In this document: positions 1 to 64,000 of the stretch, piece by piece | Numbering within the stretch: position 1 is the stretch's first letter | How the letters are laid out: every line of letters begins with the position of its first letter | Notes under the pieces: model-generated | The model's input: the letters and a program-made list of their open reading frames with translations, nothing else | Database searches by the model: none | What the model was told of the DNA's origin: nothing | Position numbers and translations under genes: made by a program | Origin: an uncultured delta proteobacterium | GTDB taxonomy: Bacteria; Desulfobacterota; Syntrophia; Syntrophales; UBA2185 | NCBI GenBank assembly: GCA_963729715.1 | Contig: CAVSPA010000006.1 | Coordinates: 64,001 to 128,000 of the forward strand | Direction: 5' to 3' | DNA: 64,000 nucleotides

Positions 1-153
1 ACGGAAGACTTTTCTGAATGCGGACAATCCATTAATATACCAGAGAAAATGTGAAGGAGCATTTTGACCTCCAACAGATGGACAGCCCGCTAAGAACAGC
101 CTTCTTCAGGAGCATGCGAGGCGTTGAGCGGTTAAGAATTCGGGTACACGATT

Positions 154-936
154 TTGAGTGAAGCCATGACTGTCATAAATTCGGATGATGCCTGCAGGAG
201 AATGGCCATGGCCATTCTGACGGGTGAGCTGAAACCCCGGGAGCGCCTGGTCGAGTCGGAACTGATCAAAAAATTCAATGTAAAGCGTTTCACCATTCGC
301 AAAGCCATTCAGGAGCTGGTCCATCTCGGATTCGTCGAGTTCACTCCGAATAAGGGTGCGAGGGTGGCAGACATTACCGATGAAGAGCTGGAGGATCTCT
401 ACTGCGTGCGGTTGAGTTTGGAGCTACTGGCAGCGGAGCTCCTGATCAAGAAGATTACTCCGGACAAATTGGCCCTTCTCTGGAAGATTCATAAGGAATA
501 TTCCAGAGCCGTCGAGAGCGGCGTGCTTGAGGACATGGTGATGAAGAATGAGGAGTTCCACCAGGCCATCTATGCGATGACTGAAAACAGGTTTCTCGCA
601 GACAATCTTGAAAGATTGAAAAACGGCATCTTCGCTCTCCGGTACAACGCCTACGTCTCGCTTGACATACCCCAGGTGAGTATTGCCCAGCACGAAGCCA
701 TCATCATAGCTCTCGCTGAAGGCGATTTGGAGAAACTCAAAAGGTGTGTGAGAGAAAATATCATTTATCCGAAGATGATTCATGAGGCAAAAAAACCGAA
801 GCAGCCTTCTGCCGAGGGAGCCAAAGGTTTTGTGGACGGGATGCTGCGGGAGAAGCGGGGAAACAAATGGAAAGACGATCGACGGCCCGGCGCTCGCAGG
901 CACAAGAAGTACGTAATATGGGACCGCCATCTGTGA
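154..936 (+). CDS. GntR/FCD-family transcriptional regulator
   Basis: N-terminal wHTH (ILTGELKPRERLVESEL...IRKAIQEL...PNKGARV) and FCD domain (NEEFHQAI...QHEAII). Start may be ATG at 167. Confidence 0.9.
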   Translation: MSEAMTVINSDDACRRMAMAILTGELKPRERLVESELIKKFNVKRFTIRKAIQELVHLGFVEFTPNKGARVADITDEELEDLYCVRLSLELLAAELLIKKITPDKLALLWKIHKEYSRAVESGVLEDMVMKNEEFHQAIYAMTENRFLADNLERLKNGIFALRYNAYVSLDIPQVSIAQHEAIIIALAEGDLEKLKRCVRENIIYPKMIHEAKKPKQPSAEGAKGFVDGMLREKRGNKWKDDRRPGARRHKKYVIWDRHL

Positions 937-1073
937 TGAGAAAGTTCCGCTAAGGGTTCTTCGGGCCTCTGTCGGCGTCTTCTCATGAGTTGAAGAAAGG
1001 TATGAAAGATTCACATTTCACTATCCGGAAGGGGAAAGTCTGAAGTCACGCATTTAATCTACGGGGTGTATCT

Positions 1074-1946
1074 ATGTTTGTATCGATCTTGATCAACGGG
1101 TTAGTTTCAGGCGCGGTTTATGCCATTCTTGCCATTGGCTTCTCCCTTATTTTCGGCGTTGCGAAGATACTGAACATGGCCCATACCGCCTTTTACATGC
1201 TCACCGCTTTTCTCATACTGGGCGCTATAACATTCCTCGATGTGCCGCTTCCCCTTGCCGCCGTGGCATCCATTATTGTCGCAGGCCTCTTAGGAGTGGT
1301 CTGCTATAAACTGTGTTTTGACAGGATCAAGGTGCATGAAACAGCAGTGATGATTATCTCAGTGGCGATAGCAATGCTGTTTGAGGAAACGTTGCTGTTA
1401 ACATTTGGTGCTCAATACCAGAGAATACCTCCCTTTGTCGAAGGATATTTCGAAATTGGAGGGGTTAGCGTCCTTAATCAACATTTCTTTACGGCTGGAG
1501 CAAGCATTATTACCCTGGTCGGGGTATGGCTATTATTGTCAAAGACAAAACTCGGCAAGGCGATAAGAGCTGTGGACCAGGATCGCGAGATGGCTAACGT
1601 TATGGGAATCAATGTAACCAAGACGAGTATGCAAGTTATGGGTATATCAGTAATCTTGGCAGGCGTAGCGGGTGCAGTAACGGCTCCTACAATTATGATA
1701 AACCCTTTGATGTGGACTAACCCGCTTGTTATCGTGCTGTCCGCAGTTGTGCTTGGCGGGCTCGGAAGCATCAAGGGGAGCGCTATCGCGGCTTTTATCC
1801 TGGGATATGCGGAGACCATGGTAGTTTTTCTCGTTCCTGATGGAAGTTTTTTAAGGGGCGCGGTTTCATTAAGCGTGATGGTATTGGTGCTCTTGGTGAG
1901 ACCTGAGGGCTTATTTGGAGTAGCATTCGAGGAAGAGAGATTATAA
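1074..1946 (+). CDS. livH: HAAT-family ABC transporter permease
   Basis: NGLVSGAVYAILAIGFSLIFG...NMAH, GKAIRA..QDREMA..MGIN and VVLGGLGS motifs; hydrophobic. Confidence 0.9.
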   Translation: MFVSILINGLVSGAVYAILAIGFSLIFGVAKILNMAHTAFYMLTAFLILGAITFLDVPLPLAAVASIIVAGLLGVVCYKLCFDRIKVHETAVMIISVAIAMLFEETLLLTFGAQYQRIPPFVEGYFEIGGVSVLNQHFFTAGASIITLVGVWLLLSKTKLGKAIRAVDQDREMANVMGINVTKTSMQVMGISVILAGVAGAVTAPTIMINPLMWTNPLVIVLSAVVLGGLGSIKGSAIAAFILGYAETMVVFLVPDGSFLRGAVSLSVMVLVLLVRPEGLFGVAFEEERL

Positions 1947-1947
1947 A

Positions 1948-3045
1948 GTGATAACACGTATTGTATGGATGTGGATGTGGTTTCGTAAATCCGTCCTGGT
2001 TGTTCCCGGGCGGGCAATCGCGCTGCTTTTTGGCATAACGTTGCTTTTTTTCCCTCTTATCACGGCTGATGAGGAGATATTGCGTATTGTCACATTTGCC
2101 GCAATATTTTCCCTTTACGCCGTGAGCTGGGACACTTTAAGCGGATTTACCGGACAGTTAAGTCTCGGCCACGCACTTTTCTTTGGTGTCGCCGCCTACG
2201 CCAGCGCCTTGCTTGATTTACACTTTGACTTACCCTTGTGGTTGACCATTCCCATCGGAAGCTGCGTCGGGGCTTTGGTGGGGTTGATCGTCGGTCTGCC
2301 GGCTTTGCGTTTGCGTGGCTTGTATTTGGGGCTTGTGACACTTGCTTTTCCGATAATCCTTTCCGGGATCATATTTTTCTTTTCAGACTTCACAGGCGGT
2401 GAGGCCGGTCTTTACGGATTAAGTCGTCTTGCGGAAGACAAAATCAATGCCTACTACATTGTTATGGCAGTGGTGATGTGTTCCATTTTCATTATGTTCA
2501 AATTTACCGATGCAAAAAGCAGGATCCTGAGGACTGGTCTTCTCTTGCGCGCCATTCGGGAAGACGAGATGACCGCGCGTGCCTCGGGGATAGATACGAT
2601 AAAATATAAGCTGCTGGCTTTTGCGATAAGCGGGTTTTTTGCAGGAATTGCCGGAGGCATGTATGCCCACTATATCAGAGTTGCCGGACCCTCCACGCTG
2701 GAGCTTATTTTTTCTATTCAAGTAGTGCTATGGTCAATTTTTGGAGGTATGGGGACGATCTATGGACCCGTTGCCGGAGTCTTCATTTTGTATCCGCTCA
2801 CAGAAATCATCCGGTTTTATCCGTATGGAGAGGAAATACGTTTTATCCTTCTTGCGCTTATCTTAATTCTTTCTCTGCTTTTCATGCCGGAGGGGATTAC
2901 CGTCTGGGTGCGTGATAAAATTGAGACGGAATGTACGAGATGCAAAGTCATGAATGTGGCTACCAGGCGTACCTGCAGGGCATGCCGGGCGCCGATGTTT
3001 CTGACGAAAGATAAAAACACAAATCAAGGAAAGGAAGAAAAATGA
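1948..3045 (+). CDS. livM: HAAT-family ABC transporter permease with C-terminal zinc-ribbon extension
   Basis: GFTGQLSLGHALFFG, LRLRGLYLGLVTLAF, RAIREDE, GGMGTIYGP motifs; tail CTRC-x10-CRAC. Confidence 0.9.
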   Translation: MITRIVWMWMWFRKSVLVVPGRAIALLFGITLLFFPLITADEEILRIVTFAAIFSLYAVSWDTLSGFTGQLSLGHALFFGVAAYASALLDLHFDLPLWLTIPIGSCVGALVGLIVGLPALRLRGLYLGLVTLAFPIILSGIIFFFSDFTGGEAGLYGLSRLAEDKINAYYIVMAVVMCSIFIMFKFTDAKSRILRTGLLLRAIREDEMTARASGIDTIKYKLLAFAISGFFAGIAGGMYAHYIRVAGPSTLELIFSIQVVLWSIFGGMGTIYGPVAGVFILYPLTEIIRFYPYGEEIRFILLALILILSLLFMPEGITVWVRDKIETECTRCKVMNVATRRTCRACRAPMFLTKDKNTNQGKEEK

Positions 3046-4751
3046 CTCAGACATCTGTATACTTGACCAGGCCTTGGCTTAGTTCTTATTTGCCTTCGTC
3101 TCCCCACGAGGTTGATGTCCCAAAGATATCAGTGAGCGAAGCTTTTGATGAAGTGACTGAGAAGTGGAAAAATAAAACCGCATTGATGTTTTATGGCAGA
3201 AAAATATCGTACAAAGAACTGAGGGAGAAGGTAGACAGACTGGCAACCGCCCTTGCAGATCTTGGCGTCAAAAAGGGAGACAGGATAGCAATATTATTAC
3301 TCAACTCTCCCGAATACATAATAGCGTCCTACGCGGCGTTCAAGTTAGGGGCCGTCGTAACAGCCATAAGCCCTGTTTATGTTTCGGCTGAGATCAAACA
3401 TCAATTGGAGGATGCGGGAGCAGAGACTATAATTTGTCAGGACATACTTTATGAAGCCGTAGAGAAAACAGGCATCAAATTCAAAAACGTGATTTTAACC
3501 AATATATCCGAATCCCTCCCTAAATTAACAAAATTTGTAGGCAAGACCATCTTGAGCGCCGTATATCAGAAGATGGCAGCGCCTGCCCCGGAAATACTCA
3601 CGAGGGAGGGTTTTCATAAACTTGTGGACTTGATCAAGAAATATCCACCGACCCCGCCAAAGGTTGACATAGGTCCTGAAGATCTCATTACACTCCCATA
3701 TACAGGGGGTACAACAGGGCTACCAAAGGGTGTTATGCTGACGCATGGAAATGTGATGGCCTCCGTTGCGATCTACAAAGCTGCAAATATGTTTCTTGAA
3801 GACGGCAATGAATCCGTCGTCGGTATCATGCCATTTTATCACGCAGGAGGTCAATTTAACGCCGTCTTCTTTTCGATCTTATCCGGGTTTAAGATACTGA
3901 TACTTACAACTCCTGAACCTGATGAATTATTATATACCATTACCAGTCAGAGGCCGAGCCTTCTGATTAGTGCTCCGTCTCTGTATGAAAAGCTCAAGGA
4001 CTATGAAAAGACCGATAGAGTGAACTGGAAAAAATTTAAAATCATTACCAGCGGGGGCGACGCACTCAATGAATATACCGCCAAGGACTGGGAGGCCAAG
4101 ACGGACACGAAACTCCACGAAGTTTACGGCATGACTGAATTCGTATGTTTAAGCCATTGTGTCCCCTTGGGCAAAGTAAAAGTCGGTTCCGTCGGCATCC
4201 CGATGCCCGGTGTTCTGGCCGCCATAGCTGATCAGGATAAGGATGAATTTCTCCCGATCGGCGAATTGGGTGAAATTGTGGTACATGGTCCGCTGGTAAC
4301 TAAAGGGTACTGGAAAAATCCGGATGATACAAAGGCCTGTGAGGCCATTATAGACGGTATACGATGGTGGAGAACCGGGGATCTGTCAAGCATGGACGAA
4401 GAAGGTTACTTTTATATTTATGACAGAAAACGGGATCTCATAAAATACAAAGGCCTGCGGGTGTATGCGCGAGAGGTGGAGGAGGCAATAAAGAGCCATC
4501 CAAAAATTAAGGAGGTGGGGGTCGTGGGGGTGAAGGACATAAAGGTGGGACAAAACGTAAAGGCCTTTGTAGTCCTGGAAAGCGATGCACGCGGTAATTT
4601 GTCCGAAGAGGATATTCGTGAATACTGCAAGGACAAGTTAGCCTCTTACAAGATTCCTAAAATTGTTGAATTTGTCGGCGAAATTCCTAAGACCGATATT
4701 GGGAAAGTATCACGGAGGGACTTAAGGGAGGAGGATGAAGCTCAAAAATGA
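3042..4751 (+). CDS. AMP-forming acyl/aryl-CoA ligase (FadD-like)
   Basis: YTGGTTGLPKG, YGMTE, TGD, DRKRDLIK and PKTDIGK adenylate-forming motifs. Confidence 0.9.
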   Translation: MTQTSVYLTRPWLSSYLPSSPHEVDVPKISVSEAFDEVTEKWKNKTALMFYGRKISYKELREKVDRLATALADLGVKKGDRIAILLLNSPEYIIASYAAFKLGAVVTAISPVYVSAEIKHQLEDAGAETIICQDILYEAVEKTGIKFKNVILTNISESLPKLTKFVGKTILSAVYQKMAAPAPEILTREGFHKLVDLIKKYPPTPPKVDIGPEDLITLPYTGGTTGLPKGVMLTHGNVMASVAIYKAANMFLEDGNESVVGIMPFYHAGGQFNAVFFSILSGFKILILTTPEPDELLYTITSQRPSLLISAPSLYEKLKDYEKTDRVNWKKFKIITSGGDALNEYTAKDWEAKTDTKLHEVYGMTEFVCLSHCVPLGKVKVGSVGIPMPGVLAAIADQDKDEFLPIGELGEIVVHGPLVTKGYWKNPDDTKACEAIIDGIRWWRTGDLSSMDEEGYFYIYDRKRDLIKYKGLRVYAREVEEAIKSHPKIKEVGVVGVKDIKVGQNVKAFVVLESDARGNLSEEDIREYCKDKLASYKIPKIVEFVGEIPKTDIGKVSRRDLREEDEAQK

Positions 4752-5515
4752 CCGCACCATTCCTTCAGGTTGAAAATTTAACTAAAGACTTTGGCGGGCT
4801 CAGGGCCGTAGAGGACGTAAGTTTCAGCATTGATCGGAACGAGGTCGTCGGTTTGATAGGGCCAAACGGCGCAGGAAAGACAACCTTGATTCGTCTTCTA
4901 ATGAATATACTGAAACCAACCTCCGGCAAGGTAATATTGAAAGGCGAAGACATTACGGGGCAGAAGACTGCAAAGATTGTAAACAAGGGAATGGCATTGA
5001 CTTTCCAGGTAGTAAAGCCATTTCGTCACCTGCCGGTTGCCGCCAATGTTATGGTGGCATGCCTTAGCCCCAAAACGAAGAGGAGGGGAGAGTGGGTAAA
5101 AACAGTTGAGTTGCGAGCGTTGGATGCACTGGAGTTCTGCGGCATTGCCGACCTTGCCCTTGAACCGGCATCGGTTCTATCCCACGGAGACCTGAAGCGC
5201 CTTGAATTAGCGAGGGCAATTGCCACCGAACCAGAACTTCTCCTCCTCGATGAGCCTTTTGGCGGATTGAGTCCGGCGGAAACGACGCTCGTTGCAGGGT
5301 CTTTAAAGCGGCTGCATAAAGGTGGTCGGTTTGGAAGACTCCATAGTGAGGGGCCCGCGATGCTTATCGTCGAGCACAAATTGTCCGAGTTGATGAAGAT
5401 TGTGGACCGGGTAATTGTGATTAATTTCGGAAAGGTAATTGCGATAGACGTCCCAGGTAATATAGTAAAAAATAAAGACGTAATAGAAGCGTATATCGGG
5501 AAGGGGGGCAAGTGA
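4748..5515 (+). CDS. livG: ABC transporter ATP-binding protein
   Basis: KDFGGLRAV, Walker A GPNGAGKTT, Walker B LLLLDEP, IVEH. Confidence 0.9.
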   Translation: MTAPFLQVENLTKDFGGLRAVEDVSFSIDRNEVVGLIGPNGAGKTTLIRLLMNILKPTSGKVILKGEDITGQKTAKIVNKGMALTFQVVKPFRHLPVAANVMVACLSPKTKRRGEWVKTVELRALDALEFCGIADLALEPASVLSHGDLKRLELARAIATEPELLLLDEPFGGLSPAETTLVAGSLKRLHKGGRFGRLHSEGPAMLIVEHKLSELMKIVDRVIVINFGKVIAIDVPGNIVKNKDVIEAYIGKGGK

Positions 5516-6264
5516 GCCTGTATCTGGAAGTAAAGAACCTGTCCGTTTTATATGACAGAGCGATTGTTTTAAACGGCTTGAGTTTGCATGTAAACTCAGG
5601 GGAACTGGTTAGCTTGGTAGGTCCAAATGGAGCCGGGAAGAGCACCCTTCTTAATGTCATGTCCGGGCTGATAAAATGGCAGCGTGATACGCTTAAGGGA
5701 ACGGTGAGCGGGAAAATTACCCTAAACGGAAGTGTCAAGTTTGACGGAAATGAGCTAATCAATCTTCCGGCCCACGAAATCGCAAGAAAAGGAGTAATCC
5801 TCTGCCCGGAGAGGGGGAGACCATTTCGAGAAATGACAGTGAAAGAGAACCTGGAAGTGGGCGCCCTTTTTATCGACAAGGAGGTAGCGGATCAAAATCT
5901 TGAGAAAGTCTATGCCCTTTTTCCAGTCTTGAAAAAAAGAGCCTCCCAAATTTCGGGGACACTATCGGGCGGCGAGCGCACAATGTTGTCAATCGGCCGA
6001 TCGTTGATGTCAGAACCCAAAATTCTGTTAATTGACGAACCTTCGGTTGGGCTTGCCCCATTGGTTAAGGATAGTTTATTCGAACGCATCAGAGACGTAC
6101 AGGGCATGGGAGTCACCATCCTCTTGACTGAGCAGGATGTAAGTTTCGCCTTTGATTTGGCTTCCAGAAATTATGTGATTTCCCGGGGAAAGATAATCGC
6201 TGAAGGAACTTCGCAGGAATTGCTTGCTGATGAGCTCATCAGAGAAACTTATTTGGGCCTGTAG
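5512..6264 (+). CDS. livF: ABC transporter ATP-binding protein
   Basis: GPNGAGKST, LSGGER, LLIDEPSVGLAP, C-terminal YLG. Confidence 0.9.
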   Translation: MSLYLEVKNLSVLYDRAIVLNGLSLHVNSGELVSLVGPNGAGKSTLLNVMSGLIKWQRDTLKGTVSGKITLNGSVKFDGNELINLPAHEIARKGVILCPERGRPFREMTVKENLEVGALFIDKEVADQNLEKVYALFPVLKKRASQISGTLSGGERTMLSIGRSLMSEPKILLIDEPSVGLAPLVKDSLFERIRDVQGMGVTILLTEQDVSFAFDLASRNYVISRGKIIAEGTSQELLADELIRETYLGL

Positions 6265-6482
6265 TACGCCGTATGAAATTCCGGCGTGGAGACGGGAGCT
6301 CAGGAGCCGGCGAAAGAGCTTTATCTGGAGGATGCGTTTAGTATAGCGGCTTATAATTTCACATAGAATGAAAAAAAGGAGGTGAAATACCGGCGTGAAA
6401 TGGGACTCACTTTTGGTTCGTATCAAAGGGGAAAGAAATGGATATTCCAAATTGTAGAGAGAAGCTAAGGCAGGAGGAAGCT

Positions 6483-7805
6483 ATGACAAGCAAGCATAAG
6501 AAGACAATGTACGGCATATTGGTGTGTTTCTTGATAATGGCTATGGCCACGATGGCCCATGCTCAAAATACCATCAAGTTTGGGTATATAGGCCCCATGA
6601 AATTCATAATTGGTCAGGAATGTTCTTTAACCGCTGAGATGGCTGTCGAAGACATAAATAAGGCGGGCGGGATCAAGGTTGGTAATACGAAATATAAGGT
6701 AGAGTTGGTCAAGGTGGACAGCAACGAGATTTTGAACATCTCAGATGCCGTAAGCGCAATGGAAAGACTGATTACTGCCGATAAGGTAAATTTTATAGTG
6801 GGGGGATACAGATCAGAAGCGGTGCTCGCCATGCAGGAAGTCATAGGGGACAAAAAAGCCATATGGATTAACTGCTATACGGGGTCCCCGGAGCCGGTTG
6901 CGAGAGTGGCAAAAAACTATGACCGACTGAAGTACTTCTTTAAGATTGCAACACTAAATTCCCAGTACATCGGTGACGTGGTTTTTAACGGGCTCCTTAT
7001 TATACGTGACAAGGTAATAAAGGACTTAGGTATTGCAAAACCTCGCGTAGCCCTCTTGGGAGAAAAGGCATTGTGGGTAGATTACGTGATTAAGGACATG
7101 CAAAAGAGGATTCCTGAGAATGGTATGGAAATAGCCGGTATATGGAGACCTTCTATTACAGCCCAGGACGTCACTGCTGAATTATCCGCTATTAAACAAT
7201 CAGGCGCGCAAATAATCCGTTTCGACGCTTGTGGTCCCATAGGAGCGGTTGTTCCTAAACAGTGGGGTGAGCTCCAGATACCCGCCGCCATGATTGGGTT
7301 TGACTGTGCGTCCATGAATGACCGAAACTGGGCGTCAAGCGGCGGATTGATTAACTATGAGGCGACCTTGGCCCCGTTTGGGAATGCTCACATAACGCCT
7401 AAGACAGTAGCTTATAGCAGAAAACTTAAGAACCGTTACGGGTACAGCCCCTCATACTGCGGCGTATGTTATGACGCTTACAATGTACTAAAAGCAGCCA
7501 TTGAAAGAGCCGGCACCCTTGATAAAGACGCTGTGGTAGCCGCCCTGGAAAAGACTGACTATGTCGGGGCTTCGGGAAGAATCGCGTTTACGCCCAAGGG
7601 CGCAAAGTGGGTTCATGATATAGTATTCGGCCCTGGTTATACAACAACTACCATTGTCCAATGGATAAACGGCAAACCAATGGTCATCTGGCCTGACGGT
7701 AAACCATTTTTGGGCGATAAGAAATGGGTCGGTGTAAAATACGGAGGTACGACGGAATATCAGTTGCCTCCTTGGATGGTAAAATACTGGCAGAGCAAGA
7801 AGTAA
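6483..7805 (+). CDS. ABC transporter periplasmic substrate-binding protein (LivJ/K type)
   Basis: RBS AGGAGG before ATG 6483; signal peptide ending AHA; IKFG..GP, INKAGGI and GGYRSE motifs. Confidence 0.85.
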   Translation: MTSKHKKTMYGILVCFLIMAMATMAHAQNTIKFGYIGPMKFIIGQECSLTAEMAVEDINKAGGIKVGNTKYKVELVKVDSNEILNISDAVSAMERLITADKVNFIVGGYRSEAVLAMQEVIGDKKAIWINCYTGSPEPVARVAKNYDRLKYFFKIATLNSQYIGDVVFNGLLIIRDKVIKDLGIAKPRVALLGEKALWVDYVIKDMQKRIPENGMEIAGIWRPSITAQDVTAELSAIKQSGAQIIRFDACGPIGAVVPKQWGELQIPAAMIGFDCASMNDRNWASSGGLINYEATLAPFGNAHITPKTVAYSRKLKNRYGYSPSYCGVCYDAYNVLKAAIERAGTLDKDAVVAALEKTDYVGASGRIAFTPKGAKWVHDIVFGPGYTTTTIVQWINGKPMVIWPDGKPFLGDKKWVGVKYGGTTEYQLPPWMVKYWQSKK

Positions 7806-8121
7806 GTAAGATAGTCTGTTACTTAGTGAGTTCTTTTTGTCAATCTTTTTACCAGGGAACTATATCTGTCTGTAATACGTTCTCGTAATCTATCGGCTGA
7901 GGGGGCCTGCGATTTTGGAGGCTCCCCTCAACGCTGCAGGTGCAACTTCTTTCCGGGCGGTTGCATTCCGCGGGTCACTAATGCAGGGTTTGGAAGGCGC
8001 GGAGGGTGAAAAAACTGGGCCTTGGGCCGGGCCAGAAGAAATTACATGAGACCATATTGGGTCACGCACAACGATTTGTAGCCCCAATTGGCAACTATGG
8101 AAAGATTGAAATATGAATTCG

Positions 8122-8165
8122 GTAGCGAGCGCATTCCCCGAAGCTTGCTGCGGAGAGCTTCAATT
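8122..8165. repeat. REP-like / IS200-IS605 end-like palindrome remnant
   Basis: CCCCGAAGCTTGCTGCGGAGAGCTTCAA is an imperfect hairpin in an intergenic region. Family recognised from memory only. Confidence 0.3.
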
Positions 8166-8196
8166 CATCAATGCAAGATCATCATAAGGAGGAAGC

Positions 8197-9666
8197 ATGA
8201 AGGCAAAACTGATAGACCAAAAGGGGGCCTTAGATTTTTGTGCGAAAGAAGGGGAACTTATCACCATTTCCAAAGAGGTGGATCCTGTGTACGAAATAGC
8301 GGGCATCACGAAGAGCTTTGATGGAGGTCCAATGGTCCTCTTCGAAAATATCAAGGGGTATCCGAAATGGAAGGCCGTGACGAACATTTTCGCAAATCGC
8401 GATCGGGTGGCCAGGTATTTTGGGACAACCAAGCAAGAGCTTCCCAAGCGGATTCTGGACGCAGCGAGGAATCCCATCCAGCCGAAATTGGTGACACAGG
8501 CGCCGTGCCAGGAAAATGTCATCACTAAGGACATCGATGTCCTGAACTTCCTGCCGGTGATTACGCACACGAAATTGGATATCGGTCCCGTTATTTCCGG
8601 TGGTGTAGTGATGATCAGTGTTCCCAAGGAGATGGGCGGAGGAGAGCAGTCCTTTAATCTTTCTTTCCATCGCATGAATCCGAGCCTGGGAAAAGACTGG
8701 ATTAGTATGGCAACGTTGTACAGCCGCCACTTCCTCGAAGTGCTGTATCATCATAAGTCGAAGAAGCAGGAGTACCCCGTTACGATTAACATCGGCATGT
8801 CTCCGGCATTAAGTGTGGTCGCTTCCGGCGGCGACTTCCCGCAAATCCGCCCCATTGGGACTGATGACCTGGGCATGGCCGGGAACCTGCAAGGGCAGGC
8901 CGTTGAGTACTGCAAGGCGAAGACCGTCGACGCCTACGCCCTGGCCCACGCAGATATCGTCCTCGAAGGAAAGGTGATTTATACTGAAAAGATAACCGAA
9001 GAACTTCCCTCCAAGGCGAAGGGACCGGGGAAGAGTTATTTCTTCCCTGAACAACTTGGCTACGAAGGTCTGGCAGCCGCGGGCTTCAAGATTCAGATTT
9101 CGGCCATTACCTACAGGAATAGTCCCTGTTACTTCACCCCTCTGGCCGATGCCTATGAGACAAATAACCTGCAGGTACTCATCTCGGAAGCGAGCATCTA
9201 CAATACCTGCAAGATGACGGCCCCGAACATCTTCACGAACTGTCATGTCCTGGACTGTATGAAGGGACATATGGGGGTGGTTATCCAGTGCCGTGTGCCC
9301 CATGAGCAAGAACAGGGAATCTCGCAAAATCTGATCGGCGCAGCCTTTGGGGCAGTCAGGAACCTTAATTTCGTGATAGCCGTCGATGAGGACGTAGATA
9401 TCTATGATCCTTCGGATGTCATTTGGGCGATGGTGAGGAGGACACGCGCTGCCGAGGACGTCAATATCATAAAGGGGGCAGGCATAGGCAATAACTTCGC
9501 AAAGTGGTCCGTTGACACAACTGTTCCTGTTGCAGAAAAATATCGGGCATTGAGACCCAAATTCGAGCCCATGGATCTAGGCAAGTGGCTGACCCCGGAA
9601 GAGGTCGCGAGAGGGCTCGCCCTGATGGACGACGGAGCAAAAAGTATCGCGAGGAGACGGGTGTAA
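8197..9666 (+). CDS. UbiD-family prFMN-dependent (de)carboxylase, copy 1 (AroY/LpdC-like features)
   Basis: EVDPVYEI, LFENIKGY, NLSFHR, ADIVLEG, FPEQLGY, VDEDVDIYD..DVIWA, DTTVP. Confidence 0.9.
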   Translation: MKAKLIDQKGALDFCAKEGELITISKEVDPVYEIAGITKSFDGGPMVLFENIKGYPKWKAVTNIFANRDRVARYFGTTKQELPKRILDAARNPIQPKLVTQAPCQENVITKDIDVLNFLPVITHTKLDIGPVISGGVVMISVPKEMGGGEQSFNLSFHRMNPSLGKDWISMATLYSRHFLEVLYHHKSKKQEYPVTINIGMSPALSVVASGGDFPQIRPIGTDDLGMAGNLQGQAVEYCKAKTVDAYALAHADIVLEGKVIYTEKITEELPSKAKGPGKSYFFPEQLGYEGLAAAGFKIQISAITYRNSPCYFTPLADAYETNNLQVLISEASIYNTCKMTAPNIFTNCHVLDCMKGHMGVVIQCRVPHEQEQGISQNLIGAAFGAVRNLNFVIAVDEDVDIYDPSDVIWAMVRRTRAAEDVNIIKGAGIGNNFAKWSVDTTVPVAEKYRALRPKFEPMDLGKWLTPEEVARGLALMDDGAKSIARRRV

Positions 9667-9698
9667 AGAAGGAATACGAGAAATAGAGGAGATTATTT

Positions 9699-11123
9699 AT
9701 GGAGCCGAAAGAACGAGAGGCTTTGGACAAGTTTTTTTACCCTCAGTCCGTGGCGATAATCGGAGCTTCCGCTGAGCCCAAAAAAACAGGTTATGTGTGG
9801 GTGAAGAACTTCGTTGAGTATGGATATAAAGGAAAGATCTATCCCATCAATCCCAAGGAGGATGAGATCCTCGGATTCAAGGCGTATAAGAGTGTTTTGG
9901 ATGTCCCTGATGAGATTGATCTTGTCATATTTATCGTCCCCGCTGCGGCCATGGTCAAGATCATGGAGGAATGCGTCAAAAAGAAGATCCCTGCGGGGAT
10001 CATTCATTCCGCCGGCTATGCAGAGACGGGTAAGGAAGGGGTGTTTCTTCAGCAGAAGCTGGTGGACATGGCCCGCCAGGGCGGCATGAAGCTCATAGGA
10101 CCAAACTGCGTAGGCATCCTCTGCCCCGAATCCGGTCACCCCTGGGCGAGGAGAAGCACATTTCCGAAAGACGTAGGCGGTGTTTCCGTCATCAGCCAGT
10201 CAGGAGGCGGTGGAGGATATTTCATCAACATGGGCGAGGTCCGGGGACTCTCGTTCAGCAAGTTCATCTCCATTGGAAACGAATGTGATGTCTCCGTGAT
10301 TGACTTCATGGATTACCTGCGTGACGACCCCAAGACAAACGCAGTCTTCGTCTACCTGGAAGGCTTCAGAGACGGGCAACGGTTCCTGGAAATAGCCAAA
10401 CCCCTCTCCCGTGTCAAACCCGTACTCGTTTACAAGGTCGGGAGAACGGAGGTGGGCCGAAAGATGACAGCCTCCCACACCGGTTCTATTGCCGGGTCTA
10501 TCGCAGTTTACGACGGCGCCTTCCGGCAGGCGGGGATTATTCGTGTGGAAGACTTCGAGCAGGCGCAGGATTATCTTACCGCCTTCGAGAACGTGTGGTT
10601 CGGACAAGGAATTCCTAAAGGGCCAAGGGTCGGCATCATTGCGGGACCCGGAGGTCCGGGTGTTGCGGCTGCTGACATGTGCGGAGAGGTGGGCCTGGAA
10701 GTTCCCCCGTTTTCGGAGGAGACCGTGAGGAGACTTGCGGAAGAGATCCCCGGAGCCAGCAGGACGAACCCGACTGACATCGACCTCGGTGCGATGGCAA
10801 TGCTGAAAGGAAAGAATCCCTTTGTCGTGCGGGCCAACATCATCGAGATGGACGAGAATATCGACATGCTGGCCTTCGTCGGCTTGGGAGAAAACAACCC
10901 CAAGGCGGCCTTGGATGCGATGCTGGAGATCCAAGCCACATGCAAGAAACCGTTCATCATCATCTGGCCTTCAGCCGGAAAAGAAGTAGACGCATGTAAG
11001 GAAGTCCTGCTGCAAAAGAAGGTTCCCCTCTTTTTGACTCCGGAAAGGGGAGCGAAGGCCCTGGGAGCCCTGATAAGATACAAGAAAGCGGTGGAGCGAT
11101 TGGAGAAGGAGGCAGTGCGATGA
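9699..11123 (+). CDS. NDP-forming acyl-CoA synthetase alpha subunit
   Basis: PQSVAIIGAS, GPNCVG, SQSGG, SIGNECD, and phospho-His motif ASHTGSIAG. Confidence 0.9.
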   Translation: MEPKEREALDKFFYPQSVAIIGASAEPKKTGYVWVKNFVEYGYKGKIYPINPKEDEILGFKAYKSVLDVPDEIDLVIFIVPAAAMVKIMEECVKKKIPAGIIHSAGYAETGKEGVFLQQKLVDMARQGGMKLIGPNCVGILCPESGHPWARRSTFPKDVGGVSVISQSGGGGGYFINMGEVRGLSFSKFISIGNECDVSVIDFMDYLRDDPKTNAVFVYLEGFRDGQRFLEIAKPLSRVKPVLVYKVGRTEVGRKMTASHTGSIAGSIAVYDGAFRQAGIIRVEDFEQAQDYLTAFENVWFGQGIPKGPRVGIIAGPGGPGVAAADMCGEVGLEVPPFSEETVRRLAEEIPGASRTNPTDIDLGAMAMLKGKNPFVVRANIIEMDENIDMLAFVGLGENNPKAALDAMLEIQATCKKPFIIIWPSAGKEVDACKEVLLQKKVPLFLTPERGAKALGALIRYKKAVERLEKEAVR

Positions 11124-11827
11124 ATACCCATGAGCAGGCAAAAGAAATTCTGAGCCGGGCCAGAAAAGCCAAGAGGAATGTTTTGTTGGAGCCGGAAGCA
11201 AAAGCGCTTCTCGCCTCCTATGGCTGCGCCGTTACAAAGGATAAGGTGGCCGTCTCGGCTGACGAAGCAGCGGCATTCGCGAGCGAACTCGGATTCCCGG
11301 TTGTGGCCAAGATAGTCTCACCGCAGATCATACATAAAACCGATGCCAAGTGCGTGAAGGTGAATCTTGAAAATCCGGAGAAGGTCAAAGGGGCATTCAA
11401 GGAAATCATGGCCAATGCAAAGGCCTATGATGCAAACGCTAGGATAGAGGGGGTTTTGCTTTATCACATGGTGAGCGGGGGCGAAGAGGTCATAATAGGA
11501 CTGGCGACTGACCCCACCTTCGGGAAGGTGATCATGTTCGGATTGGGCGGAATCTGGGTGGAAGTCATGAAAGACGTCTCTTTCCGTGTTGTTCCCGTGA
11601 GCCGCGAGGACGCCCGGGACATGGTGGAAGAGATCAAGGGATATCCTCTTCTTACCGGGATCCGGGGAAAATCCGCGAAAGACATCGATGCCCTGTGCAA
11701 TATGCTGGTACAAGTTTCGAAATTGGCCGGGGCCAACTCAGAGATTGCGGAGATGGACCTCAATCCTATTTTCGTCATGGAGAAGGGGGCCATCATAGTC
11801 GATGCCCGGATTATCCTCAGTGAGTGA
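11120..11827 (+). CDS. NDP-forming acyl-CoA synthetase beta (ATP-grasp) subunit
   Basis: GFPVVAKIVSPQIIHKTD, DPTFG..IMFGLGGIWVE..KDV, EMDLNP, VDAR. Confidence 0.9.
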   Translation: MNTHEQAKEILSRARKAKRNVLLEPEAKALLASYGCAVTKDKVAVSADEAAAFASELGFPVVAKIVSPQIIHKTDAKCVKVNLENPEKVKGAFKEIMANAKAYDANARIEGVLLYHMVSGGEEVIIGLATDPTFGKVIMFGLGGIWVEVMKDVSFRVVPVSREDARDMVEEIKGYPLLTGIRGKSAKDIDALCNMLVQVSKLAGANSEIAEMDLNPIFVMEKGAIIVDARIILSE

Positions 11828-11914
11828 ATGAAAGCGTCCACGTCGGCGCTAAAATGAGATGACATTCTTATCGAAAGATTTATACAGAAAGTTACATGCA
11901 AGGAGGACCATACG

Positions 11915-13315
11915 ATGAACCAAGGTCTGCGAGCGTACATAGAACACTTGGAAAGGGATATGCCGTCCCATGTCATCAGGATAAAGAAGGAGGTTTCACC
12001 TGAGTTTGAAATCCCAGCCATCCTGCAACAGGTGGAGTCGAGAAAAAAACAGCCTGTTTTGATTTTCGAGAAGGTGCGGAACCTAAACGGATCAATCTCA
12101 AAGCTGCCGGTGGTGATCAATCTTTTTGGCTCTAGGGAGAGGCTTGCAGATGCTATCGGGTCTACGGTTCAGAGGCTTCCCCTGGACTATATCGAGAAAG
12201 AGAAGCCTGTGCCTCCGGTCGTAATCGATAAGTCCAAAGCGATGGTCAAAGGCGTTATCCAGAAAGGCGATGATGTAGATTTGTATGAACTGCCGATCGT
12301 GACTCATCATGAAATGGATTTAGGGCCATACTTCACCAGCCCCAGCGTCTGGATAAAAGACCCGGAGACAGGATGGGTCAATTGCGCAATCATCAGGATC
12401 TATGTCGCAGGCCCCAAGAGCCTTGTCGTAAATTTCAACGCGGCGCGTCACACAAATTATGTCTTCCAGAAATACAAGGCCCTTAAACGCAACATTCCTA
12501 TAATCATTATGATTGGACATCATCCTGCTTTCTATATGGGGGCGCAAACGAAGATCTTCACGGATGAACCGCAGATAATCGGCGGTATCATAGGCGAACC
12601 CGTCGAGCTGACCCCTTCCGAAACTTGGGGGAAGGATATGCTCGTTCCAGCACAGGCGGAAATCGTCGTAGAAGCCGAAATGTCCTACGAGCAGGTTGAT
12701 ATCGAGGCGCCCTTCGGCGAATATACCCAGTATTACGGCGGCCAGAGGCTAAACCCCGTGACGTCGGTGAAAGCGATAACGCGAAGGAAAGACGCCTTCT
12801 ATCTCGACATCATGCCGGGCCATGCGGATCACCTCCTACTTGACGCACCGATGATCGAGGCTTATCTTTATAACAGAATCAGGGCGGTGGTGCCCGGGGT
12901 TGTGGGGGTACACGTACCTGTCTCAGGGACAGCGAGGCTCCACGCGTATATCCAGATCCGGAAGTCCAACGATGGAGAGCCTAAGACCGCCATAGCAACG
13001 GCCCTTAGCTCCGATTACCGGATAAAACATGTTGTTGTTGTGGATGATGACGTCAATATCTTTGATGATGAGCATGTGCTCTGGGCGATCGCTACACGAT
13101 CACAGTGGGACAAGGACCTTGTGGTCATCCCCGGCATGATGGGCACGAGGTTAGACCCGTCGGGCAATGACATCTTGACGACAAAGGGCGGGATTGATGC
13201 GACCAAGCCTGTCGATCCCCGCGGCTTTGCCAAAAGGCTCTGCATACCTGAATCGGTGATGTCCAGAATAAGGCTGGAGGATTTCCTGGAGCCGGATGTC
13301 CTGAGACAGTTTTAG
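11915..13315 (+). CDS. UbiD-family prFMN-dependent (de)carboxylase, copy 2
   Basis: LPIVTHHEMDLGPY, VNCAIIR, EAPFGEYTQYY (Glu/Glu pair), VVDDDVNI, WAIATR, LDPS, IDATKP. Confidence 0.92.
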   Translation: MNQGLRAYIEHLERDMPSHVIRIKKEVSPEFEIPAILQQVESRKKQPVLIFEKVRNLNGSISKLPVVINLFGSRERLADAIGSTVQRLPLDYIEKEKPVPPVVIDKSKAMVKGVIQKGDDVDLYELPIVTHHEMDLGPYFTSPSVWIKDPETGWVNCAIIRIYVAGPKSLVVNFNAARHTNYVFQKYKALKRNIPIIIMIGHHPAFYMGAQTKIFTDEPQIIGGIIGEPVELTPSETWGKDMLVPAQAEIVVEAEMSYEQVDIEAPFGEYTQYYGGQRLNPVTSVKAITRRKDAFYLDIMPGHADHLLLDAPMIEAYLYNRIRAVVPGVVGVHVPVSGTARLHAYIQIRKSNDGEPKTAIATALSSDYRIKHVVVVDDDVNIFDDEHVLWAIATRSQWDKDLVVIPGMMGTRLDPSGNDILTTKGGIDATKPVDPRGFAKRLCIPESVMSRIRLEDFLEPDVLRQF

Positions 13316-13330
13316 ATAAAGGAGATTACC

Positions 13331-13504
13331 ATGGCAAAAGTGCATTATATAGAGTGTGCGTTGTGCGGAAAGGAATATTATCTGGACAGGATTCTCTCGG
13401 AGGTCGTTGAAGTAAACCCCAAGCAAAAGCTCAAGTGTCCATTTTGCAAGAAAGAATTTCACCTGGACATGAAACGCAAGCAGGGGAAGGACGCGCGACC
13501 CTGA
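13331..13504 (+). CDS. 57-aa zinc-ribbon protein (missed by the ORF track)
   Basis: RBS AAGGAG before ATG. Translation MAKVHYIECALCGKEYYLDRILSEVVEVNPKQKLKCPFCKKEFHLDMKRKQGKDARP* has two CxxC pairs. Confidence 0.85.
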   Translation: MAKVHYIECALCGKEYYLDRILSEVVEVNPKQKLKCPFCKKEFHLDMKRKQGKDARP

Positions 13505-13570
13505 AATTGTAAAAGAAAGACCAGTCCATGAAATATGGTCTTTTGACTTGAGAGGAAGGGCAGAAAAGCT

Positions 13571-15595
13571 ATGAAAAAGGTTATAACGAATTCACATTTC
13601 ATTTTGGAAAAATGTGTCGGCTGCAAAACATGCACCCATGTTTGCCCGACGAAGGCCTACACCCCATCCATAAGCCGGCCGCTGGAGAAGATCAAGGTCT
13701 CTCCTTGTACCGTTCAATGTCCGATTGGAAACGACATCGAAGGGTTTAATTATCTGATCGGACAGAAGAAATACCTTGAGGCTTATGATTTGCTCCGAGA
13801 GACAAACCCGCTTCCCGGTGCTACGGGCCGGGTCTGTCATCATCCCTGCGAAAAAGAGTGCAACCGGATCGAATTTGACGAACGCGTGTCGATCAAGTCC
13901 GTAGAGCGTTTTATTGCCGATACTGCCATGAAGATGGGCTATAAGCCGGTCAAGCCAAAGGTGGTCCGGATGGAGACTGTCGCCGTGGTGGGATCGGGAC
14001 CGGCAGGTCTCTCCTGCGCCTTCCACTTGTGCCGGATGGGTTACCGTGTCACTCTTTTCGAGGGTGCTGAGAAGGCAGGCGGCATGATGCGTTACGGTAT
14101 CCCTGAATATCGGCTGCCGAAGCAGGTCCTGGATAACGAGATCAGATATATCGAAGAGTCAGGGGTCAGTATCAAGACGAATACGCCTGTAAAGAACGCT
14201 GAAGAGCTCTTTAAGCAGGGATACAAGGCGGTCTTTGTCGCAACAGGTTCATGGGCAAGTCATAAGGTGGGCGTTCCTGGGGAAGAGACCAAGGGGGTCT
14301 TGTATTCGGTCGATTTCCTGAGGAGGGCGAACTCCGGGGAAAAGGTGAAAATGGGGGACTGCGTGGCGGTCATCGGCGGCGGCAATGTGGCCATCGATTC
14401 TGCCAGGCTTTCCCGGCGACTCGGGGCCAAGGAGGTTCACCTGATCTGCCTGGAGTCTTGCGACCTGACCTGCAAAGACAGGATGCCGGCCCAGGATGTG
14501 GAGATCGAACAGGCCGAAGGGGAAGGGGTTATCGTCCATCCCAACCTGGGGGTCAGAAAGATATTGGCCGATCGGGGCAAAATCGTGGGTTTGGAAACGA
14601 TCCAGTGTACGAGCGTCATTAATGAGCGGGGAAGATTCGCGCCGGAGTTTGGAGATGGTGCTGCCCCAACCATCGCGGCCGATATGGTGATCGTCGCGAT
14701 CGGTCAGAGACCGGACGATAAAGATTTTGTCGAGCTGGAAAGAAACCCCTCCAAAACAATCAAGATCGACGATATGACTTTCGAGACCAATATCAAAGGC
14801 ATTTTTGCCGGAGGGGATGCAACCAAGGGGGCAGGCACCGTATCCGAGGCAATCGGTGAGGGTAAAAAAGTGGCTTTGGCCATCCATCGTTTCCTCGAAA
14901 AGGGGGATGCGCGCCAGGAGATGGCCGCGCGCGAGGTCGTGACTTATGAAGAGATGAATCGCGATTACTTCTATCCGGCCGCGAGGAACGAGACCGGTCA
15001 TCTCGATCTGGGGCAGGCGGTCCGCTCTTTTGAAGAGGTCAGCCTCGGCTATCAGGAGGACCAGGCCGTGAACGAGGCACAAAGGTGTTTCGGATGCGCC
15101 GCACCGCCTACTTACACGTTCGCAGAGTGCAAAGGCTGTTTGAACTGCGTGGACCGATGTCCTGTATTCGCGATCACCATCGAACCGATACAGGAGCCTT
15201 ATACCGTAGCCGTCGACGCCAGCCAGTTCGATCAAGAAGAGATCATGCGCATCTGCAAGAAGACGCGTATCCATCCGAAGCAGATCATCTGTTACTGCAA
15301 CGGGACACGCGCTGAAGAGGTCGTTGCCGCCATTATGAAAGGAGCCAAAACGCCTGACGACATCTCCCGGATGACAGGAGCCCGCACCGGTTGCGCCGTC
15401 CTTTGCATCCAGTCGATCGTCAAACTTCTGGAGGTGTCCGGATTCCCGGTCACGGTGGGGAGCACACACCAGACCTATGGAAAGACCTTCACCCTGTGGG
15501 ATCTGGACCCCGAACTGAAGAAGAAGCATGAGGCACGGGGATATCATTTTGATGATGACATGAAACTAATCGAAACTGTTTTCGAGAGTAAGTGA
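13571..15595 (+). CDS. Fe-S flavoprotein: ferredoxin-like 4Fe-4S motifs + GltD/NfnB-type FAD/NAD(P) oxidoreductase + C-terminal BFD-like [2Fe-2S] domain
   Basis: CVGCKTCTHVCP; PCTVQCP/GRVCHHPCE..C; GSGPAG; GGGNVAID; AGGD; CKGCLNCVDRCP; ICYC...GC.VLC. Confidence 0.85.
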   Translation: MKKVITNSHFILEKCVGCKTCTHVCPTKAYTPSISRPLEKIKVSPCTVQCPIGNDIEGFNYLIGQKKYLEAYDLLRETNPLPGATGRVCHHPCEKECNRIEFDERVSIKSVERFIADTAMKMGYKPVKPKVVRMETVAVVGSGPAGLSCAFHLCRMGYRVTLFEGAEKAGGMMRYGIPEYRLPKQVLDNEIRYIEESGVSIKTNTPVKNAEELFKQGYKAVFVATGSWASHKVGVPGEETKGVLYSVDFLRRANSGEKVKMGDCVAVIGGGNVAIDSARLSRRLGAKEVHLICLESCDLTCKDRMPAQDVEIEQAEGEGVIVHPNLGVRKILADRGKIVGLETIQCTSVINERGRFAPEFGDGAAPTIAADMVIVAIGQRPDDKDFVELERNPSKTIKIDDMTFETNIKGIFAGGDATKGAGTVSEAIGEGKKVALAIHRFLEKGDARQEMAAREVVTYEEMNRDYFYPAARNETGHLDLGQAVRSFEEVSLGYQEDQAVNEAQRCFGCAAPPTYTFAECKGCLNCVDRCPVFAITIEPIQEPYTVAVDASQFDQEEIMRICKKTRIHPKQIICYCNGTRAEEVVAAIMKGAKTPDDISRMTGARTGCAVLCIQSIVKLLEVSGFPVTVGSTHQTYGKTFTLWDLDPELKKKHEARGYHFDDDMKLIETVFESK

Positions 15596-15605
15596 GGTAC
15601 ATGAG

Positions 15606-17066
15606 ATGGGAAAGACACTAAAACCTGCCGCTCCTAACCGATCACAATACTGCATTAATCCAGAGCTGTTGAAGATGAGAGCCGCTGATTTGCCAGGGAT
15701 GACCTCCCTGACCATTCGGGAACTCATTCCCTCTATGCCCAATCCCATTTTCCCGAGCGAGCATGGGGTTGAAGCGATCCGTCAGGCAACCCGGGATTCT
15801 TTGAACGGGGTTGATATGACCAAGATCAAGCCCGGGGATTCTGTCAACATCCTGGCATCGCACCATGGTTTCACGCTCTATGGCGGGACTGCCTACGCGG
15901 AGATGATCAAGGTGACACGCGATGTGATCATGGAGAGGACCGGTACCAAGGATATACGGCTGCGCGCCGGTGTGGGGCTGCGATTCAGGGAGACAGAGGA
16001 GTACATCAAGAAATTCGGCCTTGATCAGCATTTCAACGGGAAGGCCATGGGGATGACGCCCATTGATGAAGGTTTTCCCATCCAGACAGAGTTCGGCACC
16101 CTTTTTGGACTCAAGAGGGCCTATGATGCGAAGTGGGTTGTCCACGCCCACAACAATGATTTGAGGGAGCTCCACAACCATCGGATGATCAACCGGATCA
16201 TCAAGCCTTTTGCAATGTCGTATGCGAGGATGGAGACGCGTTCCACGTATCACCAGAACTTCGGCCCGAGATCGTCGAACATCATTCCCAGGGCGGTTTT
16301 CACGTCGGACTTCGTCCAGAGCAAGTTTGTCTTTTCCGTCATGCTGAACGTTGCACCCAGCGGGATCGCCGAGGTCAGCGCGAACAACGATCTGCTGAAG
16401 CAGGATGAATATATGGCGGTCGATACGCTGAGATGGTACGGAAAACTGCTTACCTTGCTGGAACACATCGACCAATGCAATGTGATCGTCGACGGTCCCA
16501 TGCCCATCGGGTACATGAGAGCGGGCGGGATCGTGTACGACAATTTTGCAGGGCTCTCTGTGGATGAGTTCGATCTGGATCAGGGATTCCCTCCGTTTTC
16601 ACGCTACACGGAGATGTATTTTGACGAACTGGGCCATCGTCTTATCGAGAATATCCCTCCTTTGAATCCAGCCGTCAAATGGATGATCAACAACTACTGT
16701 ATGAGCGGATTGCCATGCACCTTCTTTTCCCAGCATGTTCCAACCGTTGTGGTGGGTCGCGACATGGTGAACCATATGAATGCGGACCCGCAGAATCCCC
16801 AGTACATGAAATATGCGGTGACGACGGAAGGGCTGCAGGAGGCGGTCGACTTCGTGACGCGGGTCAGCGGTACCTCGAATATCCTCGTATTTGACGGTGC
16901 GGCAAACGGATTCAACATGACTGAGCCCCTGGCCGATCTGCTGAGGTCTAAGGGCTCGGGCATTGAAGAGAAGGTGGAGGGGGAGTTGCTTCCGAAGTGG
17001 TGTCGTCAGCGCGGTCTAAGTGCCGCGGTGCTGAAAGACAAACAGGTAAAGGTTAGCAGGCAGTAG
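15606..17066 (+). CDS. Divergent LarA (lactate racemase)-fold protein, putative nickel-pincer nucleotide enzyme
   Basis: H190-x9-K200-x15-H216 matches the recalled LarA H174/K184/H200 spacing; IKPGDSVNIL N-domain; C-terminal LQEAV...ILVFDG. Alignment by eye. Confidence 0.6.
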   Translation: MGKTLKPAAPNRSQYCINPELLKMRAADLPGMTSLTIRELIPSMPNPIFPSEHGVEAIRQATRDSLNGVDMTKIKPGDSVNILASHHGFTLYGGTAYAEMIKVTRDVIMERTGTKDIRLRAGVGLRFRETEEYIKKFGLDQHFNGKAMGMTPIDEGFPIQTEFGTLFGLKRAYDAKWVVHAHNNDLRELHNHRMINRIIKPFAMSYARMETRSTYHQNFGPRSSNIIPRAVFTSDFVQSKFVFSVMLNVAPSGIAEVSANNDLLKQDEYMAVDTLRWYGKLLTLLEHIDQCNVIVDGPMPIGYMRAGGIVYDNFAGLSVDEFDLDQGFPPFSRYTEMYFDELGHRLIENIPPLNPAVKWMINNYCMSGLPCTFFSQHVPTVVVGRDMVNHMNADPQNPQYMKYAVTTEGLQEAVDFVTRVSGTSNILVFDGAANGFNMTEPLADLLRSKGSGIEEKVEGELLPKWCRQRGLSAAVLKDKQVKVSRQ

Positions 17067-17233
17067 GCTCTGCATCCTGAATAGATCGACTCAAGACAGC
17101 GACTTGAGAGGGATGCGCCAGCGGGGCATCCAATCCCTATTGAGGGGAGATATTTCACTGCCGGCGGTTTTTCGAGAAGGGGATTCCTGCCCGGCCATCA
17201 GGCAGGCTCAAATAAGAAATGGAGTGGAAGCGA

Positions 17234-17782
17234 ATGTACGAAATCAGGTTTCATGGAAGAGGAGGACAGGGCGCGGTCGTAGCGTCGACGGTTCTCGCCT
17301 CCGCCTTCTTCAAGGAAAAGAAATTCGTTCAGGCTTTCCCGAACTTCGGGGCTGAGAGAAGAGGTGCGCCCGTAGTCGCCTTTACGCGCGTGAGCGACCA
17401 TGAGATCAGGGAGAGATTCGGAATCTATGAGCCGGACTGCCTGATCATTCTTGACTCAAGCCTGACCAGAAGGAAGGGGATTGTCCAGGGTCTGAAGGAA
17501 GGCCACTGGATCATCATCAACAGCGATAAGAAACCGGAGGACTATGTTTTTCTGGGCCCCTATCTCGTGGCGACACTGAATGCAAACACCATCGCACAGG
17601 AGCACGGCCTGGGGAGCTCATCCGTTCCGATCGTCAATACGACGATCCTCGGTGCGTTCTCAAGGGCAACCGGGATGGTCGCTATAGAATCGATCATGGA
17701 TGCCGTGCGCGAGAATGTACCTTCACATCCCGAGGATAATGCCAAGGCCGCCCGGGAGGCTTATGAGAAGGTGGTTTTTTAA
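17234..17782 (+). CDS. porC: 2-oxoacid:ferredoxin oxidoreductase gamma subunit (set 1)
   Basis: EIRFHGRGGQGAV, FGAERRGAPV, IVNTTILGA. Confidence 0.88.
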   Translation: MYEIRFHGRGGQGAVVASTVLASAFFKEKKFVQAFPNFGAERRGAPVVAFTRVSDHEIRERFGIYEPDCLIILDSSLTRRKGIVQGLKEGHWIIINSDKKPEDYVFLGPYLVATLNANTIAQEHGLGSSSVPIVNTTILGAFSRATGMVAIESIMDAVRENVPSHPEDNAKAAREAYEKVVF

Positions 17783-17814
17783 GTAGAGTAATCTTGCATC
17801 AAGAGGTTGATTAA

Positions 17815-18099
17815 ATGAAAAAGCGATATAGCCTGAAATCCTTAGATACGTTACCGATCACAGCCATCTCCTTCCTCACCACAGAGGGAAACGAAACCGG
17901 CGAGTGGCGCTCACAAAGACCAATCCTCGATCGGGAAAAGTGTAATCGCTGCGGCCTTTGCTGGATGTACTGTCCGGATAACGCGATCCATGCGGAGGGC
18001 GGTGCATTTCAAATCTCCTACACCTATTGCAAGGGTTGCGGAATCTGCGCGAAAGAGTGTCCCAGAGGAGCCATTTTGATTGAGAAGGAAGAAAGATGA
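17815..18099 (+). CDS. porD: 2-oxoacid:ferredoxin oxidoreductase delta subunit (set 1)
   Basis: TGEWRSQRP, CNRCGLCWMYCPD, YCKGCGICAKECP. Confidence 0.88.
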   Translation: MKKRYSLKSLDTLPITAISFLTTEGNETGEWRSQRPILDREKCNRCGLCWMYCPDNAIHAEGGAFQISYTYCKGCGICAKECPRGAILIEKEER

Positions 18100-19241
18100 A
18101 GAAAGTTATTTCTGCCAACCAGGCCGTCTCGTATGCTGTTCTGGCCGCTAAGGCCCAAGTCATTGCAGCGTATCCCATCACCCCTCAGTCTTCCATAGTG
18201 GAGATGTTGTCAGGGTTCTGCGCAACGGGAGCCCTTCAGGCCAAGTTCATCAACGTGGAGTCGGAGCATTCCGCCATGGCCGCGTGCATCTCCGCGTCAG
18301 TGATGGGGGCCAGAACATTCACGGCAACAAGCTCCCAGGGGCTGGCGTTGATGCATGAGTTGCTTCATTATGCCTCAGGGTTGCGGCTCCCGATAGTCAT
18401 GGCAAACGTCAACAGGGCGCTGGCAAGCCCTTTCAATCTGAAGGCGGATCTGAGCGACAGCCTCTCCCAGCGGGATACGGGTTGGCTGCAGTTCTACTGT
18501 GAGAGCGGCCAGGAGGTCTTTGACACAATCATTCAGTCCTACAAGATATCGGAAAAATTACTGCTTCCTGTTATGGTTAATCTGGAAGGTTTCATCCTTT
18601 CTCACACCTACGAGATTGTCGACCTTCCGGAGCAGAGCCAGATCGACCTCTTCCTCCCGCCCGCGCCCGCCCGGGAGTGCCTTGACGTTGATAATCCCTG
18701 CATGTTCGGGTCAACTACGGATTACTATATCAATTTCCGGTACAAGATGCATCAGGACATGGAGGAGGCCAAGACCTTATGCAGTGAAATCGATGCCGAA
18801 TTTAAGAAGGCGTTTGGCCGGGATTATGGTCTCGTCTCAACCTATCTCTGTGAAGATGCCGACCTTATATTGGTTACAGCAGGAACAATCGCCGGCACAT
18901 GCCGCGTCGTTGCCGACCGCTGCCGGGCCAGGGGAATGAAGGTGGGCGTCCTCCGGATCCGCATGGTTCGTCCTTTCCCTGGAAAGCAGATCTGTGAGCC
19001 GCTTCGAAAAGCAAAGAAGGTGGCTGTGATCGACCGTGACTTCTCTCCCGGATGCGGAGGGATTTTTGCACAGGAGGTCAAGGCCTCCCTCCAGGGGATC
19101 AATTGCGGTCTGCCTGTTTATGAGTTTATCGCCGGCTTGGGAGGCAAGGATGTGACGGATAAAGACATCGAATTAATCATTGAACAAACGCATAATATGC
19201 CGAACCGAGGAGAAAGCACATGGATAGGCCTGCTCAAATAA
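18096..19241 (+). CDS. porA: 2-oxoacid:ferredoxin oxidoreductase alpha subunit (set 1)
   Basis: AYPITPQS, ESEHSAM, TATSSQGL, NRA, GLGGKD. Confidence 0.88.
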   Translation: MKKVISANQAVSYAVLAAKAQVIAAYPITPQSSIVEMLSGFCATGALQAKFINVESEHSAMAACISASVMGARTFTATSSQGLALMHELLHYASGLRLPIVMANVNRALASPFNLKADLSDSLSQRDTGWLQFYCESGQEVFDTIIQSYKISEKLLLPVMVNLEGFILSHTYEIVDLPEQSQIDLFLPPAPARECLDVDNPCMFGSTTDYYINFRYKMHQDMEEAKTLCSEIDAEFKKAFGRDYGLVSTYLCEDADLILVTAGTIAGTCRVVADRCRARGMKVGVLRIRMVRPFPGKQICEPLRKAKKVAVIDRDFSPGCGGIFAQEVKASLQGINCGLPVYEFIAGLGGKDVTDKDIELIIEQTHNMPNRGESTWIGLLK

Positions 19242-20110
19242 AATTCCCCATACCCGAAGAGGAGCTTGTTTACTCAGGACATACGGCCTGCCCCGGCTGT
19301 GGAGCCGCGCTGGCTATGAAATATGTATTGAAGGGACTGGGTCCGAGAACCATTATTGTCATTCCGCCCTCGTGCATGGGGACCATTGCCGCGGGTTTTC
19401 CTTTTTCTTCACTCAAGATTCCCGTCCTCAGGATTCCTTTTGAATCGACGGCCATAACGGCTTCAGGAATCCGGGCGGCCCTGGATGTCATGGGCAAGGA
19501 AGACATACATGTCCTCGCGTGGGCCGGCGACGGAGGCACGTTTGACATCGGCCTTCAGGCCCTGTCGGGATCGGCCGAGAGAAATGACAATATCATATAC
19601 GTCTGTTATGATAACGAAGGTTATATGAATACGGGGATTCAGCGGAGTTCTTCAACCCCTGCGGGCGCCTGGACGACTACCACTCCCGCACCCTTCGTGA
19701 AAGATACGCCCAAGAAGGACATCGTCCGCATCATGGCCGCCCACAACATCCCGTATATTGCGACGGCCTCCATCGGATATCCCGCCGACCTGATCAGGAA
19801 GGTGAAGAAAGCGAAGGAGATAGGGGGCACGAAGTTCATATTGATCTTTTCCCCCTGCCCAACGGGGTGGCGCTATTCTCCGGAGATGACGATAAGGCTT
19901 GCCAAGCTGGCCACCGAGACAGGAATATTTCCCCTTTATGAAATTGAAAACGGGGAGAAGTACGCCCTGAGTTCCAAACGGTCGGAAAAGCCGCTCCAGG
20001 ATTATTTTGCCCTCCAGGGACGCTTTCGCAATCTCACGAAAGAGAACCTCCAGCAGTTTGAAGAAAGAGTGGAGAAAGAACGGGAATATCTGAAGCGTCT
20101 GGCAGGATAG
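19220..20110 (+). CDS. porB: 2-oxoacid:ferredoxin oxidoreductase beta (TPP-binding) subunit (set 1)
   Basis: ACPGCG, GDGGTFDIG, YDNEGYMNTGIQRS, PCPTGW. Confidence 0.88.
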   Translation: MDRPAQIKFPIPEEELVYSGHTACPGCGAALAMKYVLKGLGPRTIIVIPPSCMGTIAAGFPFSSLKIPVLRIPFESTAITASGIRAALDVMGKEDIHVLAWAGDGGTFDIGLQALSGSAERNDNIIYVCYDNEGYMNTGIQRSSSTPAGAWTTTTPAPFVKDTPKKDIVRIMAAHNIPYIATASIGYPADLIRKVKKAKEIGGTKFILIFSPCPTGWRYSPEMTIRLAKLATETGIFPLYEIENGEKYALSSKRSEKPLQDYFALQGRFRNLTKENLQQFEERVEKEREYLKRLAG

Positions 20111-20290
20111 GCTGACGATGCTCTCCGGGGTAGCGAAATCCTGATTCTCAGCCGGAAAAGCATTTTCCGCTCTTGAAGATACTGCCCAGGAAAATCTTGA
20201 ATGGCCGGTGCGAAAAGCATATCCTATTCCTGTTTTGAGGTCCATTTCCATCCGGGGAATGGATATGCATGCGGGAGGATTTTATAAATA

Positions 20291-21121
20291 ATGCTACCTG
20301 AACGGGATATCCGTGATATCATCTTCGCCGGCATCCGGGAAAAGAAGTACATTGCCCACATCTCCGCCCAGACAGAGGGCGTCCTTTCCGGAATCGAATG
20401 GCTGAAAAAGGCCTGCAAGAATCTGGGAATCCATTTGAAGAAATGCAAGAAAAACGGGGCGAGGGTCAGACTGGAGGAGGTCATCGCCGTTCTCACGGGA
20501 AGCGCCAAGCAGCTGGCCGCGGGTGAAGAGCAGCTTATCGGCTGGATCTCAAAAGCCTCCGGTATTGCCACTGCCGCCCGGAAGGCAAAAAAGGCTGCCG
20601 GAAAGAACCTGAAGGTGGTATGCGGGGCATGGAAGAAGATGCCGCTGCCGATCAAAGATCTGGTCCGGCAGGCGATCGCCGACGGAGGCATTCTGTACCG
20701 CATGGCAGATATACCCTTCCTTTACCTGGACAAGAACTACGTCAAGACATTGGGCGGGGTCGCAAAGACGATGCAATCCGTGAAAGGCCTGAAGGGACAC
20801 ACCCTGGTGATACAGCTGAAAGCGGTGGGACATAACCTCCTCCGGGAAGCAATCGTCGCAGCAGAGGGCGGCGGCAACATCATCATGATCGATACAGGCA
20901 GGAAAGAGGATATCGTAAAGATCGATTCCGGGTTGCGGGCAAGGGGTCTGAGAGACCGCGTGCAAATCGCTTTTGCAGGAAACATCGGAATCGGCGATCT
21001 CCAGGAACTAAAGAAGCTGCCGGTAGAGATCGTTGACATCGGACAGGCCGTTGTCGATGCGCCGCTTCTCGACATGAGAATGGATATTACGGCAGAGACG
21101 GGGGAGAAGATTGGAGCTTGA
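20291..21121 (+). CDS. Divergent quinolinate phosphoribosyltransferase (NadC/ModD)-like protein
   Basis: GVLSG, E..IGWISKASGIATA, KK.P, GG..YR, KNY..LGG, IMIDT, AGNI, IDIG...D fold motifs; canonical TRKT and HR are altered. Confidence 0.75.
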   Translation: MLPERDIRDIIFAGIREKKYIAHISAQTEGVLSGIEWLKKACKNLGIHLKKCKKNGARVRLEEVIAVLTGSAKQLAAGEEQLIGWISKASGIATAARKAKKAAGKNLKVVCGAWKKMPLPIKDLVRQAIADGGILYRMADIPFLYLDKNYVKTLGGVAKTMQSVKGLKGHTLVIQLKAVGHNLLREAIVAAEGGGNIIMIDTGRKEDIVKIDSGLRARGLRDRVQIAFAGNIGIGDLQELKKLPVEIVDIGQAVVDAPLLDMRMDITAETGEKIGA

Positions 21122-22001
21122 ACTTTTTGAAAAGACGGAGATCTGGATAAGTCCCATCCATATCGTGGATGTCGACCTGGGATTGATCGCAGAGAAGTTT
21201 GCCGGGATTCTGCACCTCGACAAGAAGGAGATCATGGTCGTCGATGTGCGTGAGGAACTCATCACCCTTGACGTCCTGAAGAAATCCGTCAGGGCCGAGG
21301 ATATTATCGGCAAGAAGGACGCCCTGCTCAAGGCGCTGGCGGCGATCCCCGGAGTCAGTCTCACCCCCGAGACAAGTCTCCACTCCGATGGCATCCTCGG
21401 ATTGATTGCCGTCGAAGATCAAGCGATGGCGGGTGAAATCCTAGGAGGGATGGCGCGGATGCAGCGCGAAATCTCGGAGCGGATACGGAAGAGGGCAATA
21501 GTCTTTCCATCCGGGTTCGAGGTCCGGAGGGGCATGATTCAGGACACCAACAGCCCCTACATCACAGGCCGGCTGACGAAGGAAGGATACAGCGTCACAG
21601 TAGGCGATACGCTCGAAGACGATCTGGAGAGTATTGTCCCGGTACTTCGCCGGACCCTGAGCGAGGGCTATGGACTGATCATCACGACCGGCGGAGTAGG
21701 GGCAGAGGATAAGGACAGGATGGTTGAGGCCCTTCTGAGGATCGACCCTTCGGCGTCCACGCCGTACATAATCCATTACGAAAAAGGAAAAGGGCGTCAC
21801 GAAAAAGACGGGGTCAGGATCGGGGTCGCTTACCTGCATCCCTCTTACGTCATTGCCCTGCCGGGACCGCACGAGGAAGTAAAGGCCGGTATGGATGTCA
21901 TCATCGAGGGATTAAAGGGGGGAATGGGAAAAGAGGATATTGCTTCCGCCCTTGCAAACAAATATGTCGGTCGCCTGAAGCGGCTTCACCATTTGAAGTG
22001 A
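21111..22001 (+). CDS. Molybdopterin-binding-domain (MogA/CinA N-terminal, COG1058-like) protein with unknown N-terminal domain
   Basis: SG.EV..G.IQDTNS, EDD..SI, LIITTGGVG..DKD, IALPGP. TTG start overlaps the upstream gene. Confidence 0.75.
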   Translation: MELELFEKTEIWISPIHIVDVDLGLIAEKFAGILHLDKKEIMVVDVREELITLDVLKKSVRAEDIIGKKDALLKALAAIPGVSLTPETSLHSDGILGLIAVEDQAMAGEILGGMARMQREISERIRKRAIVFPSGFEVRRGMIQDTNSPYITGRLTKEGYSVTVGDTLEDDLESIVPVLRRTLSEGYGLIITTGGVGAEDKDRMVEALLRIDPSASTPYIIHYEKGKGRHEKDGVRIGVAYLHPSYVIALPGPHEEVKAGMDVIIEGLKGGMGKEDIASALANKYVGRLKRLHHLK

Positions 22002-22094
22002 CACTGAAGATCAGTAACAACTCCACCCCTGCGCAAAGTGCCGGGCCTGATGAAGAGATCAGTTTAAGTCAATAAAGTGAGGGGAAGAAAGAAG

Positions 22095-22655
22095 ATGCTT
22101 GAAATCCGCTTTCATGGTCGCGGAGGCGGGGGTACCGTCGTGCTGGCCACCTTACTCGCCAAGGCTTTTTTTCAGGCCGGTTACCAGGTCCAGAGCTTCC
22201 CCTTTTTCGGTGTTGAACGGCGAGGGGCCCCGGTAGAGGCGTATCTCCGTCTCGCGAGCAAGAAGATTTTAGCGAGAACCAGTGTGACCACGCCGGATCA
22301 TGTAGTTGTTCAGGATCAGAGCCTCATTCAAGACATCGGCGTCATGCAAGGACTCAAGCCGGGTGGTTGGATTTTGCTTAACTGCCCCTTACACCCTTCC
22401 GATATGAGCCTCTTTACAAACTACAAGGTTGCCATTGTGGATGCAACCAGCCTTGCGCTCAAAAACAGGATAGGAAGCAGGACGCACCCCATTGTCAATA
22501 CGGCCATGATAGGTGCTTTTGCGCGCATGATGGAGGCACCGCCGATGGATACCGTCATTGCAGCGATAAGGAAAGAAGTGCCGTCCGACCCTGATAGAAA
22601 TGTCGCCGCTGCAGAAGAGGCGTATCGTGAAGTCCGTTTATTACAGGAAACATAA
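22095..22655 (+). CDS. porC: 2-oxoacid:acceptor oxidoreductase gamma subunit (set 2)
   Basis: MLEIRFHGRGGGG, FGVERRGAPV, IVNTAMIGA. Confidence 0.85.
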   Translation: MLEIRFHGRGGGGTVVLATLLAKAFFQAGYQVQSFPFFGVERRGAPVEAYLRLASKKILARTSVTTPDHVVVQDQSLIQDIGVMQGLKPGGWILLNCPLHPSDMSLFTNYKVAIVDATSLALKNRIGSRTHPIVNTAMIGAFARMMEAPPMDTVIAAIRKEVPSDPDRNVAAAEEAYREVRLLQET

Positions 22656-22668
22656 ATAAGGCGAAGGC

Positions 22669-24414
22669 ATGAAGGTCGCAATAATACCAAAACCGTTTGT
22701 AGCCATAACTTATGAAACGACGGAAAGCAACAAGACGGGCTCTTGGCGCTTTCTCAAACCGCGTTACCAGGATAAGACATCGCCCTGCAGCACCGGTTGT
22801 CCGGCCGGCGAAGATATCGGCATGATTGAGATGCTCGCAAAGCAGGGATTGTTCAAGGAGGCGTGGGAAGCGATCCTCCGGGAAAATCCTTTACCGGGCG
22901 TATGCGGGCGCGTCTGCTTTCACCCTTGCGAGAGCGCTTGCAACAGAAAGGATTTCGATTCGCCCATTGCCATTCACACCCTTGAACGGTTTCTGGCCGA
23001 TGCGGCTGCCGGTTGCGATCTTACGACAACACTGGAAAAGCTCCCCCAAAAGAAACAAAGGATAGCCATCATCGGCGCTGGTCCGGCGGGACTTTCCGCC
23101 GCATGGTTTCTGTCAGTGCTTGGTTATCCCTGTGATATTTTTGAGGCACTTCCTGAAGCAGGTGGAATCTTACGCTGGGGGATACCGGAGTATCGTTTAC
23201 CCGCGGCAGTTCTTCAATCCGAGATTGCCCGGGTTGAAGGCTTGGGAGTGCGCATGTATACGAATAAAGCCGTGGCGTCTGATACATTTGATGAACTTAG
23301 GAAAAGTTACGGCGCCGTTTTTCTCGGCTGCGGCCATGCGCATGGCACGCCGCTCGGATTGACGGGAGAGACCCCGGAAACTGTTGAGGACGGCCTGGAT
23401 TTTTTGAGAAGAGTGAGGCAGGGTGAAATGCCTTTATGTGACGGTTTCTCTGTTGTCATCGGGGGCGGCAACACGGCTGTTGACGTTGCCAGAACCATCA
23501 CCAGGTTTGGCGGCATTGCGGCCATCTTGTACCGCAGGCGCCGTCAGGATATGCCGGCATTCGGAGATGAAATAGAGATGGCGCTCGAGGAAGGTGTGGA
23601 ACTGGAAGAGCTTGTAGCCCCGTCAGCTATTGAACATCATAACGGCCGGCTCAGACTGCTTTTGCGGAAAATGAAAATCAAAGGTCAGGATAAAGATGGT
23701 CGTGGACGGATAGTATTCGACGGGAAAAAGACCGTTAAGAAAGTTGTCGATCATATATTTGCGGCCACGGGCGCCAACGCGGCTGAGTCCTGGCATAGCC
23801 CTCCTTTGGCGCAACGGGAAGTTATCGGCTTCAATAACTGTGTTCTATTGTTGGAGGACAGCGGCGCGCCTGTAATCTACGGCGGGGATCTGACCAATGA
23901 AACAAAAAATGTCGCACAGGCCATAGCCTCCGGCAAGCAGGCAGCGATGGTACTGGATACCTATTTCGAAAGAGGAATCGATGAGATTAAACCCCGGCTT
24001 GAGGCATGCATGGTCGGAAACGGGCCGGCACTTTCCATGGAAGCATATCTCGGGGAAGCGCGCGGAGGCCGCAGTTCCCATATTGTCCAATACGGAGAAA
24101 TCAATACAGACTATTTCCATAGTGAAGATAGGGCGGCTCAACTCCGCCTTTCCGCGGAAGATCGCAGCCGCTCGTTTAATGAAATCGACTTGGGCATACC
24201 CGCTGAGGCGGCCGTCCGGGAGGCCGGGCGCTGCTTCAATTGCGGCCTGTGTGACCAGTGTGACAACTGTTATGTATTTTGCCCGGATGCTGCCGTTATC
24301 AGAAGTAAGAACATGGAAGACCGGCATATCAACTATGATTACTGCAAAGGATGCGGCGTATGCGCTACGGAGTGTCCTCGCTATGCCGTAATCATGGGTG
24401 AGGAGAGACTATGA
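22669..24414 (+). CDS. PorD(delta)-GltD fusion: FAD/NAD(P) oxidoreductase inside the delta ferredoxin subunit
   Basis: N-terminal NKTGSWR (PorD motif); GltD core (GAGPAG, GGGNTAVD, YRR); C-terminal CDQCDNC..FCPD and YDYCKGCGVCATECP. Confidence 0.85.
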   Translation: MKVAIIPKPFVAITYETTESNKTGSWRFLKPRYQDKTSPCSTGCPAGEDIGMIEMLAKQGLFKEAWEAILRENPLPGVCGRVCFHPCESACNRKDFDSPIAIHTLERFLADAAAGCDLTTTLEKLPQKKQRIAIIGAGPAGLSAAWFLSVLGYPCDIFEALPEAGGILRWGIPEYRLPAAVLQSEIARVEGLGVRMYTNKAVASDTFDELRKSYGAVFLGCGHAHGTPLGLTGETPETVEDGLDFLRRVRQGEMPLCDGFSVVIGGGNTAVDVARTITRFGGIAAILYRRRRQDMPAFGDEIEMALEEGVELEELVAPSAIEHHNGRLRLLLRKMKIKGQDKDGRGRIVFDGKKTVKKVVDHIFAATGANAAESWHSPPLAQREVIGFNNCVLLLEDSGAPVIYGGDLTNETKNVAQAIASGKQAAMVLDTYFERGIDEIKPRLEACMVGNGPALSMEAYLGEARGGRSSHIVQYGEINTDYFHSEDRAAQLRLSAEDRSRSFNEIDLGIPAEAAVREAGRCFNCGLCDQCDNCYVFCPDAAVIRSKNMEDRHINYDYCKGCGVCATECPRYAVIMGEERL

Positions 24415-25586
24415 AGCAGGTGATGGAAGGCAACTCCGCCGTTGCGGAGGCGGTCCGGCTGGCTAGGGTTCAGGTAATCTCTGCATATCCTATCACACCC
24501 CAATCGCATATCGTGGAGGTTCTGTCGGATTACTGTGCCAGCGGCAAGATGGATGCCCGTTACTTAAGGGTTGAGAGCGAGCACTCCTGTCTTGCGAGCC
24601 TTGTCGGAGCCGCATGCGGCGGCGTCAGGACCTTTACGGCGACCTCGTCAGCCGGCCTCGCCTATATGCACGAAATGCTGCATTGGACGGCAGGATCACG
24701 CCTGCCAATCGTTATGGCAGAGGTGAACCGGGCAGTAGGCGCACCCTGGAATATCTGGTCAGACCAAACCGACAGCCTGTCCCAGCGCGATACGGGCTGG
24801 ATGCAGTTCTACTGTGAAGACGGGCAGGAGGTTTTTGACACAACCCTCCAGGCATTCCGTTTGGCGGAATGGGTTAACCTTCCCGTCATGGTCGTCACGG
24901 AGGGTTTCCTACTCTCACATACCTATGAACCAGTGGATATTCCCGAGCAGGAAGAAGTTGATCGTTTTCTTCCTCCCTACAATCCCGCGTTCAGTGTCGA
25001 TACCAAGAATCCGTTTACATTTAATTCCATCGCCTCTCCTTCAATCTATATGGAAATTCGTCATGACAACGCAGCGGCCATGGATCAGGTGCTGGAGCGC
25101 TTTGATGACGTTGAGAAGGAATTTGAAACCTTATTTAACCGCAGATATGGCGCGATCGAGGCGGTCAATTGTGACGATGCAGAGATTATTCTCGTCACAT
25201 CAGGAACTATTACGAGCACCGGCCGTCTGCTTCTAGAAGACCTGCGAGACAGGGGTGAGAAAGTCGGTCTCCTGAAAATGAAAATGTTTCGGCCATTCCC
25301 TGTGGAATTGGTTTGCGAGGCGCTTAAGCCTGCAAAAAAGGTTGCTGTTATTGACCGGAATTTTTCATCCGGCGCAGGGGGGATATTCCTGCAGGAAGTT
25401 CGGGCGGCGCTCTGCAATAGAGAGGACCGTCCCCTTGTCTTTGGTTATGTTGTTGGCCTCGGTGGAAGGGACGTCACGAAGGCTGTTCTCGAAGAGATCT
25501 ATGAGATGACCAAGAACAACGATATCCCATCGGATAAGAGCATTTGGATAGGACTGAAAGAGGTGAAGCATGCGATTGGACGCTGA
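24411..25586 (+). CDS. porA: 2-oxoacid:acceptor oxidoreductase alpha subunit (set 2)
   Basis: AYPITPQS, ESEHS, TATSSAGL, GLGGRD. Confidence 0.85.
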   Translation: MKQVMEGNSAVAEAVRLARVQVISAYPITPQSHIVEVLSDYCASGKMDARYLRVESEHSCLASLVGAACGGVRTFTATSSAGLAYMHEMLHWTAGSRLPIVMAEVNRAVGAPWNIWSDQTDSLSQRDTGWMQFYCEDGQEVFDTTLQAFRLAEWVNLPVMVVTEGFLLSHTYEPVDIPEQEEVDRFLPPYNPAFSVDTKNPFTFNSIASPSIYMEIRHDNAAAMDQVLERFDDVEKEFETLFNRRYGAIEAVNCDDAEIILVTSGTITSTGRLLLEDLRDRGEKVGLLKMKMFRPFPVELVCEALKPAKKVAVIDRNFSSGAGGIFLQEVRAALCNREDRPLVFGYVVGLGGRDVTKAVLEEIYEMTKNNDIPSDKSIWIGLKEVKHAIGR

Positions 25587-26496
25587 CGATCGTGAATTCA
25601 TGTGCTCAGGGCATGCGGCTTGTCCGGGCTGCGGCGCAGTTATTGCTCTGCGCATTTTTACAAAGGCCATGGGAGAAAATACCATCCTGGTTATTCCGGC
25701 CAGTTGCACAGGTGTCATCGTCGGTGTTTACCCCCAGTCTGTCATGAGAATTCCCGTGGTCCACGCCCCCATGCCGGCCGGCGCCTCCGTGGCTTCAGGG
25801 CTGCGTGCAGCCCTTGATATGAGGCATGACACGGATACCACGGTTGTTGCATGGGCCGGTGACGGCGGCACCTTCGATATCGGCTTTCAGGCCCTGAGCG
25901 GCGCCGTCGAAAGGAACGAGGATTTTATTTATGTCTGCTATGACAATGAAGCCTATATGAATACCGGCATCCAGCGCAGCTCTTCAACGCCGTATGGGGC
26001 GTGGACGACTACCACACCGGGACAAGATTGGAAAAAACTGCGGAAGAAGAATATCGTTGAAGCCTTGGTGGCGCACCGGATCCCCTATGTGGCGACGGCA
26101 AATATAGCATTTCCGGAGGACCTTGTTCGAAAGGTGAAGAAAGCCAAAGCCGTCAGGGGTTCGAGGTTTTTGCATATCTTCGCGAGCTGCCCCCCGGGAT
26201 GGCGCATCCCCTCCGAGATATCAGTAAAAACGGCCCGGATGGCTGTTCAGACAAATATCTTTCCTCTATACGAGGTAGAAGACGGCGTCCGCTACACCAT
26301 CAATTACAAGGACAGGCAGCGCCCTGTGCAGGACTATTTCGGGGTTCAGGGACGCTTCAGTCATCTGACTGCTGAAGACTTCGATCAGATCCAAAAAATG
26401 GTTGAAAAAGATTGGGCATTGTTACTGAGAAAGGCCGGGGAGCAAGCCGCCGACGCATGCATCCAATCATCGAGCGCTCACGAGGTGAAAGTATAA
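25570..26496 (+). CDS. porB: 2-oxoacid:acceptor oxidoreductase beta subunit (set 2)
   Basis: ACPGCG, GDGGTFDIG, YDNEAYMNTGIQRS, CPPGW. Confidence 0.85.
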   Translation: MRLDADDREFMCSGHAACPGCGAVIALRIFTKAMGENTILVIPASCTGVIVGVYPQSVMRIPVVHAPMPAGASVASGLRAALDMRHDTDTTVVAWAGDGGTFDIGFQALSGAVERNEDFIYVCYDNEAYMNTGIQRSSSTPYGAWTTTTPGQDWKKLRKKNIVEALVAHRIPYVATANIAFPEDLVRKVKKAKAVRGSRFLHIFASCPPGWRIPSEISVKTARMAVQTNIFPLYEVEDGVRYTINYKDRQRPVQDYFGVQGRFSHLTAEDFDQIQKMVEKDWALLLRKAGEQAADACIQSSSAHEVKV

Positions 26497-26644
26497 CTTC
26501 AATCTATATGAAACTGTCCTCCTGGCATTTTGTCATGGCAGCACTTCTGATACGGTTCTTTCACATGTTTAGACAATTTGATAGGCATCTTACAACAGGG
26601 GTGCTATACTGGTATTATAATTCGTATGTTGGCAAGGAGGAAGG

Positions 26645-27355
26645 ATGAAAAAGAGAATCGCAGTATCCATTTTTTTTGCGTTAGTTTTTGTCTCCGTAAT
26701 CTGTGGAAACCTGCGCGCTGAAACAGTAGAAGAGACCTTGACAAGAGAATTTCCCGGAGCAGATTTTGATGCTATTAAACCGACAGATATAAAGGGTGTG
26801 TACGAGATCGTCAAAGACTCCGATGTTATCTATTTTGTTCCGAACCCCGGTTATCTTATCGTCGGGGATATCTACGACAAAGAGGGAAGGAATGTCACGG
26901 AAGAGAGGAAGGGCGAGCTTTTTGCCGCAAGCGCAAAAACCCTCCCGTTGGATAAGGCCGTCAAGATCGGAAACGGTAAAAATACCATTGTAGAATTTAC
27001 TGATCCTGATTGCCCCCACTGCAGGACTGCATCCTCTTTTTTAGGAAAGAGAAAGGACGTAACCCGCTATATTTTCTTTTTCCCACTCCCCATGCACGAG
27101 GATGCTGAGAACAAGATAAAATATATCTTGTGCGCCGCCGATCGGGCGAAGGCTTACGAAGATGCCATGCAGGGCAAGCTTGATGATCAGAAATATGAAA
27201 AATGCTCGAAACCTGAGGCAGCTGAACTCTTGGAGCTTCACAAGGAGATGGGGCGAAAGATGCGCATTAGCGGTACACCATTCTTTATCATTAACGGGAA
27301 GAAGTCGATCGCTGGGGCCAATATTCCTGAGATCGAAGAAGCTTTAAAAAAGTGA
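26645..27355 (+). CDS. dsbC: DsbC-family thiol:disulfide isomerase
   Basis: Signal peptide, N-terminal dimerisation domain, FTDPDCPHC, cis-Pro loop SGTP. Confidence 0.85.
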   Translation: MKKRIAVSIFFALVFVSVICGNLRAETVEETLTREFPGADFDAIKPTDIKGVYEIVKDSDVIYFVPNPGYLIVGDIYDKEGRNVTEERKGELFAASAKTLPLDKAVKIGNGKNTIVEFTDPDCPHCRTASSFLGKRKDVTRYIFFFPLPMHEDAENKIKYILCAADRAKAYEDAMQGKLDDQKYEKCSKPEAAELLELHKEMGRKMRISGTPFFIINGKKSIAGANIPEIEEALKK

Positions 27356-27361
27356 CCCTTA

Positions 27362-27452
27362 TTTGACCGGCACAGCATCTTAGCTGCGGCCGGGCTTTTT
27401 TCTCGATAAACAAATCATAAGGGCTTTCTATCATGGCTGAAGGCCCATTGTA
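27362..27452. terminator. Hairpins between convergent genes (probable terminators)
   Basis: CCGGC..GCCGG stem followed by a T run; GGGCTTTC...GAAGGCCC inverted repeat. Confidence 0.45.
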
Positions 27453-27454
27453 AT

Positions 27455-27946
27455 CTATATCACCTCATCCTTCATGCTGTAAAAGCGGTTGAAATGCCAG
27501 GCGAGCGGCGTGAGGTCTTTGTTCACTGTGAAGTCCACGGGGCTGGCGAGGTAGACAGTGTAGGTGCTCACCGGGAAGGATGTGAGCACGTTGCACTCTA
27601 TGGAGACAGAGGAGCCCTTAATAATAGGGGCGCTCACCACTTTCGCCTTTTCCGTCTTGATGGCGAATTTTTTGAATTTATCGACTTTATCGCCGTGTGT
27701 GGAACCGAGACCCCTGGCGAGCTTCACCTGGCCTACGGAGGCTACGTTTAGGACGAACTGGCCTGTTTCTTCAATCAGGGCATGAGTCAGGTGACCCCTG
27801 TCAACACTCACCACGAATAAGGGTGGGTCTTCGGAAACGAACATGGAGGTGGCTGTTATGGCGTCCTTCTTCGCTCCGTTTCCTGCGCTCAAGAGAACTA
27901 CGGAGCATGGCATCAAGTGGCTTACGTTCAGCATCTCTTTCTTCAT
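27455..27946 (-). CDS. Flavin reductase-like (flavoredoxin) protein
   Basis: VSEDPPL, HLTH.LI..TG.F.LN, GSTHG..VDKF, IEC. Confidence 0.85.
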   Translation of the reverse strand: MKKEMLNVSHLMPCSVVLLSAGNGAKKDAITATSMFVSEDPPLFVVSVDRGHLTHALIEETGQFVLNVASVGQVKLARGLGSTHGDKVDKFKKFAIKTEKAKVVSAPIIKGSSVSIECNVLTSFPVSTYTVYLASPVDFTVNKDLTPLAWHFNRFYSMKDEVI

Positions 27947-28111
27947 AATCTTCTCCTTCCTTCATGACGATTGACTGAACTCAATCGATTCCCATCGGCA
28001 AATGAAATAAGACATTTTCTTGATTGAAACTTCTTTTGAAAGTATAGGAAAGGGAGAATTGCCTGTCAAGACAAATGAAAATCTACCCCGTGTAATTGTC
28101 AGGTGTTTCAC

Positions 28112-28639
28112 ATGAAGCCCATTATATACACAATAGGCCATTCAACTCATGCGATCGATGAGTTTGTGGAAATGCTCCAGGCATTCCATATCGAGAGGGT
28201 AGTCGATGTTAGGTCTATTCCTAAATCACGCCATGATCCCCAATTCAATAAAGAGGAATTAAAGAAGAGTCTGCACGAGCATGAAATTGACTACATGCAC
28301 TTGGGTCTTCTCGGCGGGCTGCGTCATACAACAAACGCATCTATCAATACGGCCTGGAGGAACTCATCGTTCCGGGGGTTTGCGGACTATATGCAGACTT
28401 CTGAATTTGCCGCAGGGATGGAGCAATTGGTGGGTCTTGCCGAGAAAAAAAGAGTTGCCATTATGTGTTCGGAGGCTGTCCCGTGGCGCTGTCATCGCTC
28501 ACTTATCGGCGATGCGCTCCTGGTGCGCAATTACCATGTTGAGGATATTATTACCAGCAAGGCCACTAAACCTCACATACTGACACCCTGGGCAAAAGTG
28601 AAGGGTATGGAGATCACATATCCGGAGCCCGAGATATGA
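28112..28639 (+). CDS. DUF488 family protein
   Basis: IYTIGHST, DVRSIPKSR..PQFN, MCSEAVPWRCHR. Confidence 0.85.
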   Translation: MKPIIYTIGHSTHAIDEFVEMLQAFHIERVVDVRSIPKSRHDPQFNKEELKKSLHEHEIDYMHLGLLGGLRHTTNASINTAWRNSSFRGFADYMQTSEFAAGMEQLVGLAEKKRVAIMCSEAVPWRCHRSLIGDALLVRNYHVEDIITSKATKPHILTPWAKVKGMEITYPEPEI

Positions 28640-28678
28640 GGAACGGAAGCGAGACGCAAATCTAATTCCAACGCTGGA

Positions 28679-29701
28679 TTATTTTCGCTCACCCTTAGCC
28701 TTTCCCAGATGCCCCTCTTCCTGCAGCCACTGTTCTGTTATCTGCATTCCTTCCTTCAATGAGAGGCGGGGCCGATAACCGAGCTCGCGCCGCGCCTTTT
28801 CAATACTGAAGCAGGCTTTCTTGGTTAGAAAACCAACAGCCTGCCGCGTGATCTTTGGCTGCTTGCCGGTAAACTTTGAGGTTATTTCCATCCCGAGTGC
28901 GACGATTTTTCCGAGATGTGCGGGAACGGATCTCATCTGCGGTTTCCCGGCCATTTGTGCATAGCATCCGAAGAATTCTTTCCAGGGGAGGGCGATACCG
29001 TCGGTAATTATATAAGCCTGCCCAACGGCTTCGTCGCTTTTTACGGCCAGGAGCGTAGCGTCAATAAGATTATCGATATACACATAATTGCACAGACCTG
29101 TCCCACCGTTGATGAGCATCATTTTATCTGAGTTTATCATCTTGATAGGCCGCAGCGTCCATGGCTTGGAATGAGGCCCGTATACATTGGTGGGCCGGAT
29201 TACCACGACCGGCAGTCCTCTGTCCCGGTGATATGCCCATACGATCTTTTCCGCGGCGATCTTTGTATCGCAGTAAAGATTGCCGCAGAGCTGAAAGGCG
29301 GTGTCTTCATCCGCCCCATCCGGAGGATTGAGTCCGTATACGGCGACGCTGCTCATGTGAATGAACTTCTTGACGCCTGCTGCGACGGCAGCCTTCACGA
29401 TGTTCTCCGTCCCTTCCACATTTATTTGATAGAATTCCTTTTTCTTTCCCGTCTCACGGACAAGGGCCGCGCAGTGGAACACAAGGTCGCACCCCTCCAC
29501 GGCCTTCTTGAGAGATTGCGGATCAAGAAGATCCCCCTCAACTATTTCCAAGGGCAGCTTTGTTAGACGCCCCGCTTTCCCCGCGCTGCGCACCAGAGCG
29601 CGAACACGGACGTCTTCTTCAGTCGCCAATCTTTCCGTTAGGCGGCCGCCGATGAAGCCTGTGGCGCCTGTCACCAATGCGAGCAATCCACGAATTTCCA
29701 T
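28679..29701 (-). CDS. NAD-dependent epimerase/dehydratase (extended SDR)
   Basis: TGATGFIG, SSVAVYG, YxxxK (YCDTK), RP.NVYGP. Confidence 0.9.
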   Translation of the reverse strand: MEIRGLLALVTGATGFIGGRLTERLATEEDVRVRALVRSAGKAGRLTKLPLEIVEGDLLDPQSLKKAVEGCDLVFHCAALVRETGKKKEFYQINVEGTENIVKAAVAAGVKKFIHMSSVAVYGLNPPDGADEDTAFQLCGNLYCDTKIAAEKIVWAYHRDRGLPVVVIRPTNVYGPHSKPWTLRPIKMINSDKMMLINGGTGLCNYVYIDNLIDATLLAVKSDEAVGQAYIITDGIALPWKEFFGCYAQMAGKPQMRSVPAHLGKIVALGMEITSKFTGKQPKITRQAVGFLTKKACFSIEKARRELGYRPRLSLKEGMQITEQWLQEEGHLGKAKGERK

Positions 29702-29739
29702 GATGTCTCCTAAAGAATTATTGTACTCAATTCCCTATC

Positions 29740-32424
29740 TCACCCGTGTGCCTCGTCCCAGTTTCTTCCCGAGGCGATGTCCACCCTGAGAGGCACCTTC
29801 AGTTTGATCACCTCTTCCATCTCTTTCTTGACGAGGGCCAAGACTTCTTCCTTCTCCGCGAGGGGAACTTCAAAGACGAGTTCATCGTGGACCTGCATGA
29901 TCATGCTTGCCAGGAAGCGTTTTTTCGCCATCAGGTGTGAGATATTGATCATGGCCACTTTAATAAGGTCGGCCGCCGTCCCCTGAATTGGGGTGTTGAT
30001 TGCCGTGCGCTCAGCAAACTGCCTCACGGGGGCATTGCTGCTGTTTATCTCGGGAAGATAGCGACGCCGGTTGAGAAGGGTGGTAACGAACCCGTCTTTC
30101 CGTGCATTTGCGATGAGTCCATCCAGAAACGCTCTCACCTCCTGGTACTTGTTGAAATATTCGTCGATGTAAACCTGGGCTGTCTTCTGTGGCACATTGA
30201 GTTCCTTCGATAGACCGAAGGCGCTCATGCCGTAGAGGATGCCGAAATTGATAACCTTGGCCTGCCGTCTCATGTCCGATGTCACCATCTCCGGGAAGAC
30301 GCCGAAGACATTCGCCGCTGTTGCGGTATGGATATCAACATCCTCCATGAAGGCGTCGATCAAGGCGCTGTCACAGGAGAGATGCGCGAGTATCCGGAGT
30401 TCGATCTGGGAGTAATCGGCGGAGACGATTTCCCAGCCGCCCGGTGCGATGAAGGCCTGCCTGATTCTTTTCCCCTCCGGTGTCCTGATGGGGATATTCT
30501 GCAAGTTGGGATTGCTGCTGGAGAGCCTGCCTGTTGCCGTTACAGTCTGGTTGTAGGAGGTGTGGATGCGGCCTGTCTCCCTGTTGATCAGCAACGGCAG
30601 AGCATCGATGTAGGTTGACCGCAGCTTCGCCATGGTCCGGTATGACAGGATTTCTGCGGGCAGTTCGTGGCTCCGGGCGAGGTTGGTTAAGACTTCAATG
30701 TCCGTCGAGTGGCCCTCTTTCGTTTTCCTCCCCTTGGGGAGACCGAGCTTTTCGAAGAGAACCACCTGGAGCTGTTTCGGCGAACTGATATTGAATTTTT
30801 CTCCGGCCAACTGGTAGATCTTTTCTTCGGTGAGAGACATTAGTTGTTCGATCTCTCTCGACATCGCAGCAAGGAGCTGTGTATCCAGGAGGACGCCCTT
30901 CTTCTCCATGGCGGCAAGAACGGAAATGACGGGCAACTCTACCTCATAGTAAAGGACTTTGAATCCATCTTGTACAATTTTTCCATGCAGCGCTGCGGCA
31001 AGTGCCAAGATGGCATCGGCCCTCCGGCATGCGTAATCCCTGACATTTTCAACAGGGATAGCACTGAAACAAATAGCCTTCGCGCCGCTGCCGATCAAAT
31101 CCTTCGGATGTGTAATATGCATGCCGAGGTGATTCCTGACTACATCGGCGAGCTCGAAGCTGTGCTTTGCCGGATTCAGTATGTAGGTGGCAACCATCGT
31201 GTCGCACCCCAGACCCTGCAGATTTACGCCGCTTCGGGCCAGGATGATCATAGCATTCTTCATATCGTGGCCGTGCTTCTTGATGCCGTTACTGGAAAGG
31301 AAGGGTGTCAGGCCCTTCAGGACATCGCGTGACGTGAGCTGCTGCGGCATTCCCATATACGCGTGGGAAAGCGGGATGTAGAAGGCTTCTCCCGGGGAGA
31401 GGCAGATAGAGATGCCGATAATATCGGCAAGCATCGGTACATCCGCATTCGCGACTATATCAAAAGAAAATTCGTTCACATGCCCGAGCCGTTCAATCAG
31501 GGCTGTGAATTCGGCATCTGTGAGGATGAGACTGTATTGCCCCTTGATCGATTCATCTTTGCTTTTCAGTTCCTGAAGGAGCGATGAGAATTCAAATTCC
31601 CTGAACAGGGCCTGCAATGCCTTATTGTCAGGCCCCGAATAGCGCGTGCTTTCGAGGTCAATATTAAAGTCAGCGTCCGTCCTGATTCTGGCGAGATCGT
31701 GGCTCATTCTGGCCTGGTCGGCGAACGACCGCAAACTTTCGCGCGTCTTCGGGTTTCGCACCTTGTCGATGTTTTGCAGAACTCCCTCCACAGACCCGAA
31801 TTCCTCAATCAGGCGCTGTGCGGTCTTCGGACCTATACCGGGAACGCCCGGGATGTTATCCGATTGATCGCCCGTGAGACCGAGAATTTCTATTACCTTC
31901 TCAGGGCCGACGCCAAATCGCTCCCTCACGGCTTCGACATCGTAGGACTTGTCCTTCATGGTATCTATCATCATGATGTTATCGGAAACGAGCTGCATCA
32001 TGTCCTTGTCTCCGGAGACGATGACCGTCCTGAAATTCCTATTCGCGTACTTCACGGCCAGAGTCCCGATAATGTCGTCCGCCTCCAGTCCCTGCATTTC
32101 TAGGACAGGTATGGAAAAGCCGCGGACAATGTCCTTGATATGGGGTATCTGCAGTATCAGGTCATCGGGCGTGGGTCTTCTCGTGGCCTTGTACGCCTCG
32201 AATGCCTCATGGCGGAATGTGGGCCCCTTGAGGTCGAAGACAACGGCGACATACTGCGGCTTCCAGTCCCGCAGCAGCTTCAGGAGCATCGTGGTAAATC
32301 CATAGATTGCATTGGTGGGGAAACCTTTGGAATTGGACAATTCTCTAATTGCATAATAGGCGCGATATACGTAATTGCTGCCGTCGATCAAGAACATGGT
32401 GGGGTTTTCAGCTTCTTCTGTCAT
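29740..32424 (-). CDS. polA: DNA polymerase I
   Basis: 5'-nuclease LIDG..YRAY; motifs ADYSQIELR, KVINFGILYG, QVHDELVFE. Confidence 0.97.
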   Translation of the reverse strand: MTEEAENPTMFLIDGSNYVYRAYYAIRELSNSKGFPTNAIYGFTTMLLKLLRDWKPQYVAVVFDLKGPTFRHEAFEAYKATRRPTPDDLILQIPHIKDIVRGFSIPVLEMQGLEADDIIGTLAVKYANRNFRTVIVSGDKDMMQLVSDNIMMIDTMKDKSYDVEAVRERFGVGPEKVIEILGLTGDQSDNIPGVPGIGPKTAQRLIEEFGSVEGVLQNIDKVRNPKTRESLRSFADQARMSHDLARIRTDADFNIDLESTRYSGPDNKALQALFREFEFSSLLQELKSKDESIKGQYSLILTDAEFTALIERLGHVNEFSFDIVANADVPMLADIIGISICLSPGEAFYIPLSHAYMGMPQQLTSRDVLKGLTPFLSSNGIKKHGHDMKNAMIILARSGVNLQGLGCDTMVATYILNPAKHSFELADVVRNHLGMHITHPKDLIGSGAKAICFSAIPVENVRDYACRRADAILALAAALHGKIVQDGFKVLYYEVELPVISVLAAMEKKGVLLDTQLLAAMSREIEQLMSLTEEKIYQLAGEKFNISSPKQLQVVLFEKLGLPKGRKTKEGHSTDIEVLTNLARSHELPAEILSYRTMAKLRSTYIDALPLLINRETGRIHTSYNQTVTATGRLSSSNPNLQNIPIRTPEGKRIRQAFIAPGGWEIVSADYSQIELRILAHLSCDSALIDAFMEDVDIHTATAANVFGVFPEMVTSDMRRQAKVINFGILYGMSAFGLSKELNVPQKTAQVYIDEYFNKYQEVRAFLDGLIANARKDGFVTTLLNRRRYLPEINSSNAPVRQFAERTAINTPIQGTAADLIKVAMINISHLMAKKRFLASMIMQVHDELVFEVPLAEKEEVLALVKKEMEEVIKLKVPLRVDIASGRNWDEAHG

Positions 32425-32492
32425 CGCACTCTTTCATTCATTACTATTCCCCACTTTGGAAAGGGGGCAGGGGGGGATTTAATATCCTTCGT

Positions 32493-32939
32493 TCACAATT
32501 CAAACGTCGCATCGATCTTGAAAGTCTGTGCGGCGGTCATGCTGATGATGTCCGTGACGCCCGTTTTGTCGCGTATTTCGCCGAGGGATTTCTTCAGCGT
32601 CTCCTCATCCGCTGCAATGAAAGTGAACCAGAGATTGTATTCATGGCTTCTTCGGTAATTGTGTGTGACGCCGGGATAGGAGTTTACAACCGCGACGAAC
32701 TGTTTCAATTTTTCTTTGGGAACCCTGGCGGCGCACAGGGTGCTCGCATAGCCCATCTTCTTGGAATCAAAGACAGCCCCGATCCGGCGGATGATTCCTT
32801 CTTCCTTCAATTTCTTAATGCGCAGAAGAGCGTCATCCTCACTAACGCCTGCCTTAGCAGCCACTGCCTTGAAGGGTTCTTCAACTACAGGGAAGTCCTT
32901 CTGGATGATATTCAAAATCTTTTTGTCGACGCTATCCAT
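32493..32939 (-). CDS. ahbA: Sirohaem decarboxylase subunit (AhbA/NirD-like)
   Basis: IQKDFP..PF, IIRRIGA, GVTHNYRR..YNLWFT; lies in the haem operon. Confidence 0.8.
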   Translation of the reverse strand: MDSVDKKILNIIQKDFPVVEEPFKAVAAKAGVSEDDALLRIKKLKEEGIIRRIGAVFDSKKMGYASTLCAARVPKEKLKQFVAVVNSYPGVTHNYRRSHEYNLWFTFIAADEETLKKSLGEIRDKTGVTDIISMTAAQTFKIDATFEL

Positions 32940-32957
32940 TTTAAAAATGTTCTTCAG

Positions 32958-33161
32958 TCATTTCAGCTTATTTAACTTGTCCCACTTAAAGATCACTAGA
33001 TACAAGAAAAATAAACCGATAAGTATTGTTACGGGCGCGAATATCAACCCGCCCCACCGATTTTGATAAAATTAATTTCCTTTCAATAAACTCCGCACAC
33101 CGGTAAATATTATGGCAAGTGCGATCAGAGTGGCGAATGATTGAAGAAATATCTTTCTCAA
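32958..33161 (-). pseudogene. Small two-helix membrane protein with internal stop
   Basis: LRKIFLQSFATLIALAIIFTGVRSLLKGN*FYQNRWGGLIFAPVTILIGLFFLYLVIFKWDKLNKLK*; in-frame TAA at 33074-33072. Confidence 0.45.
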
Positions 33162-33245
33162 ATTTGACTTCTTTACCTACTTATCATCAACACCGTATGC
33201 TTGGGTTCTTTCGTATCGATTCTTCCCATGAGACACAGGAATGCC

Positions 33246-34304
33246 TCATCTTTTCGGTTCGTAAATGCAGAAGGGTTCTTGGGCTAAGTAGTCTCCCGTG
33301 ATCTCGTAGGCCCGTGCGCGGCACCCGCCGCATACTTTGATGAATTTGCAATAGCCGCATTTGCCTTTGTATTTATTCAAATCACGGAGGTCTGCAAATA
33401 TCGGGGAACTGTTCCAGATGTCTCTGAATCGTTCTTCTTTGATCTGACCGCAGTCGACCTCCAGATAGCCGCAGGGCTGCACCTGTCCTGTATGAGAGAT
33501 AAAGCAGAAGGAGCTTCCACCCAGACAACCGCGCGTCATGGCATGCAAAGGATCTCCTGGCCCCTCCTCCCTGCCCCCTTTCCCCTGTGTTCTCTGCTTC
33601 AGGATGCGGTAATAATGGGGCGCGCATGTAGCCTTCAGTTGTATCGGGCAATTGAGGCTTTTCTCATAGAACCAGTTGAGCGTTTTTTCGTAATCTGCGG
33701 GAGATATGGCCTGCTCTGCCATCTCTTTTCCCCGGCCGGCGGGAACGAGGAGGAAGATATGGTGTGCGGCAGCGCCTAATCTTACGGCCAAATCCATGAT
33801 GCCGGGCAGTTGATTGAGATTGGCTTTGGTTATAGTCGTGTTGATCTGGAATTCCATGCCGGCTTTCTTCATTGCCTCAGTGCCGGCGAGCGCTCCCTCA
33901 AAGGCGCCCGCCGCCATGCGGAAGGCATCGTGCATTTCCGCATTCAAACCATCGATGCTGATGCTGACGCGCTTAATGCCCGCCCTGAGCATGTTTCCGG
34001 CAATGTGCTCCGTGACCAGGGTTCCGTTGGTAGCTAAAACCATGCGGAGTCCTTTCCTGTCTCCGTAGGCGGCGATATCAAATATGTCGGGACGGAGGAG
34101 CGGTTCCCCGCCGGTCAGAATGATCACAGGTTTGCTTACGGCGGCAATCTCATCCATAAGATGCAAGGCCTCGTCTGTCGTGAGTTCACCGGCATAAGAG
34201 CCGTGTTTGGCCGATGCCCGGCAGTGGATGCAAGCTAGGTTGCAGCTCCGGGTCACTTCCCAGGCAACCATGCGAAGGGTATGCGGCAGCACTTTCTTAT
34301 TCAT
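33246..34304 (-). CDS. ahbD: Radical SAM haem b synthase
   Basis: [39 protein letters not shown] cysteines. Confidence 0.88.
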
Positions 34305-35275
34305 TTCTGGAGAAACTTTGCCGCCTCCGTGGCAAAATAGGTAATGATGATATCCGCACCAGCCCTCTTGATGGAGGTGAGCGCTTCCATCATCGCCCTT
34401 TCTCCGTCCATCCAGCCAAGTTTGGCCGCTGCCTTGATCATGGAGAATTCGCCGCTCACATTGTAGGCCGCAACGGGTAGGTCAAACTCCTCCCGCGCGC
34501 GGCGGATGATATCGAGGTAGGGCAGGGCGGGTTTGACCATGATGACATCGGCTCCTTCTTCGACATCGAGGCTTATCTCACGGATGGCCTCGTCTCCGTT
34601 GGCCGGATCCATCTGGTAGGCCTTGCGGTCGCCGAACTGAGGGGCGCTTTCCGCGGCCTCACGGAACGGGCCGTAGAAACAGGAGGCATATTTGGCGGAA
34701 TAGGCCATGATCGGCAGGTTTTCGAAGCCGGCTTCATCGAGGGCATCACGGATGGCGCCGACCTGGCCGTCCATCATGGCGGACGGGGCAACCATGTCCG
34801 CACCCGCTTTTGCATGCGACAGGGCGGTTTCCGCTATGACTTCGAGCGATGCGTCATTGTCCACTTCGTCCTTCTCGATCATCCCGCAGTGGCCGTGGCT
34901 CGTGTATTCGCAGAGGCACACATCGGTAATGACGATGATGTCGGGAACCTTGTCTTTGATCCTTTTGACTGCCTGCTGAACAACGCCGTTTTTCATGAAG
35001 GCCCCGGATGCCACCTCGTCCTTTTTATCCGGGATGCCGAAGAGGAGAACGGCAGGGATGCCCAAGTCTTTCGCCTTTTGCACTTCTTTCACCAGATTGT
35101 CAGCGGACATTTGAAAATTTCCCGGCATAGAACTGATCGGTTTTTTCAAGTCCTTTCCGAAGGTCGCAAAAAGAGGATAAACGAAATTGTCGACGGACAG
35201 CTTCGTCTCGCGGATCATCCTCCGGAAATTTTCATTTTTTCTCAACCGCCGCGGTCTGTAAGCAGGAAAATACAT
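34301..35275 (-). CDS. hemB: Porphobilinogen synthase
   Basis: [39 protein letters not shown]. Confidence 0.97.
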
Positions 35276-35304
35276 AATCTATTCTGACCCTCCTTTTCTT
35301 ATGT

Positions 35305-36825
35305 TCATGCTTTTTTACTGAAATATTTTATCAGCGCTTCAACCAGGCCCGGTATGGTATAGCGTTCCTGGATTATATCCGTGGGAAGGCCGGCCTTCTT
35401 GACGGCTGCGGCTGTGACCGGTCCGATACAGGCGATCCGTACTCCCTTCGGCGTCGCATAATTCCGTCCCATGATTTCCATGAAATTATGAACTGTCGAA
35501 GGGCTGGTAAATGTGATCACGTCCACCTTTCCCTCGCTCATCAATTTTTCAAGCTCTGCTTTATCTTTTCCCGAATTGACTGTTCGATATGCTGTTACCA
35601 CATCGACCTTGGTCCCGAGTTTCGCAAGTCCTTCAGGAATGACATCGCGGGCCGTATCGGCTCTCGGAAGCAGTATCCTGCTTCTCCTCAAATTGATCTT
35701 CTCAAACGCCTTGACCACGCCCTCGGAGATAAACTGGTCAGGCACAAGATCAACCAAGATGCCGAGCTGTTCAAGCTGGGACGCTGTGGCGGGCCCGATC
35801 GTGCAGATACGTAGTCCTTTGAGGTCCCGGATATCCCGTCCAAGTTCTTTCAGACGCCTCAAGAAGAAGACTACGCCGTTCGCGCTGGTGAAGATGATCC
35901 ACTGATATGCCGAGAGTTCGGCGATGGCGCGGTCGAGATCGTCATAACTCACAGGCGGGACGATCTTGATTGTCGGGAAATTTATCACCCGTGCACCCTG
36001 CGCATGGAGAAGGCCTGCGAATTCTTCCGATTGCGCCTCGGGTCTTGTGATCACAATGCCTTTGCCGAAGAGCGGCTGCGTCTCGTACCAGTTGAGCACG
36101 CTCCGCAGATCCACGACGCCGCCTACCACTAAAATAGCCGGAGGAGAAAAATGTTTTTCCTCTGCTTTCGTGGCAATGTCGCTGATGGTGCCTGTCAGGG
36201 TCTCCTGATTTTCCGTCGTCCCCCAACGGATGAGGGCGGCGGGTGTATCCGCATGTTTGCCATGCGTGCTCAGATTGGCGGTGATCCGGCCGAGATTCCT
36301 GACGCCCATGAGAAAGACAACGGTGCCGATTCCCGCCAGAGACTTCCAGTCGATATCGCTCTCTTCTTTTGTCGCATCTTCATGGCCTGTCACAAAGGCG
36401 ACTGTAGACGCATGGCCGCGATGCGTGAGCGGGATACCCGCGTACGCCGGGACTGCAGCGGCGGAGGTTACGCCTGGCACCACCTCAAAGGGGATGCCGG
36501 ACTGTGCCAGGATTTCCGCCTCTTCCCCGCCGCGCCCAAAGATGAAGGGATCTCCGCCCTTGACTCTTGCGACAACGTTACCCTGATTTGCTTCTTCAAG
36601 GAGGAGTCGATTTATTTCATCCTGCGGCAGGGTGTGGTCTCCTCCTTTTTTCCCCGCATAGATCAGGCGCGCCGACTCCTTTGCCTGATGAATGATCTCC
36701 GAGTTCACAAGGAAGTCGTAGATGATGACATCAGCTTCTTTAAGGCATCTCAAGCCCTTTATCGTAAACAGTCCGGGGTCTCCCGGGCCGGCCCCGATGA
36801 TATAAACTTTACCCTTGTTCACCAC
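35305..36825 (-). CDS. cobA: Uroporphyrinogen-III methyltransferase / synthase fusion (CobA-HemD)
   Basis: GAGPGDPGL, KGGDPFIFGRGGEE, then HemD FTSANGV and FTSPST. GTG start after GAAAGGGG. Confidence 0.92.
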   Translation of the reverse strand: MVNKGKVYIIGAGPGDPGLFTIKGLRCLKEADVIIYDFLVNSEIIHQAKESARLIYAGKKGGDHTLPQDEINRLLLEEANQGNVVARVKGGDPFIFGRGGEEAEILAQSGIPFEVVPGVTSAAAVPAYAGIPLTHRGHASTVAFVTGHEDATKEESDIDWKSLAGIGTVVFLMGVRNLGRITANLSTHGKHADTPAALIRWGTTENQETLTGTISDIATKAEEKHFSPPAILVVGGVVDLRSVLNWYETQPLFGKGIVITRPEAQSEEFAGLLHAQGARVINFPTIKIVPPVSYDDLDRAIAELSAYQWIIFTSANGVVFFLRRLKELGRDIRDLKGLRICTIGPATASQLEQLGILVDLVPDQFISEGVVKAFEKINLRRSRILLPRADTARDVIPEGLAKLGTKVDVVTAYRTVNSGKDKAELEKLMSEGKVDVITFTSPSTVHNFMEIMGRNYATPKGVRIACIGPVTAAAVKKAGLPTDIIQERYTIPGLVEALIKYFSKKA

Positions 36826-37759
36826 AGAAAAGCCCCTTTCTGTAAACCTCATCCATTATCTCCTGTCCGCCCTTCGACAAGATTCTTTCCGCAAGTGATG
36901 TCCCCAGAATCTCGGCGTCTCCACTCATTCCTCTTACTTCATCCTTTATCAACTCTTTGCCGTCCAGGCTTCCGAGCAGTCCCGTAACGGTCAGGTCGTT
37001 TCCTTCTTTCACACCGTAGGCGGCTACCGGCAACTGGCATCCCCCGCCCAGTCTCCCCATAAATGCCCGCTCCGCGGTCACCTCCATCCATGTACGGGGA
37101 TGATTGAGGAAGGAAACGGCGCGGCTGACGTCGTTATCGTTTTTTCTCAACTCTATGCCGAGGGCGCCCTGGCCTGCGGCGGGGAGCATCATTTCCACCG
37201 GAATGATCTGTGTGATACGGTCCGCCCATCCCATCCGCTTGAGCCCGGCTGCCGCCACAATGATGCCGTCGAGGCCGTCAGTTTGAATCTTTCTTATGCG
37301 TGTATCGAGGTTGCCGCGTATAGGAACGAGTTCTATGTCCGGAAAAAGGTGAAGGAGCTGGAACCCCCTCCTCAGGGAACCCGTGCCGATGCGCGCGCCG
37401 ACCGGCATATCCGCAAGCTTTTTTTGGTCTTTCGAGATCAGCACGTCGTGTGGGTCTTCCCTTTCCGACATTACGCTGATCTCCAGACCTTCCGGGAGTT
37501 CCATGGGCACGTCCTTCATGCTATGGACGGCGATATCTACTTCGTTCCGGAGGAGGGCGTCCTCGATCTCTTTCACAAAGAGTCCCTTTCCCCCCACTTT
37601 CGCCAAAGGCACATCCTGGAGAATATCTCCCTTTGTCTTGATCACTACAGTCTCTACGGCGATGGCGGGCGTTATTCTCCGCAACTTCTCTGCAACCCAA
37701 TTCGCTTGCGTCAGCGCGAGAAGGCTTCCCCGTGTTCCGATTCTCAGAATGCTTCTAAT
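36809..37759 (-). CDS. hemC: Hydroxymethylbilane synthase (probable ATT start)
   Basis: ILRIGTRGSLLAL lies upstream of the ORF-track start; GGKGLFVKEIE, VHSMKD, RGNLDTR, GGCQLP. Confidence 0.93.
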   Translation of the reverse strand: MRSILRIGTRGSLLALTQANWVAEKLRRITPAIAVETVVIKTKGDILQDVPLAKVGGKGLFVKEIEDALLRNEVDIAVHSMKDVPMELPEGLEISVMSEREDPHDVLISKDQKKLADMPVGARIGTGSLRRGFQLLHLFPDIELVPIRGNLDTRIRKIQTDGLDGIIVAAAGLKRMGWADRITQIIPVEMMLPAAGQGALGIELRKNDNDVSRAVSFLNHPRTWMEVTAERAFMGRLGGGCQLPVAAYGVKEGNDLTVTGLLGSLDGKELIKDEVRGMSGDAEILGTSLAERILSKGGQEIMDEVYRKGLFCGEQG

Positions 37760-37771
37760 TGGCCTGCCTCC

Positions 37772-39040
37772 TCATTTATCATCCAGTCCGAACAGCCTCC
37801 TGATCGCTGCGATGTAAGGCAGCGCGCTGTTATCCTTGCTCTCCTCCTTCAGTCCGACAATCGGATCGTGCAGCACCTTGTTGATAATGGAATTCGCCAT
37901 GATCTCCACATTTCTTTTTTCATCTTCCGTAAGATTTTCCATCCATGCGGAGGACCTCGCAATCTCTCCTCTAATGATGCCTTCCATTTTTTCCCGCAGG
38001 GAGATGATCGTCGGCACGACTTCGAGGGTGCTGTACCATTCGAGATACCTTGTCACTTCTTCGTCTATGATGGTCTCCGCCTTCTCGGCCTCCTTGTTAC
38101 GGCTTTTCAGATTGCTATCCACAATATCCTGAAGGTCGTCGATATTGTATAGGTACACGTTGTCGATCTCCCCCACCGCCGGGTCGATATCTCTCGGCAC
38201 GGCGATGTCGATAAGAAAGAGAAGACGGTTCTTGCGCCTGCGGATGGACGCTTCGATCATTGGGGGTGTAAGCACGTAGCCGGGGGCCCCTGTCGAAGTT
38301 ATTACAATATCGACTTCGTGCAACTTTTCCGGGAGCCTGTCAAACTCTATTGCTGTGCCGTGAACATCTTCGGCCATCTTCACTGCGCGCGCATACGTCC
38401 TGTTGGTGATGAATATCTTTCCCACCCTGCGACTGATAAGATGTTTTGCCGCAAGCTCCGACATCTCACCGGCTCCGATGAGGAGAACATTCCTCTCTTC
38501 AATAGCGCCGAATATCTTTTTTGCAAGTTCCACGGCGGCGAAACTGACGGACACGGCATTGTTGGCAATTCCTGTTTCGCTCCTCACCCTCTTCGCCACC
38601 CTGAATGCGTGATGGAGGATCTTATTCAGTATGACACCGGTTGCGTTATGATCAACAGCGGTGCGGAACGCATCCTTGATCTGTCCCAGAATCTGCGGCT
38701 CCCCCATGACCATAGAGTCGATGCTCGATGCCACGCGGAACAGATGGCGCACCGCTTCATGGTCATGGTGCAGATAAAGGCATTTGTTCATCTCTTCTGC
38801 GGACAGATTGCCGTGATGAAAAATAAAATCCCTGAGCCGCCCCACTGCGCCCTCACTATCTGCGGTATTTGCGAGGACCTCTACACGGTTGCAGGTGGCA
38901 AGATACAGACCTTCCTTTATTTCCGGGATGTTCATAATCTCCGCAAGATGGTTGATGTCGTCCCCGCAGGATAGAGAAAGGCGTTCCCTGATTTCAAGGG
39001 GGGCCGTTTTATGGTTCATGCCGATAAGAATGATATTCAT
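37772..39040 (-). CDS. hemA: Glutamyl-tRNA reductase
   Basis: HKTAPLEIRE, TCNRVE, GEPQILGQ, GAGEM, DIAVPRD. Confidence 0.97.
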   Translation of the reverse strand: MNIILIGMNHKTAPLEIRERLSLSCGDDINHLAEIMNIPEIKEGLYLATCNRVEVLANTADSEGAVGRLRDFIFHHGNLSAEEMNKCLYLHHDHEAVRHLFRVASSIDSMVMGEPQILGQIKDAFRTAVDHNATGVILNKILHHAFRVAKRVRSETGIANNAVSVSFAAVELAKKIFGAIEERNVLLIGAGEMSELAAKHLISRRVGKIFITNRTYARAVKMAEDVHGTAIEFDRLPEKLHEVDIVITSTGAPGYVLTPPMIEASIRRRKNRLLFLIDIAVPRDIDPAVGEIDNVYLYNIDDLQDIVDSNLKSRNKEAEKAETIIDEEVTRYLEWYSTLEVVPTIISLREKMEGIIRGEIARSSAWMENLTEDEKRNVEIMANSIINKVLHDPIVGLKEESKDNSALPYIAAIRRLFGLDDK

Positions 39041-39044
39041 GGTG

Positions 39045-39863
39045 TTATATGAATCTGTGAGCAGTTACAAAGAGGAGGCTCGTAAGTACAAGCGAAATCA
39101 AGAGTGCGGCGAATGCGAGCAGCGTGAAAAGCGCCGCCTTATGCCCCTTCCAGCCCATGGCGAGCCTTTGATGAAGCAGCACGGCATAAGCAAACCACGC
39201 CGCGAGCGTCCATGTCTGCTTGGGGTCCCATTGCCAGAGGCTGCCCCAGACGCTTCGCGCCCATACGGAACCAACCAGGATGCCGAGAGTGAGAAAGGAA
39301 AATCCGAGCATGAGGCATATATGGTTAATCCTGTCCAGGTCTGTAAGGGAAGGCAGAACCTTGCTGAAGCTGCTCACCTTCTTATTCTTTAGTAAACCTT
39401 CCTGGATGAGATACATAGCGCCCGCGCAGGTGGCGAGAGCAAAAAGGGCTTCTCCCGTTACGGCGAGTATCACATGAACCGGCACCAGGTTGCTCTGGAG
39501 TGCGGCGGGAATGGAAACGTATCCTCCCAGGTCTTTCGAAGCTGCGATCATAAGGAGAAAACTCACGGGAGAGACGAAGGCGCCCAGCACCCTGGTCTTC
39601 GTCTTCAATTGGAAGGCAAGATAGATACCGGCCATCGCCCAGGCGAAAAAAGAAAGCATCTCATGGAAGCTGATCACAGGATTCTGGCCGGTCTTGATGC
39701 ATCTCATTGCGAAAAACAAGGTGTGGAACGCAAAGGCCAAGAATAGAATCCATGTGGAGATTCTGGCCACCAGCACCCTTCTGGTATACAGGGAGCCCAA
39801 GTATCCTAAGGCGCTTAAGAGGTAGATAGCAAGAGCCAGTCTGAAAAAAATAATATCCATCAA
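39045..39863 (-). CDS. ccsA: Cytochrome c assembly protein (CcsA/HemX-like)
   Basis: Multi-TM; GSVWA...W.WDPKQTW tryptophan-rich motif. Confidence 0.8.
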   Translation of the reverse strand: MMDIIFFRLALAIYLLSALGYLGSLYTRRVLVARISTWILFLAFAFHTLFFAMRCIKTGQNPVISFHEMLSFFAWAMAGIYLAFQLKTKTRVLGAFVSPVSFLLMIAASKDLGGYVSIPAALQSNLVPVHVILAVTGEALFALATCAGAMYLIQEGLLKNKKVSSFSKVLPSLTDLDRINHICLMLGFSFLTLGILVGSVWARSVWGSLWQWDPKQTWTLAAWFAYAVLLHQRLAMGWKGHKAALFTLLAFAALLISLVLTSLLFVTAHRFI

Positions 39864-40507
39864 TCACCAACTTTTATTTCTTCGCCGGTAATGTCGTAAA
39901 TGATTTTTCTTACCTTATCCCAGCTCTTATCTTTTATGTGCTTCAGGATGTCTGAATGCACGACTGCTTCAAACAGGCGCCTGTTCTCGTTGGAGGAACG
40001 CCCTTTCACGACCAGCTTTTCTCTCAGTTGCCCCATCACGCCGAGGAGGGTCTGATATTCCGTCCCGAAGAGCTGTTCCATCTCTTCTTTAAGTTTCTTC
40101 GCGAGTGCCGGACTTTTCCCGCCGGTGGATATGGCTATCAGAAGGTCTCCCTGTGTGAGGAGGGAAGGGAGGACAAAATCACACTTGTCGGGGTCATCCA
40201 CTATATTGACGAGTATCCCCTCTTTTTTCCCGTCGCGCGAGATCTTCGCATTGACGTCATCCTGGTCGGTGGCGCCGATTAAGAGGAACGCATCATCGAT
40301 CAAGGCCTTGTCATAATCGGCAGCGATGTGATTTATCCTGCCTGCTTTCTTCATCGTTTCCAGACCGGGCGTCAGTGTCTTGCCGACAACGACGACGCGT
40401 GCCCCGAAGTTGAGAAGACGTTCCACCTTCCTCTCGGCGACATCGCCTCCGCCTATGACGACACATCTTCTATCTATGATATTCAGAAATAACGGGTAAT
40501 ATTTCAC
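39860..40507 (-). CDS. Precorrin-2 dehydrogenase/sirohydrochlorin ferrochelatase (SirC/Met8p-like)
   Basis: YYPLFL, GGG.VAERK, VN.VDDP..CDF..P, ISTGGKSPALA. Confidence 0.9.
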   Translation of the reverse strand: MKYYPLFLNIIDRRCVVIGGGDVAERKVERLLNFGARVVVVGKTLTPGLETMKKAGRINHIAADYDKALIDDAFLLIGATDQDDVNAKISRDGKKEGILVNIVDDPDKCDFVLPSLLTQGDLLIAISTGGKSPALAKKLKEEMEQLFGTEYQTLLGVMGQLREKLVVKGRSSNENRRLFEAVVHSDILKHIKDKSWDKVRKIIYDITGEEIKVGD

Positions 40508-40549
40508 TGCCCTTCCTTTTATGAAGTCGAGACCTTCAAGACAAAGAAC

Positions 40550-40653
40550 GTAGTGCAGATTCCATGTCTATCATAAAAGCAGGACTAAAGTCCTGCGCTA
40601 CAGAGTTTATTTCCACGCCCTACCTATGATGTAGTGCAGACCTTCAGGTCTGC
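40550..40653. repeat. GTAG-type REP palindromes
   Basis: GTAGTGCAGACCTTCAGGTCTGC (40631-40653); inverted GCAGGACTAAAGTCCTGCGCTAC (40579-40601); degenerate GTAGTGCAGA at 40550. Confidence 0.65.
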
Positions 40654-40802
40654 TGTGCCTTTTTCCGCCCCATGGCGTTGTCGTAAGTATAGAGAATCAG
40701 TGCAAGCTATCACGAAGACCCTTAAAATTCAAGCTGCTTGAAATATCATCGAAAAGAGGATATAGAAAGATATCCAATCATTTCGGGTCAGGGAGGGACA
40801 AA

Positions 40803-41762
40803 ATGCCAGAAGTGACCGGGCTGACCGGAGAAAAAAAGGGGCAATGGCTGAAGATCGAACTCTCTGTATCGCCGCTGCTGATCGATGCATTGTCAAACTT
40901 CCTTACTGAAATAGGCGTACCGGGAGCGTTTCAGGAGGAACTGGAGCCGCAGGCCCAGGGAGACTTTGGGCTTTTGGAAACGAGAGAAGTTCTTAAAGCG
41001 TATTTAGCATTTGACGGACGCCTGGAAGATCGGATCGCTTCCCTGAAGATATATTTGGACAGCGTCTCCGGTCTCTTCCCCGGAATGGAGGAGCCCCGCC
41101 TTGCCATGGAAATAGTTGCGGACCAGGATTGGGGGGAAGAGTGGAAGAAATATTTCAAGCCCCTGCGTGTGAGTAAGAACATAGTTATCAAACCGACCTG
41201 GGAGAGATACACCCCCGCAGGCCGAGACATTGTCATTGAGATAGACCCCGGGATGGCATTCGGAACGGGGCAGCATCCATCGACGAGAATGTGTCTCGAA
41301 GCGATTGAGGACATCCTTCTGAAAGACAGGGGGTTCAAGAAGTGGAGGGTCCTCGACGTCGGGACAGGTACAGGCATCCTGGGCATCTCCTGTGCAAAGC
41401 TGGGTGCAGAAAGAGTTGTATGTGTCGACATCGATAAGAAGGCTGCTGCCATTGCCCGAGAGAATGCGATGATCAATAACGTGGCAGACAGAGTGGAGAT
41501 CATTAACCGTGACGTCAATACCATCAATGAACCGTTTGATCTAATCGTCGCCAACCTCACGGCCAAGATACTGGTGCGTCTCCGTGACCACTTGATGTCT
41601 CTTATCGAAAAAGACGGTTATCTGGTGATTTCAGGTATCATTGATCAAAATAAAACCGATATAGAGGCGCATTTCCTGAAGGGCACATTCGCCGTTCACC
41701 AGATCATCTCGGAAAAGGAATGGGTTTGCTACGTTCTGCAAAGAAAAGGTAATAAACCTTGA
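40803..41762 (+). CDS. prmA: Ribosomal protein L11 methyltransferase
   Basis: DW..WK.YFKP, IDPGMAFGTGQHPST, LDVGTGTGIL. Confidence 0.93.
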   Translation: MPEVTGLTGEKKGQWLKIELSVSPLLIDALSNFLTEIGVPGAFQEELEPQAQGDFGLLETREVLKAYLAFDGRLEDRIASLKIYLDSVSGLFPGMEEPRLAMEIVADQDWGEEWKKYFKPLRVSKNIVIKPTWERYTPAGRDIVIEIDPGMAFGTGQHPSTRMCLEAIEDILLKDRGFKKWRVLDVGTGTGILGISCAKLGAERVVCVDIDKKAAAIARENAMINNVADRVEIINRDVNTINEPFDLIVANLTAKILVRLRDHLMSLIEKDGYLVISGIIDQNKTDIEAHFLKGTFAVHQIISEKEWVCYVLQRKGNKP

Positions 41763-41844
41763 GTGTCGCAAGAGAGCGTTCGGCATTTCTTAGCTAAGCC
41801 AGCCTTCTGACCAATTTCCAATTGTTTTGTGAGGGAATAAAACC

Positions 41845-42618
41845 TTGACGGTGCCGAGAATCTATTTCCCCGGGATTACAGGGAAGGACGAGATATCTAA
41901 TCTTGGAGGAGAGAACCTCAAATATGTCAAGTCCGTCCTCAGGATGAAGAAGGGTGACCATCTGGTTCTTTTTGACGGCGCCGGATGGGAATACGAAACC
42001 GTAATAAGGAACTTCTCCGCCGATGGCATCAAGATAGAGGTCCTGGGAAAAAACAGGATAGAGGACAAGTCTCCGAACATCATCCTTCTTCAGGCCCTGC
42101 CCAAGGCGAGCAAGATGGATTCGATAGTCCGGAAGGCAACCGAACTGGGTGCTCGCACGATCATCCCCTTCCGATCGACAAGATCCGTCCCTCAATTAAC
42201 TGCGGACAAGGCCCATGCGAGGGTGTTGCGCTGGCGAAGCATAGCCACCGAGGCGGCGAGACAGTGCGGGAGGGCCGATATACCGGAAGTCAACGACGTT
42301 CTCTCCTTTGAAGAGATGCTTGCATCTGGGGAAAGGGGGGCGCTCAAGGTTATTTTCTGGGAAGAAGAATCTGAAAGAGGTATAAAGACACTATTGCGTG
42401 ACAGTAGATACGAGGGAGCAAAAGACGTTACCGTCATGATAGGCCCCGAGGGGGGGTTCTCAAGAGACGAAGTGGAGAGCGCCGTGAGAAGAGGATTCAT
42501 ATCCGTGAGCTTGGGCAGAAATGTATTAAAGGTGGAGACGGCTACTGTCACTATTCTTTCTATAATACAATATGAATTGGGTATCTTCGGAGGAGAGCCG
42601 GAAGGAGGTAAGCTGTGA
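41845..42618 (+). CDS. rsmE: 16S rRNA m3U1498 methyltransferase
   Basis: VLRM..GD, KATELG, EAARQCGR, IGPEGGFS, LG.NVLK.ETA. Confidence 0.93.
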   Translation: MTVPRIYFPGITGKDEISNLGGENLKYVKSVLRMKKGDHLVLFDGAGWEYETVIRNFSADGIKIEVLGKNRIEDKSPNIILLQALPKASKMDSIVRKATELGARTIIPFRSTRSVPQLTADKAHARVLRWRSIATEAARQCGRADIPEVNDVLSFEEMLASGERGALKVIFWEEESERGIKTLLRDSRYEGAKDVTVMIGPEGGFSRDEVESAVRRGFISVSLGRNVLKVETATVTILSIIQYELGIFGGEPEGGKL

Positions 42619-43145
42619 TGGTGGAACATTGTTACGGCGGCTTCTGGCGAAGAGCGATGGCGTTTTCCATCGATAAGATAATCCTCTTTCTCACTTCTCT
42701 CTTCATCCTTTTTATAGGCATGCTGGCAATGAGTATCAGCTTTCTGTCCCACTACCGCGAAATGTTGCCGGAGAGATTTGAACAAATGACCATCACGTTT
42801 GTGTTTGTCTATCTCATTATGACCGTCTTTTTAAGCATGTTTTATTTTACATATTTCCACGGCGCCGTCGGACAGACGCCGGGAAAGATGATCTTCGGCC
42901 TCAAAGTGGTTCAGTCAACGGGAGAGCAAATGACCTTCGGACTCGCTTTTCTCAGATGGGTGGGATACATTATCTCGGCCATGATCTTTTACATCGGATT
43001 TGTCTGGGTCTCATTTGATGCGAAGAAACAGGGCTGGCATGACAAGATAGCGGGGACAGTTGTCGTCCGTGTCAGGAATATCATTGATGGGTCTGCATAT
43101 ACGCCCGATGAAAAAGGCCTTGACAAGGAAGGGGATTTTTTATAG
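42618..43145 (+). CDS. RDD-family membrane protein
   Basis: GFWRRAMAFSID, GQTPGK, QGWHDKIAGT. Confidence 0.9.
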   Translation: MVEHCYGGFWRRAMAFSIDKIILFLTSLFILFIGMLAMSISFLSHYREMLPERFEQMTITFVFVYLIMTVFLSMFYFTYFHGAVGQTPGKMIFGLKVVQSTGEQMTFGLAFLRWVGYIISAMIFYIGFVWVSFDAKKQGWHDKIAGTVVVRVRNIIDGSAYTPDEKGLDKEGDFL

Positions 43146-43148
43146 ACG
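43120..43148 (+). promoter_or_regulatory. Putative sigma70 promoter for tRNA-Phe
   Basis: Perfect TTGACA at 43120-43125 followed by a TATAGA/TAGACG -10-like box. Confidence 0.45.
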
Positions 43149-43180
43149 AGACTTCCGCATAATAACATAACAAACCGGGA

Positions 43181-43256
43181 GGGTCGGTAGCTCAGTCGGT
43201 AGAGCACTGGACTGAAAATCCAGGTGTCGGCAGTTCAATTCTGCCCTGACCCACCA
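43181..43256 (+). tRNA. tRNA-Phe (GAA)
   Basis: 76-nt cloverleaf: acceptor GGGTCGG/CTGACCC, anticodon arm CTGGA-CTGAAAA-TCCAG, GTTCAA T-loop, encoded CCA. Confidence 0.97.
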
Positions 43257-43263
43257 TGAATTC

Positions 43264-43301
43264 AAGGGGTTATAGATCAAGAATTAGGTCTGTAACCCCT
43301 T
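43264..43301 (+). terminator. Hairpin after tRNA (terminator or att-associated)
   Basis: AAGGGGTTATAGA...TCTGTAACCCCTT inverted repeat. Confidence 0.55.
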
Positions 43302-43509
43302 TGGTGTCTTTATAGGTGTCTATCTGCGGTCTTAATCCAGCCTTATATCAGGGGATCCCGACACCAAAGCCTTCAGCTTTTTATCAGTGATGACTATGTA
43401 ACGTGAGTGGACTTCGTCGGCTTTTGGAATGGCATGGCCGACGGCTGCCCTGACAAGATAGGTATTTTTTTCTCAACAGATTAACGAAGTCAGGGAAACG
43501 GCACATAGG

Positions 43510-44004
43510 GTGTTGGAGAAATTTACGGGGTCTCGGGCTTACGATAATCCCAGGGCTCTGATTGATAACCTGAAAGAACATGATCATAAGGTCGCAGCTA
43601 GGATCCAGCTGGAGTCGGGCGCGCGCGTATGGGCTGTGTCCCTCATAAAAGAGAAGCAATTGCAGGGCGTAGAAAACGGCATCGGACGTGTATTCATCGA
43701 GGACAAGGGCGGTAAAGCATTGACGCTGGAGATGAGTGCCGGAACATATAATGACCTCGCAAAAATTATCGCCGAGAAAAGTGAATTTCATATCTCTCAG
43801 AGGGCGTACCGGGCAGATATGAAGGATGCCGCCGCGGCCACAGGCCAGGAGTACAACGGCAGTCACGGATTCAGATGGAATGAGGCCCAGGAATCGTATG
43901 CCGAACACATCAAGTCCGGCGAAACTCCTGATGAAGCATTACAGTCAGTTTCGGACGAATTGGGACATGGCAGGCCGGATATAACGGCGCATTATTTGAA
44001 ATGA
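43510..44004 (+). pseudogene. Tyrosine integrase C-terminal remnant
   Basis: QLESGAR, KGGK, HGFR, VSDELGHGRPDITAHY; the N-terminal region is missing. Confidence 0.75.
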
Positions 44005-44052
44005 AACTAATTTATATAACAAAAAGAAGGCACCATTTTCCTGGATTGTGGT

Positions 44053-44123
44053 AGCTTTCATCCCGTTATGCTCAAGAGCGAACAATGAAAAACTGGAATA
44101 TGCCGGTCATTGGTTTCACCTAC
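44053..44123 (+). repeat. 71-bp imperfect direct repeat, copy 1
   Basis: AGCTTTCA.CCCGTTATGCTCAAG.GCG..CAATGAAAAA...TTCACCTAC, also at 46053-46123. Confidence 0.8.
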
Positions 44124-44231
44124 TGCTCAGCGGTGGGCCGTCGTAAGAACTAAGGATTTCGATTTGAACTAATCAATAAACATCCAAGCGCAGGATCTTC
44201 GGAATGCTGTAGACGAAATGCCGGAGGGCAT

Positions 44232-44375
44232 CGCCACCTTGGTATGGGTCACGGCCGCCCCGATGAGGACCCACTCCTCCTTTGTCCCTGATCCGTGTCA
44301 AAGCATGGTCCCCGTGACATCGATGAGCCGGTCGGCGGCATGTTCCCGCTGCCGCAATTGGAGGAGCAGGTCTGT
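44232..44375 (-). pseudogene. Fragment of xanthine dehydrogenase-family FAD-binding (CoxM-like) subunit
   Basis: TDLLLQLRQRE..DRLIDVTG..*..EEWVLIGAAVTHTKVA. Confidence 0.55.
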
Positions 44376-44400
44376 TGATTAAACTGGCCAGAAGGGTTGC

Positions 44401-45855
44401 TCAGATCCCCCCCATACAGAGGTACTTGATTTCAAGAAAGTCGTCGATGCCGTATCGGGAGCCCTCGCGACCGATCCCGGACTCCTTCATCCCGCCGAAC
44501 GGGGCAACTGCTGTAGAAATAAGGCCAGTGTTGATGCCGACAATCCCGTACTCAAGAGCTTCGGATACCCGCCAAACGCGACCGACGTCCCGGCTGTAGA
44601 AGTAGGCGGCAAGGCCGAATTCGGTGTCATTTGCCATCCGGATTGCCTCTTCATCGGTCTTGAAACGGAAGAGGGGCGCCACCGGTCCGAATGTCTCTTC
44701 CCGGGCGACGGCCATTTCGCAGGTGACGTCGGTAAGTATAGTGGGCTGGAAAAAGGTGCCACCAAGTGCGTGCCGCTGGCCGCCGAGGACGATCCGGGCT
44801 CCCTTTCCGACGGCATCGGCGATATGTGCTTCGACTTTCTCGACGGCGCGCATATCGATGAGGGGACCTTGCTGGGTTTCGCTTTTTAAGCCGTCCCCTA
44901 CGGTGAATGTGCCAACCCGCACCGCCAGTTTCGCTGCGAAGGCGTCGTAGATCCCCTCTTGGATGAGGAAACGGTTGGCGCAGACACAGGTCTGGCCCGT
45001 GTTGCGATACTTGGAAACGATGGCCCCCTCAACTGCGGCATCGAGATCGGCGTCGTCGAAAACTATGAATGGGGCGTTGCCGCCCAACTCCAAGGCAACC
45101 TTCTTGACGGTTCCAACGCATTGCCTCATGAGGAGCTTGCCCGTTTCGGTAGACCCCGTGAAGGTGAATTTACGGACGATCGGATTGCCGGTCATCTCGC
45201 GGCCAATGGCGTCGGAAGCGCCGGTGACAACATTGAAAACGCCGGGCGGGATCCCTGCCCTGTCGGCCAGAGCGGCAAGCGCCAGGGCCGAATAGGGAGT
45301 CTGGCTGGCCGGTTTGAGGATCATGGTGCACCCGACCGCGAGGGCAGGGGCGACTTTGCGTGTGATCATGGCGGAGGGAAAGTTCCACGGGGTAATGGCA
45401 GCGCAGACCCCGATCGGCTCTTTGATCACGATAACCCGTTTATCCTTTGCAAAGGTCGGCATGGTGTCGCCGTAGACTCGCTTCCCCTCTTCGGCGAACC
45501 ACTCAACGAAGGAAGCGGCGTAGGCTATTTCGCCGCGGGACTCGGCCAGGGGTTTCCCCTGCTCGGCGGTCATCAGAACCGCAAGGTCCTCCTGGTGCTC
45601 AAGGATAAGCTCAAACCAGCGACGCAGAAGCGCAGAACGGTCGGCGGCGGTCCTGCCACGCCAGGCAGGGTATGCGCTGTTTGCCGCTTCGATGGCAGCG
45701 CGGGTCTCTGTTGCGCCAAGCTTTGGAACCGTACCGATACTCTCACTCGTGGCGGGGTTGGTTACGGTTATCGTTCCGCCTTCGGCAGCATCTATCCACT
45801 GTCCGTTAACGTAGCACTGTTGGCGGAGAAGGCTTTTGTCTTTCAATGTAAACAT
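44401..45855 (-). CDS. gabD: NAD(P)-dependent succinate-semialdehyde dehydrogenase
   Basis: ITPWNFPSAMITRK, LELGGNAP, RNTGQTCVC, EETFGP, GREGSRYGI. Confidence 0.92.
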   Translation of the reverse strand: MFTLKDKSLLRQQCYVNGQWIDAAEGGTITVTNPATSESIGTVPKLGATETRAAIEAANSAYPAWRGRTAADRSALLRRWFELILEHQEDLAVLMTAEQGKPLAESRGEIAYAASFVEWFAEEGKRVYGDTMPTFAKDKRVIVIKEPIGVCAAITPWNFPSAMITRKVAPALAVGCTMILKPASQTPYSALALAALADRAGIPPGVFNVVTGASDAIGREMTGNPIVRKFTFTGSTETGKLLMRQCVGTVKKVALELGGNAPFIVFDDADLDAAVEGAIVSKYRNTGQTCVCANRFLIQEGIYDAFAAKLAVRVGTFTVGDGLKSETQQGPLIDMRAVEKVEAHIADAVGKGARIVLGGQRHALGGTFFQPTILTDVTCEMAVAREETFGPVAPLFRFKTDEEAIRMANDTEFGLAAYFYSRDVGRVWRVSEALEYGIVGINTGLISTAVAPFGGMKESGIGREGSRYGIDDFLEIKYLCMGGI

Positions 45856-46052
45856 AGGTAACCTCCAATTAAATATTGATTACAGCCGGTTCATTCCCAA
45901 GCCGGTAGCTGAAGGTAATGAAACAAAATAACTCAATTAATGATATTTTCCAGGCTTTAAATACCATAATGTGAAATTTTCCGACAAAATTATCTGACCA
46001 AGAGAAGATTGTTTATTGAAAGCGAAATTTGCACTAGATGCGCTTGTGAAGC

Positions 46053-46123
46053 AGCTTTCAACCCGTTATGCTCAAGGGCGTGCAATGAAAAAATGAAATG
46101 CGATGGTTATTGTCTTCACCTAC
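46053..46123 (+). repeat. 71-bp imperfect direct repeat, copy 2
   Basis: Matches 44053-44123; directly abuts the left end of the two-recombinase element. Confidence 0.8.
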
Positions 46124-46203
46124 CTATACGTAACATAATCTGATTTCGCTATTGATATTAATGTGTTAAGTTGTGTTTAAGATCTCATAGTTTTGTTCTT
46201 TCG

Positions 46204-47097
46204 TCAAGGATTATCTGGGTTGCAAGCCGTTCGTTGCATGATCACCTCCATGGCTTTAAAGTAATCTCTCTGTACTTTGATGTTTGATACACGGCAGTAT
46301 CGTTGTGTCGTTCTGATTGAGTTGTGTCCCAGGAGATCCTGGATGGTGGAGAGATCAGTGTCGGCGTTCAACATCTGTGTGGCCATCGTGTGCCGTAAAT
46401 GATGACAGGATATTTTTAAACCCGTCCTGCGGGCATAATATTCCATACGCTTCTGGATACCGCGAATGGAGATGGGCTGCCCGGTGAGAGGCCCTTTCTC
46501 TACCAGAAAAACTTTTTTTACTTTATTGGCCGGTCTCACCCTTATGTATTCCAGGAGTACACGGAGGGCGTCGTTGCTGATATAGACGATCCGGTCCTTG
46601 GCGCCCTTGCCATCCTGAATGAGTAACGTTCTGCGTTTAATATCTATGCTGCCGAGAGAAAGATGGGCAACTTCTTCCACCCGTAATCCGCACCGCAGCA
46701 TGAGCATGAACATGGCGTGATCCCGGCGCCCCTTCAGGTTTTGAAAGAGAACCTCTATCTGTTCTTCCTTCAGGTGCCTGGGAAGTGAACGGGGGAGCTT
46801 CATGATATTCGGCTTTCTCACGGGATTGATAACATGGATTCCTTCCTCCTCAGATAGATAGTGGTAAAACTGGCAGACAGTGTTCAGGTAGCAGTTGATC
46901 GTCTTCGGCCTTAACCTCCTGCCGAGCAGGTAGTCAGTATACTCCCCGATTTTCCTGTAAGTGACGTCTTCTATAGGCACGTCAAGCCAGAGAACAAAGT
47001 GTCTCAGACCGTGTAAATAGCTCTTAATGGAATTAGGCGAGACGTTCCTCCTCTTCAGGAATCGTCTGTACCTGATGATCGAATCGGTAACGGTCAT
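46204..47097 (-). CDS. Tyrosine recombinase (XerC/D-like)
   Basis: GLRVEE, GKG.K.R, HHLRH, LLGH, TQRY: catalytic residues present. Confidence 0.92.
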   Translation of the reverse strand: MTVTDSIIRYRRFLKRRNVSPNSIKSYLHGLRHFVLWLDVPIEDVTYRKIGEYTDYLLGRRLRPKTINCYLNTVCQFYHYLSEEEGIHVINPVRKPNIMKLPRSLPRHLKEEQIEVLFQNLKGRRDHAMFMLMLRCGLRVEEVAHLSLGSIDIKRRTLLIQDGKGAKDRIVYISNDALRVLLEYIRVRPANKVKKVFLVEKGPLTGQPISIRGIQKRMEYYARRTGLKISCHHLRHTMATQMLNADTDLSTIQDLLGHNSIRTTQRYCRVSNIKVQRDYFKAMEVIMQRTACNPDNP

Positions 47098-48188
47098 CTG
47101 CCTTCCCCCCTTTCTATGATCGACATGGCCCTGAAGTATTCTTCCTCTCTTGTCTTGTCGGTGAGCCTTGCATAGCGCCGCGTCACGTCCAGGGAACTGT
47201 GTCCCATCAGCGGCTGAAGATGTTCGATACGCATGCCGGCGTTTAACAGCTCGCTGGCAAAGGTGTGACGAAGTGCATGCAGGGAATACCCCTTATGAGT
47301 GAGACCGGCTTTCGTGAGACACCGTTCAAAGATAAGGTAGGCCGTGCTGTAGGACATGCTCTTCGTGCCCGTGGCGTAAAAGAGAAACTCCTTTTGAGGG
47401 TCTCTCATTTTGAGCCATGCCTTCAAAGCGCTCAGCGCATCATCGCTTAAATACACAACCCGCCCCAGCCGGTTCTTCTCGCCTTCATAAATATCAATCT
47501 TGCGGTCCCTCAGGTGGAGATCATGTATCTTTGTATTGAGCAGTTCGCCGATCCTCATCCCCGTCCGTAAAAGAACCATAATCATGGCACGGTCTTTCGG
47601 ATTGTCGATAACGGAAAGTAGTTGCTTAACATCGTCGGGGTCCATGGCTCTCGGTAATGTCTCGGGCTTTTTCAGACGAATCCGTCTCGCCAGAACAGCC
47701 GCACCGACAACCCCGGCGTCCATCGCATAGCCCAAAAAGGCGTTGACGCAGTGCAGTCTCGTACGCACCGTCGAGATCTTCATGCCCCGGTCCTGCTCAT
47801 GTTCGATGAACGCTTCAATGTCATTCTTGCTGATCTCCTCCAAACGTGTCTTCCCCGCAGCCCTGACGCCTTTCAGAAAGTCGTGAATGGCATTAAGGGC
47901 ACTCTCATATGTCCTCGGCCGGAAGTTCCGCCGGTACATGCCCCGGATATACTCCTCAACATGCCCTTTGCCTGGCAGTTCCCAGCCTGCGAGGCGATCC
48001 AATGCCCGGCGAAGGGCTTTCGCCTCCTGCGTGTATTCAGGATAAAATACCTTCCCTGATTTTCCTCTATAGATCTCGGGTAAAATAACGGGGGGGAGAA
48101 ACCCTGCATCCAGATCGCTGCTTCCAAAATCTGCCAGGGGTTCTTTCTCTGATGTGATACTGCAATTTTCTGTGGTCATCTGGTCCAT
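47094..48188 (-). CDS. Tyrosine recombinase (XerC/D-like)
   Basis: GMRIGE, EKNR, HALRH, LMGH, TRRY: catalytic residues present. Confidence 0.92.
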   Translation of the reverse strand: MDQMTTENCSITSEKEPLADFGSSDLDAGFLPPVILPEIYRGKSGKVFYPEYTQEAKALRRALDRLAGWELPGKGHVEEYIRGMYRRNFRPRTYESALNAIHDFLKGVRAAGKTRLEEISKNDIEAFIEHEQDRGMKISTVRTRLHCVNAFLGYAMDAGVVGAAVLARRIRLKKPETLPRAMDPDDVKQLLSVIDNPKDRAMIMVLLRTGMRIGELLNTKIHDLHLRDRKIDIYEGEKNRLGRVVYLSDDALSALKAWLKMRDPQKEFLFYATGTKSMSYSTAYLIFERCLTKAGLTHKGYSLHALRHTFASELLNAGMRIEHLQPLMGHSSLDVTRRYARLTDKTREEEYFRAMSIIERGEGR

Positions 48189-48757
48189 CGCTATCTCCTT
48201 TCCTTTAATTCAATAGGAAATACAGATAGATGATGACCATCAGAACATTAACTGTCAATCATCATTTTGTTACGTATAGCACCTTCCTATCAATAGATCA
48301 CATAGCTATAAAGGACTAACGATTATAGGGAGAAATGTTTTTTCATAACGGGAAGCATTTTTATAGCGTAAATGGATTGCCTTGGTATACTCTTTTTTGG
48401 ACCGCGGACTCATGATTATCCCTCCTTTTGGAAGTCGATGTTCGGTAACATCGAATTATCAGTCAACGATCTCTTTTATTCACCTCCTTGGGTAACATTT
48501 AATGTGAGGCAATTTCGCCTGAGAGTATTTGCTTGACTATATTTAGTTATAGGTGCAAACTTATAGCACGATTTTTGTTATTGAAATTTATTCGCATCCT
48601 TCTGAGTGCTCATCCCATAGATGGGTCATTGGTGGTTAATGGGACCCTGTGTGTTAATATGAGGCAGGGTTAATTAGTTTACCGTCGGCCGTGTGCCATA
48701 CCAGCCGTGATCTGATCGCAGTATTGCTAAAATCATTAACATTAGTGGATGTGAGCC

Positions 48758-51700
48758 ATGACAACTCCCCCTGAAGACCCTCCATCTTCCACAGTTCAAG
48801 AGAGTGCTTCATCTGCCTCAAATAAGCCGCAAACTCTGAGTGCTTGGATTAGGCGGCCGCAGGCGATCGTGTTCACACTCATCGGATTATTTATTTTAAC
48901 CTGTGGAATCTACATTAGCCTCGGTTACCGGCACTTTGAAAGTACAAGGCGCAATGCGCTGCTTGCAGATAAGACTATGGCAAACCTTCTCGCGGTGGTT
49001 ATAGAGGAGCATGAAAGAGCAGTCATTGGAATCCTACAGTCCTATGCCGGTCGGCCATTATTCATTGAGATTGTAAAAAGAAAGGATCCTGTAGCTGCCC
49101 GCCGGCATCTGGCCGAGCTCAAAAAGCAGCATGAGATCGATTTTACGTTGGTGACGGACAAGAACGGAGTCTCCTGGGCGAATTATCCCGTGTTTCCGGA
49201 AGTAATAGGGAAGGACCTGTCCCATCTCGACTGGTATAAAGGGATAAGTTCCAACTGGAAGCCTTATATTTCCACTGTTCTCAAACTCGTTGTCCTGGAT
49301 AAGCCGTTGGCTATAGTGATCTGCGTTCCTGTCTTCGATGAAAAAGGTAGACCCATCGGGATACTCTCAAGCTCCCAACGACTCACTTTTCTCTCAGACA
49401 TCATCCAGCAGGTGCCTTTTAATCCGTATACGGGCGTGACCGTGATCGACCGGACAGGGCATATCCTTTACAACAACAAATATCCCCAGCAGAAAGAAAA
49501 CACTGAATATGCATCATATTCAATCATTGAGCAGGCATTGAAGGAAAGAAGACAGCAGGTTGAATTAACTGATCCGCAGAAAGGTCAGGCAAAAAGTTAT
49601 CTGGCCGTTGTTCCCATCGAAGGCATCGGATGGACGGTGATCGTTGAGAGAGGACTGAAGGATATCTTTAGGTCAGAATACAAAAATTATATCATGACCG
49701 GCGCTTTTCCACTCCTCCTGTTTCTTTTGGTCTCTTTCTTTCTGGTCTATTCAAGAAAAGTCTTCCTGTTTCGAAAAACTGAGGAACTTTTGCAGGCTGA
49801 AGTTCGTTTCCGCAGTCTGTTCGAGAGCATGAGCAGTGGTGTGACGATCTATCAGGCAACGGATGATGGAGAAGACTTCATCATTCTGGACCACAATGAG
49901 GCCGCCCAAAGGATCACTCATGTCTACAAAGATTTTATCGGTAAAAGTGTAAGTGCCCTATTTCCGGGAGTCAAAGATTTTGGTCTCCTCCAGGTTTTTC
50001 AGCAGGTATGGAGAACCGGGAAAGCAGAGTTTTTTCCATCTGCCCTGTATAAGGATGACCGTCTCACGTACTGGGCAGAAAATTATGTCTACAAGCTGCC
50101 ATCCGGTGAAATTGTTACCATATTCGATGACGTCACCGAACACAAGCAGGCGGAGGATGACCTGCAGGAAAGCGAAGAGAAGTACCGCGTATTCTTTGAG
50201 ACGTCACGAGATTGCGTCTTTATTACTTCCAAAGATGGTAGCTGGATAGATTTCAATGATGCTGCCGTGCAATTTTTTGGTTACGAAAGTAGAGACGAAT
50301 TGAAAGAAGTAAAGATACAACATTTATATCATGATGAACAAGACAGGAAAAGACATACACAGGAGATTACACAGCGAAGGTTTTCTCGGGACTATGCCGT
50401 AGATTTGCGAAAGAAGGATGGCAGTATCATCCATACGCTTATCACATCAGTTCCGAAAAAGGATAAAAGCGGGGAGATAATTGGTTATCAGGGAACAATT
50501 AAGGATGTTACGGATCAAAGGCGGGCGGAGGAAGTATTAAAGGAAGCGTTTAATTTTCTGCAACAGTTGATTGACGCCTTGCCAATGCCGCTTTTTTACA
50601 AAGATTCAAAGGGCATATATCTGGGATGCAACAAAGCCTTCGAGCAATTCTTTGGGCGGAAAAGGGGAGAGATTACCGGCAAATCGGTCTACGATATCTC
50701 TCCGAAAGAACTTGCTGGTATCTATCATGAACAGGATATGGCCCTGTTGCAGAGTCAAGGAGTACAGATTTATGAATCTTCAGTAAACGACACGGGTGGA
50801 GTTCACCATGATGTGATTTTCCATAAGGCAACATTTCCCAATGTGGATGGTTCAGTTGGCGGTTTGATTGGGGCCATTCTCGATATCACCGAACGCAAGC
50901 AGGCAGAACAAAGCCAAGCATTGGTTAACCGTATCCTGGAAATCCTGAACAACCCGGGTGAAATAATCAACCTGATCCGCAATATTCTTCTTCTATTGAA
51001 GGAACATACAGGTATTGAAGCGATCGGTGTCCGCCTGCGGGAGGCCGAAGACTTTCCTTATTACGAGACCAATGGATTCCCACCCCATTTTATTGAATCT
51101 GAAAAATACCTCTGCGCCCGCGATGACGCAGGTGAAATCATGTGTGATTCTCATGGTATTCCGTGTCTCGAATGCATATGCGGCAACGTCATATGCGGAC
51201 GAACGGATCCAGCGCTCCCCTTTTTCACGGAAGGTGGCAGCTTCTGGACAAACAGCACAACAAAATTGTTAGCTTCCGCCACGGAGGAAGACCGCAAGAC
51301 GTGGACGAGGAACCGTTGTCATAGTGAAGGATATGAGTCTGTTGCCCTCATTCCGCTGAGGTCAGGGGAGGAAATTATAGGCCTCCTGCAACTGAACGAT
51401 AAACAGCCGGATCGCTTCACGCTGGGCATGATCCAATCTCTTGAAGGAATTGGCACAAGTATCGGCATCGCCCTCCATCGTCTGCAAGCGGAGCAGGCCA
51501 TCGGGAAAAGTGAAGAAAAGTATCGTCTGGTGGTAGACAATGCGGCTGAAGCTATCATCATCACACAGGATGAAAAGCTGGTCTTTGTCAATAGTGCTAC
51601 TGAGGACATAATAGGCTATTCCGCAGCGATATTGACATCCAGATCTTTCATAGACTTTATCCATCCCGATGACCGCAATACGGTCGTCGGTTATCACATA

Positions 51701-53368
51701 AAGAGACTGAAAGGTGAGGAAGTTCCCATTGTCTATGATTTCAGAGTTGTTTGCCAGGATGGAACCGTAAAGTGGCTTGAGCAGAAGGGAGTTGTTATTC
51801 AATGGGACAAAAGACCCGCCACTTTGAACTTCCTCAGCGACATCACCGAGCGCAAGCGAGCGGAGGATGAGTTGCGTGATTCAGAGGAGAAATATCGGTC
51901 TCTGGCCTCTACCGCAGATTTGATGTTTCTCGTGGACAGGGACTGTAGATACCTGTTCATGAATGAGAGATACGCAGAGCGGTTTGATCTTCCAATAGAA
52001 AAATTCATCGGTAGGATCTATGGTGATTTCCATTCAGAGGAAATAACAAAAACATTTTCTCAGATAATAGGGACAGTTCTACGCACCCGAGAATCAGTAC
52101 AGCATGAGTATAAGAGTGACAGAGACGGAAGGTTTTTCCTTCAAACATTGACTCCTGTTAAGGATCGAGAAGGAAAAGCAATAACTGCGGTGACAGTGTT
52201 ATCAAAAGACATCACTGAACGCAAGGAAGCTGAGAAAGCGCTGCGTCAGGCTGAGGCCGATTATCGGAGCATTTTTGAAAACTCCCAGGAAGGGATATAT
52301 CGGTCAACCTCTGAAGGGAAGTTTATAGCAGCCAATCAGTCTATGGCGAATATTTTGGGTTATGACTCTCCCGGGGATCTTATCAAAGGCATCACCGGCA
52401 TTACCCGTCAGATCTATGTATATCCGGAAGACCGTCAAGTATTATTAAAGATGGTTAAAGAACATGGATCTGTAAAAGGTTTTGAAACTCAATTTTACCG
52501 GAAGGATGGCAGCAAAATATGGGTATCCATAGCTATGCGCGATGTCCACGATACAGAGGGCATTGTCCAATATTATGAAGGTAGCAATGAAGATATTACC
52601 GCGAGAAAAGAAGCAGAGGAAAAATTGCTAAGGATTTTAAGCGAACTTCAGGAAACGAGGGATCAGCTGATTCGATCTGAGAAGCTTGCGGCCGCGGGTA
52701 CACTTTCGACAGGTGTTGCCCATGAGATACTGAATCCCGTCAACATCATATCCATAAAATTACAGCTTATAGGAATGACAGAAACCCTCTCTGATAAAGC
52801 AAAGTCAGACGTGGAAGTATGTAAAGATCAAATAGCGAGGATTACCAAAATAACCACAGCTCTGAATGAGTTTGCCCGTGTTTCAGTACAACAGGTAATT
52901 ACAGGTGATCTGAACCGGTTGATCGATGACATGGTTGTACTGGTTGCGCCCCGCTTGAAATTCGAAAATGTGAGAACGGCCATTCAATGTCAACCCGACC
53001 TTCCTCTAATCCAGATGGACAAAGGCAGGATGGGACAGGTCATCTTTAATCTGATCACTAATGCCCTCGATGCCATGCACAATAAAGAGGAAAAGACATT
53101 ACATATTTCAACAGAACTTAAAGACGAAAATATTATCCGGCTTGTCGTTTCCGATACCGGTACAGGAATGAAACCGGAGATTCTGAACAAAATCTTTGAT
53201 CCCTTTTTCACGACAAAAGAACCGGGGAGGGGAACCGGTCTGGGTCTTTCTATCTCATACGGGATCATCCAGGACCACGGTGGAAGGATCTGGGCCGAGA
53301 ACAATGAATGGGGAGGAGCATCATTTTTTATAGAACTGCCGATAAAACTCGGTAAAGCAGAAAATTAG
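48758..53368 (+). CDS. Membrane sensor histidine kinase (Cache + multiple PAS + GAF + HisKA/HATPase)
   Basis: Two TM segments around a Cache-like domain; repeated DITE/DVTE PAS ends; H-box AHEILNP; DTGTG, FDPFFTTK, GTGLGL. Confidence 0.92.
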   Translation: MTTPPEDPPSSTVQESASSASNKPQTLSAWIRRPQAIVFTLIGLFILTCGIYISLGYRHFESTRRNALLADKTMANLLAVVIEEHERAVIGILQSYAGRPLFIEIVKRKDPVAARRHLAELKKQHEIDFTLVTDKNGVSWANYPVFPEVIGKDLSHLDWYKGISSNWKPYISTVLKLVVLDKPLAIVICVPVFDEKGRPIGILSSSQRLTFLSDIIQQVPFNPYTGVTVIDRTGHILYNNKYPQQKENTEYASYSIIEQALKERRQQVELTDPQKGQAKSYLAVVPIEGIGWTVIVERGLKDIFRSEYKNYIMTGAFPLLLFLLVSFFLVYSRKVFLFRKTEELLQAEVRFRSLFESMSSGVTIYQATDDGEDFIILDHNEAAQRITHVYKDFIGKSVSALFPGVKDFGLLQVFQQVWRTGKAEFFPSALYKDDRLTYWAENYVYKLPSGEIVTIFDDVTEHKQAEDDLQESEEKYRVFFETSRDCVFITSKDGSWIDFNDAAVQFFGYESRDELKEVKIQHLYHDEQDRKRHTQEITQRRFSRDYAVDLRKKDGSIIHTLITSVPKKDKSGEIIGYQGTIKDVTDQRRAEEVLKEAFNFLQQLIDALPMPLFYKDSKGIYLGCNKAFEQFFGRKRGEITGKSVYDISPKELAGIYHEQDMALLQSQGVQIYESSVNDTGGVHHDVIFHKATFPNVDGSVGGLIGAILDITERKQAEQSQALVNRILEILNNPGEIINLIRNILLLLKEHTGIEAIGVRLREAEDFPYYETNGFPPHFIESEKYLCARDDAGEIMCDSHGIPCLECICGNVICGRTDPALPFFTEGGSFWTNSTTKLLASATEEDRKTWTRNRCHSEGYESVALIPLRSGEEIIGLLQLNDKQPDRFTLGMIQSLEGIGTSIGIALHRLQAEQAIGKSEEKYRLVVDNAAEAIIITQDEKLVFVNSATEDIIGYSAAILTSRSFIDFIHPDDRNTVVGYHIKRLKGEEVPIVYDFRVVCQDGTVKWLEQKGVVIQWDKRPATLNFLSDITERKRAEDELRDSEEKYRSLASTADLMFLVDRDCRYLFMNERYAERFDLPIEKFIGRIYGDFHSEEITKTFSQIIGTVLRTRESVQHEYKSDRDGRFFLQTLTPVKDREGKAITAVTVLSKDITERKEAEKALRQAEADYRSIFENSQEGIYRSTSEGKFIAANQSMANILGYDSPGDLIKGITGITRQIYVYPEDRQVLLKMVKEHGSVKGFETQFYRKDGSKIWVSIAMRDVHDTEGIVQYYEGSNEDITARKEAEEKLLRILSELQETRDQLIRSEKLAAAGTLSTGVAHEILNPVNIISIKLQLIGMTETLSDKAKSDVEVCKDQIARITKITTALNEFARVSVQQVITGDLNRLIDDMVVLVAPRLKFENVRTAIQCQPDLPLIQMDKGRMGQVIFNLITNALDAMHNKEEKTLHISTELKDENIIRLVVSDTGTGMKPEILNKIFDPFFTTKEPGRGTGLGLSISYGIIQDHGGRIWAENNEWGGASFFIELPIKLGKAEN

Positions 53369-53389
53369 CCTTCAGAAAGGAGAAGAATT

Positions 53390-53770
53390 GTGAAAAAATT
53401 TCAGGGAAGAATTTTGGTTGTCGATGATGAAGAAGAGGTGTTAAACACCCTGAAGGAATTTTTAACAGTCAAGGGATATGAGGTTCATACCGCGAGGGAT
53501 GGTTTAGAGGCTATTGAAAAGATGAAAGAAGTAAGGCCACATGTCGTTTTTCTTGACATCATTATGCCCGGGATGGGTGGTATTGATGCCCTGAAGGAAA
53601 TAAAGAAAATTGATCCCCTGGTAGGGGTAATCATGGCAACTGCCGTTACGGATGAGGAACTGGGCAAAAGGACCCTTCAGCTGGGTGCTTATGATTATAT
53701 CACAAAGCCTTTTGATCTGAACTACATTGAAACAGTCGTGCTGGTTAAGATAATTCAGATTATGGGTTAG
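53390..53770 (+). CDS. Single-domain response regulator
   Basis: ILVVDDE, LDIIMPG, YITKPF. Confidence 0.92.
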   Translation: MKKFQGRILVVDDEEEVLNTLKEFLTVKGYEVHTARDGLEAIEKMKEVRPHVVFLDIIMPGMGGIDALKEIKKIDPLVGVIMATAVTDEELGKRTLQLGAYDYITKPFDLNYIETVVLVKIIQIMG

Positions 53771-53806
53771 GGCTATAACTACTCCCTTAAATCTATTCCT
53801 TTTTAT

Positions 53807-54172
53807 TTATGAGCTGCCCCGAACCCGCCGGACGAGGATCTGAATACATTTTATGCTGGCAGAACTTGCTAGGATACTCGGATTTCTGTTTTTAAAGCTA
53901 TTGCGCACGAAAACATATTCGGCCGCTGTGGCAATATCCATGTGTCCGGCCATTAGAGCCTTGACACAGGCGACACCCGAATCGTATTTCTTGATCGTTA
54001 AATCAAGGCCATATTCCTTAAAGTATTCTCTGTTTTCGGCGACCCAGATGAGCGTTGGAAATTTGTTGGGATAGGCACCGATGATGATCTTGTCGCTTGG
54101 CCCCTGATACTTGCTTGCATCCTTCTGGTTGATCCGCGCCATACAGGCGATCCCGAGAATCACCGCTATCAT
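53807..54172 (-). pseudogene. Truncated SsuA/NMT1-like periplasmic binding protein
   Basis: Signal-like N-terminus, LIWVAE..YFKEYGL, SGVAC..AL.AG..DIA; ends prematurely. Confidence 0.5.
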
Positions 54173-54301
54173 CAGAATGACAATTTTCTTTTTTAGTGTC
54201 GTATAGACTGCAATAATAGAATCAGGGGATGTGCAGGGTCCTCAAGTCCAGAGACATCCTCAACATCACCTTTCATATCACAATGGGCCTTTACGGATCA
54301 T

Positions 54302-54679
54302 TCAATCAGGCAGAATGGTTTTGATTTTCATGATCACCTCCTTTATAGAAACGGGCTTGGCAATGAAATTCTGGCCCCCGATTAACCCCTCGCTCCTTTT
54401 GATCTCGGCCTGTTGCACAATGGCCGTTACGAATATAATGGGGATCGATTTGGTCGAGGCATCTTCAGCCAATGCTTCCGCCACCTGGGGGCCTACGATA
54501 TCGGACATCAGGATATCCAACAATATGATGTCCGGTTTTTTTGTCTTTGCTAGTGCGATGCCCTCTTTTCCATTCGTGGCGGTCCATACGTGAAATCCAC
54601 CCACAGACTCCAATCCTTGCTTGATGGTACGGCAGTATTCCACTTCGTCATCGATAACCAGAATCTTTTTTCTAGCCAT
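54302..54679 (-). CDS. Single-domain response regulator
   Basis: ILVIDDE, PDIILLDILM, IPIIFVT, FIAKP. Confidence 0.9.
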   Translation of the reverse strand: MARKKILVIDDEVEYCRTIKQGLESVGGFHVWTATNGKEGIALAKTKKPDIILLDILMSDIVGPQVAEALAEDASTKSIPIIFVTAIVQQAEIKRSEGLIGGQNFIAKPVSIKEVIMKIKTILPD

Positions 54680-54744
54680 TGTATTACCTCTTTCAATGTC
54701 AATAAGGTCCTTTACACAATCCTCCGCGATTTCTTTAGTCTGTC

Positions 54745-56754
54745 TTAACGTCCATCGGCGATAATCTGTGCCGTTTGCCCGTCGGGGAGATGAGGCGCCA
54801 GCAATTCCACGATAAAGGTCGCCCCACCCCGTTTTCTGTTCTCAACCCAGATCCTTCCACCGTGGTCCTGGATGATCCGGTATGAGATAGAAAGGCCCAA
54901 CCCGGTCCCTTTTCCCTCTTCCTTCGTCGTAAAGAAGGGATCAAAAATCCTGCTGAGAATTTCCTGAGGGATACCCGTGCCGGTATCGGAAAAGGAAAAT
55001 CTCACAACGTTCTTGTCCGTAAACTCTGTGACAACCCGTAATACCCTCTCCGGTCTGCTTTTCATGGCATCAATGGCATTATTGATCAGGTTTAGGATGA
55101 CCTGCCCAATTCTGTCCTTGTCCATGGGCACTAAGGGAAGATCGGGCTGGTATTGAAGATCCTTCTTTATGTCATCGAATTTCAACCTGGGTCCCATGAG
55201 GTTTAAGACCTGTTCTATCAGCTCGTTTAGATTTACCGGCCTGATATTCTTTTCAGTCACTCGGGCAAACTGGTTTAGATCACTTGATATTTTAGTCACC
55301 CTTTTAACTTGTTCGTGGCAGGTCTTAAATCCTTCCCTGACCTTTTCAGAAAGGTCTTCATCCATTTCCATGATTTGCAACTTCATATCGATGATATTGA
55401 TGGGGTTAAGGATCTCATGGGCAACACCGGCAGCCAGTTGCCCCACGGCGGCGAGCTTCTCCGAGCGAATCAGCATGTCCCGGGAAGCCAAAAGTTCTTT
55501 TTCCGCCCTCTTACGCTCCGTGATATCGAGAATGGCCCCGATCAAACCGCCAACTGAACCATCTATTTCGGGGAATGTTGCCTTATGGAAGATCACATTA
55601 TGAACAACTCCCCCCGTGTCTTTTACCGAAGATTCATAAATTTGTGTTTTTTGACTCTGCAATAGAGCCATATCCTGTTCATGATAGATATCAGCAAGTT
55701 CTTTCGGGGAGATATCGTAGACCGATTTGCCGGTAACCTGTTCCTTTTTCTGTCCAAAGAATTGTTCGAAGGCTCTGTTGCATCCCAGATATCTGCCCTC
55801 TGAATCCTTGTAAAATATCGGCACCGGCAGTGCATCAATCAACTGTTGCTGGAAATTAAGCGCTTTATTTAAAGCCTCCTCCGCCCGCTTGCGTTTCGTA
55901 ATATCACGGGCGACGGAAATGACACCTAAAATCTTGTCTTCACGCATTAAGGGGGATCCACTGACTTCACAATACTTTATGGTTCCATCCTTTGCGATAA
56001 CCCGGTAAATCGTCGCCGGAATTACCTCACCCTTTAAGATCAAACTCATATCGCCTATGATCTGCTCAAAAGATTCCGGCGTAAGGATATATCCTAAATC
56101 GGAAACAGGTCGGCCAATGAAATCTTGTGGTTTATACCCCAATATTCTCTCCACACTTGGAGACACGGTTAACACATTGAGATCGTTGTCAATCGTATAA
56201 ATAACATCCGTTGCATTCTGAAAAGATAAACGATACCTCTCCTCCGATATCCTCAACTTCTGATTTGCAATTTCCAGATCTGACATTTTCTTTTCAAGTT
56301 TTTTGAACAGGATTTCATTATGCCGCCTGAAGGACTCCATTTCTTCACCGAGAGGCTTGGTCACTGCTTGCCTTGCCGTATATTTTTCTTCCAACACATC
56401 TTTCAACATATTCATAAAAATATCCGGTTCCTGGGGTTTGATGATGAATCGATCCGCCCCGAGGCTTAACGCAAACTCCTCGTCTTTAGGTTCGGTATAT
56501 GTGGCGGTGTAAAATACCAGGGGTATATGTTTAAGCGTATCATCTGATTTCCATTCCCGGCATAAGGCGTAGCCGTCAATCACGGGCATTAGAATATCTG
56601 TGACAATCAGGTCAGGAGGATTGAGACGGGCCTTATTCAGGGCATCCTTGCCGTCTTCCGCTGAAGTTACTTCAAAACCGTATCCCTTCAGCAGGGTTTC
56701 CAGCATATATAGATTAGTGCTGTTATCGTCGACAATTAAAACTTTCTTTATCAT
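54745..56754 (-). CDS. Hybrid REC-PAS-PAS histidine kinase
   Basis: N-terminal receiver (VDDN, TDILMP), two PAS domains, AHEILNP, GTGLGL. Confidence 0.92.
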   Translation of the reverse strand: MIKKVLIVDDNSTNLYMLETLLKGYGFEVTSAEDGKDALNKARLNPPDLIVTDILMPVIDGYALCREWKSDDTLKHIPLVFYTATYTEPKDEEFALSLGADRFIIKPQEPDIFMNMLKDVLEEKYTARQAVTKPLGEEMESFRRHNEILFKKLEKKMSDLEIANQKLRISEERYRLSFQNATDVIYTIDNDLNVLTVSPSVERILGYKPQDFIGRPVSDLGYILTPESFEQIIGDMSLILKGEVIPATIYRVIAKDGTIKYCEVSGSPLMREDKILGVISVARDITKRKRAEEALNKALNFQQQLIDALPVPIFYKDSEGRYLGCNRAFEQFFGQKKEQVTGKSVYDISPKELADIYHEQDMALLQSQKTQIYESSVKDTGGVVHNVIFHKATFPEIDGSVGGLIGAILDITERKRAEKELLASRDMLIRSEKLAAVGQLAAGVAHEILNPINIIDMKLQIMEMDEDLSEKVREGFKTCHEQVKRVTKISSDLNQFARVTEKNIRPVNLNELIEQVLNLMGPRLKFDDIKKDLQYQPDLPLVPMDKDRIGQVILNLINNAIDAMKSRPERVLRVVTEFTDKNVVRFSFSDTGTGIPQEILSRIFDPFFTTKEEGKGTGLGLSISYRIIQDHGGRIWVENRKRGGATFIVELLAPHLPDGQTAQIIADGR

Positions 56755-57143
56755 TGTCCTTTCCTCTGTTGATCTCTTATTATTAAATGTTGTTCAACTT
56801 GTGCCACAAAGGTGTCCGGATCAATTGGTTTCTCTATATATCCATTACAGCCGGCTTCCATTACCTTTTCCCGGTCACCGGACATTGCGTAGGACGTCAC
56901 TGCAACAATGGGCGTGTTTGCAAGGTCTGGATTCTGCCTTAGGTTGCGGGCGACAGCGTAACCGTCCATTACAGGCAACTGGATATCCAGGAGGATCAAG
57001 TCAGGTTCGAGCAAAGCCGCCATTTCAATGCCCGATTTACCATCCATCGCAGCGAAGACCTCATAGTCGCGCTGTTCAAGAATAAACCTGACAAGATAAA
57101 GATTCTGCTCATTATCTTCTATTACAAGGATTTTTCCTTTCAT
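56751..57143 (-). CDS. DivK-like single-domain response regulator
   Basis: IEDNEQN, LDIQLPVMDG, AVTSYAM.GD, YIEKPID. Confidence 0.9.
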   Translation of the reverse strand: MKGKILVIEDNEQNLYLVRFILEQRDYEVFAAMDGKSGIEMAALLEPDLILLDIQLPVMDGYAVARNLRQNPDLANTPIVAVTSYAMSGDREKVMEAGCNGYIEKPIDPDTFVAQVEQHLIIRDQQRKGQ

Positions 57144-60025
57144 ACATCTTTCCTCTCCTTAGGCAGGGAAAAACTAAAGGTGCTTCCCAAACCCCATGCG
57201 CTTGTCACCCGGATTTTACCCCCCATCAGCTCAACAAGTTTTTTACAGATGGAAAGACCCAGACCCGTGCCTTCATATTTTCGGGTAATTCCCGAATCGA
57301 TTTGTTGAAAGGCCTGAAAAATTGTTTCCATGTCTTCAGTCTTGATGCCAATGCCGGTGTCAATAACCCTTATAGTTACGTTGTTCCCTTCCGGTTCGCA
57401 TTCTATTTTTACCGAACCTTTTTCTGTAAACTTTATGGCATTGCTAATCAAATTCAGAAGAATCTGCTCTACTCGCCTGTGATCGCCGGTTATTGATTCA
57501 ATTTCGGGAGAGATTGCACATGTAAGTTCAAGCCCCTTTTTGCCTGTAAGTGGACGTGCACTCTCCACAGCCTTTTCTATCGTGTGACGCAGGTCAAAAT
57601 TTTCATATGCTACCTGCAACTGTCCTGCTTCAATCTTGGATATATCAAGGACATCATTGATCAGCGAAAGCAGGTGCTGAGCGCTGTCGCGCACCATGTT
57701 CAGTTGTTTTTTCTGCTCATCATTTAACGGGCCAACTCGCTCTCGCAGAATGATACCCGTGAAGCCTATGATTGAGTTAAGAGGTGTGCGCAATTCGTGC
57801 GACATGGTAGCCAGGAAAGCGGATTTTAATCTGTCAGCCACTTCGGCGTGTTCTTTTGCAATACCAAGTTCCTCAAATGCGTTACGCAACTCTTTTTCTG
57901 TCTCTATAAGTTTGGTAATATCGTTACCAACAGATAGTATTTCCAGGACCTTTCCTGTCTCATCAAATATTGATTTATTGGCCCAGGCAACCCAAACACG
58001 CTCGCCATTCTTCCGTATGTTCTCATTTACATTTCTAACATATGCTTCCGGATTCAATGCGATATCTTCCGCAAGCGAAGATAGATCTCGTCCTGTTGAT
58101 TCTTCTGGAGGGACTATAGTATCCAAGATATTTTTACCGATAATCTCTTGTTCACGATAGCCGAAAAAGTCTTGGGCATACCTATTAAAAAATGTGATTC
58201 GTCCATCCGCTAGCCAGCGTATAATTATACTATTGGCACTCTCAACAAGGTTACGATATTTGGCTTCGCTTTGAATAAGCATCTGTTCAATACGAATACG
58301 GTCCTCGATTTCTATTTTAAGCCTATCATTCGCGTCTATAAGTTCTGCAGTACGCTTCCTGACCATGCTCTCTAATTGTTCGCGGTGTTCAATCAATTCT
58401 TGTTCCAACTGTTTATGCTCACTAATATCGCGGATCGATTCGATGGCGCCCACGGGATTGCCCTTGCTGTCATAAAGGGGACCTGCCATTGCTGAAAGGG
58501 CCAACTTTTTCCCCTTAATGACACGCATGTTCGATTCCGCCACGAGCGTGCTCCCATTTTTTTTTATAGAGAAATAGTTCTTTGCGGCCTCCTCATTCCA
58601 GGTATAAACAAAATCAATCAATATGGGCTGTCGTTTCTCAAAAAAAGGCAGGGCATATTCGTAGTTACCCTTTCCAATCATTTCTACGGCAGGGAACCCT
58701 GTCATGTCTTCGATTGCCCGGTTCCACGCAATAATGCTGCCCTCACGATCTATAGCAAATGTGGCATCAGGCAGAAAATCAATAATTGCCGCCAACTTCT
58801 GCTCGGAGTCTTTAAGCTTAATAGTTAACCTTCGCCCCTTGATGATGTTGATTATAAGGAAAACAATTAATGCTCCCTGAAAAAGGAAGGCCATCAGCAC
58901 GAGAATGATCATTTTAAGATTCTCTTCCCAGAAGGATGGTGTCCTGTAACGGATAATACTGCCTTCCGGGAGAATGCTTACTGGTACATTCCATTTTTTT
59001 AGCTGCCGCCAGTCGTAGATGTCGTGTAATTCCGCAGTTATTTTTACCTGCTGTACTTTTTGATCTCCGGCATGGATCAGTGCGTGAACAGCCGCGGCAA
59101 TAGTTTCGCCATATGAATCGGCACTTGAAAGTTTTCCGCCAACAATCCCGTGACCGAGTACAGTATCGTAAAAACTGAATATGGGAGCGTTGGCACGTTT
59201 TATGACAGCGTCCATGACTTCAACCGTCGTTAAATACTTTCCATCTTTATCCCGCACATAAGTTAACATAAGGACGGCAGAATGGGCCGGAAGGCGTGAT
59301 AGATTTTCTGTAAGCTCATTTGCCGGAATGCCTGTAAGATAGGTTACTGTACCCAGCCAGTTTACGTCCTTTATGGCTTGTTGAGTCTTCGCGACGTAAG
59401 CCAGATCATCGGCGCCGATGCCGGAAACAACAACGAGATGTTTCGTCTCAGGGAAAAAGCGCGAGATCCGCTCGATGTTAGCCCTAATATCCGAAACACC
59501 CTCAACAATACCCACCCTTGGCTGCGCAAGAATTTGTTTAATCTGGGCGCTTTCCGGTAGCGCATAGACTTTGGGCACATCCGGAAAAACTTCTTCGCCA
59601 TGCTGAAGAAGAAAACCGCTGCTGGTCGGCATGATGCCAACTACCAGGTCGGGCTTTGCCCGTGCATATTTCATCCGCAGCAGCCTTATAAGAGTCGTAA
59701 CAAATTCAGGATCAGAGATAGTATCGCTCCCGATGTACTCGTAACTTATCTTCGTTTCAGGGGACATCAACGCTGATATGCGACCTCTAAAGGCTGCATT
59801 CAAGATTGAAAACCATTCAGTAACATATGGTTGTGATGTGATAATGAGAACATGATGTTCCTTTGCGTTATTGGTTTGTGTGACCGTCCTTTCTTGATTA
59901 TTTTCGAGGGGCACGTTGCCAATTTTTTTATGATCCTGCTGCCCAAATGATACCTGACTGTAGAAACAGATGAGGAACAAAAGAGCAGTAAACAGAGAAA
60001 GGATATGTTTGATATAGCAGTTCAT
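57140..60025 (-). CDS. Membrane sensor histidine kinase (periplasmic binding-protein-like domain + 2 PAS)
   Basis: Signal/TM segment, GHGIVGG, YDWRQL..W, SHELRTPLN, NAIKFT, GTGLGL. Confidence 0.92.
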   Translation of the reverse strand: MNCYIKHILSLFTALLFLICFYSQVSFGQQDHKKIGNVPLENNQERTVTQTNNAKEHHVLIITSQPYVTEWFSILNAAFRGRISALMSPETKISYEYIGSDTISDPEFVTTLIRLLRMKYARAKPDLVVGIMPTSSGFLLQHGEEVFPDVPKVYALPESAQIKQILAQPRVGIVEGVSDIRANIERISRFFPETKHLVVVSGIGADDLAYVAKTQQAIKDVNWLGTVTYLTGIPANELTENLSRLPAHSAVLMLTYVRDKDGKYLTTVEVMDAVIKRANAPIFSFYDTVLGHGIVGGKLSSADSYGETIAAAVHALIHAGDQKVQQVKITAELHDIYDWRQLKKWNVPVSILPEGSIIRYRTPSFWEENLKMIILVLMAFLFQGALIVFLIINIIKGRRLTIKLKDSEQKLAAIIDFLPDATFAIDREGSIIAWNRAIEDMTGFPAVEMIGKGNYEYALPFFEKRQPILIDFVYTWNEEAAKNYFSIKKNGSTLVAESNMRVIKGKKLALSAMAGPLYDSKGNPVGAIESIRDISEHKQLEQELIEHREQLESMVRKRTAELIDANDRLKIEIEDRIRIEQMLIQSEAKYRNLVESANSIIIRWLADGRITFFNRYAQDFFGYREQEIIGKNILDTIVPPEESTGRDLSSLAEDIALNPEAYVRNVNENIRKNGERVWVAWANKSIFDETGKVLEILSVGNDITKLIETEKELRNAFEELGIAKEHAEVADRLKSAFLATMSHELRTPLNSIIGFTGIILRERVGPLNDEQKKQLNMVRDSAQHLLSLINDVLDISKIEAGQLQVAYENFDLRHTIEKAVESARPLTGKKGLELTCAISPEIESITGDHRRVEQILLNLISNAIKFTEKGSVKIECEPEGNNVTIRVIDTGIGIKTEDMETIFQAFQQIDSGITRKYEGTGLGLSICKKLVELMGGKIRVTSAWGLGSTFSFSLPKERKDV

Positions 60026-60235
60026 AAGGTAAGCCCTATTAATGAATATAATAGAAATCTACATTGCTGAATATCGTCTCTCCCTGTTTCCACAGACGAC
60101 CCCCGAGAAGGAATACATTGGAATTTGTAAAACATGCACCCCTTTTTTGATATCCAAATTGGGATGGCCATTTTCTTAGGTCATAATTAAAAGATATATT
60201 GTCAATAATATAATCCCTCTAATAGGTATCTTTCT

Positions 60236-60289
60236 TCAAAACAAAACCCCGCTCTCTTTTGAGAAACGGGGTTTCGGTAATCTCTTCAT
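60236..60289 (-). promoter_or_regulatory. Putative leader ORF (17 aa) overlapping a terminator-like hairpin
   Basis: AGGTGG RBS, MKRLPKPRFSKESGVLF*, hairpin AAACCCCG...CGGGGTTTTG. Confidence 0.35.
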
Positions 60290-60801
60290 GGCACCACCTT
60301 TATAAAAATGGTTGAGATTAGTTGTTAACCATTTGACGATGCCCTATTTAAATACACTTTTTTTCCTGCTCCTAATTCCTTGAAAAGTCAAGAGATATTT
60401 TATTTATCTGTCAAAACCACTGACAATGTCAGTGGTGGGGCGTGGGGGCGTAGGCCCCACACCTTAAGTGAACCAACAATGTTGGTGAGGAATGTTTTAG
60501 AGTAGTTGTTTCAATCCTTATCAGGCAAGGCGAAGGACAATGTCCGTAGGCTTGCCGCATTTTGAAGGCCACCGACAAGGTCGGTGGTAGTTTACTGATA
60601 ACCATTTGAAAGCTGTCATAAACCCTGAAATCTCATTTCTATTGATAACAAGGAAGAAGTAAATGCTGTATCCACCCACAAAGTGAGGAGATAGATACAT
60701 ACCTTCTGCATGGCGAGCGCCTGTTGAGTTTGAAAAGAGTCCAAACATCAAGAGAGCGCGGAGACGGATCTCTTGGGAAGGATCTGCGGCAACGGAGGTC
60801 T

Positions 60802-61500
60802 TTAAGGATTAATTCTTCGAAACATATCGGTGGCAATTATCCTTGAAATGATCTCTTGTTGCAGCTGAATTGACTTCTCAATTTTTGTCAGACGCGTCTG
60901 AAGTGCATTTTGCGTGAGTCGTGTCCGTTGCTTCTTCTCTAATTTTTCAGCCTCTAAATCCAGCTTCCTCTTGCGCAATTCATATTTCTTCTGAAATATT
61001 TCGTTCTTCTTATTCAACTGATCTCTGTATAACTCCCGCCATCTTTGGGAATTCTCCAGCTTTTTGTTACTTAGTTCTTTAAGAAGTTCGCGCTTCTTCT
61101 GTCTCTCCAAAAGAGTCTGGGCTTTCATATCTAGTTGCCTTTGGCGCAGCTCGCGATTCTTTTGTTTCTCCAGGAGAAATTCTTTTAGAAAGTATATGGC
61201 GATTTGCCTATAGAAATCATTTTTCACAGTTACGACTGATTCATTATCGTTGATCTCGAGCTCAGCCGGTACTATGTACCTGTCTAATATATTATCACCC
61301 TGTTCATCGACTTGGCTGACCTCCTTCTTCTTGCGGAAGTATTCCGTTATTCGTCTATTCTTAGCCTTTCTTATAGAACGATGTATTTGATTTATATCGT
61401 CTCGATCAGTTTCCAGGAGATGAAGCCATACATCTTGAAAGGCATCACCATTCAAAGGAATATGCTCCTTTATTATTCTTGATATCTCCCTTACATCCAT
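60802..61500 (-). CDS. Hypothetical protein (sigma region-2-like N-terminus, long charged coiled coil)
   Basis: GGAGGG RBS; DAFQDVWLHLLE; K/R/E/Q-rich C-terminal half. Confidence 0.6.
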   Translation of the reverse strand: MDVREISRIIKEHIPLNGDAFQDVWLHLLETDRDDINQIHRSIRKAKNRRITEYFRKKKEVSQVDEQGDNILDRYIVPAELEINDNESVVTVKNDFYRQIAIYFLKEFLLEKQKNRELRQRQLDMKAQTLLERQKKRELLKELSNKKLENSQRWRELYRDQLNKKNEIFQKKYELRKRKLDLEAEKLEKKQRTRLTQNALQTRLTKIEKSIQLQQEIISRIIATDMFRRINP

Positions 61501-61636
61501 AATCCCTCCATCATTACTAGATTAAAGATATTCAGAGGTTTGGTCGATAAAGATATACAGCGGTCCTTCGTGATTTAGGCCGTGAAATAGTCACAGAAAT
61601 ATCGTTTCGTACCACCGATGAGGAACAGGATGCCTA

Positions 61637-62386
61637 ATGGAAAAAAAGAAAGAAAGTATTGGCGTTCTTTTCCATAAATTCCATACGTGTGAAACGTACG
61701 TAAGGCAAGGTAAAATTGCAGCATGCATCACCCTGCTCTTGGAAGTCCTGGAAAAGATGCCGTCAGCTCCGTTGCTCTCAAAGGAGAAAGAAACACTTAC
61801 TAAAGGTATCTTCACCCTTCAACGAACGTTGGCCTCCCACAAAAACTTCAAAGACATGTTCGGCCCCGTAACATTTAATGACACGGATATGAAGACGACC
61901 TATGAATTTCTAAAGCAACTTCAGGGTGCGCACGAAGAGGATCTCCGGGATCGGATGAAATCAGAATCATCGCAAGACGAGGCGGAAAAACTCGACGTGA
62001 ATGATATTGTCGAACTCGATGTGGAGGCCATTTGGGAACGGGCAACCATAGTTATTAAATATGTAGATAATGGCAATGTACCAAAGGCTAATGAGACGAT
62101 CGATGGCCTGGATGAGGTGATCTCATATATCACGCAGCACTACAATACTCTGGGTGTACAGTTCCGCAAGGCGTTAGATTATGAAAACGCCATCAAATGC
62201 TACATGAAGGCGCTTTCCATATATTCTCATGATGAAGGTTTGCACTATAATATGGCCCGCGTCTATTATGAAGTGGGCAACAGAGGCAAGGCTCGCGAAT
62301 CTTTGGGCAAGGCGCTAGCCATCAATCCCCAGTTTCAAGAAGGCCAGCGATTCGATGACTTTCTGTTAAAGTTTAATATCCATTAA
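61637..62386 (+). CDS. TPR-repeat protein
   Basis: YNTLG...AIKCY.KAL...DEGLHYNMAR...AL.INP.F. Confidence 0.8.
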   Translation: MEKKKESIGVLFHKFHTCETYVRQGKIAACITLLLEVLEKMPSAPLLSKEKETLTKGIFTLQRTLASHKNFKDMFGPVTFNDTDMKTTYEFLKQLQGAHEEDLRDRMKSESSQDEAEKLDVNDIVELDVEAIWERATIVIKYVDNGNVPKANETIDGLDEVISYITQHYNTLGVQFRKALDYENAIKCYMKALSIYSHDEGLHYNMARVYYEVGNRGKARESLGKALAINPQFQEGQRFDDFLLKFNIH

Positions 62387-62606
62387 GAAGACAGAAAAAC
62401 TAGGGGAAATTATTAAATTCCTGAGAGGGATTCTTTTTTGAAAAAGTGTGAAGGAACTGTCGCTTTCCAGAATAACCGCCGAATGCGGTCTGTTTCCGCA
62501 AGCAGAAATCATGTCCGCCTTTTATAAACATATTGATACCTCAACATCAACCACATCTCTTAATCTGAAAAATAATAAGAAGAGCGCCTCCCTGCTCTCG
62601 TTTGAT

Positions 62607-62821
62607 AATTCCCTGTTCCTTGATTTAAATTCCCTGATACGTAAAAAAATTCCCTGATGTGTTGAGTAGGGAATTTTCTCTGTAACCCACTAGAATTAGG
62701 CATCACAGCGATATCACTCTTTCGTTTCGGTGCCAGAAATGAAAAAATTCCCTGTAATTTCCCTGATAAACAGGGAATTTGGTATAAGAGAGCTGTTCGC
62801 GGTAGACTGCCAACACCACCA
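62607..62821. repeat. TTCCCTG repeat array and tRNA-3'-like site next to the serine recombinase
   Basis: TTCCCTG at 62609, 62630, 62650, 62748 and 62759; inverted at 62668 (partial) and 62771; GAGAG..GTTCG..ACTGC..CACCA at 62788-62821. Confidence 0.65.
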
Positions 62822-62983
62822 TGAATTCCCCCGCAGGAGAGATTCTGCGGTTTATGCGCCCAGAGGGGCGCACGTGGCGTGTGTTGGCTAATTAAGTTGA
62901 CCGGAGAAGCCAGCCTGAAGCAGGTAAAAGCCACGATATTAACTTTTTTCTCTGTTCGGTATTTTGTCGGTCCACTGAGAGGT

Positions 62984-64000
62984 TCAGACGAAACCAAGAA
63001 GTTGACGCTGCTGTGTCCAGTCCAGAGGTAAATCAATCCGTTTGGTGAGCTTTTCAACGCTGAGAGCTGCAGGCTGCCGCCCCCCTATGATACTCTCCGT
63101 AATGTCGGGGGCGAGAAAAGCCAGATTTATTACCCGGGAAATATAGCTCTTGTCCACACCTTCCCGTGATGCGATTTCAGCCATATTGTGCACTCGTCCC
63201 GATACCAGATCATTGAACCATTTATGGGTGCGAATAATGGTTCTCAGCAAGGTCTGGCCCACTCTGACCGGTCCATTACCAGCAATTATCGGCCGCATCT
63301 CCATTCCCCGCCGCTTCATCCGCATCGGGATATCGCGTGTAATCGTTAAACCGCCGGAATCCACCTCCGTTACCACCAGCGGCGCCAGAGACAGCGTAAG
63401 GCGTATACCATCCTGCCGCAGCTCCACGCGCTGGACGAATCTCCCTATCAGGTTTGCAGCATCGGGCTGTATCTTTTCCGGCCGCATTGAGTGTAGAGGG
63501 AACATGGTGTGCTGCGATCCCCGATTCCTATACGGCGCCGGTAATGGCAGCATCATCATGGAGGATCTCCAATACTGTATGCGCGATCACTTGTTCAATT
63601 TCCTGCCCGGGTAATCGCCAACCATCTGATGAAAGATCTTTCGGGTCTGTCGCAAGGCTTTGTGAGATGTAATAGCGGTAGCGCCTTCCCTTTTTATTAA
63701 CGTGGACGGGTCTCAGGTGTTTGCCTGAAACATCGAATAATTTTCTGGTTAGCGGACAGGAAGTGGCATCACGTGAACGTGTTTTATGTTCTACCGAGTT
63801 ACTGGCCATAAGCTGCTGCACCTGTTCCCATAATTCCTGATCTATGATTGCTTCATGCTGACCCGGATGGCAGGTTCCCTTGTGGCGTATCTGCCCGATA
63901 TAGATCGGGTTGGAGAGAATCTTATAGAGTATCCCGCGTGAAAATGAACAACCGCCTTTCTGTCCACGGACCTTGGAATGAATAGCACGTGTGTCGAGAT
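62984..64000 (-). pseudogene. Large serine recombinase, disrupted, 5' part outside the window
   Basis: LYKILSNPIYIG, GQHEAII, RYRYY, WRLP, C-terminal LAFLAPDI and LPLDW..Q; TAG at 63530-63528 plus a frameshift. Confidence 0.8.

Follow-up and report, generated by a model that had tools for sequence, protein, structure and literature searches.

Our data suggested that the genes at positions 8197-26496 of the window (the whole 64,000-nucleotide stretch of DNA analyzed) form an anaerobic cluster in which a LarA-fold core is proposed to cleave the ring of a furan-type dicarboxylate by reduction, yielding a six-carbon 2-oxo-diacid for conversion to acyl-CoA by POR set 1, a reading to which we assign a probability of roughly 45%. 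All 17 genes in this block were intact, on the + strand, and in the order given by the initial annotation, and every gene was identified as that annotation had named it (Table 1). Its broader proposal, a previously undescribed catabolic route operating without oxygen and leading from uptake to acyl-CoA around a pincer-type enzyme making a 2-oxo acid for POR, was supported, and no characterized cluster of the same make-up was found. An LpdD-like gene and ubiX are located just before the window start (L081:16621-17602). The binding protein of the importer likely starts at 6483, its relatives being 440 aa in length. A larE-larB-larC set (all three above cut-off) was present in the same genome at C7:337117-339814, away from the block. 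Scanning of the block for promoters and terminators returned chance levels (15 vs 14.9; 14 vs 19.6). Short contigs from close relatives were present along the block in four wetland RNA runs (e.g., 451 bases with 28 differences in 15606); such contigs cannot show transcription or an operon and were given no weight as support.

Table 1. Features of the window and their assignment to the conserved core or to accessory modules.
Feature	Position	Strand	Remark
GntR/FCD regulator	154..936	+	Pfam FCD and GntR
LIV-type ABC importer	1074..7805	+	two permeases, two ATPases, binding protein
AMP-forming CoA ligase	3042-4751	+	inside importer region
UbiD1	8197..9666	+	prFMN (de)carboxylase; accessory module
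ADP-forming acyl-CoA synthetase alpha	9699-11123	+	
ADP-forming acyl-CoA synthetase beta	11120-11827	+	
UbiD2	11915..13315	+	
Zinc-ribbon protein	13331..13504	+	57 aa, two CxxC motifs
GltD-like Fe-S flavoprotein (13571)	13571..15595	+	core
LarA-fold protein (15606)	15606..17066	+	486 aa; core
POR set 1	17219..20110	+	gamma/delta/alpha/beta; core
NadC-like phosphoribosyltransferase	20291..21121	+	core
MoCF/COG1058-like protein (21111)	21111..22001	+	core
POR set 2	22077..26496	+	gamma / GltD-delta fusion / alpha / beta; accessory

To describe conservation, 158 loci were tabulated (35 in the window clade and 123 in the other clade; the 160 loci collected include duplicates, L126 being L003), alongside a separate neighborhood set of 80 loci and genome-level counts in 162 mutually related genomes of one class. 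The family of 15606 gave 246 matches in species genomes, including cultured Moorella, Clostridium, Sporomusa, and Desulfofundulus strains, and comprises two clades, the larger sister clade being approximately 53% identical to the window clade. The conserved core consists of the Fe-S flavoprotein, 15606, POR set 1, and the NadC-like/COG1058-like pair. The small Fe-S partner was found in 79 of the 80 loci and the NadC/COG1058 pair in 66; the GltD part of the flavoprotein was present in 24/24 window-clade loci with at least 1.5 kb upstream, and POR set 1 in 21 of the 25 with at least 1.5 kb downstream versus 0/123 loci of the other clade. The earlier view of the whole block as one conserved unit was not borne out by the gene-neighborhood comparison, which revealed a mosaic. 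The UbiDs, the ADP-forming synthetase, and POR set 2 accompanied the core solely in close relatives: UbiD1 lay beside it in seven and UbiD2 in eight of the 35 window-clade loci (88-100% identity to the window in nearly every case), and in two such relatives (L125 and L127) no more than fragments of POR set 2 were left. It is conceivable, though quite unlikely, that the block is a recent mosaic in which a benzenoid acid is handled by the importer together with the UbiD1-synthetase-UbiD2-zinc-ribbon module, through a phthalate-like route to aroyl-CoA and without a chemical link to the LarA-like core. Consistent with this, the module was restricted to one genus in the samples searched (5/301 genomes at ≥95% identity), the upstream modules varied between window-clade loci, and the best PDB match of UbiD1 was phthaloyl-CoA decarboxylase (8oz5; 222 bits, with the next family at 164 bits). 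However, in L007, too, the core is preceded by a UbiD2 homolog (80% identity), there with a different transporter; UbiD1 and UbiD2 are the only two UbiD genes of the genome, with ubiX and the LpdD-like gene heading the same run; and the gaps from UbiD2 to 15606 are just 15, 66, and 10 bases.

The window UbiDs share their fold and catalytic motifs with phthaloyl-CoA decarboxylase (8OZ5), HmfF (6H6V), and VdcCD, along with a context of a putative small zinc-ribbon partner and nearby ubiX and LpdD-like genes, but neither appears to be orthologous to any of these enzymes and their substrate pockets differ. Compared with 8oz5, the C-terminal part of UbiD1 is shorter and unmatched, and CoA-activating enzymes adjoin UbiD1. 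The closest solved relative of UbiD2 is HmfF, although UbiD2 is not an ortholog, being 39% identical to HmfF orthologs that are themselves 50-86% alike. Of the HmfF pocket residues H296, R304, and R331, the His and the second Arg are kept in UbiD2 and the R304 position is Ile314. The 13331 protein gave weak zinc-ribbon matches, all below cut-off, and by analogy with VdcD, as described in the available part of PMC8379154, it is possibly a UbiD partner. The ADP-forming synthetase would either make ATP from the final acyl-CoA or provide activation for UbiD1.

The sister clade probably carries out the reductive opening of 2-furoate to 2-oxopent-4-enoate, because furoate plus 2H equals 2-oxopent-4-enoate and its neighbors include a hydratase and HmfF. 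An MhpD-like hydratase gene (best model, 2-oxopent-4-enoate hydratase TIGR03220, below cut-off) lay beside the LarA-like gene in 64/64 well-covered sister-clade loci versus 0/35 window-clade loci. Locus G138 has the arrangement IclR-FeS-LarA-like-NadC-MhpD-MhpF-MhpE ... AOR-FeADH-UbiD, and across 447 residues its UbiD does not differ from PDB 6h6v, the furandicarboxylate decarboxylase HmfF (PMC8988006). HmfF orthologs were present in 10 of the 162 genomes and the LarA-like gene in 16; all 10 fell within the 16, and in seven of the 10 the two genes lay within 12-21 kb of each other. No HmfF ortholog was detected in the 35 window-clade loci. Wherever the locus was long enough, some 2-oxo-acid module followed the LarA-like gene, namely an MhpD-like hydratase, POR, an E1/E2/E3 dehydrogenase (L115), or an HpcH aldolase (L146, L147). 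The sister clade shares HmfF-type furandicarboxylate decarboxylation and a putative furan-ring substrate with the aerobic hmfABCDE/hmfFG (Trudgill) pathway of Cupriavidus basilensis, which in the available part of PMC6604932 runs through furoyl-CoA, hydroxylation at C5, and lactone hydrolysis to 2-oxoglutarate; the proposed route would differ in being CoA-free, with the ring reduced and its C-O bond cleaved to yield an unsaturated 2-oxo acid. Two Desulfovibrio strains convert furfural to acetate anaerobically, a phenotype that the sister clade would account for, with MhpD/E/F leading on to pyruvate and acetyl-CoA, and the accessible portions of the reviews give no genes or enzymes for it (PMC3223595, PMC6604932).

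15606 matched no Pfam or NCBIfam model (Lar_N and LarA included) and no PDB sequence, and its hhalign comparison with nine LarA neighbors was not significant (probability 0.6). Its predicted model (pLDDT 82; <50 at residues 188-190 and 327-332) nevertheless placed LarA structures first, as the LarA-fold call of the initial annotation had anticipated: the top ~15 rows in Foldseek were LarA structures (E, 3e-8 to 4e-4), and VIA gave Z-scores of 15-18 for five LarA chains versus 6.8 for the next fold (best match: Z, 18.1; rmsd, 4.5; 342 aligned). Atlas look-alikes of 15606 bear the automatic name "LarA-like N-terminal domain." Residue correspondences, drawn from motif spacing and secondary structure rather than superposition, indicated that, through H190, K200, and H216, 15606 matches the genome's own ordinary LarA homolog (which could use larB/C/E) in both the H-10-K-16-H spacing and the K-x2-A-x3-A-x2-[DE]-T-x3-[FY]-H pattern. 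These three residues were invariant in 158/158 loci, the H190 position varying in distant homologs. In LarA, Lys183 links the cofactor and His199, 16 residues on, ligates the nickel, and an Asp and an Arg/Lys bind the cofactor ribose and phosphate (PMC12611868). The second catalytic His (His174) corresponds to H190, ten residues before K200 in a low-confidence region of the model, and the first (His108 of L. plantarum LarA) to R126 (ATGLH vs AGVGLR), an Arg in 158/158 loci. Since the Asp/Arg pair of the ICDITR motif is replaced by His-His-Gly-Phe (LASHHGF) in 15606, its cofactor may not be NPN. A nickel-pincer cofactor is considered likely for 15606. Genes for larB/C/E were found within 10 kb in 21 of the 80 loci (in L118, directly behind the NadC-like gene) and in none of the 35 window-clade loci; larC, present in 136 of the 162 genomes, is uninformative at the genome level. 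LarA NPN racemases/epimerases (5HUQ, 9EIA, 9Q3J, 9Q3K, 7S91) thus resemble 15606 in predicted fold, Lys/His anchor spacing, and second His, and its family in having lar biosynthesis genes nearby, but differ in identity (10-14%), the first His, the nucleotide motif, and the obligate Fe-S partner of 15606. In the part of PMC13524815 available, known LarAs only racemize or epimerize, and two further pincer enzymes, NphT (an aldo-keto-reductase-fold NPMN hydride transferase) and the NPAD ornithine cyclodeaminase, illustrate that pincer cofactors perform intermolecular hydride transfer and exist in modified forms; these have other folds and sugar or amino-acid substrates, and the same part describes no Fe-S electron input for them.

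The core protein 13571 can be described as a GltD-like NAD(P)H flavoprotein inserted into the small 2x[4Fe-4S]+BFD partner typical of the family; its residues 520-674 are 47% identical to the stand-alone partner, and fusion of this partner to GltD was not confined to one lineage (window clade, L037, L120, and L121). Judging from its sequence, 13571 is likely the electron donor to 15606. Apparent Fe-S/LarA-like fusions in L078 and L079 were ORF-extension artifacts, and no natural fusion backs binding. With these domains, electrons would pass from NAD(P)H through FAD and [4Fe-4S] to the BFD [2Fe-2S] and so recharge the pincer cofactor with hydride. Judging from formula balance and general chemistry, the hydride would be delivered to ring C5, and the C5-O bond would break as the leaving oxygen takes up a proton from H190. 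Gene order does not reveal which way the electrons flow, and the 2-hydroxy/2-oxoacid redox role that the initial annotation had proposed persists as a minor possibility, in which 15606 is a pincer-dependent dehydrogenase that oxidizes an open-chain 2-hydroxy-diacid without ring opening, with electrons leaving via 13571 to NAD(P)+ and POR set 1 receiving the 2-oxo acid. LarA is known to abstract hydride from 2-hydroxy acids (PMC12611868), every downstream module uses a 2-oxo acid, and the genome's second LarA-like copy adjoins a 2-hydroxyacid dehydrogenase and a dicarboxylate symporter. The neighborhoods, however, favor reductive ring opening: the sister clade has nothing else between furoate, the HmfF product, and 2-oxopent-4-enoate, the MhpD substrate; 2-hydroxypent-4-enoate would be without an evident source; and the first catalytic His is consistently Arg.

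For ring opening in the window clade, a dicarboxylate, e.g., furan-2,5- or 2,4-dicarboxylate, is suggested by the basic pocket, the missing hydratase, and a POR with an extra Lys. The substrate, which had earlier been considered undeterminable from sequence, can be narrowed by class to furan carboxylates for the family and to a dicarboxylate for the window clade. Clade-specific residues of 15606 were N191, G297, R305, D312, E321, and R333; relative to the other clade, the changes F191>N, F297>G, F305>K/R, and W333>R occurred in 34-35 of the 35 loci. Furoate as the substrate, with POR simply replacing MhpDEF, was our first reading and was dropped once these pocket changes appeared. In the alpha subunit of POR set 1, K116 was present in 21/21 covered sequences, where 9bt4 has Trp and 6cin has Phe, as is usual for pyruvate-type enzymes, and this set is predicted to take a 2-oxo-diacid. 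POR set 2 has a pyruvate-type pocket motif and a 66% paralog at C4:175310-179731. PadEFGHI and the archaeal-type PorABCD are likewise four-subunit 2-oxoacid oxidoreductases, one with a flavoprotein subunit, but both POR sets scored below the Pad (alpha, 291 and 298 vs 700; beta, 237 and 245 vs 700) and PorA/B equivalog cut-offs, and the pocket-loop Lys sets set 1 apart. Tricarboxylate (TctA) importers occurred in 4/35 window-clade loci. The furan evidence stems from the sister clade, which counts against the furan-dicarboxylate reading for the window.

In the proposed pathway, the LIV-type ABC system would import the ring acid, and the prFMN-dependent UbiDs, with ubiX, the LpdD-like chaperone, and the zinc ribbon, would modify it by removal or addition of a carboxyl group to give the dicarboxylate for the core. 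Addition of 2H would convert furan-2,5-dicarboxylate to 2-hydroxymuconate (4-oxalocrotonate) or furan-2,4-dicarboxylate to 4-methylene-2-oxoglutarate, from which POR set 1 would produce glutaconyl-CoA or itaconyl-CoA, with CO2 and reduced ferredoxin. The genome contained neither a Na+-decarboxylase beta subunit nor a match to the MaoC-type hydratases of L137, which counts against the putative glutaconyl-CoA and itaconyl-CoA exits. Downstream pyruvate or acyl-CoA would then serve POR set 2 and the ADP-forming synthetase for the recovery of ATP.

The weakest step concerns the NadC-like/COG1058-like pair, which may build or salvage a modified pincer nucleotide. The NadC-like protein scored 91 bits against a TIGR00078 cut-off of 198.4; its quinolinate-binding motifs (TRKT / HR) read GAWKK and YR, several PRPP-side residues are kept, the base-binding site is rebuilt, and the protein is predicted to serve a cofactor-making or salvage role. 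The 21111 protein combines an N-terminal domain of unrecognized type with a MogA/CinA-N (COG1058-like) domain and is fused to the NadC-like protein in L029; 3kbq was its top Foldseek match, and VIA gave Z-scores of 14.4-15.1 for Mog/MoaB versus 13.9 for 3kbq. A molybdenum-cofactor role for the pair was disfavored, as AOR was found in 12/80 loci against the 66 with the pair. An oxygen ring offers no obvious task for a phosphoribosyltransferase, which counts against the furan reading. An unlikely alternative keeps the reductive opening and replaces the window-clade substrate with an N or S ring (pyrrole-, thiophene-, or pyridine-dicarboxylate), the NadC-like enzyme ribosylating the ring N to a pyridinium hydride acceptor and the COG1058-like protein recycling the nucleotide. 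The NadC-like gene tracks the core exactly, occurring in the same 16/162 genomes as the LarA-fold gene, and, besides the residue pattern described above, carbon-nitrogen hydrolases lay upstream in 4/35 window-clade loci and a metal-less M24 hydrolase, possibly a deaminase, was found in 29/80 loci. HmfF also accepts pyrrole-2,5-dicarboxylate. On the other hand, the clade linked to HmfF, AOR, and Fe-ADH has the pair just as well, and there the formula is matched precisely by a furan without ribosylation; a six-membered ring would need further enzymes to reach 2-oxopent-4-enoate, which are absent from sister-clade loci; and the window's block has no deaminase.

Our literature searches, with most subscription journals outside their coverage, found no paper on the 15606 family or its pathway. 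We tentatively suggest, with more doubt than confidence, that the family is a ferredoxin-wired nickel-pincer reductase whose cleavage of the C-O bond in furans is the step missing from furfural/HMF breakdown without oxygen, and that the window branch was adapted to furan dicarboxylates (either the monomer of PEF or the 2,4-isomer from methanofuran turnover), fed by two new UbiDs and operating on a modified pincer nucleotide from the NadC-like/COG1058-like pair. In the available parts of the reviews, anaerobic furan degradation is a phenotype known in two strains, for which an undiscovered pathway is expected and wanted for the oxygen-free detoxification of lignocellulose hydrolysates (PMC3223595, PMC6604932). 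The LarA-like family provides a named, testable candidate for anaerobic furan ring opening. If this proves true, nickel-pincer chemistry would extend from isomerization and hydride shuttling to Fe-S-fed reductase chemistry, the window branch would give furan dicarboxylates a first sink under anaerobic conditions, and the enzyme would have been retargeted through four pocket residues and an exchanged lower pathway.

The gene set that the initial annotation listed for the block (8197-26496) was found to be present, intact and oriented in one direction, and the gene run starts upstream of the window, with an LpdD-like gene and ubiX ahead of GntR. LpdD is described in the available part of PMC10865409 as a chaperone for prFMNH2 that adopts the proteasome-assembly-chaperone fold and is co-transcribed with a ubiX homologue. 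UbiD1 and UbiD2 were the only UbiD genes found in the 3.76-Mb genome; UbiD paralogues were very numerous in two other genomes, G005 (28 matches) and G492 (53 candidates). The nearest named relatives were Syntrophales/Syntrophaceae assemblies, in which the counterparts of 15606, the 486-residue core protein, were 90-96% identical. A literature search yielded no description of this family or pathway, in keeping with the earlier statement that no characterized cluster with this combination was recognised, and the block represents a real and apparently undescribed system.

Coordinates of the block and of related loci (source genome, G000)
Feature	Location	Context	Basis
LpdD-like gene and ubiX	L081:16621-17602	Just before window position 1; head of the same gene run	PAC_bac Pfam match (LpdD-like); ubiX above cut-off
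UbiD1	8197-9666		
UbiD2	11915-13315		
Zinc ribbon	13331-13504		
Fe-S flavoprotein	13571-15595		
15606	15606-17066		
POR set 1	17219-20110		
NadC-like	20291-21121		
COG1058-like	21111-22001		
POR set 2	22077-26496		
DsbC, flavin reductase, DUF488, polA, ahbA and ahbD (sirohaem-to-haem)	26645-34304	3' of the block; unrelated housekeeping genes	
Second LarA-like copy	L082:12587-18946 (G000:C3:366586-372945)	Stand-alone Fe-S partner	49% identical
larE-larB-larC operon	L084:4564-11845 (G000:C7)	Near a Cbi/Nik-type metal importer	
Ordinary LarA homologue	L085:6969-8261	Beside a LIV-type importer	
M24-fold protein (other genome)	L010:9590-10696	Also in 28 other loci; tracks the MhpD clade	Creatinase/ectoine-hydrolase-like, without metal ligands

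Family models and PDB sequences gave no match to 15606, for which 1208 relatives were recovered among 7999 candidates scored. With its predicted model (pLDDT 82), Foldseek gave LarA structures in the top 15 or so rows (9q3k, E 3.4e-8; 5huq, E 1.1e-7) and VIA placed five LarA chains (Z 18.1-15.3) ahead of the next fold (6.8), bearing out the LarA fold first proposed in the initial annotation. In Isosphaera LarA, according to the accessible text of PMC12611868, Lys183 is the cofactor link, His199 the nickel ligand and His107 catalytic, while ribose and phosphate are held by Asp70/Arg73. When residues were matched by motif, with no superposition, H190, K200 and H216 of 15606 showed the H-10-K-16-H spacing and post-Lys pattern of the genome's own LarA homologue, R126 stood at the place of the first catalytic His, and His-His-Gly-Phe occupied the position of the Asp/Arg motif. 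R126, H190, K200 and H216 were invariant in 158/158 tabulated loci. Judged by its sequence, 15606 would be pincer-enzyme-like yet outside the two-histidine racemases, its first catalytic His being replaced. According to the available part of PMC13524815, LarA homologues are known solely as racemases and epimerases, and the words "furan" and "ferredoxin" never occur in the text of PMC11770544.

Gene neighbourhoods were counted by tblastn around the best 80 of 246 genomic matches, and a small 2x[4Fe-4S]+BFD protein was encoded in 79/80 loci; the further counts were for COG1058-like (67/80), NadC-like (66/80), MhpD-like hydratase (63/80), MhpE (51/80), MhpF (50/80), BenE (36/80) and metal-less M24 hydrolase (29/80) genes, larB, C or E (21/80) and an orthologue of the furandicarboxylate decarboxylase HmfF (10/80). 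The 2-oxopent-4-enoate hydratase model scored best for the hydratase in all four cases tested, below its cut-off. The Fe-S partner in the window is interrupted by an inserted GltD-like flavoprotein, and comparable fusions in L037, L120 and L121 tie the partner to NAD(P)H. We consider the family to be an Fe-S-coupled pincer-type redox enzyme, with a probability of roughly three in four.

The NadC-like and COG1058-like genes were paired in 66/80 of these loci; they overlap each other in the window, and in L029 they form a fusion. The COG1058-like C-terminal domain has the MogA/CinA-N fold and could belong to either subfamily; the NadC-like protein scored well below the nadC cut-off and its base-binding site is rebuilt, and in a rival explanation this enzyme would ribosylate the substrate. 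Because the ribose/phosphate motif of the core enzyme is altered and a dinucleotide form of the pincer cofactor exists (PMC13524815, in the part available), we favor a nucleotide-making role, in which the pair would build or salvage a modified pincer nucleotide, the weakest step of the proposed mechanism.

The larger sister clade, which lies beside MhpD, showed a link to furans. The UbiD adjoining the LarA-like gene in L031 matched HmfF (PDB 6h6v) with 631 bits, and the UbiD encoded by G138, identical to 6h6v over 447 residues, sits at the end of a cluster starting IclR-FeS-LarA-like-NadC-MhpD-MhpF-MhpE. In descriptive counts over 162 related genomes of one class, an HmfF orthologue was present in 10, all falling within the 16 that carry the LarA-like gene, and the NadC-like gene was found in the same 16; HmfF and the LarA-like gene both lay within 12-21 kb in 7/10. 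HmfF comes after an AOR-like or other oxidoreductase and Fe-ADH in 9/10 loci (the L105 contig starts at Fe-ADH); this module would carry HMF oxidation through to the diacid. Addition of 2H to furoic acid (C5H4O3) gives C5H6O3, 2-oxopent-4-enoic acid, the MhpD substrate, and since no other conserved enzyme fills this gap, furoate ring opening is a probable function of the sister clade. By general chemistry, a hydride would be added to ring C5, followed by C-O cleavage. The anaerobic furan route is left open in the available portions of two reviews (PMC3223595, PMC6604932). Subunits of the xanthine dehydrogenase family adjoin the sister-clade gene in L025, L032, L034 and L038; they may belong to aldehyde oxidoreductases or to an enzyme resembling furoyl-CoA dehydrogenase.

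The window belongs to a 12-row clade (support 99) in a tree of 47 proteins built by a quick method with SH-aLRT support only. Across 160 tabulated loci (80 genomic and 80 metagenomic, some duplicates), residue 191 was N in 35, F in 123 and Tyr in 2. The N191 clade carried G297, K/R305, D312, E321 and R333 in 34/34 covering loci, positions held by Phe, Phe, Ala, Leu and Trp in the F191 clade; by secondary structure, residues 297-313 may correspond to the substrate-side loop of the LarA C-terminal domain. The lower pathways of the two clades are mutually exclusive: MhpD was found in 0/35 N191-clade loci versus 64/64 other-clade loci flanked by 5 kb of sequence on each side, and POR set 1 (at least 45% identity) in 21/25 N191-clade loci with 1.5 kb downstream versus 0/123. 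The GltD fusion occurred in 24/24 versus 4/106 loci. In POR set 1, residue 116 of the alpha subunit is Lys in 21/21 covered sequences, where the pyruvate enzymes 9bt4/6cin have Trp/Phe and POR set 2 alpha retains Trp; we take the surrounding loop to line the substrate pocket. Arg71 of the beta subunit was invariant (19/19). The joint gain of basic residues in 15606 and POR set 1 points to a second carboxylate on the substrate, for which a furan dicarboxylate is our tentative candidate. Furan-2,5-dicarboxylate would yield 2-hydroxymuconate and then glutaconyl-CoA, and furan-2,4-dicarboxylate would yield 4-methylene-2-oxoglutarate and then itaconyl-CoA. One locus without POR, L137, has upstream MaoC-type hydratases, a CoA transferase and an HMGL-like lyase, a set presumably resembling itaconate degradation. 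Neither the Na+-decarboxylase beta subunit nor MaoC matches to L137 were found in the source genome, so both exits remain proposals.

The initial annotation had tentatively joined the whole block into a single route; the LarA-like core, Fe-S partner and POR set 1 do recur, whereas UbiD1 (7/35 window-clade loci) and UbiD2 (8/35) are accessory. Close UbiD2 homologues occurred in 5/301 genomes of the order, all of one genus, and a survey of 400 further genomes from the phylum gave no relative of UbiD1 above 42%. The closest relative of UbiD1 is phthaloyl-CoA decarboxylase and that of UbiD2 is HmfF, with Ile at the R304 position; R304-type residues presumably have a role in the HmfF pocket. The zinc ribbon resembles VdcD in its two CxxC motifs (PMC8379154, available part). 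The genome encodes a 66% paralogue of POR set 2 at another site; in L125 and L127, POR set 2 has decayed. Upstream genes in other clade members encode importers of the tricarboxylate or TRAP type, amidases together with short-chain dehydrogenases, or AOR. A carbon-nitrogen hydrolase, two short-chain dehydrogenases and a TRAP importer precede the core in L005, L006, L140 and L143, an arrangement consistent with an amide or formamide form of the ring compound.

The second LarA-like copy of the source genome keeps R333 with Y191 and T305; it follows a beta-keto-acid cleavage enzyme, genes for CoA transferases, a 2-hydroxyacid dehydrogenase and a dicarboxylate symporter lie close by, and a reverse-transcriptase-like ORF (430 aa, identified by eye) is inserted behind it. 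HpaB/AbfD-family genes occupy 11 places in this genome, as nine full-length paralogues and two partial matches. Distant members of the LarA-like family (L115, L116, L118 and L119; 40-45%) retain K200 and H216 along with the Fe-S partner and the COG1058-like gene but differ at H190 and in the pocket, and their lower modules differ, comprising an E1/E2/E3 dehydrogenase or an HpaB/AbfD-family protein with racemase and lactonase-like genes. These distant members likely extend the family to additional substrates.
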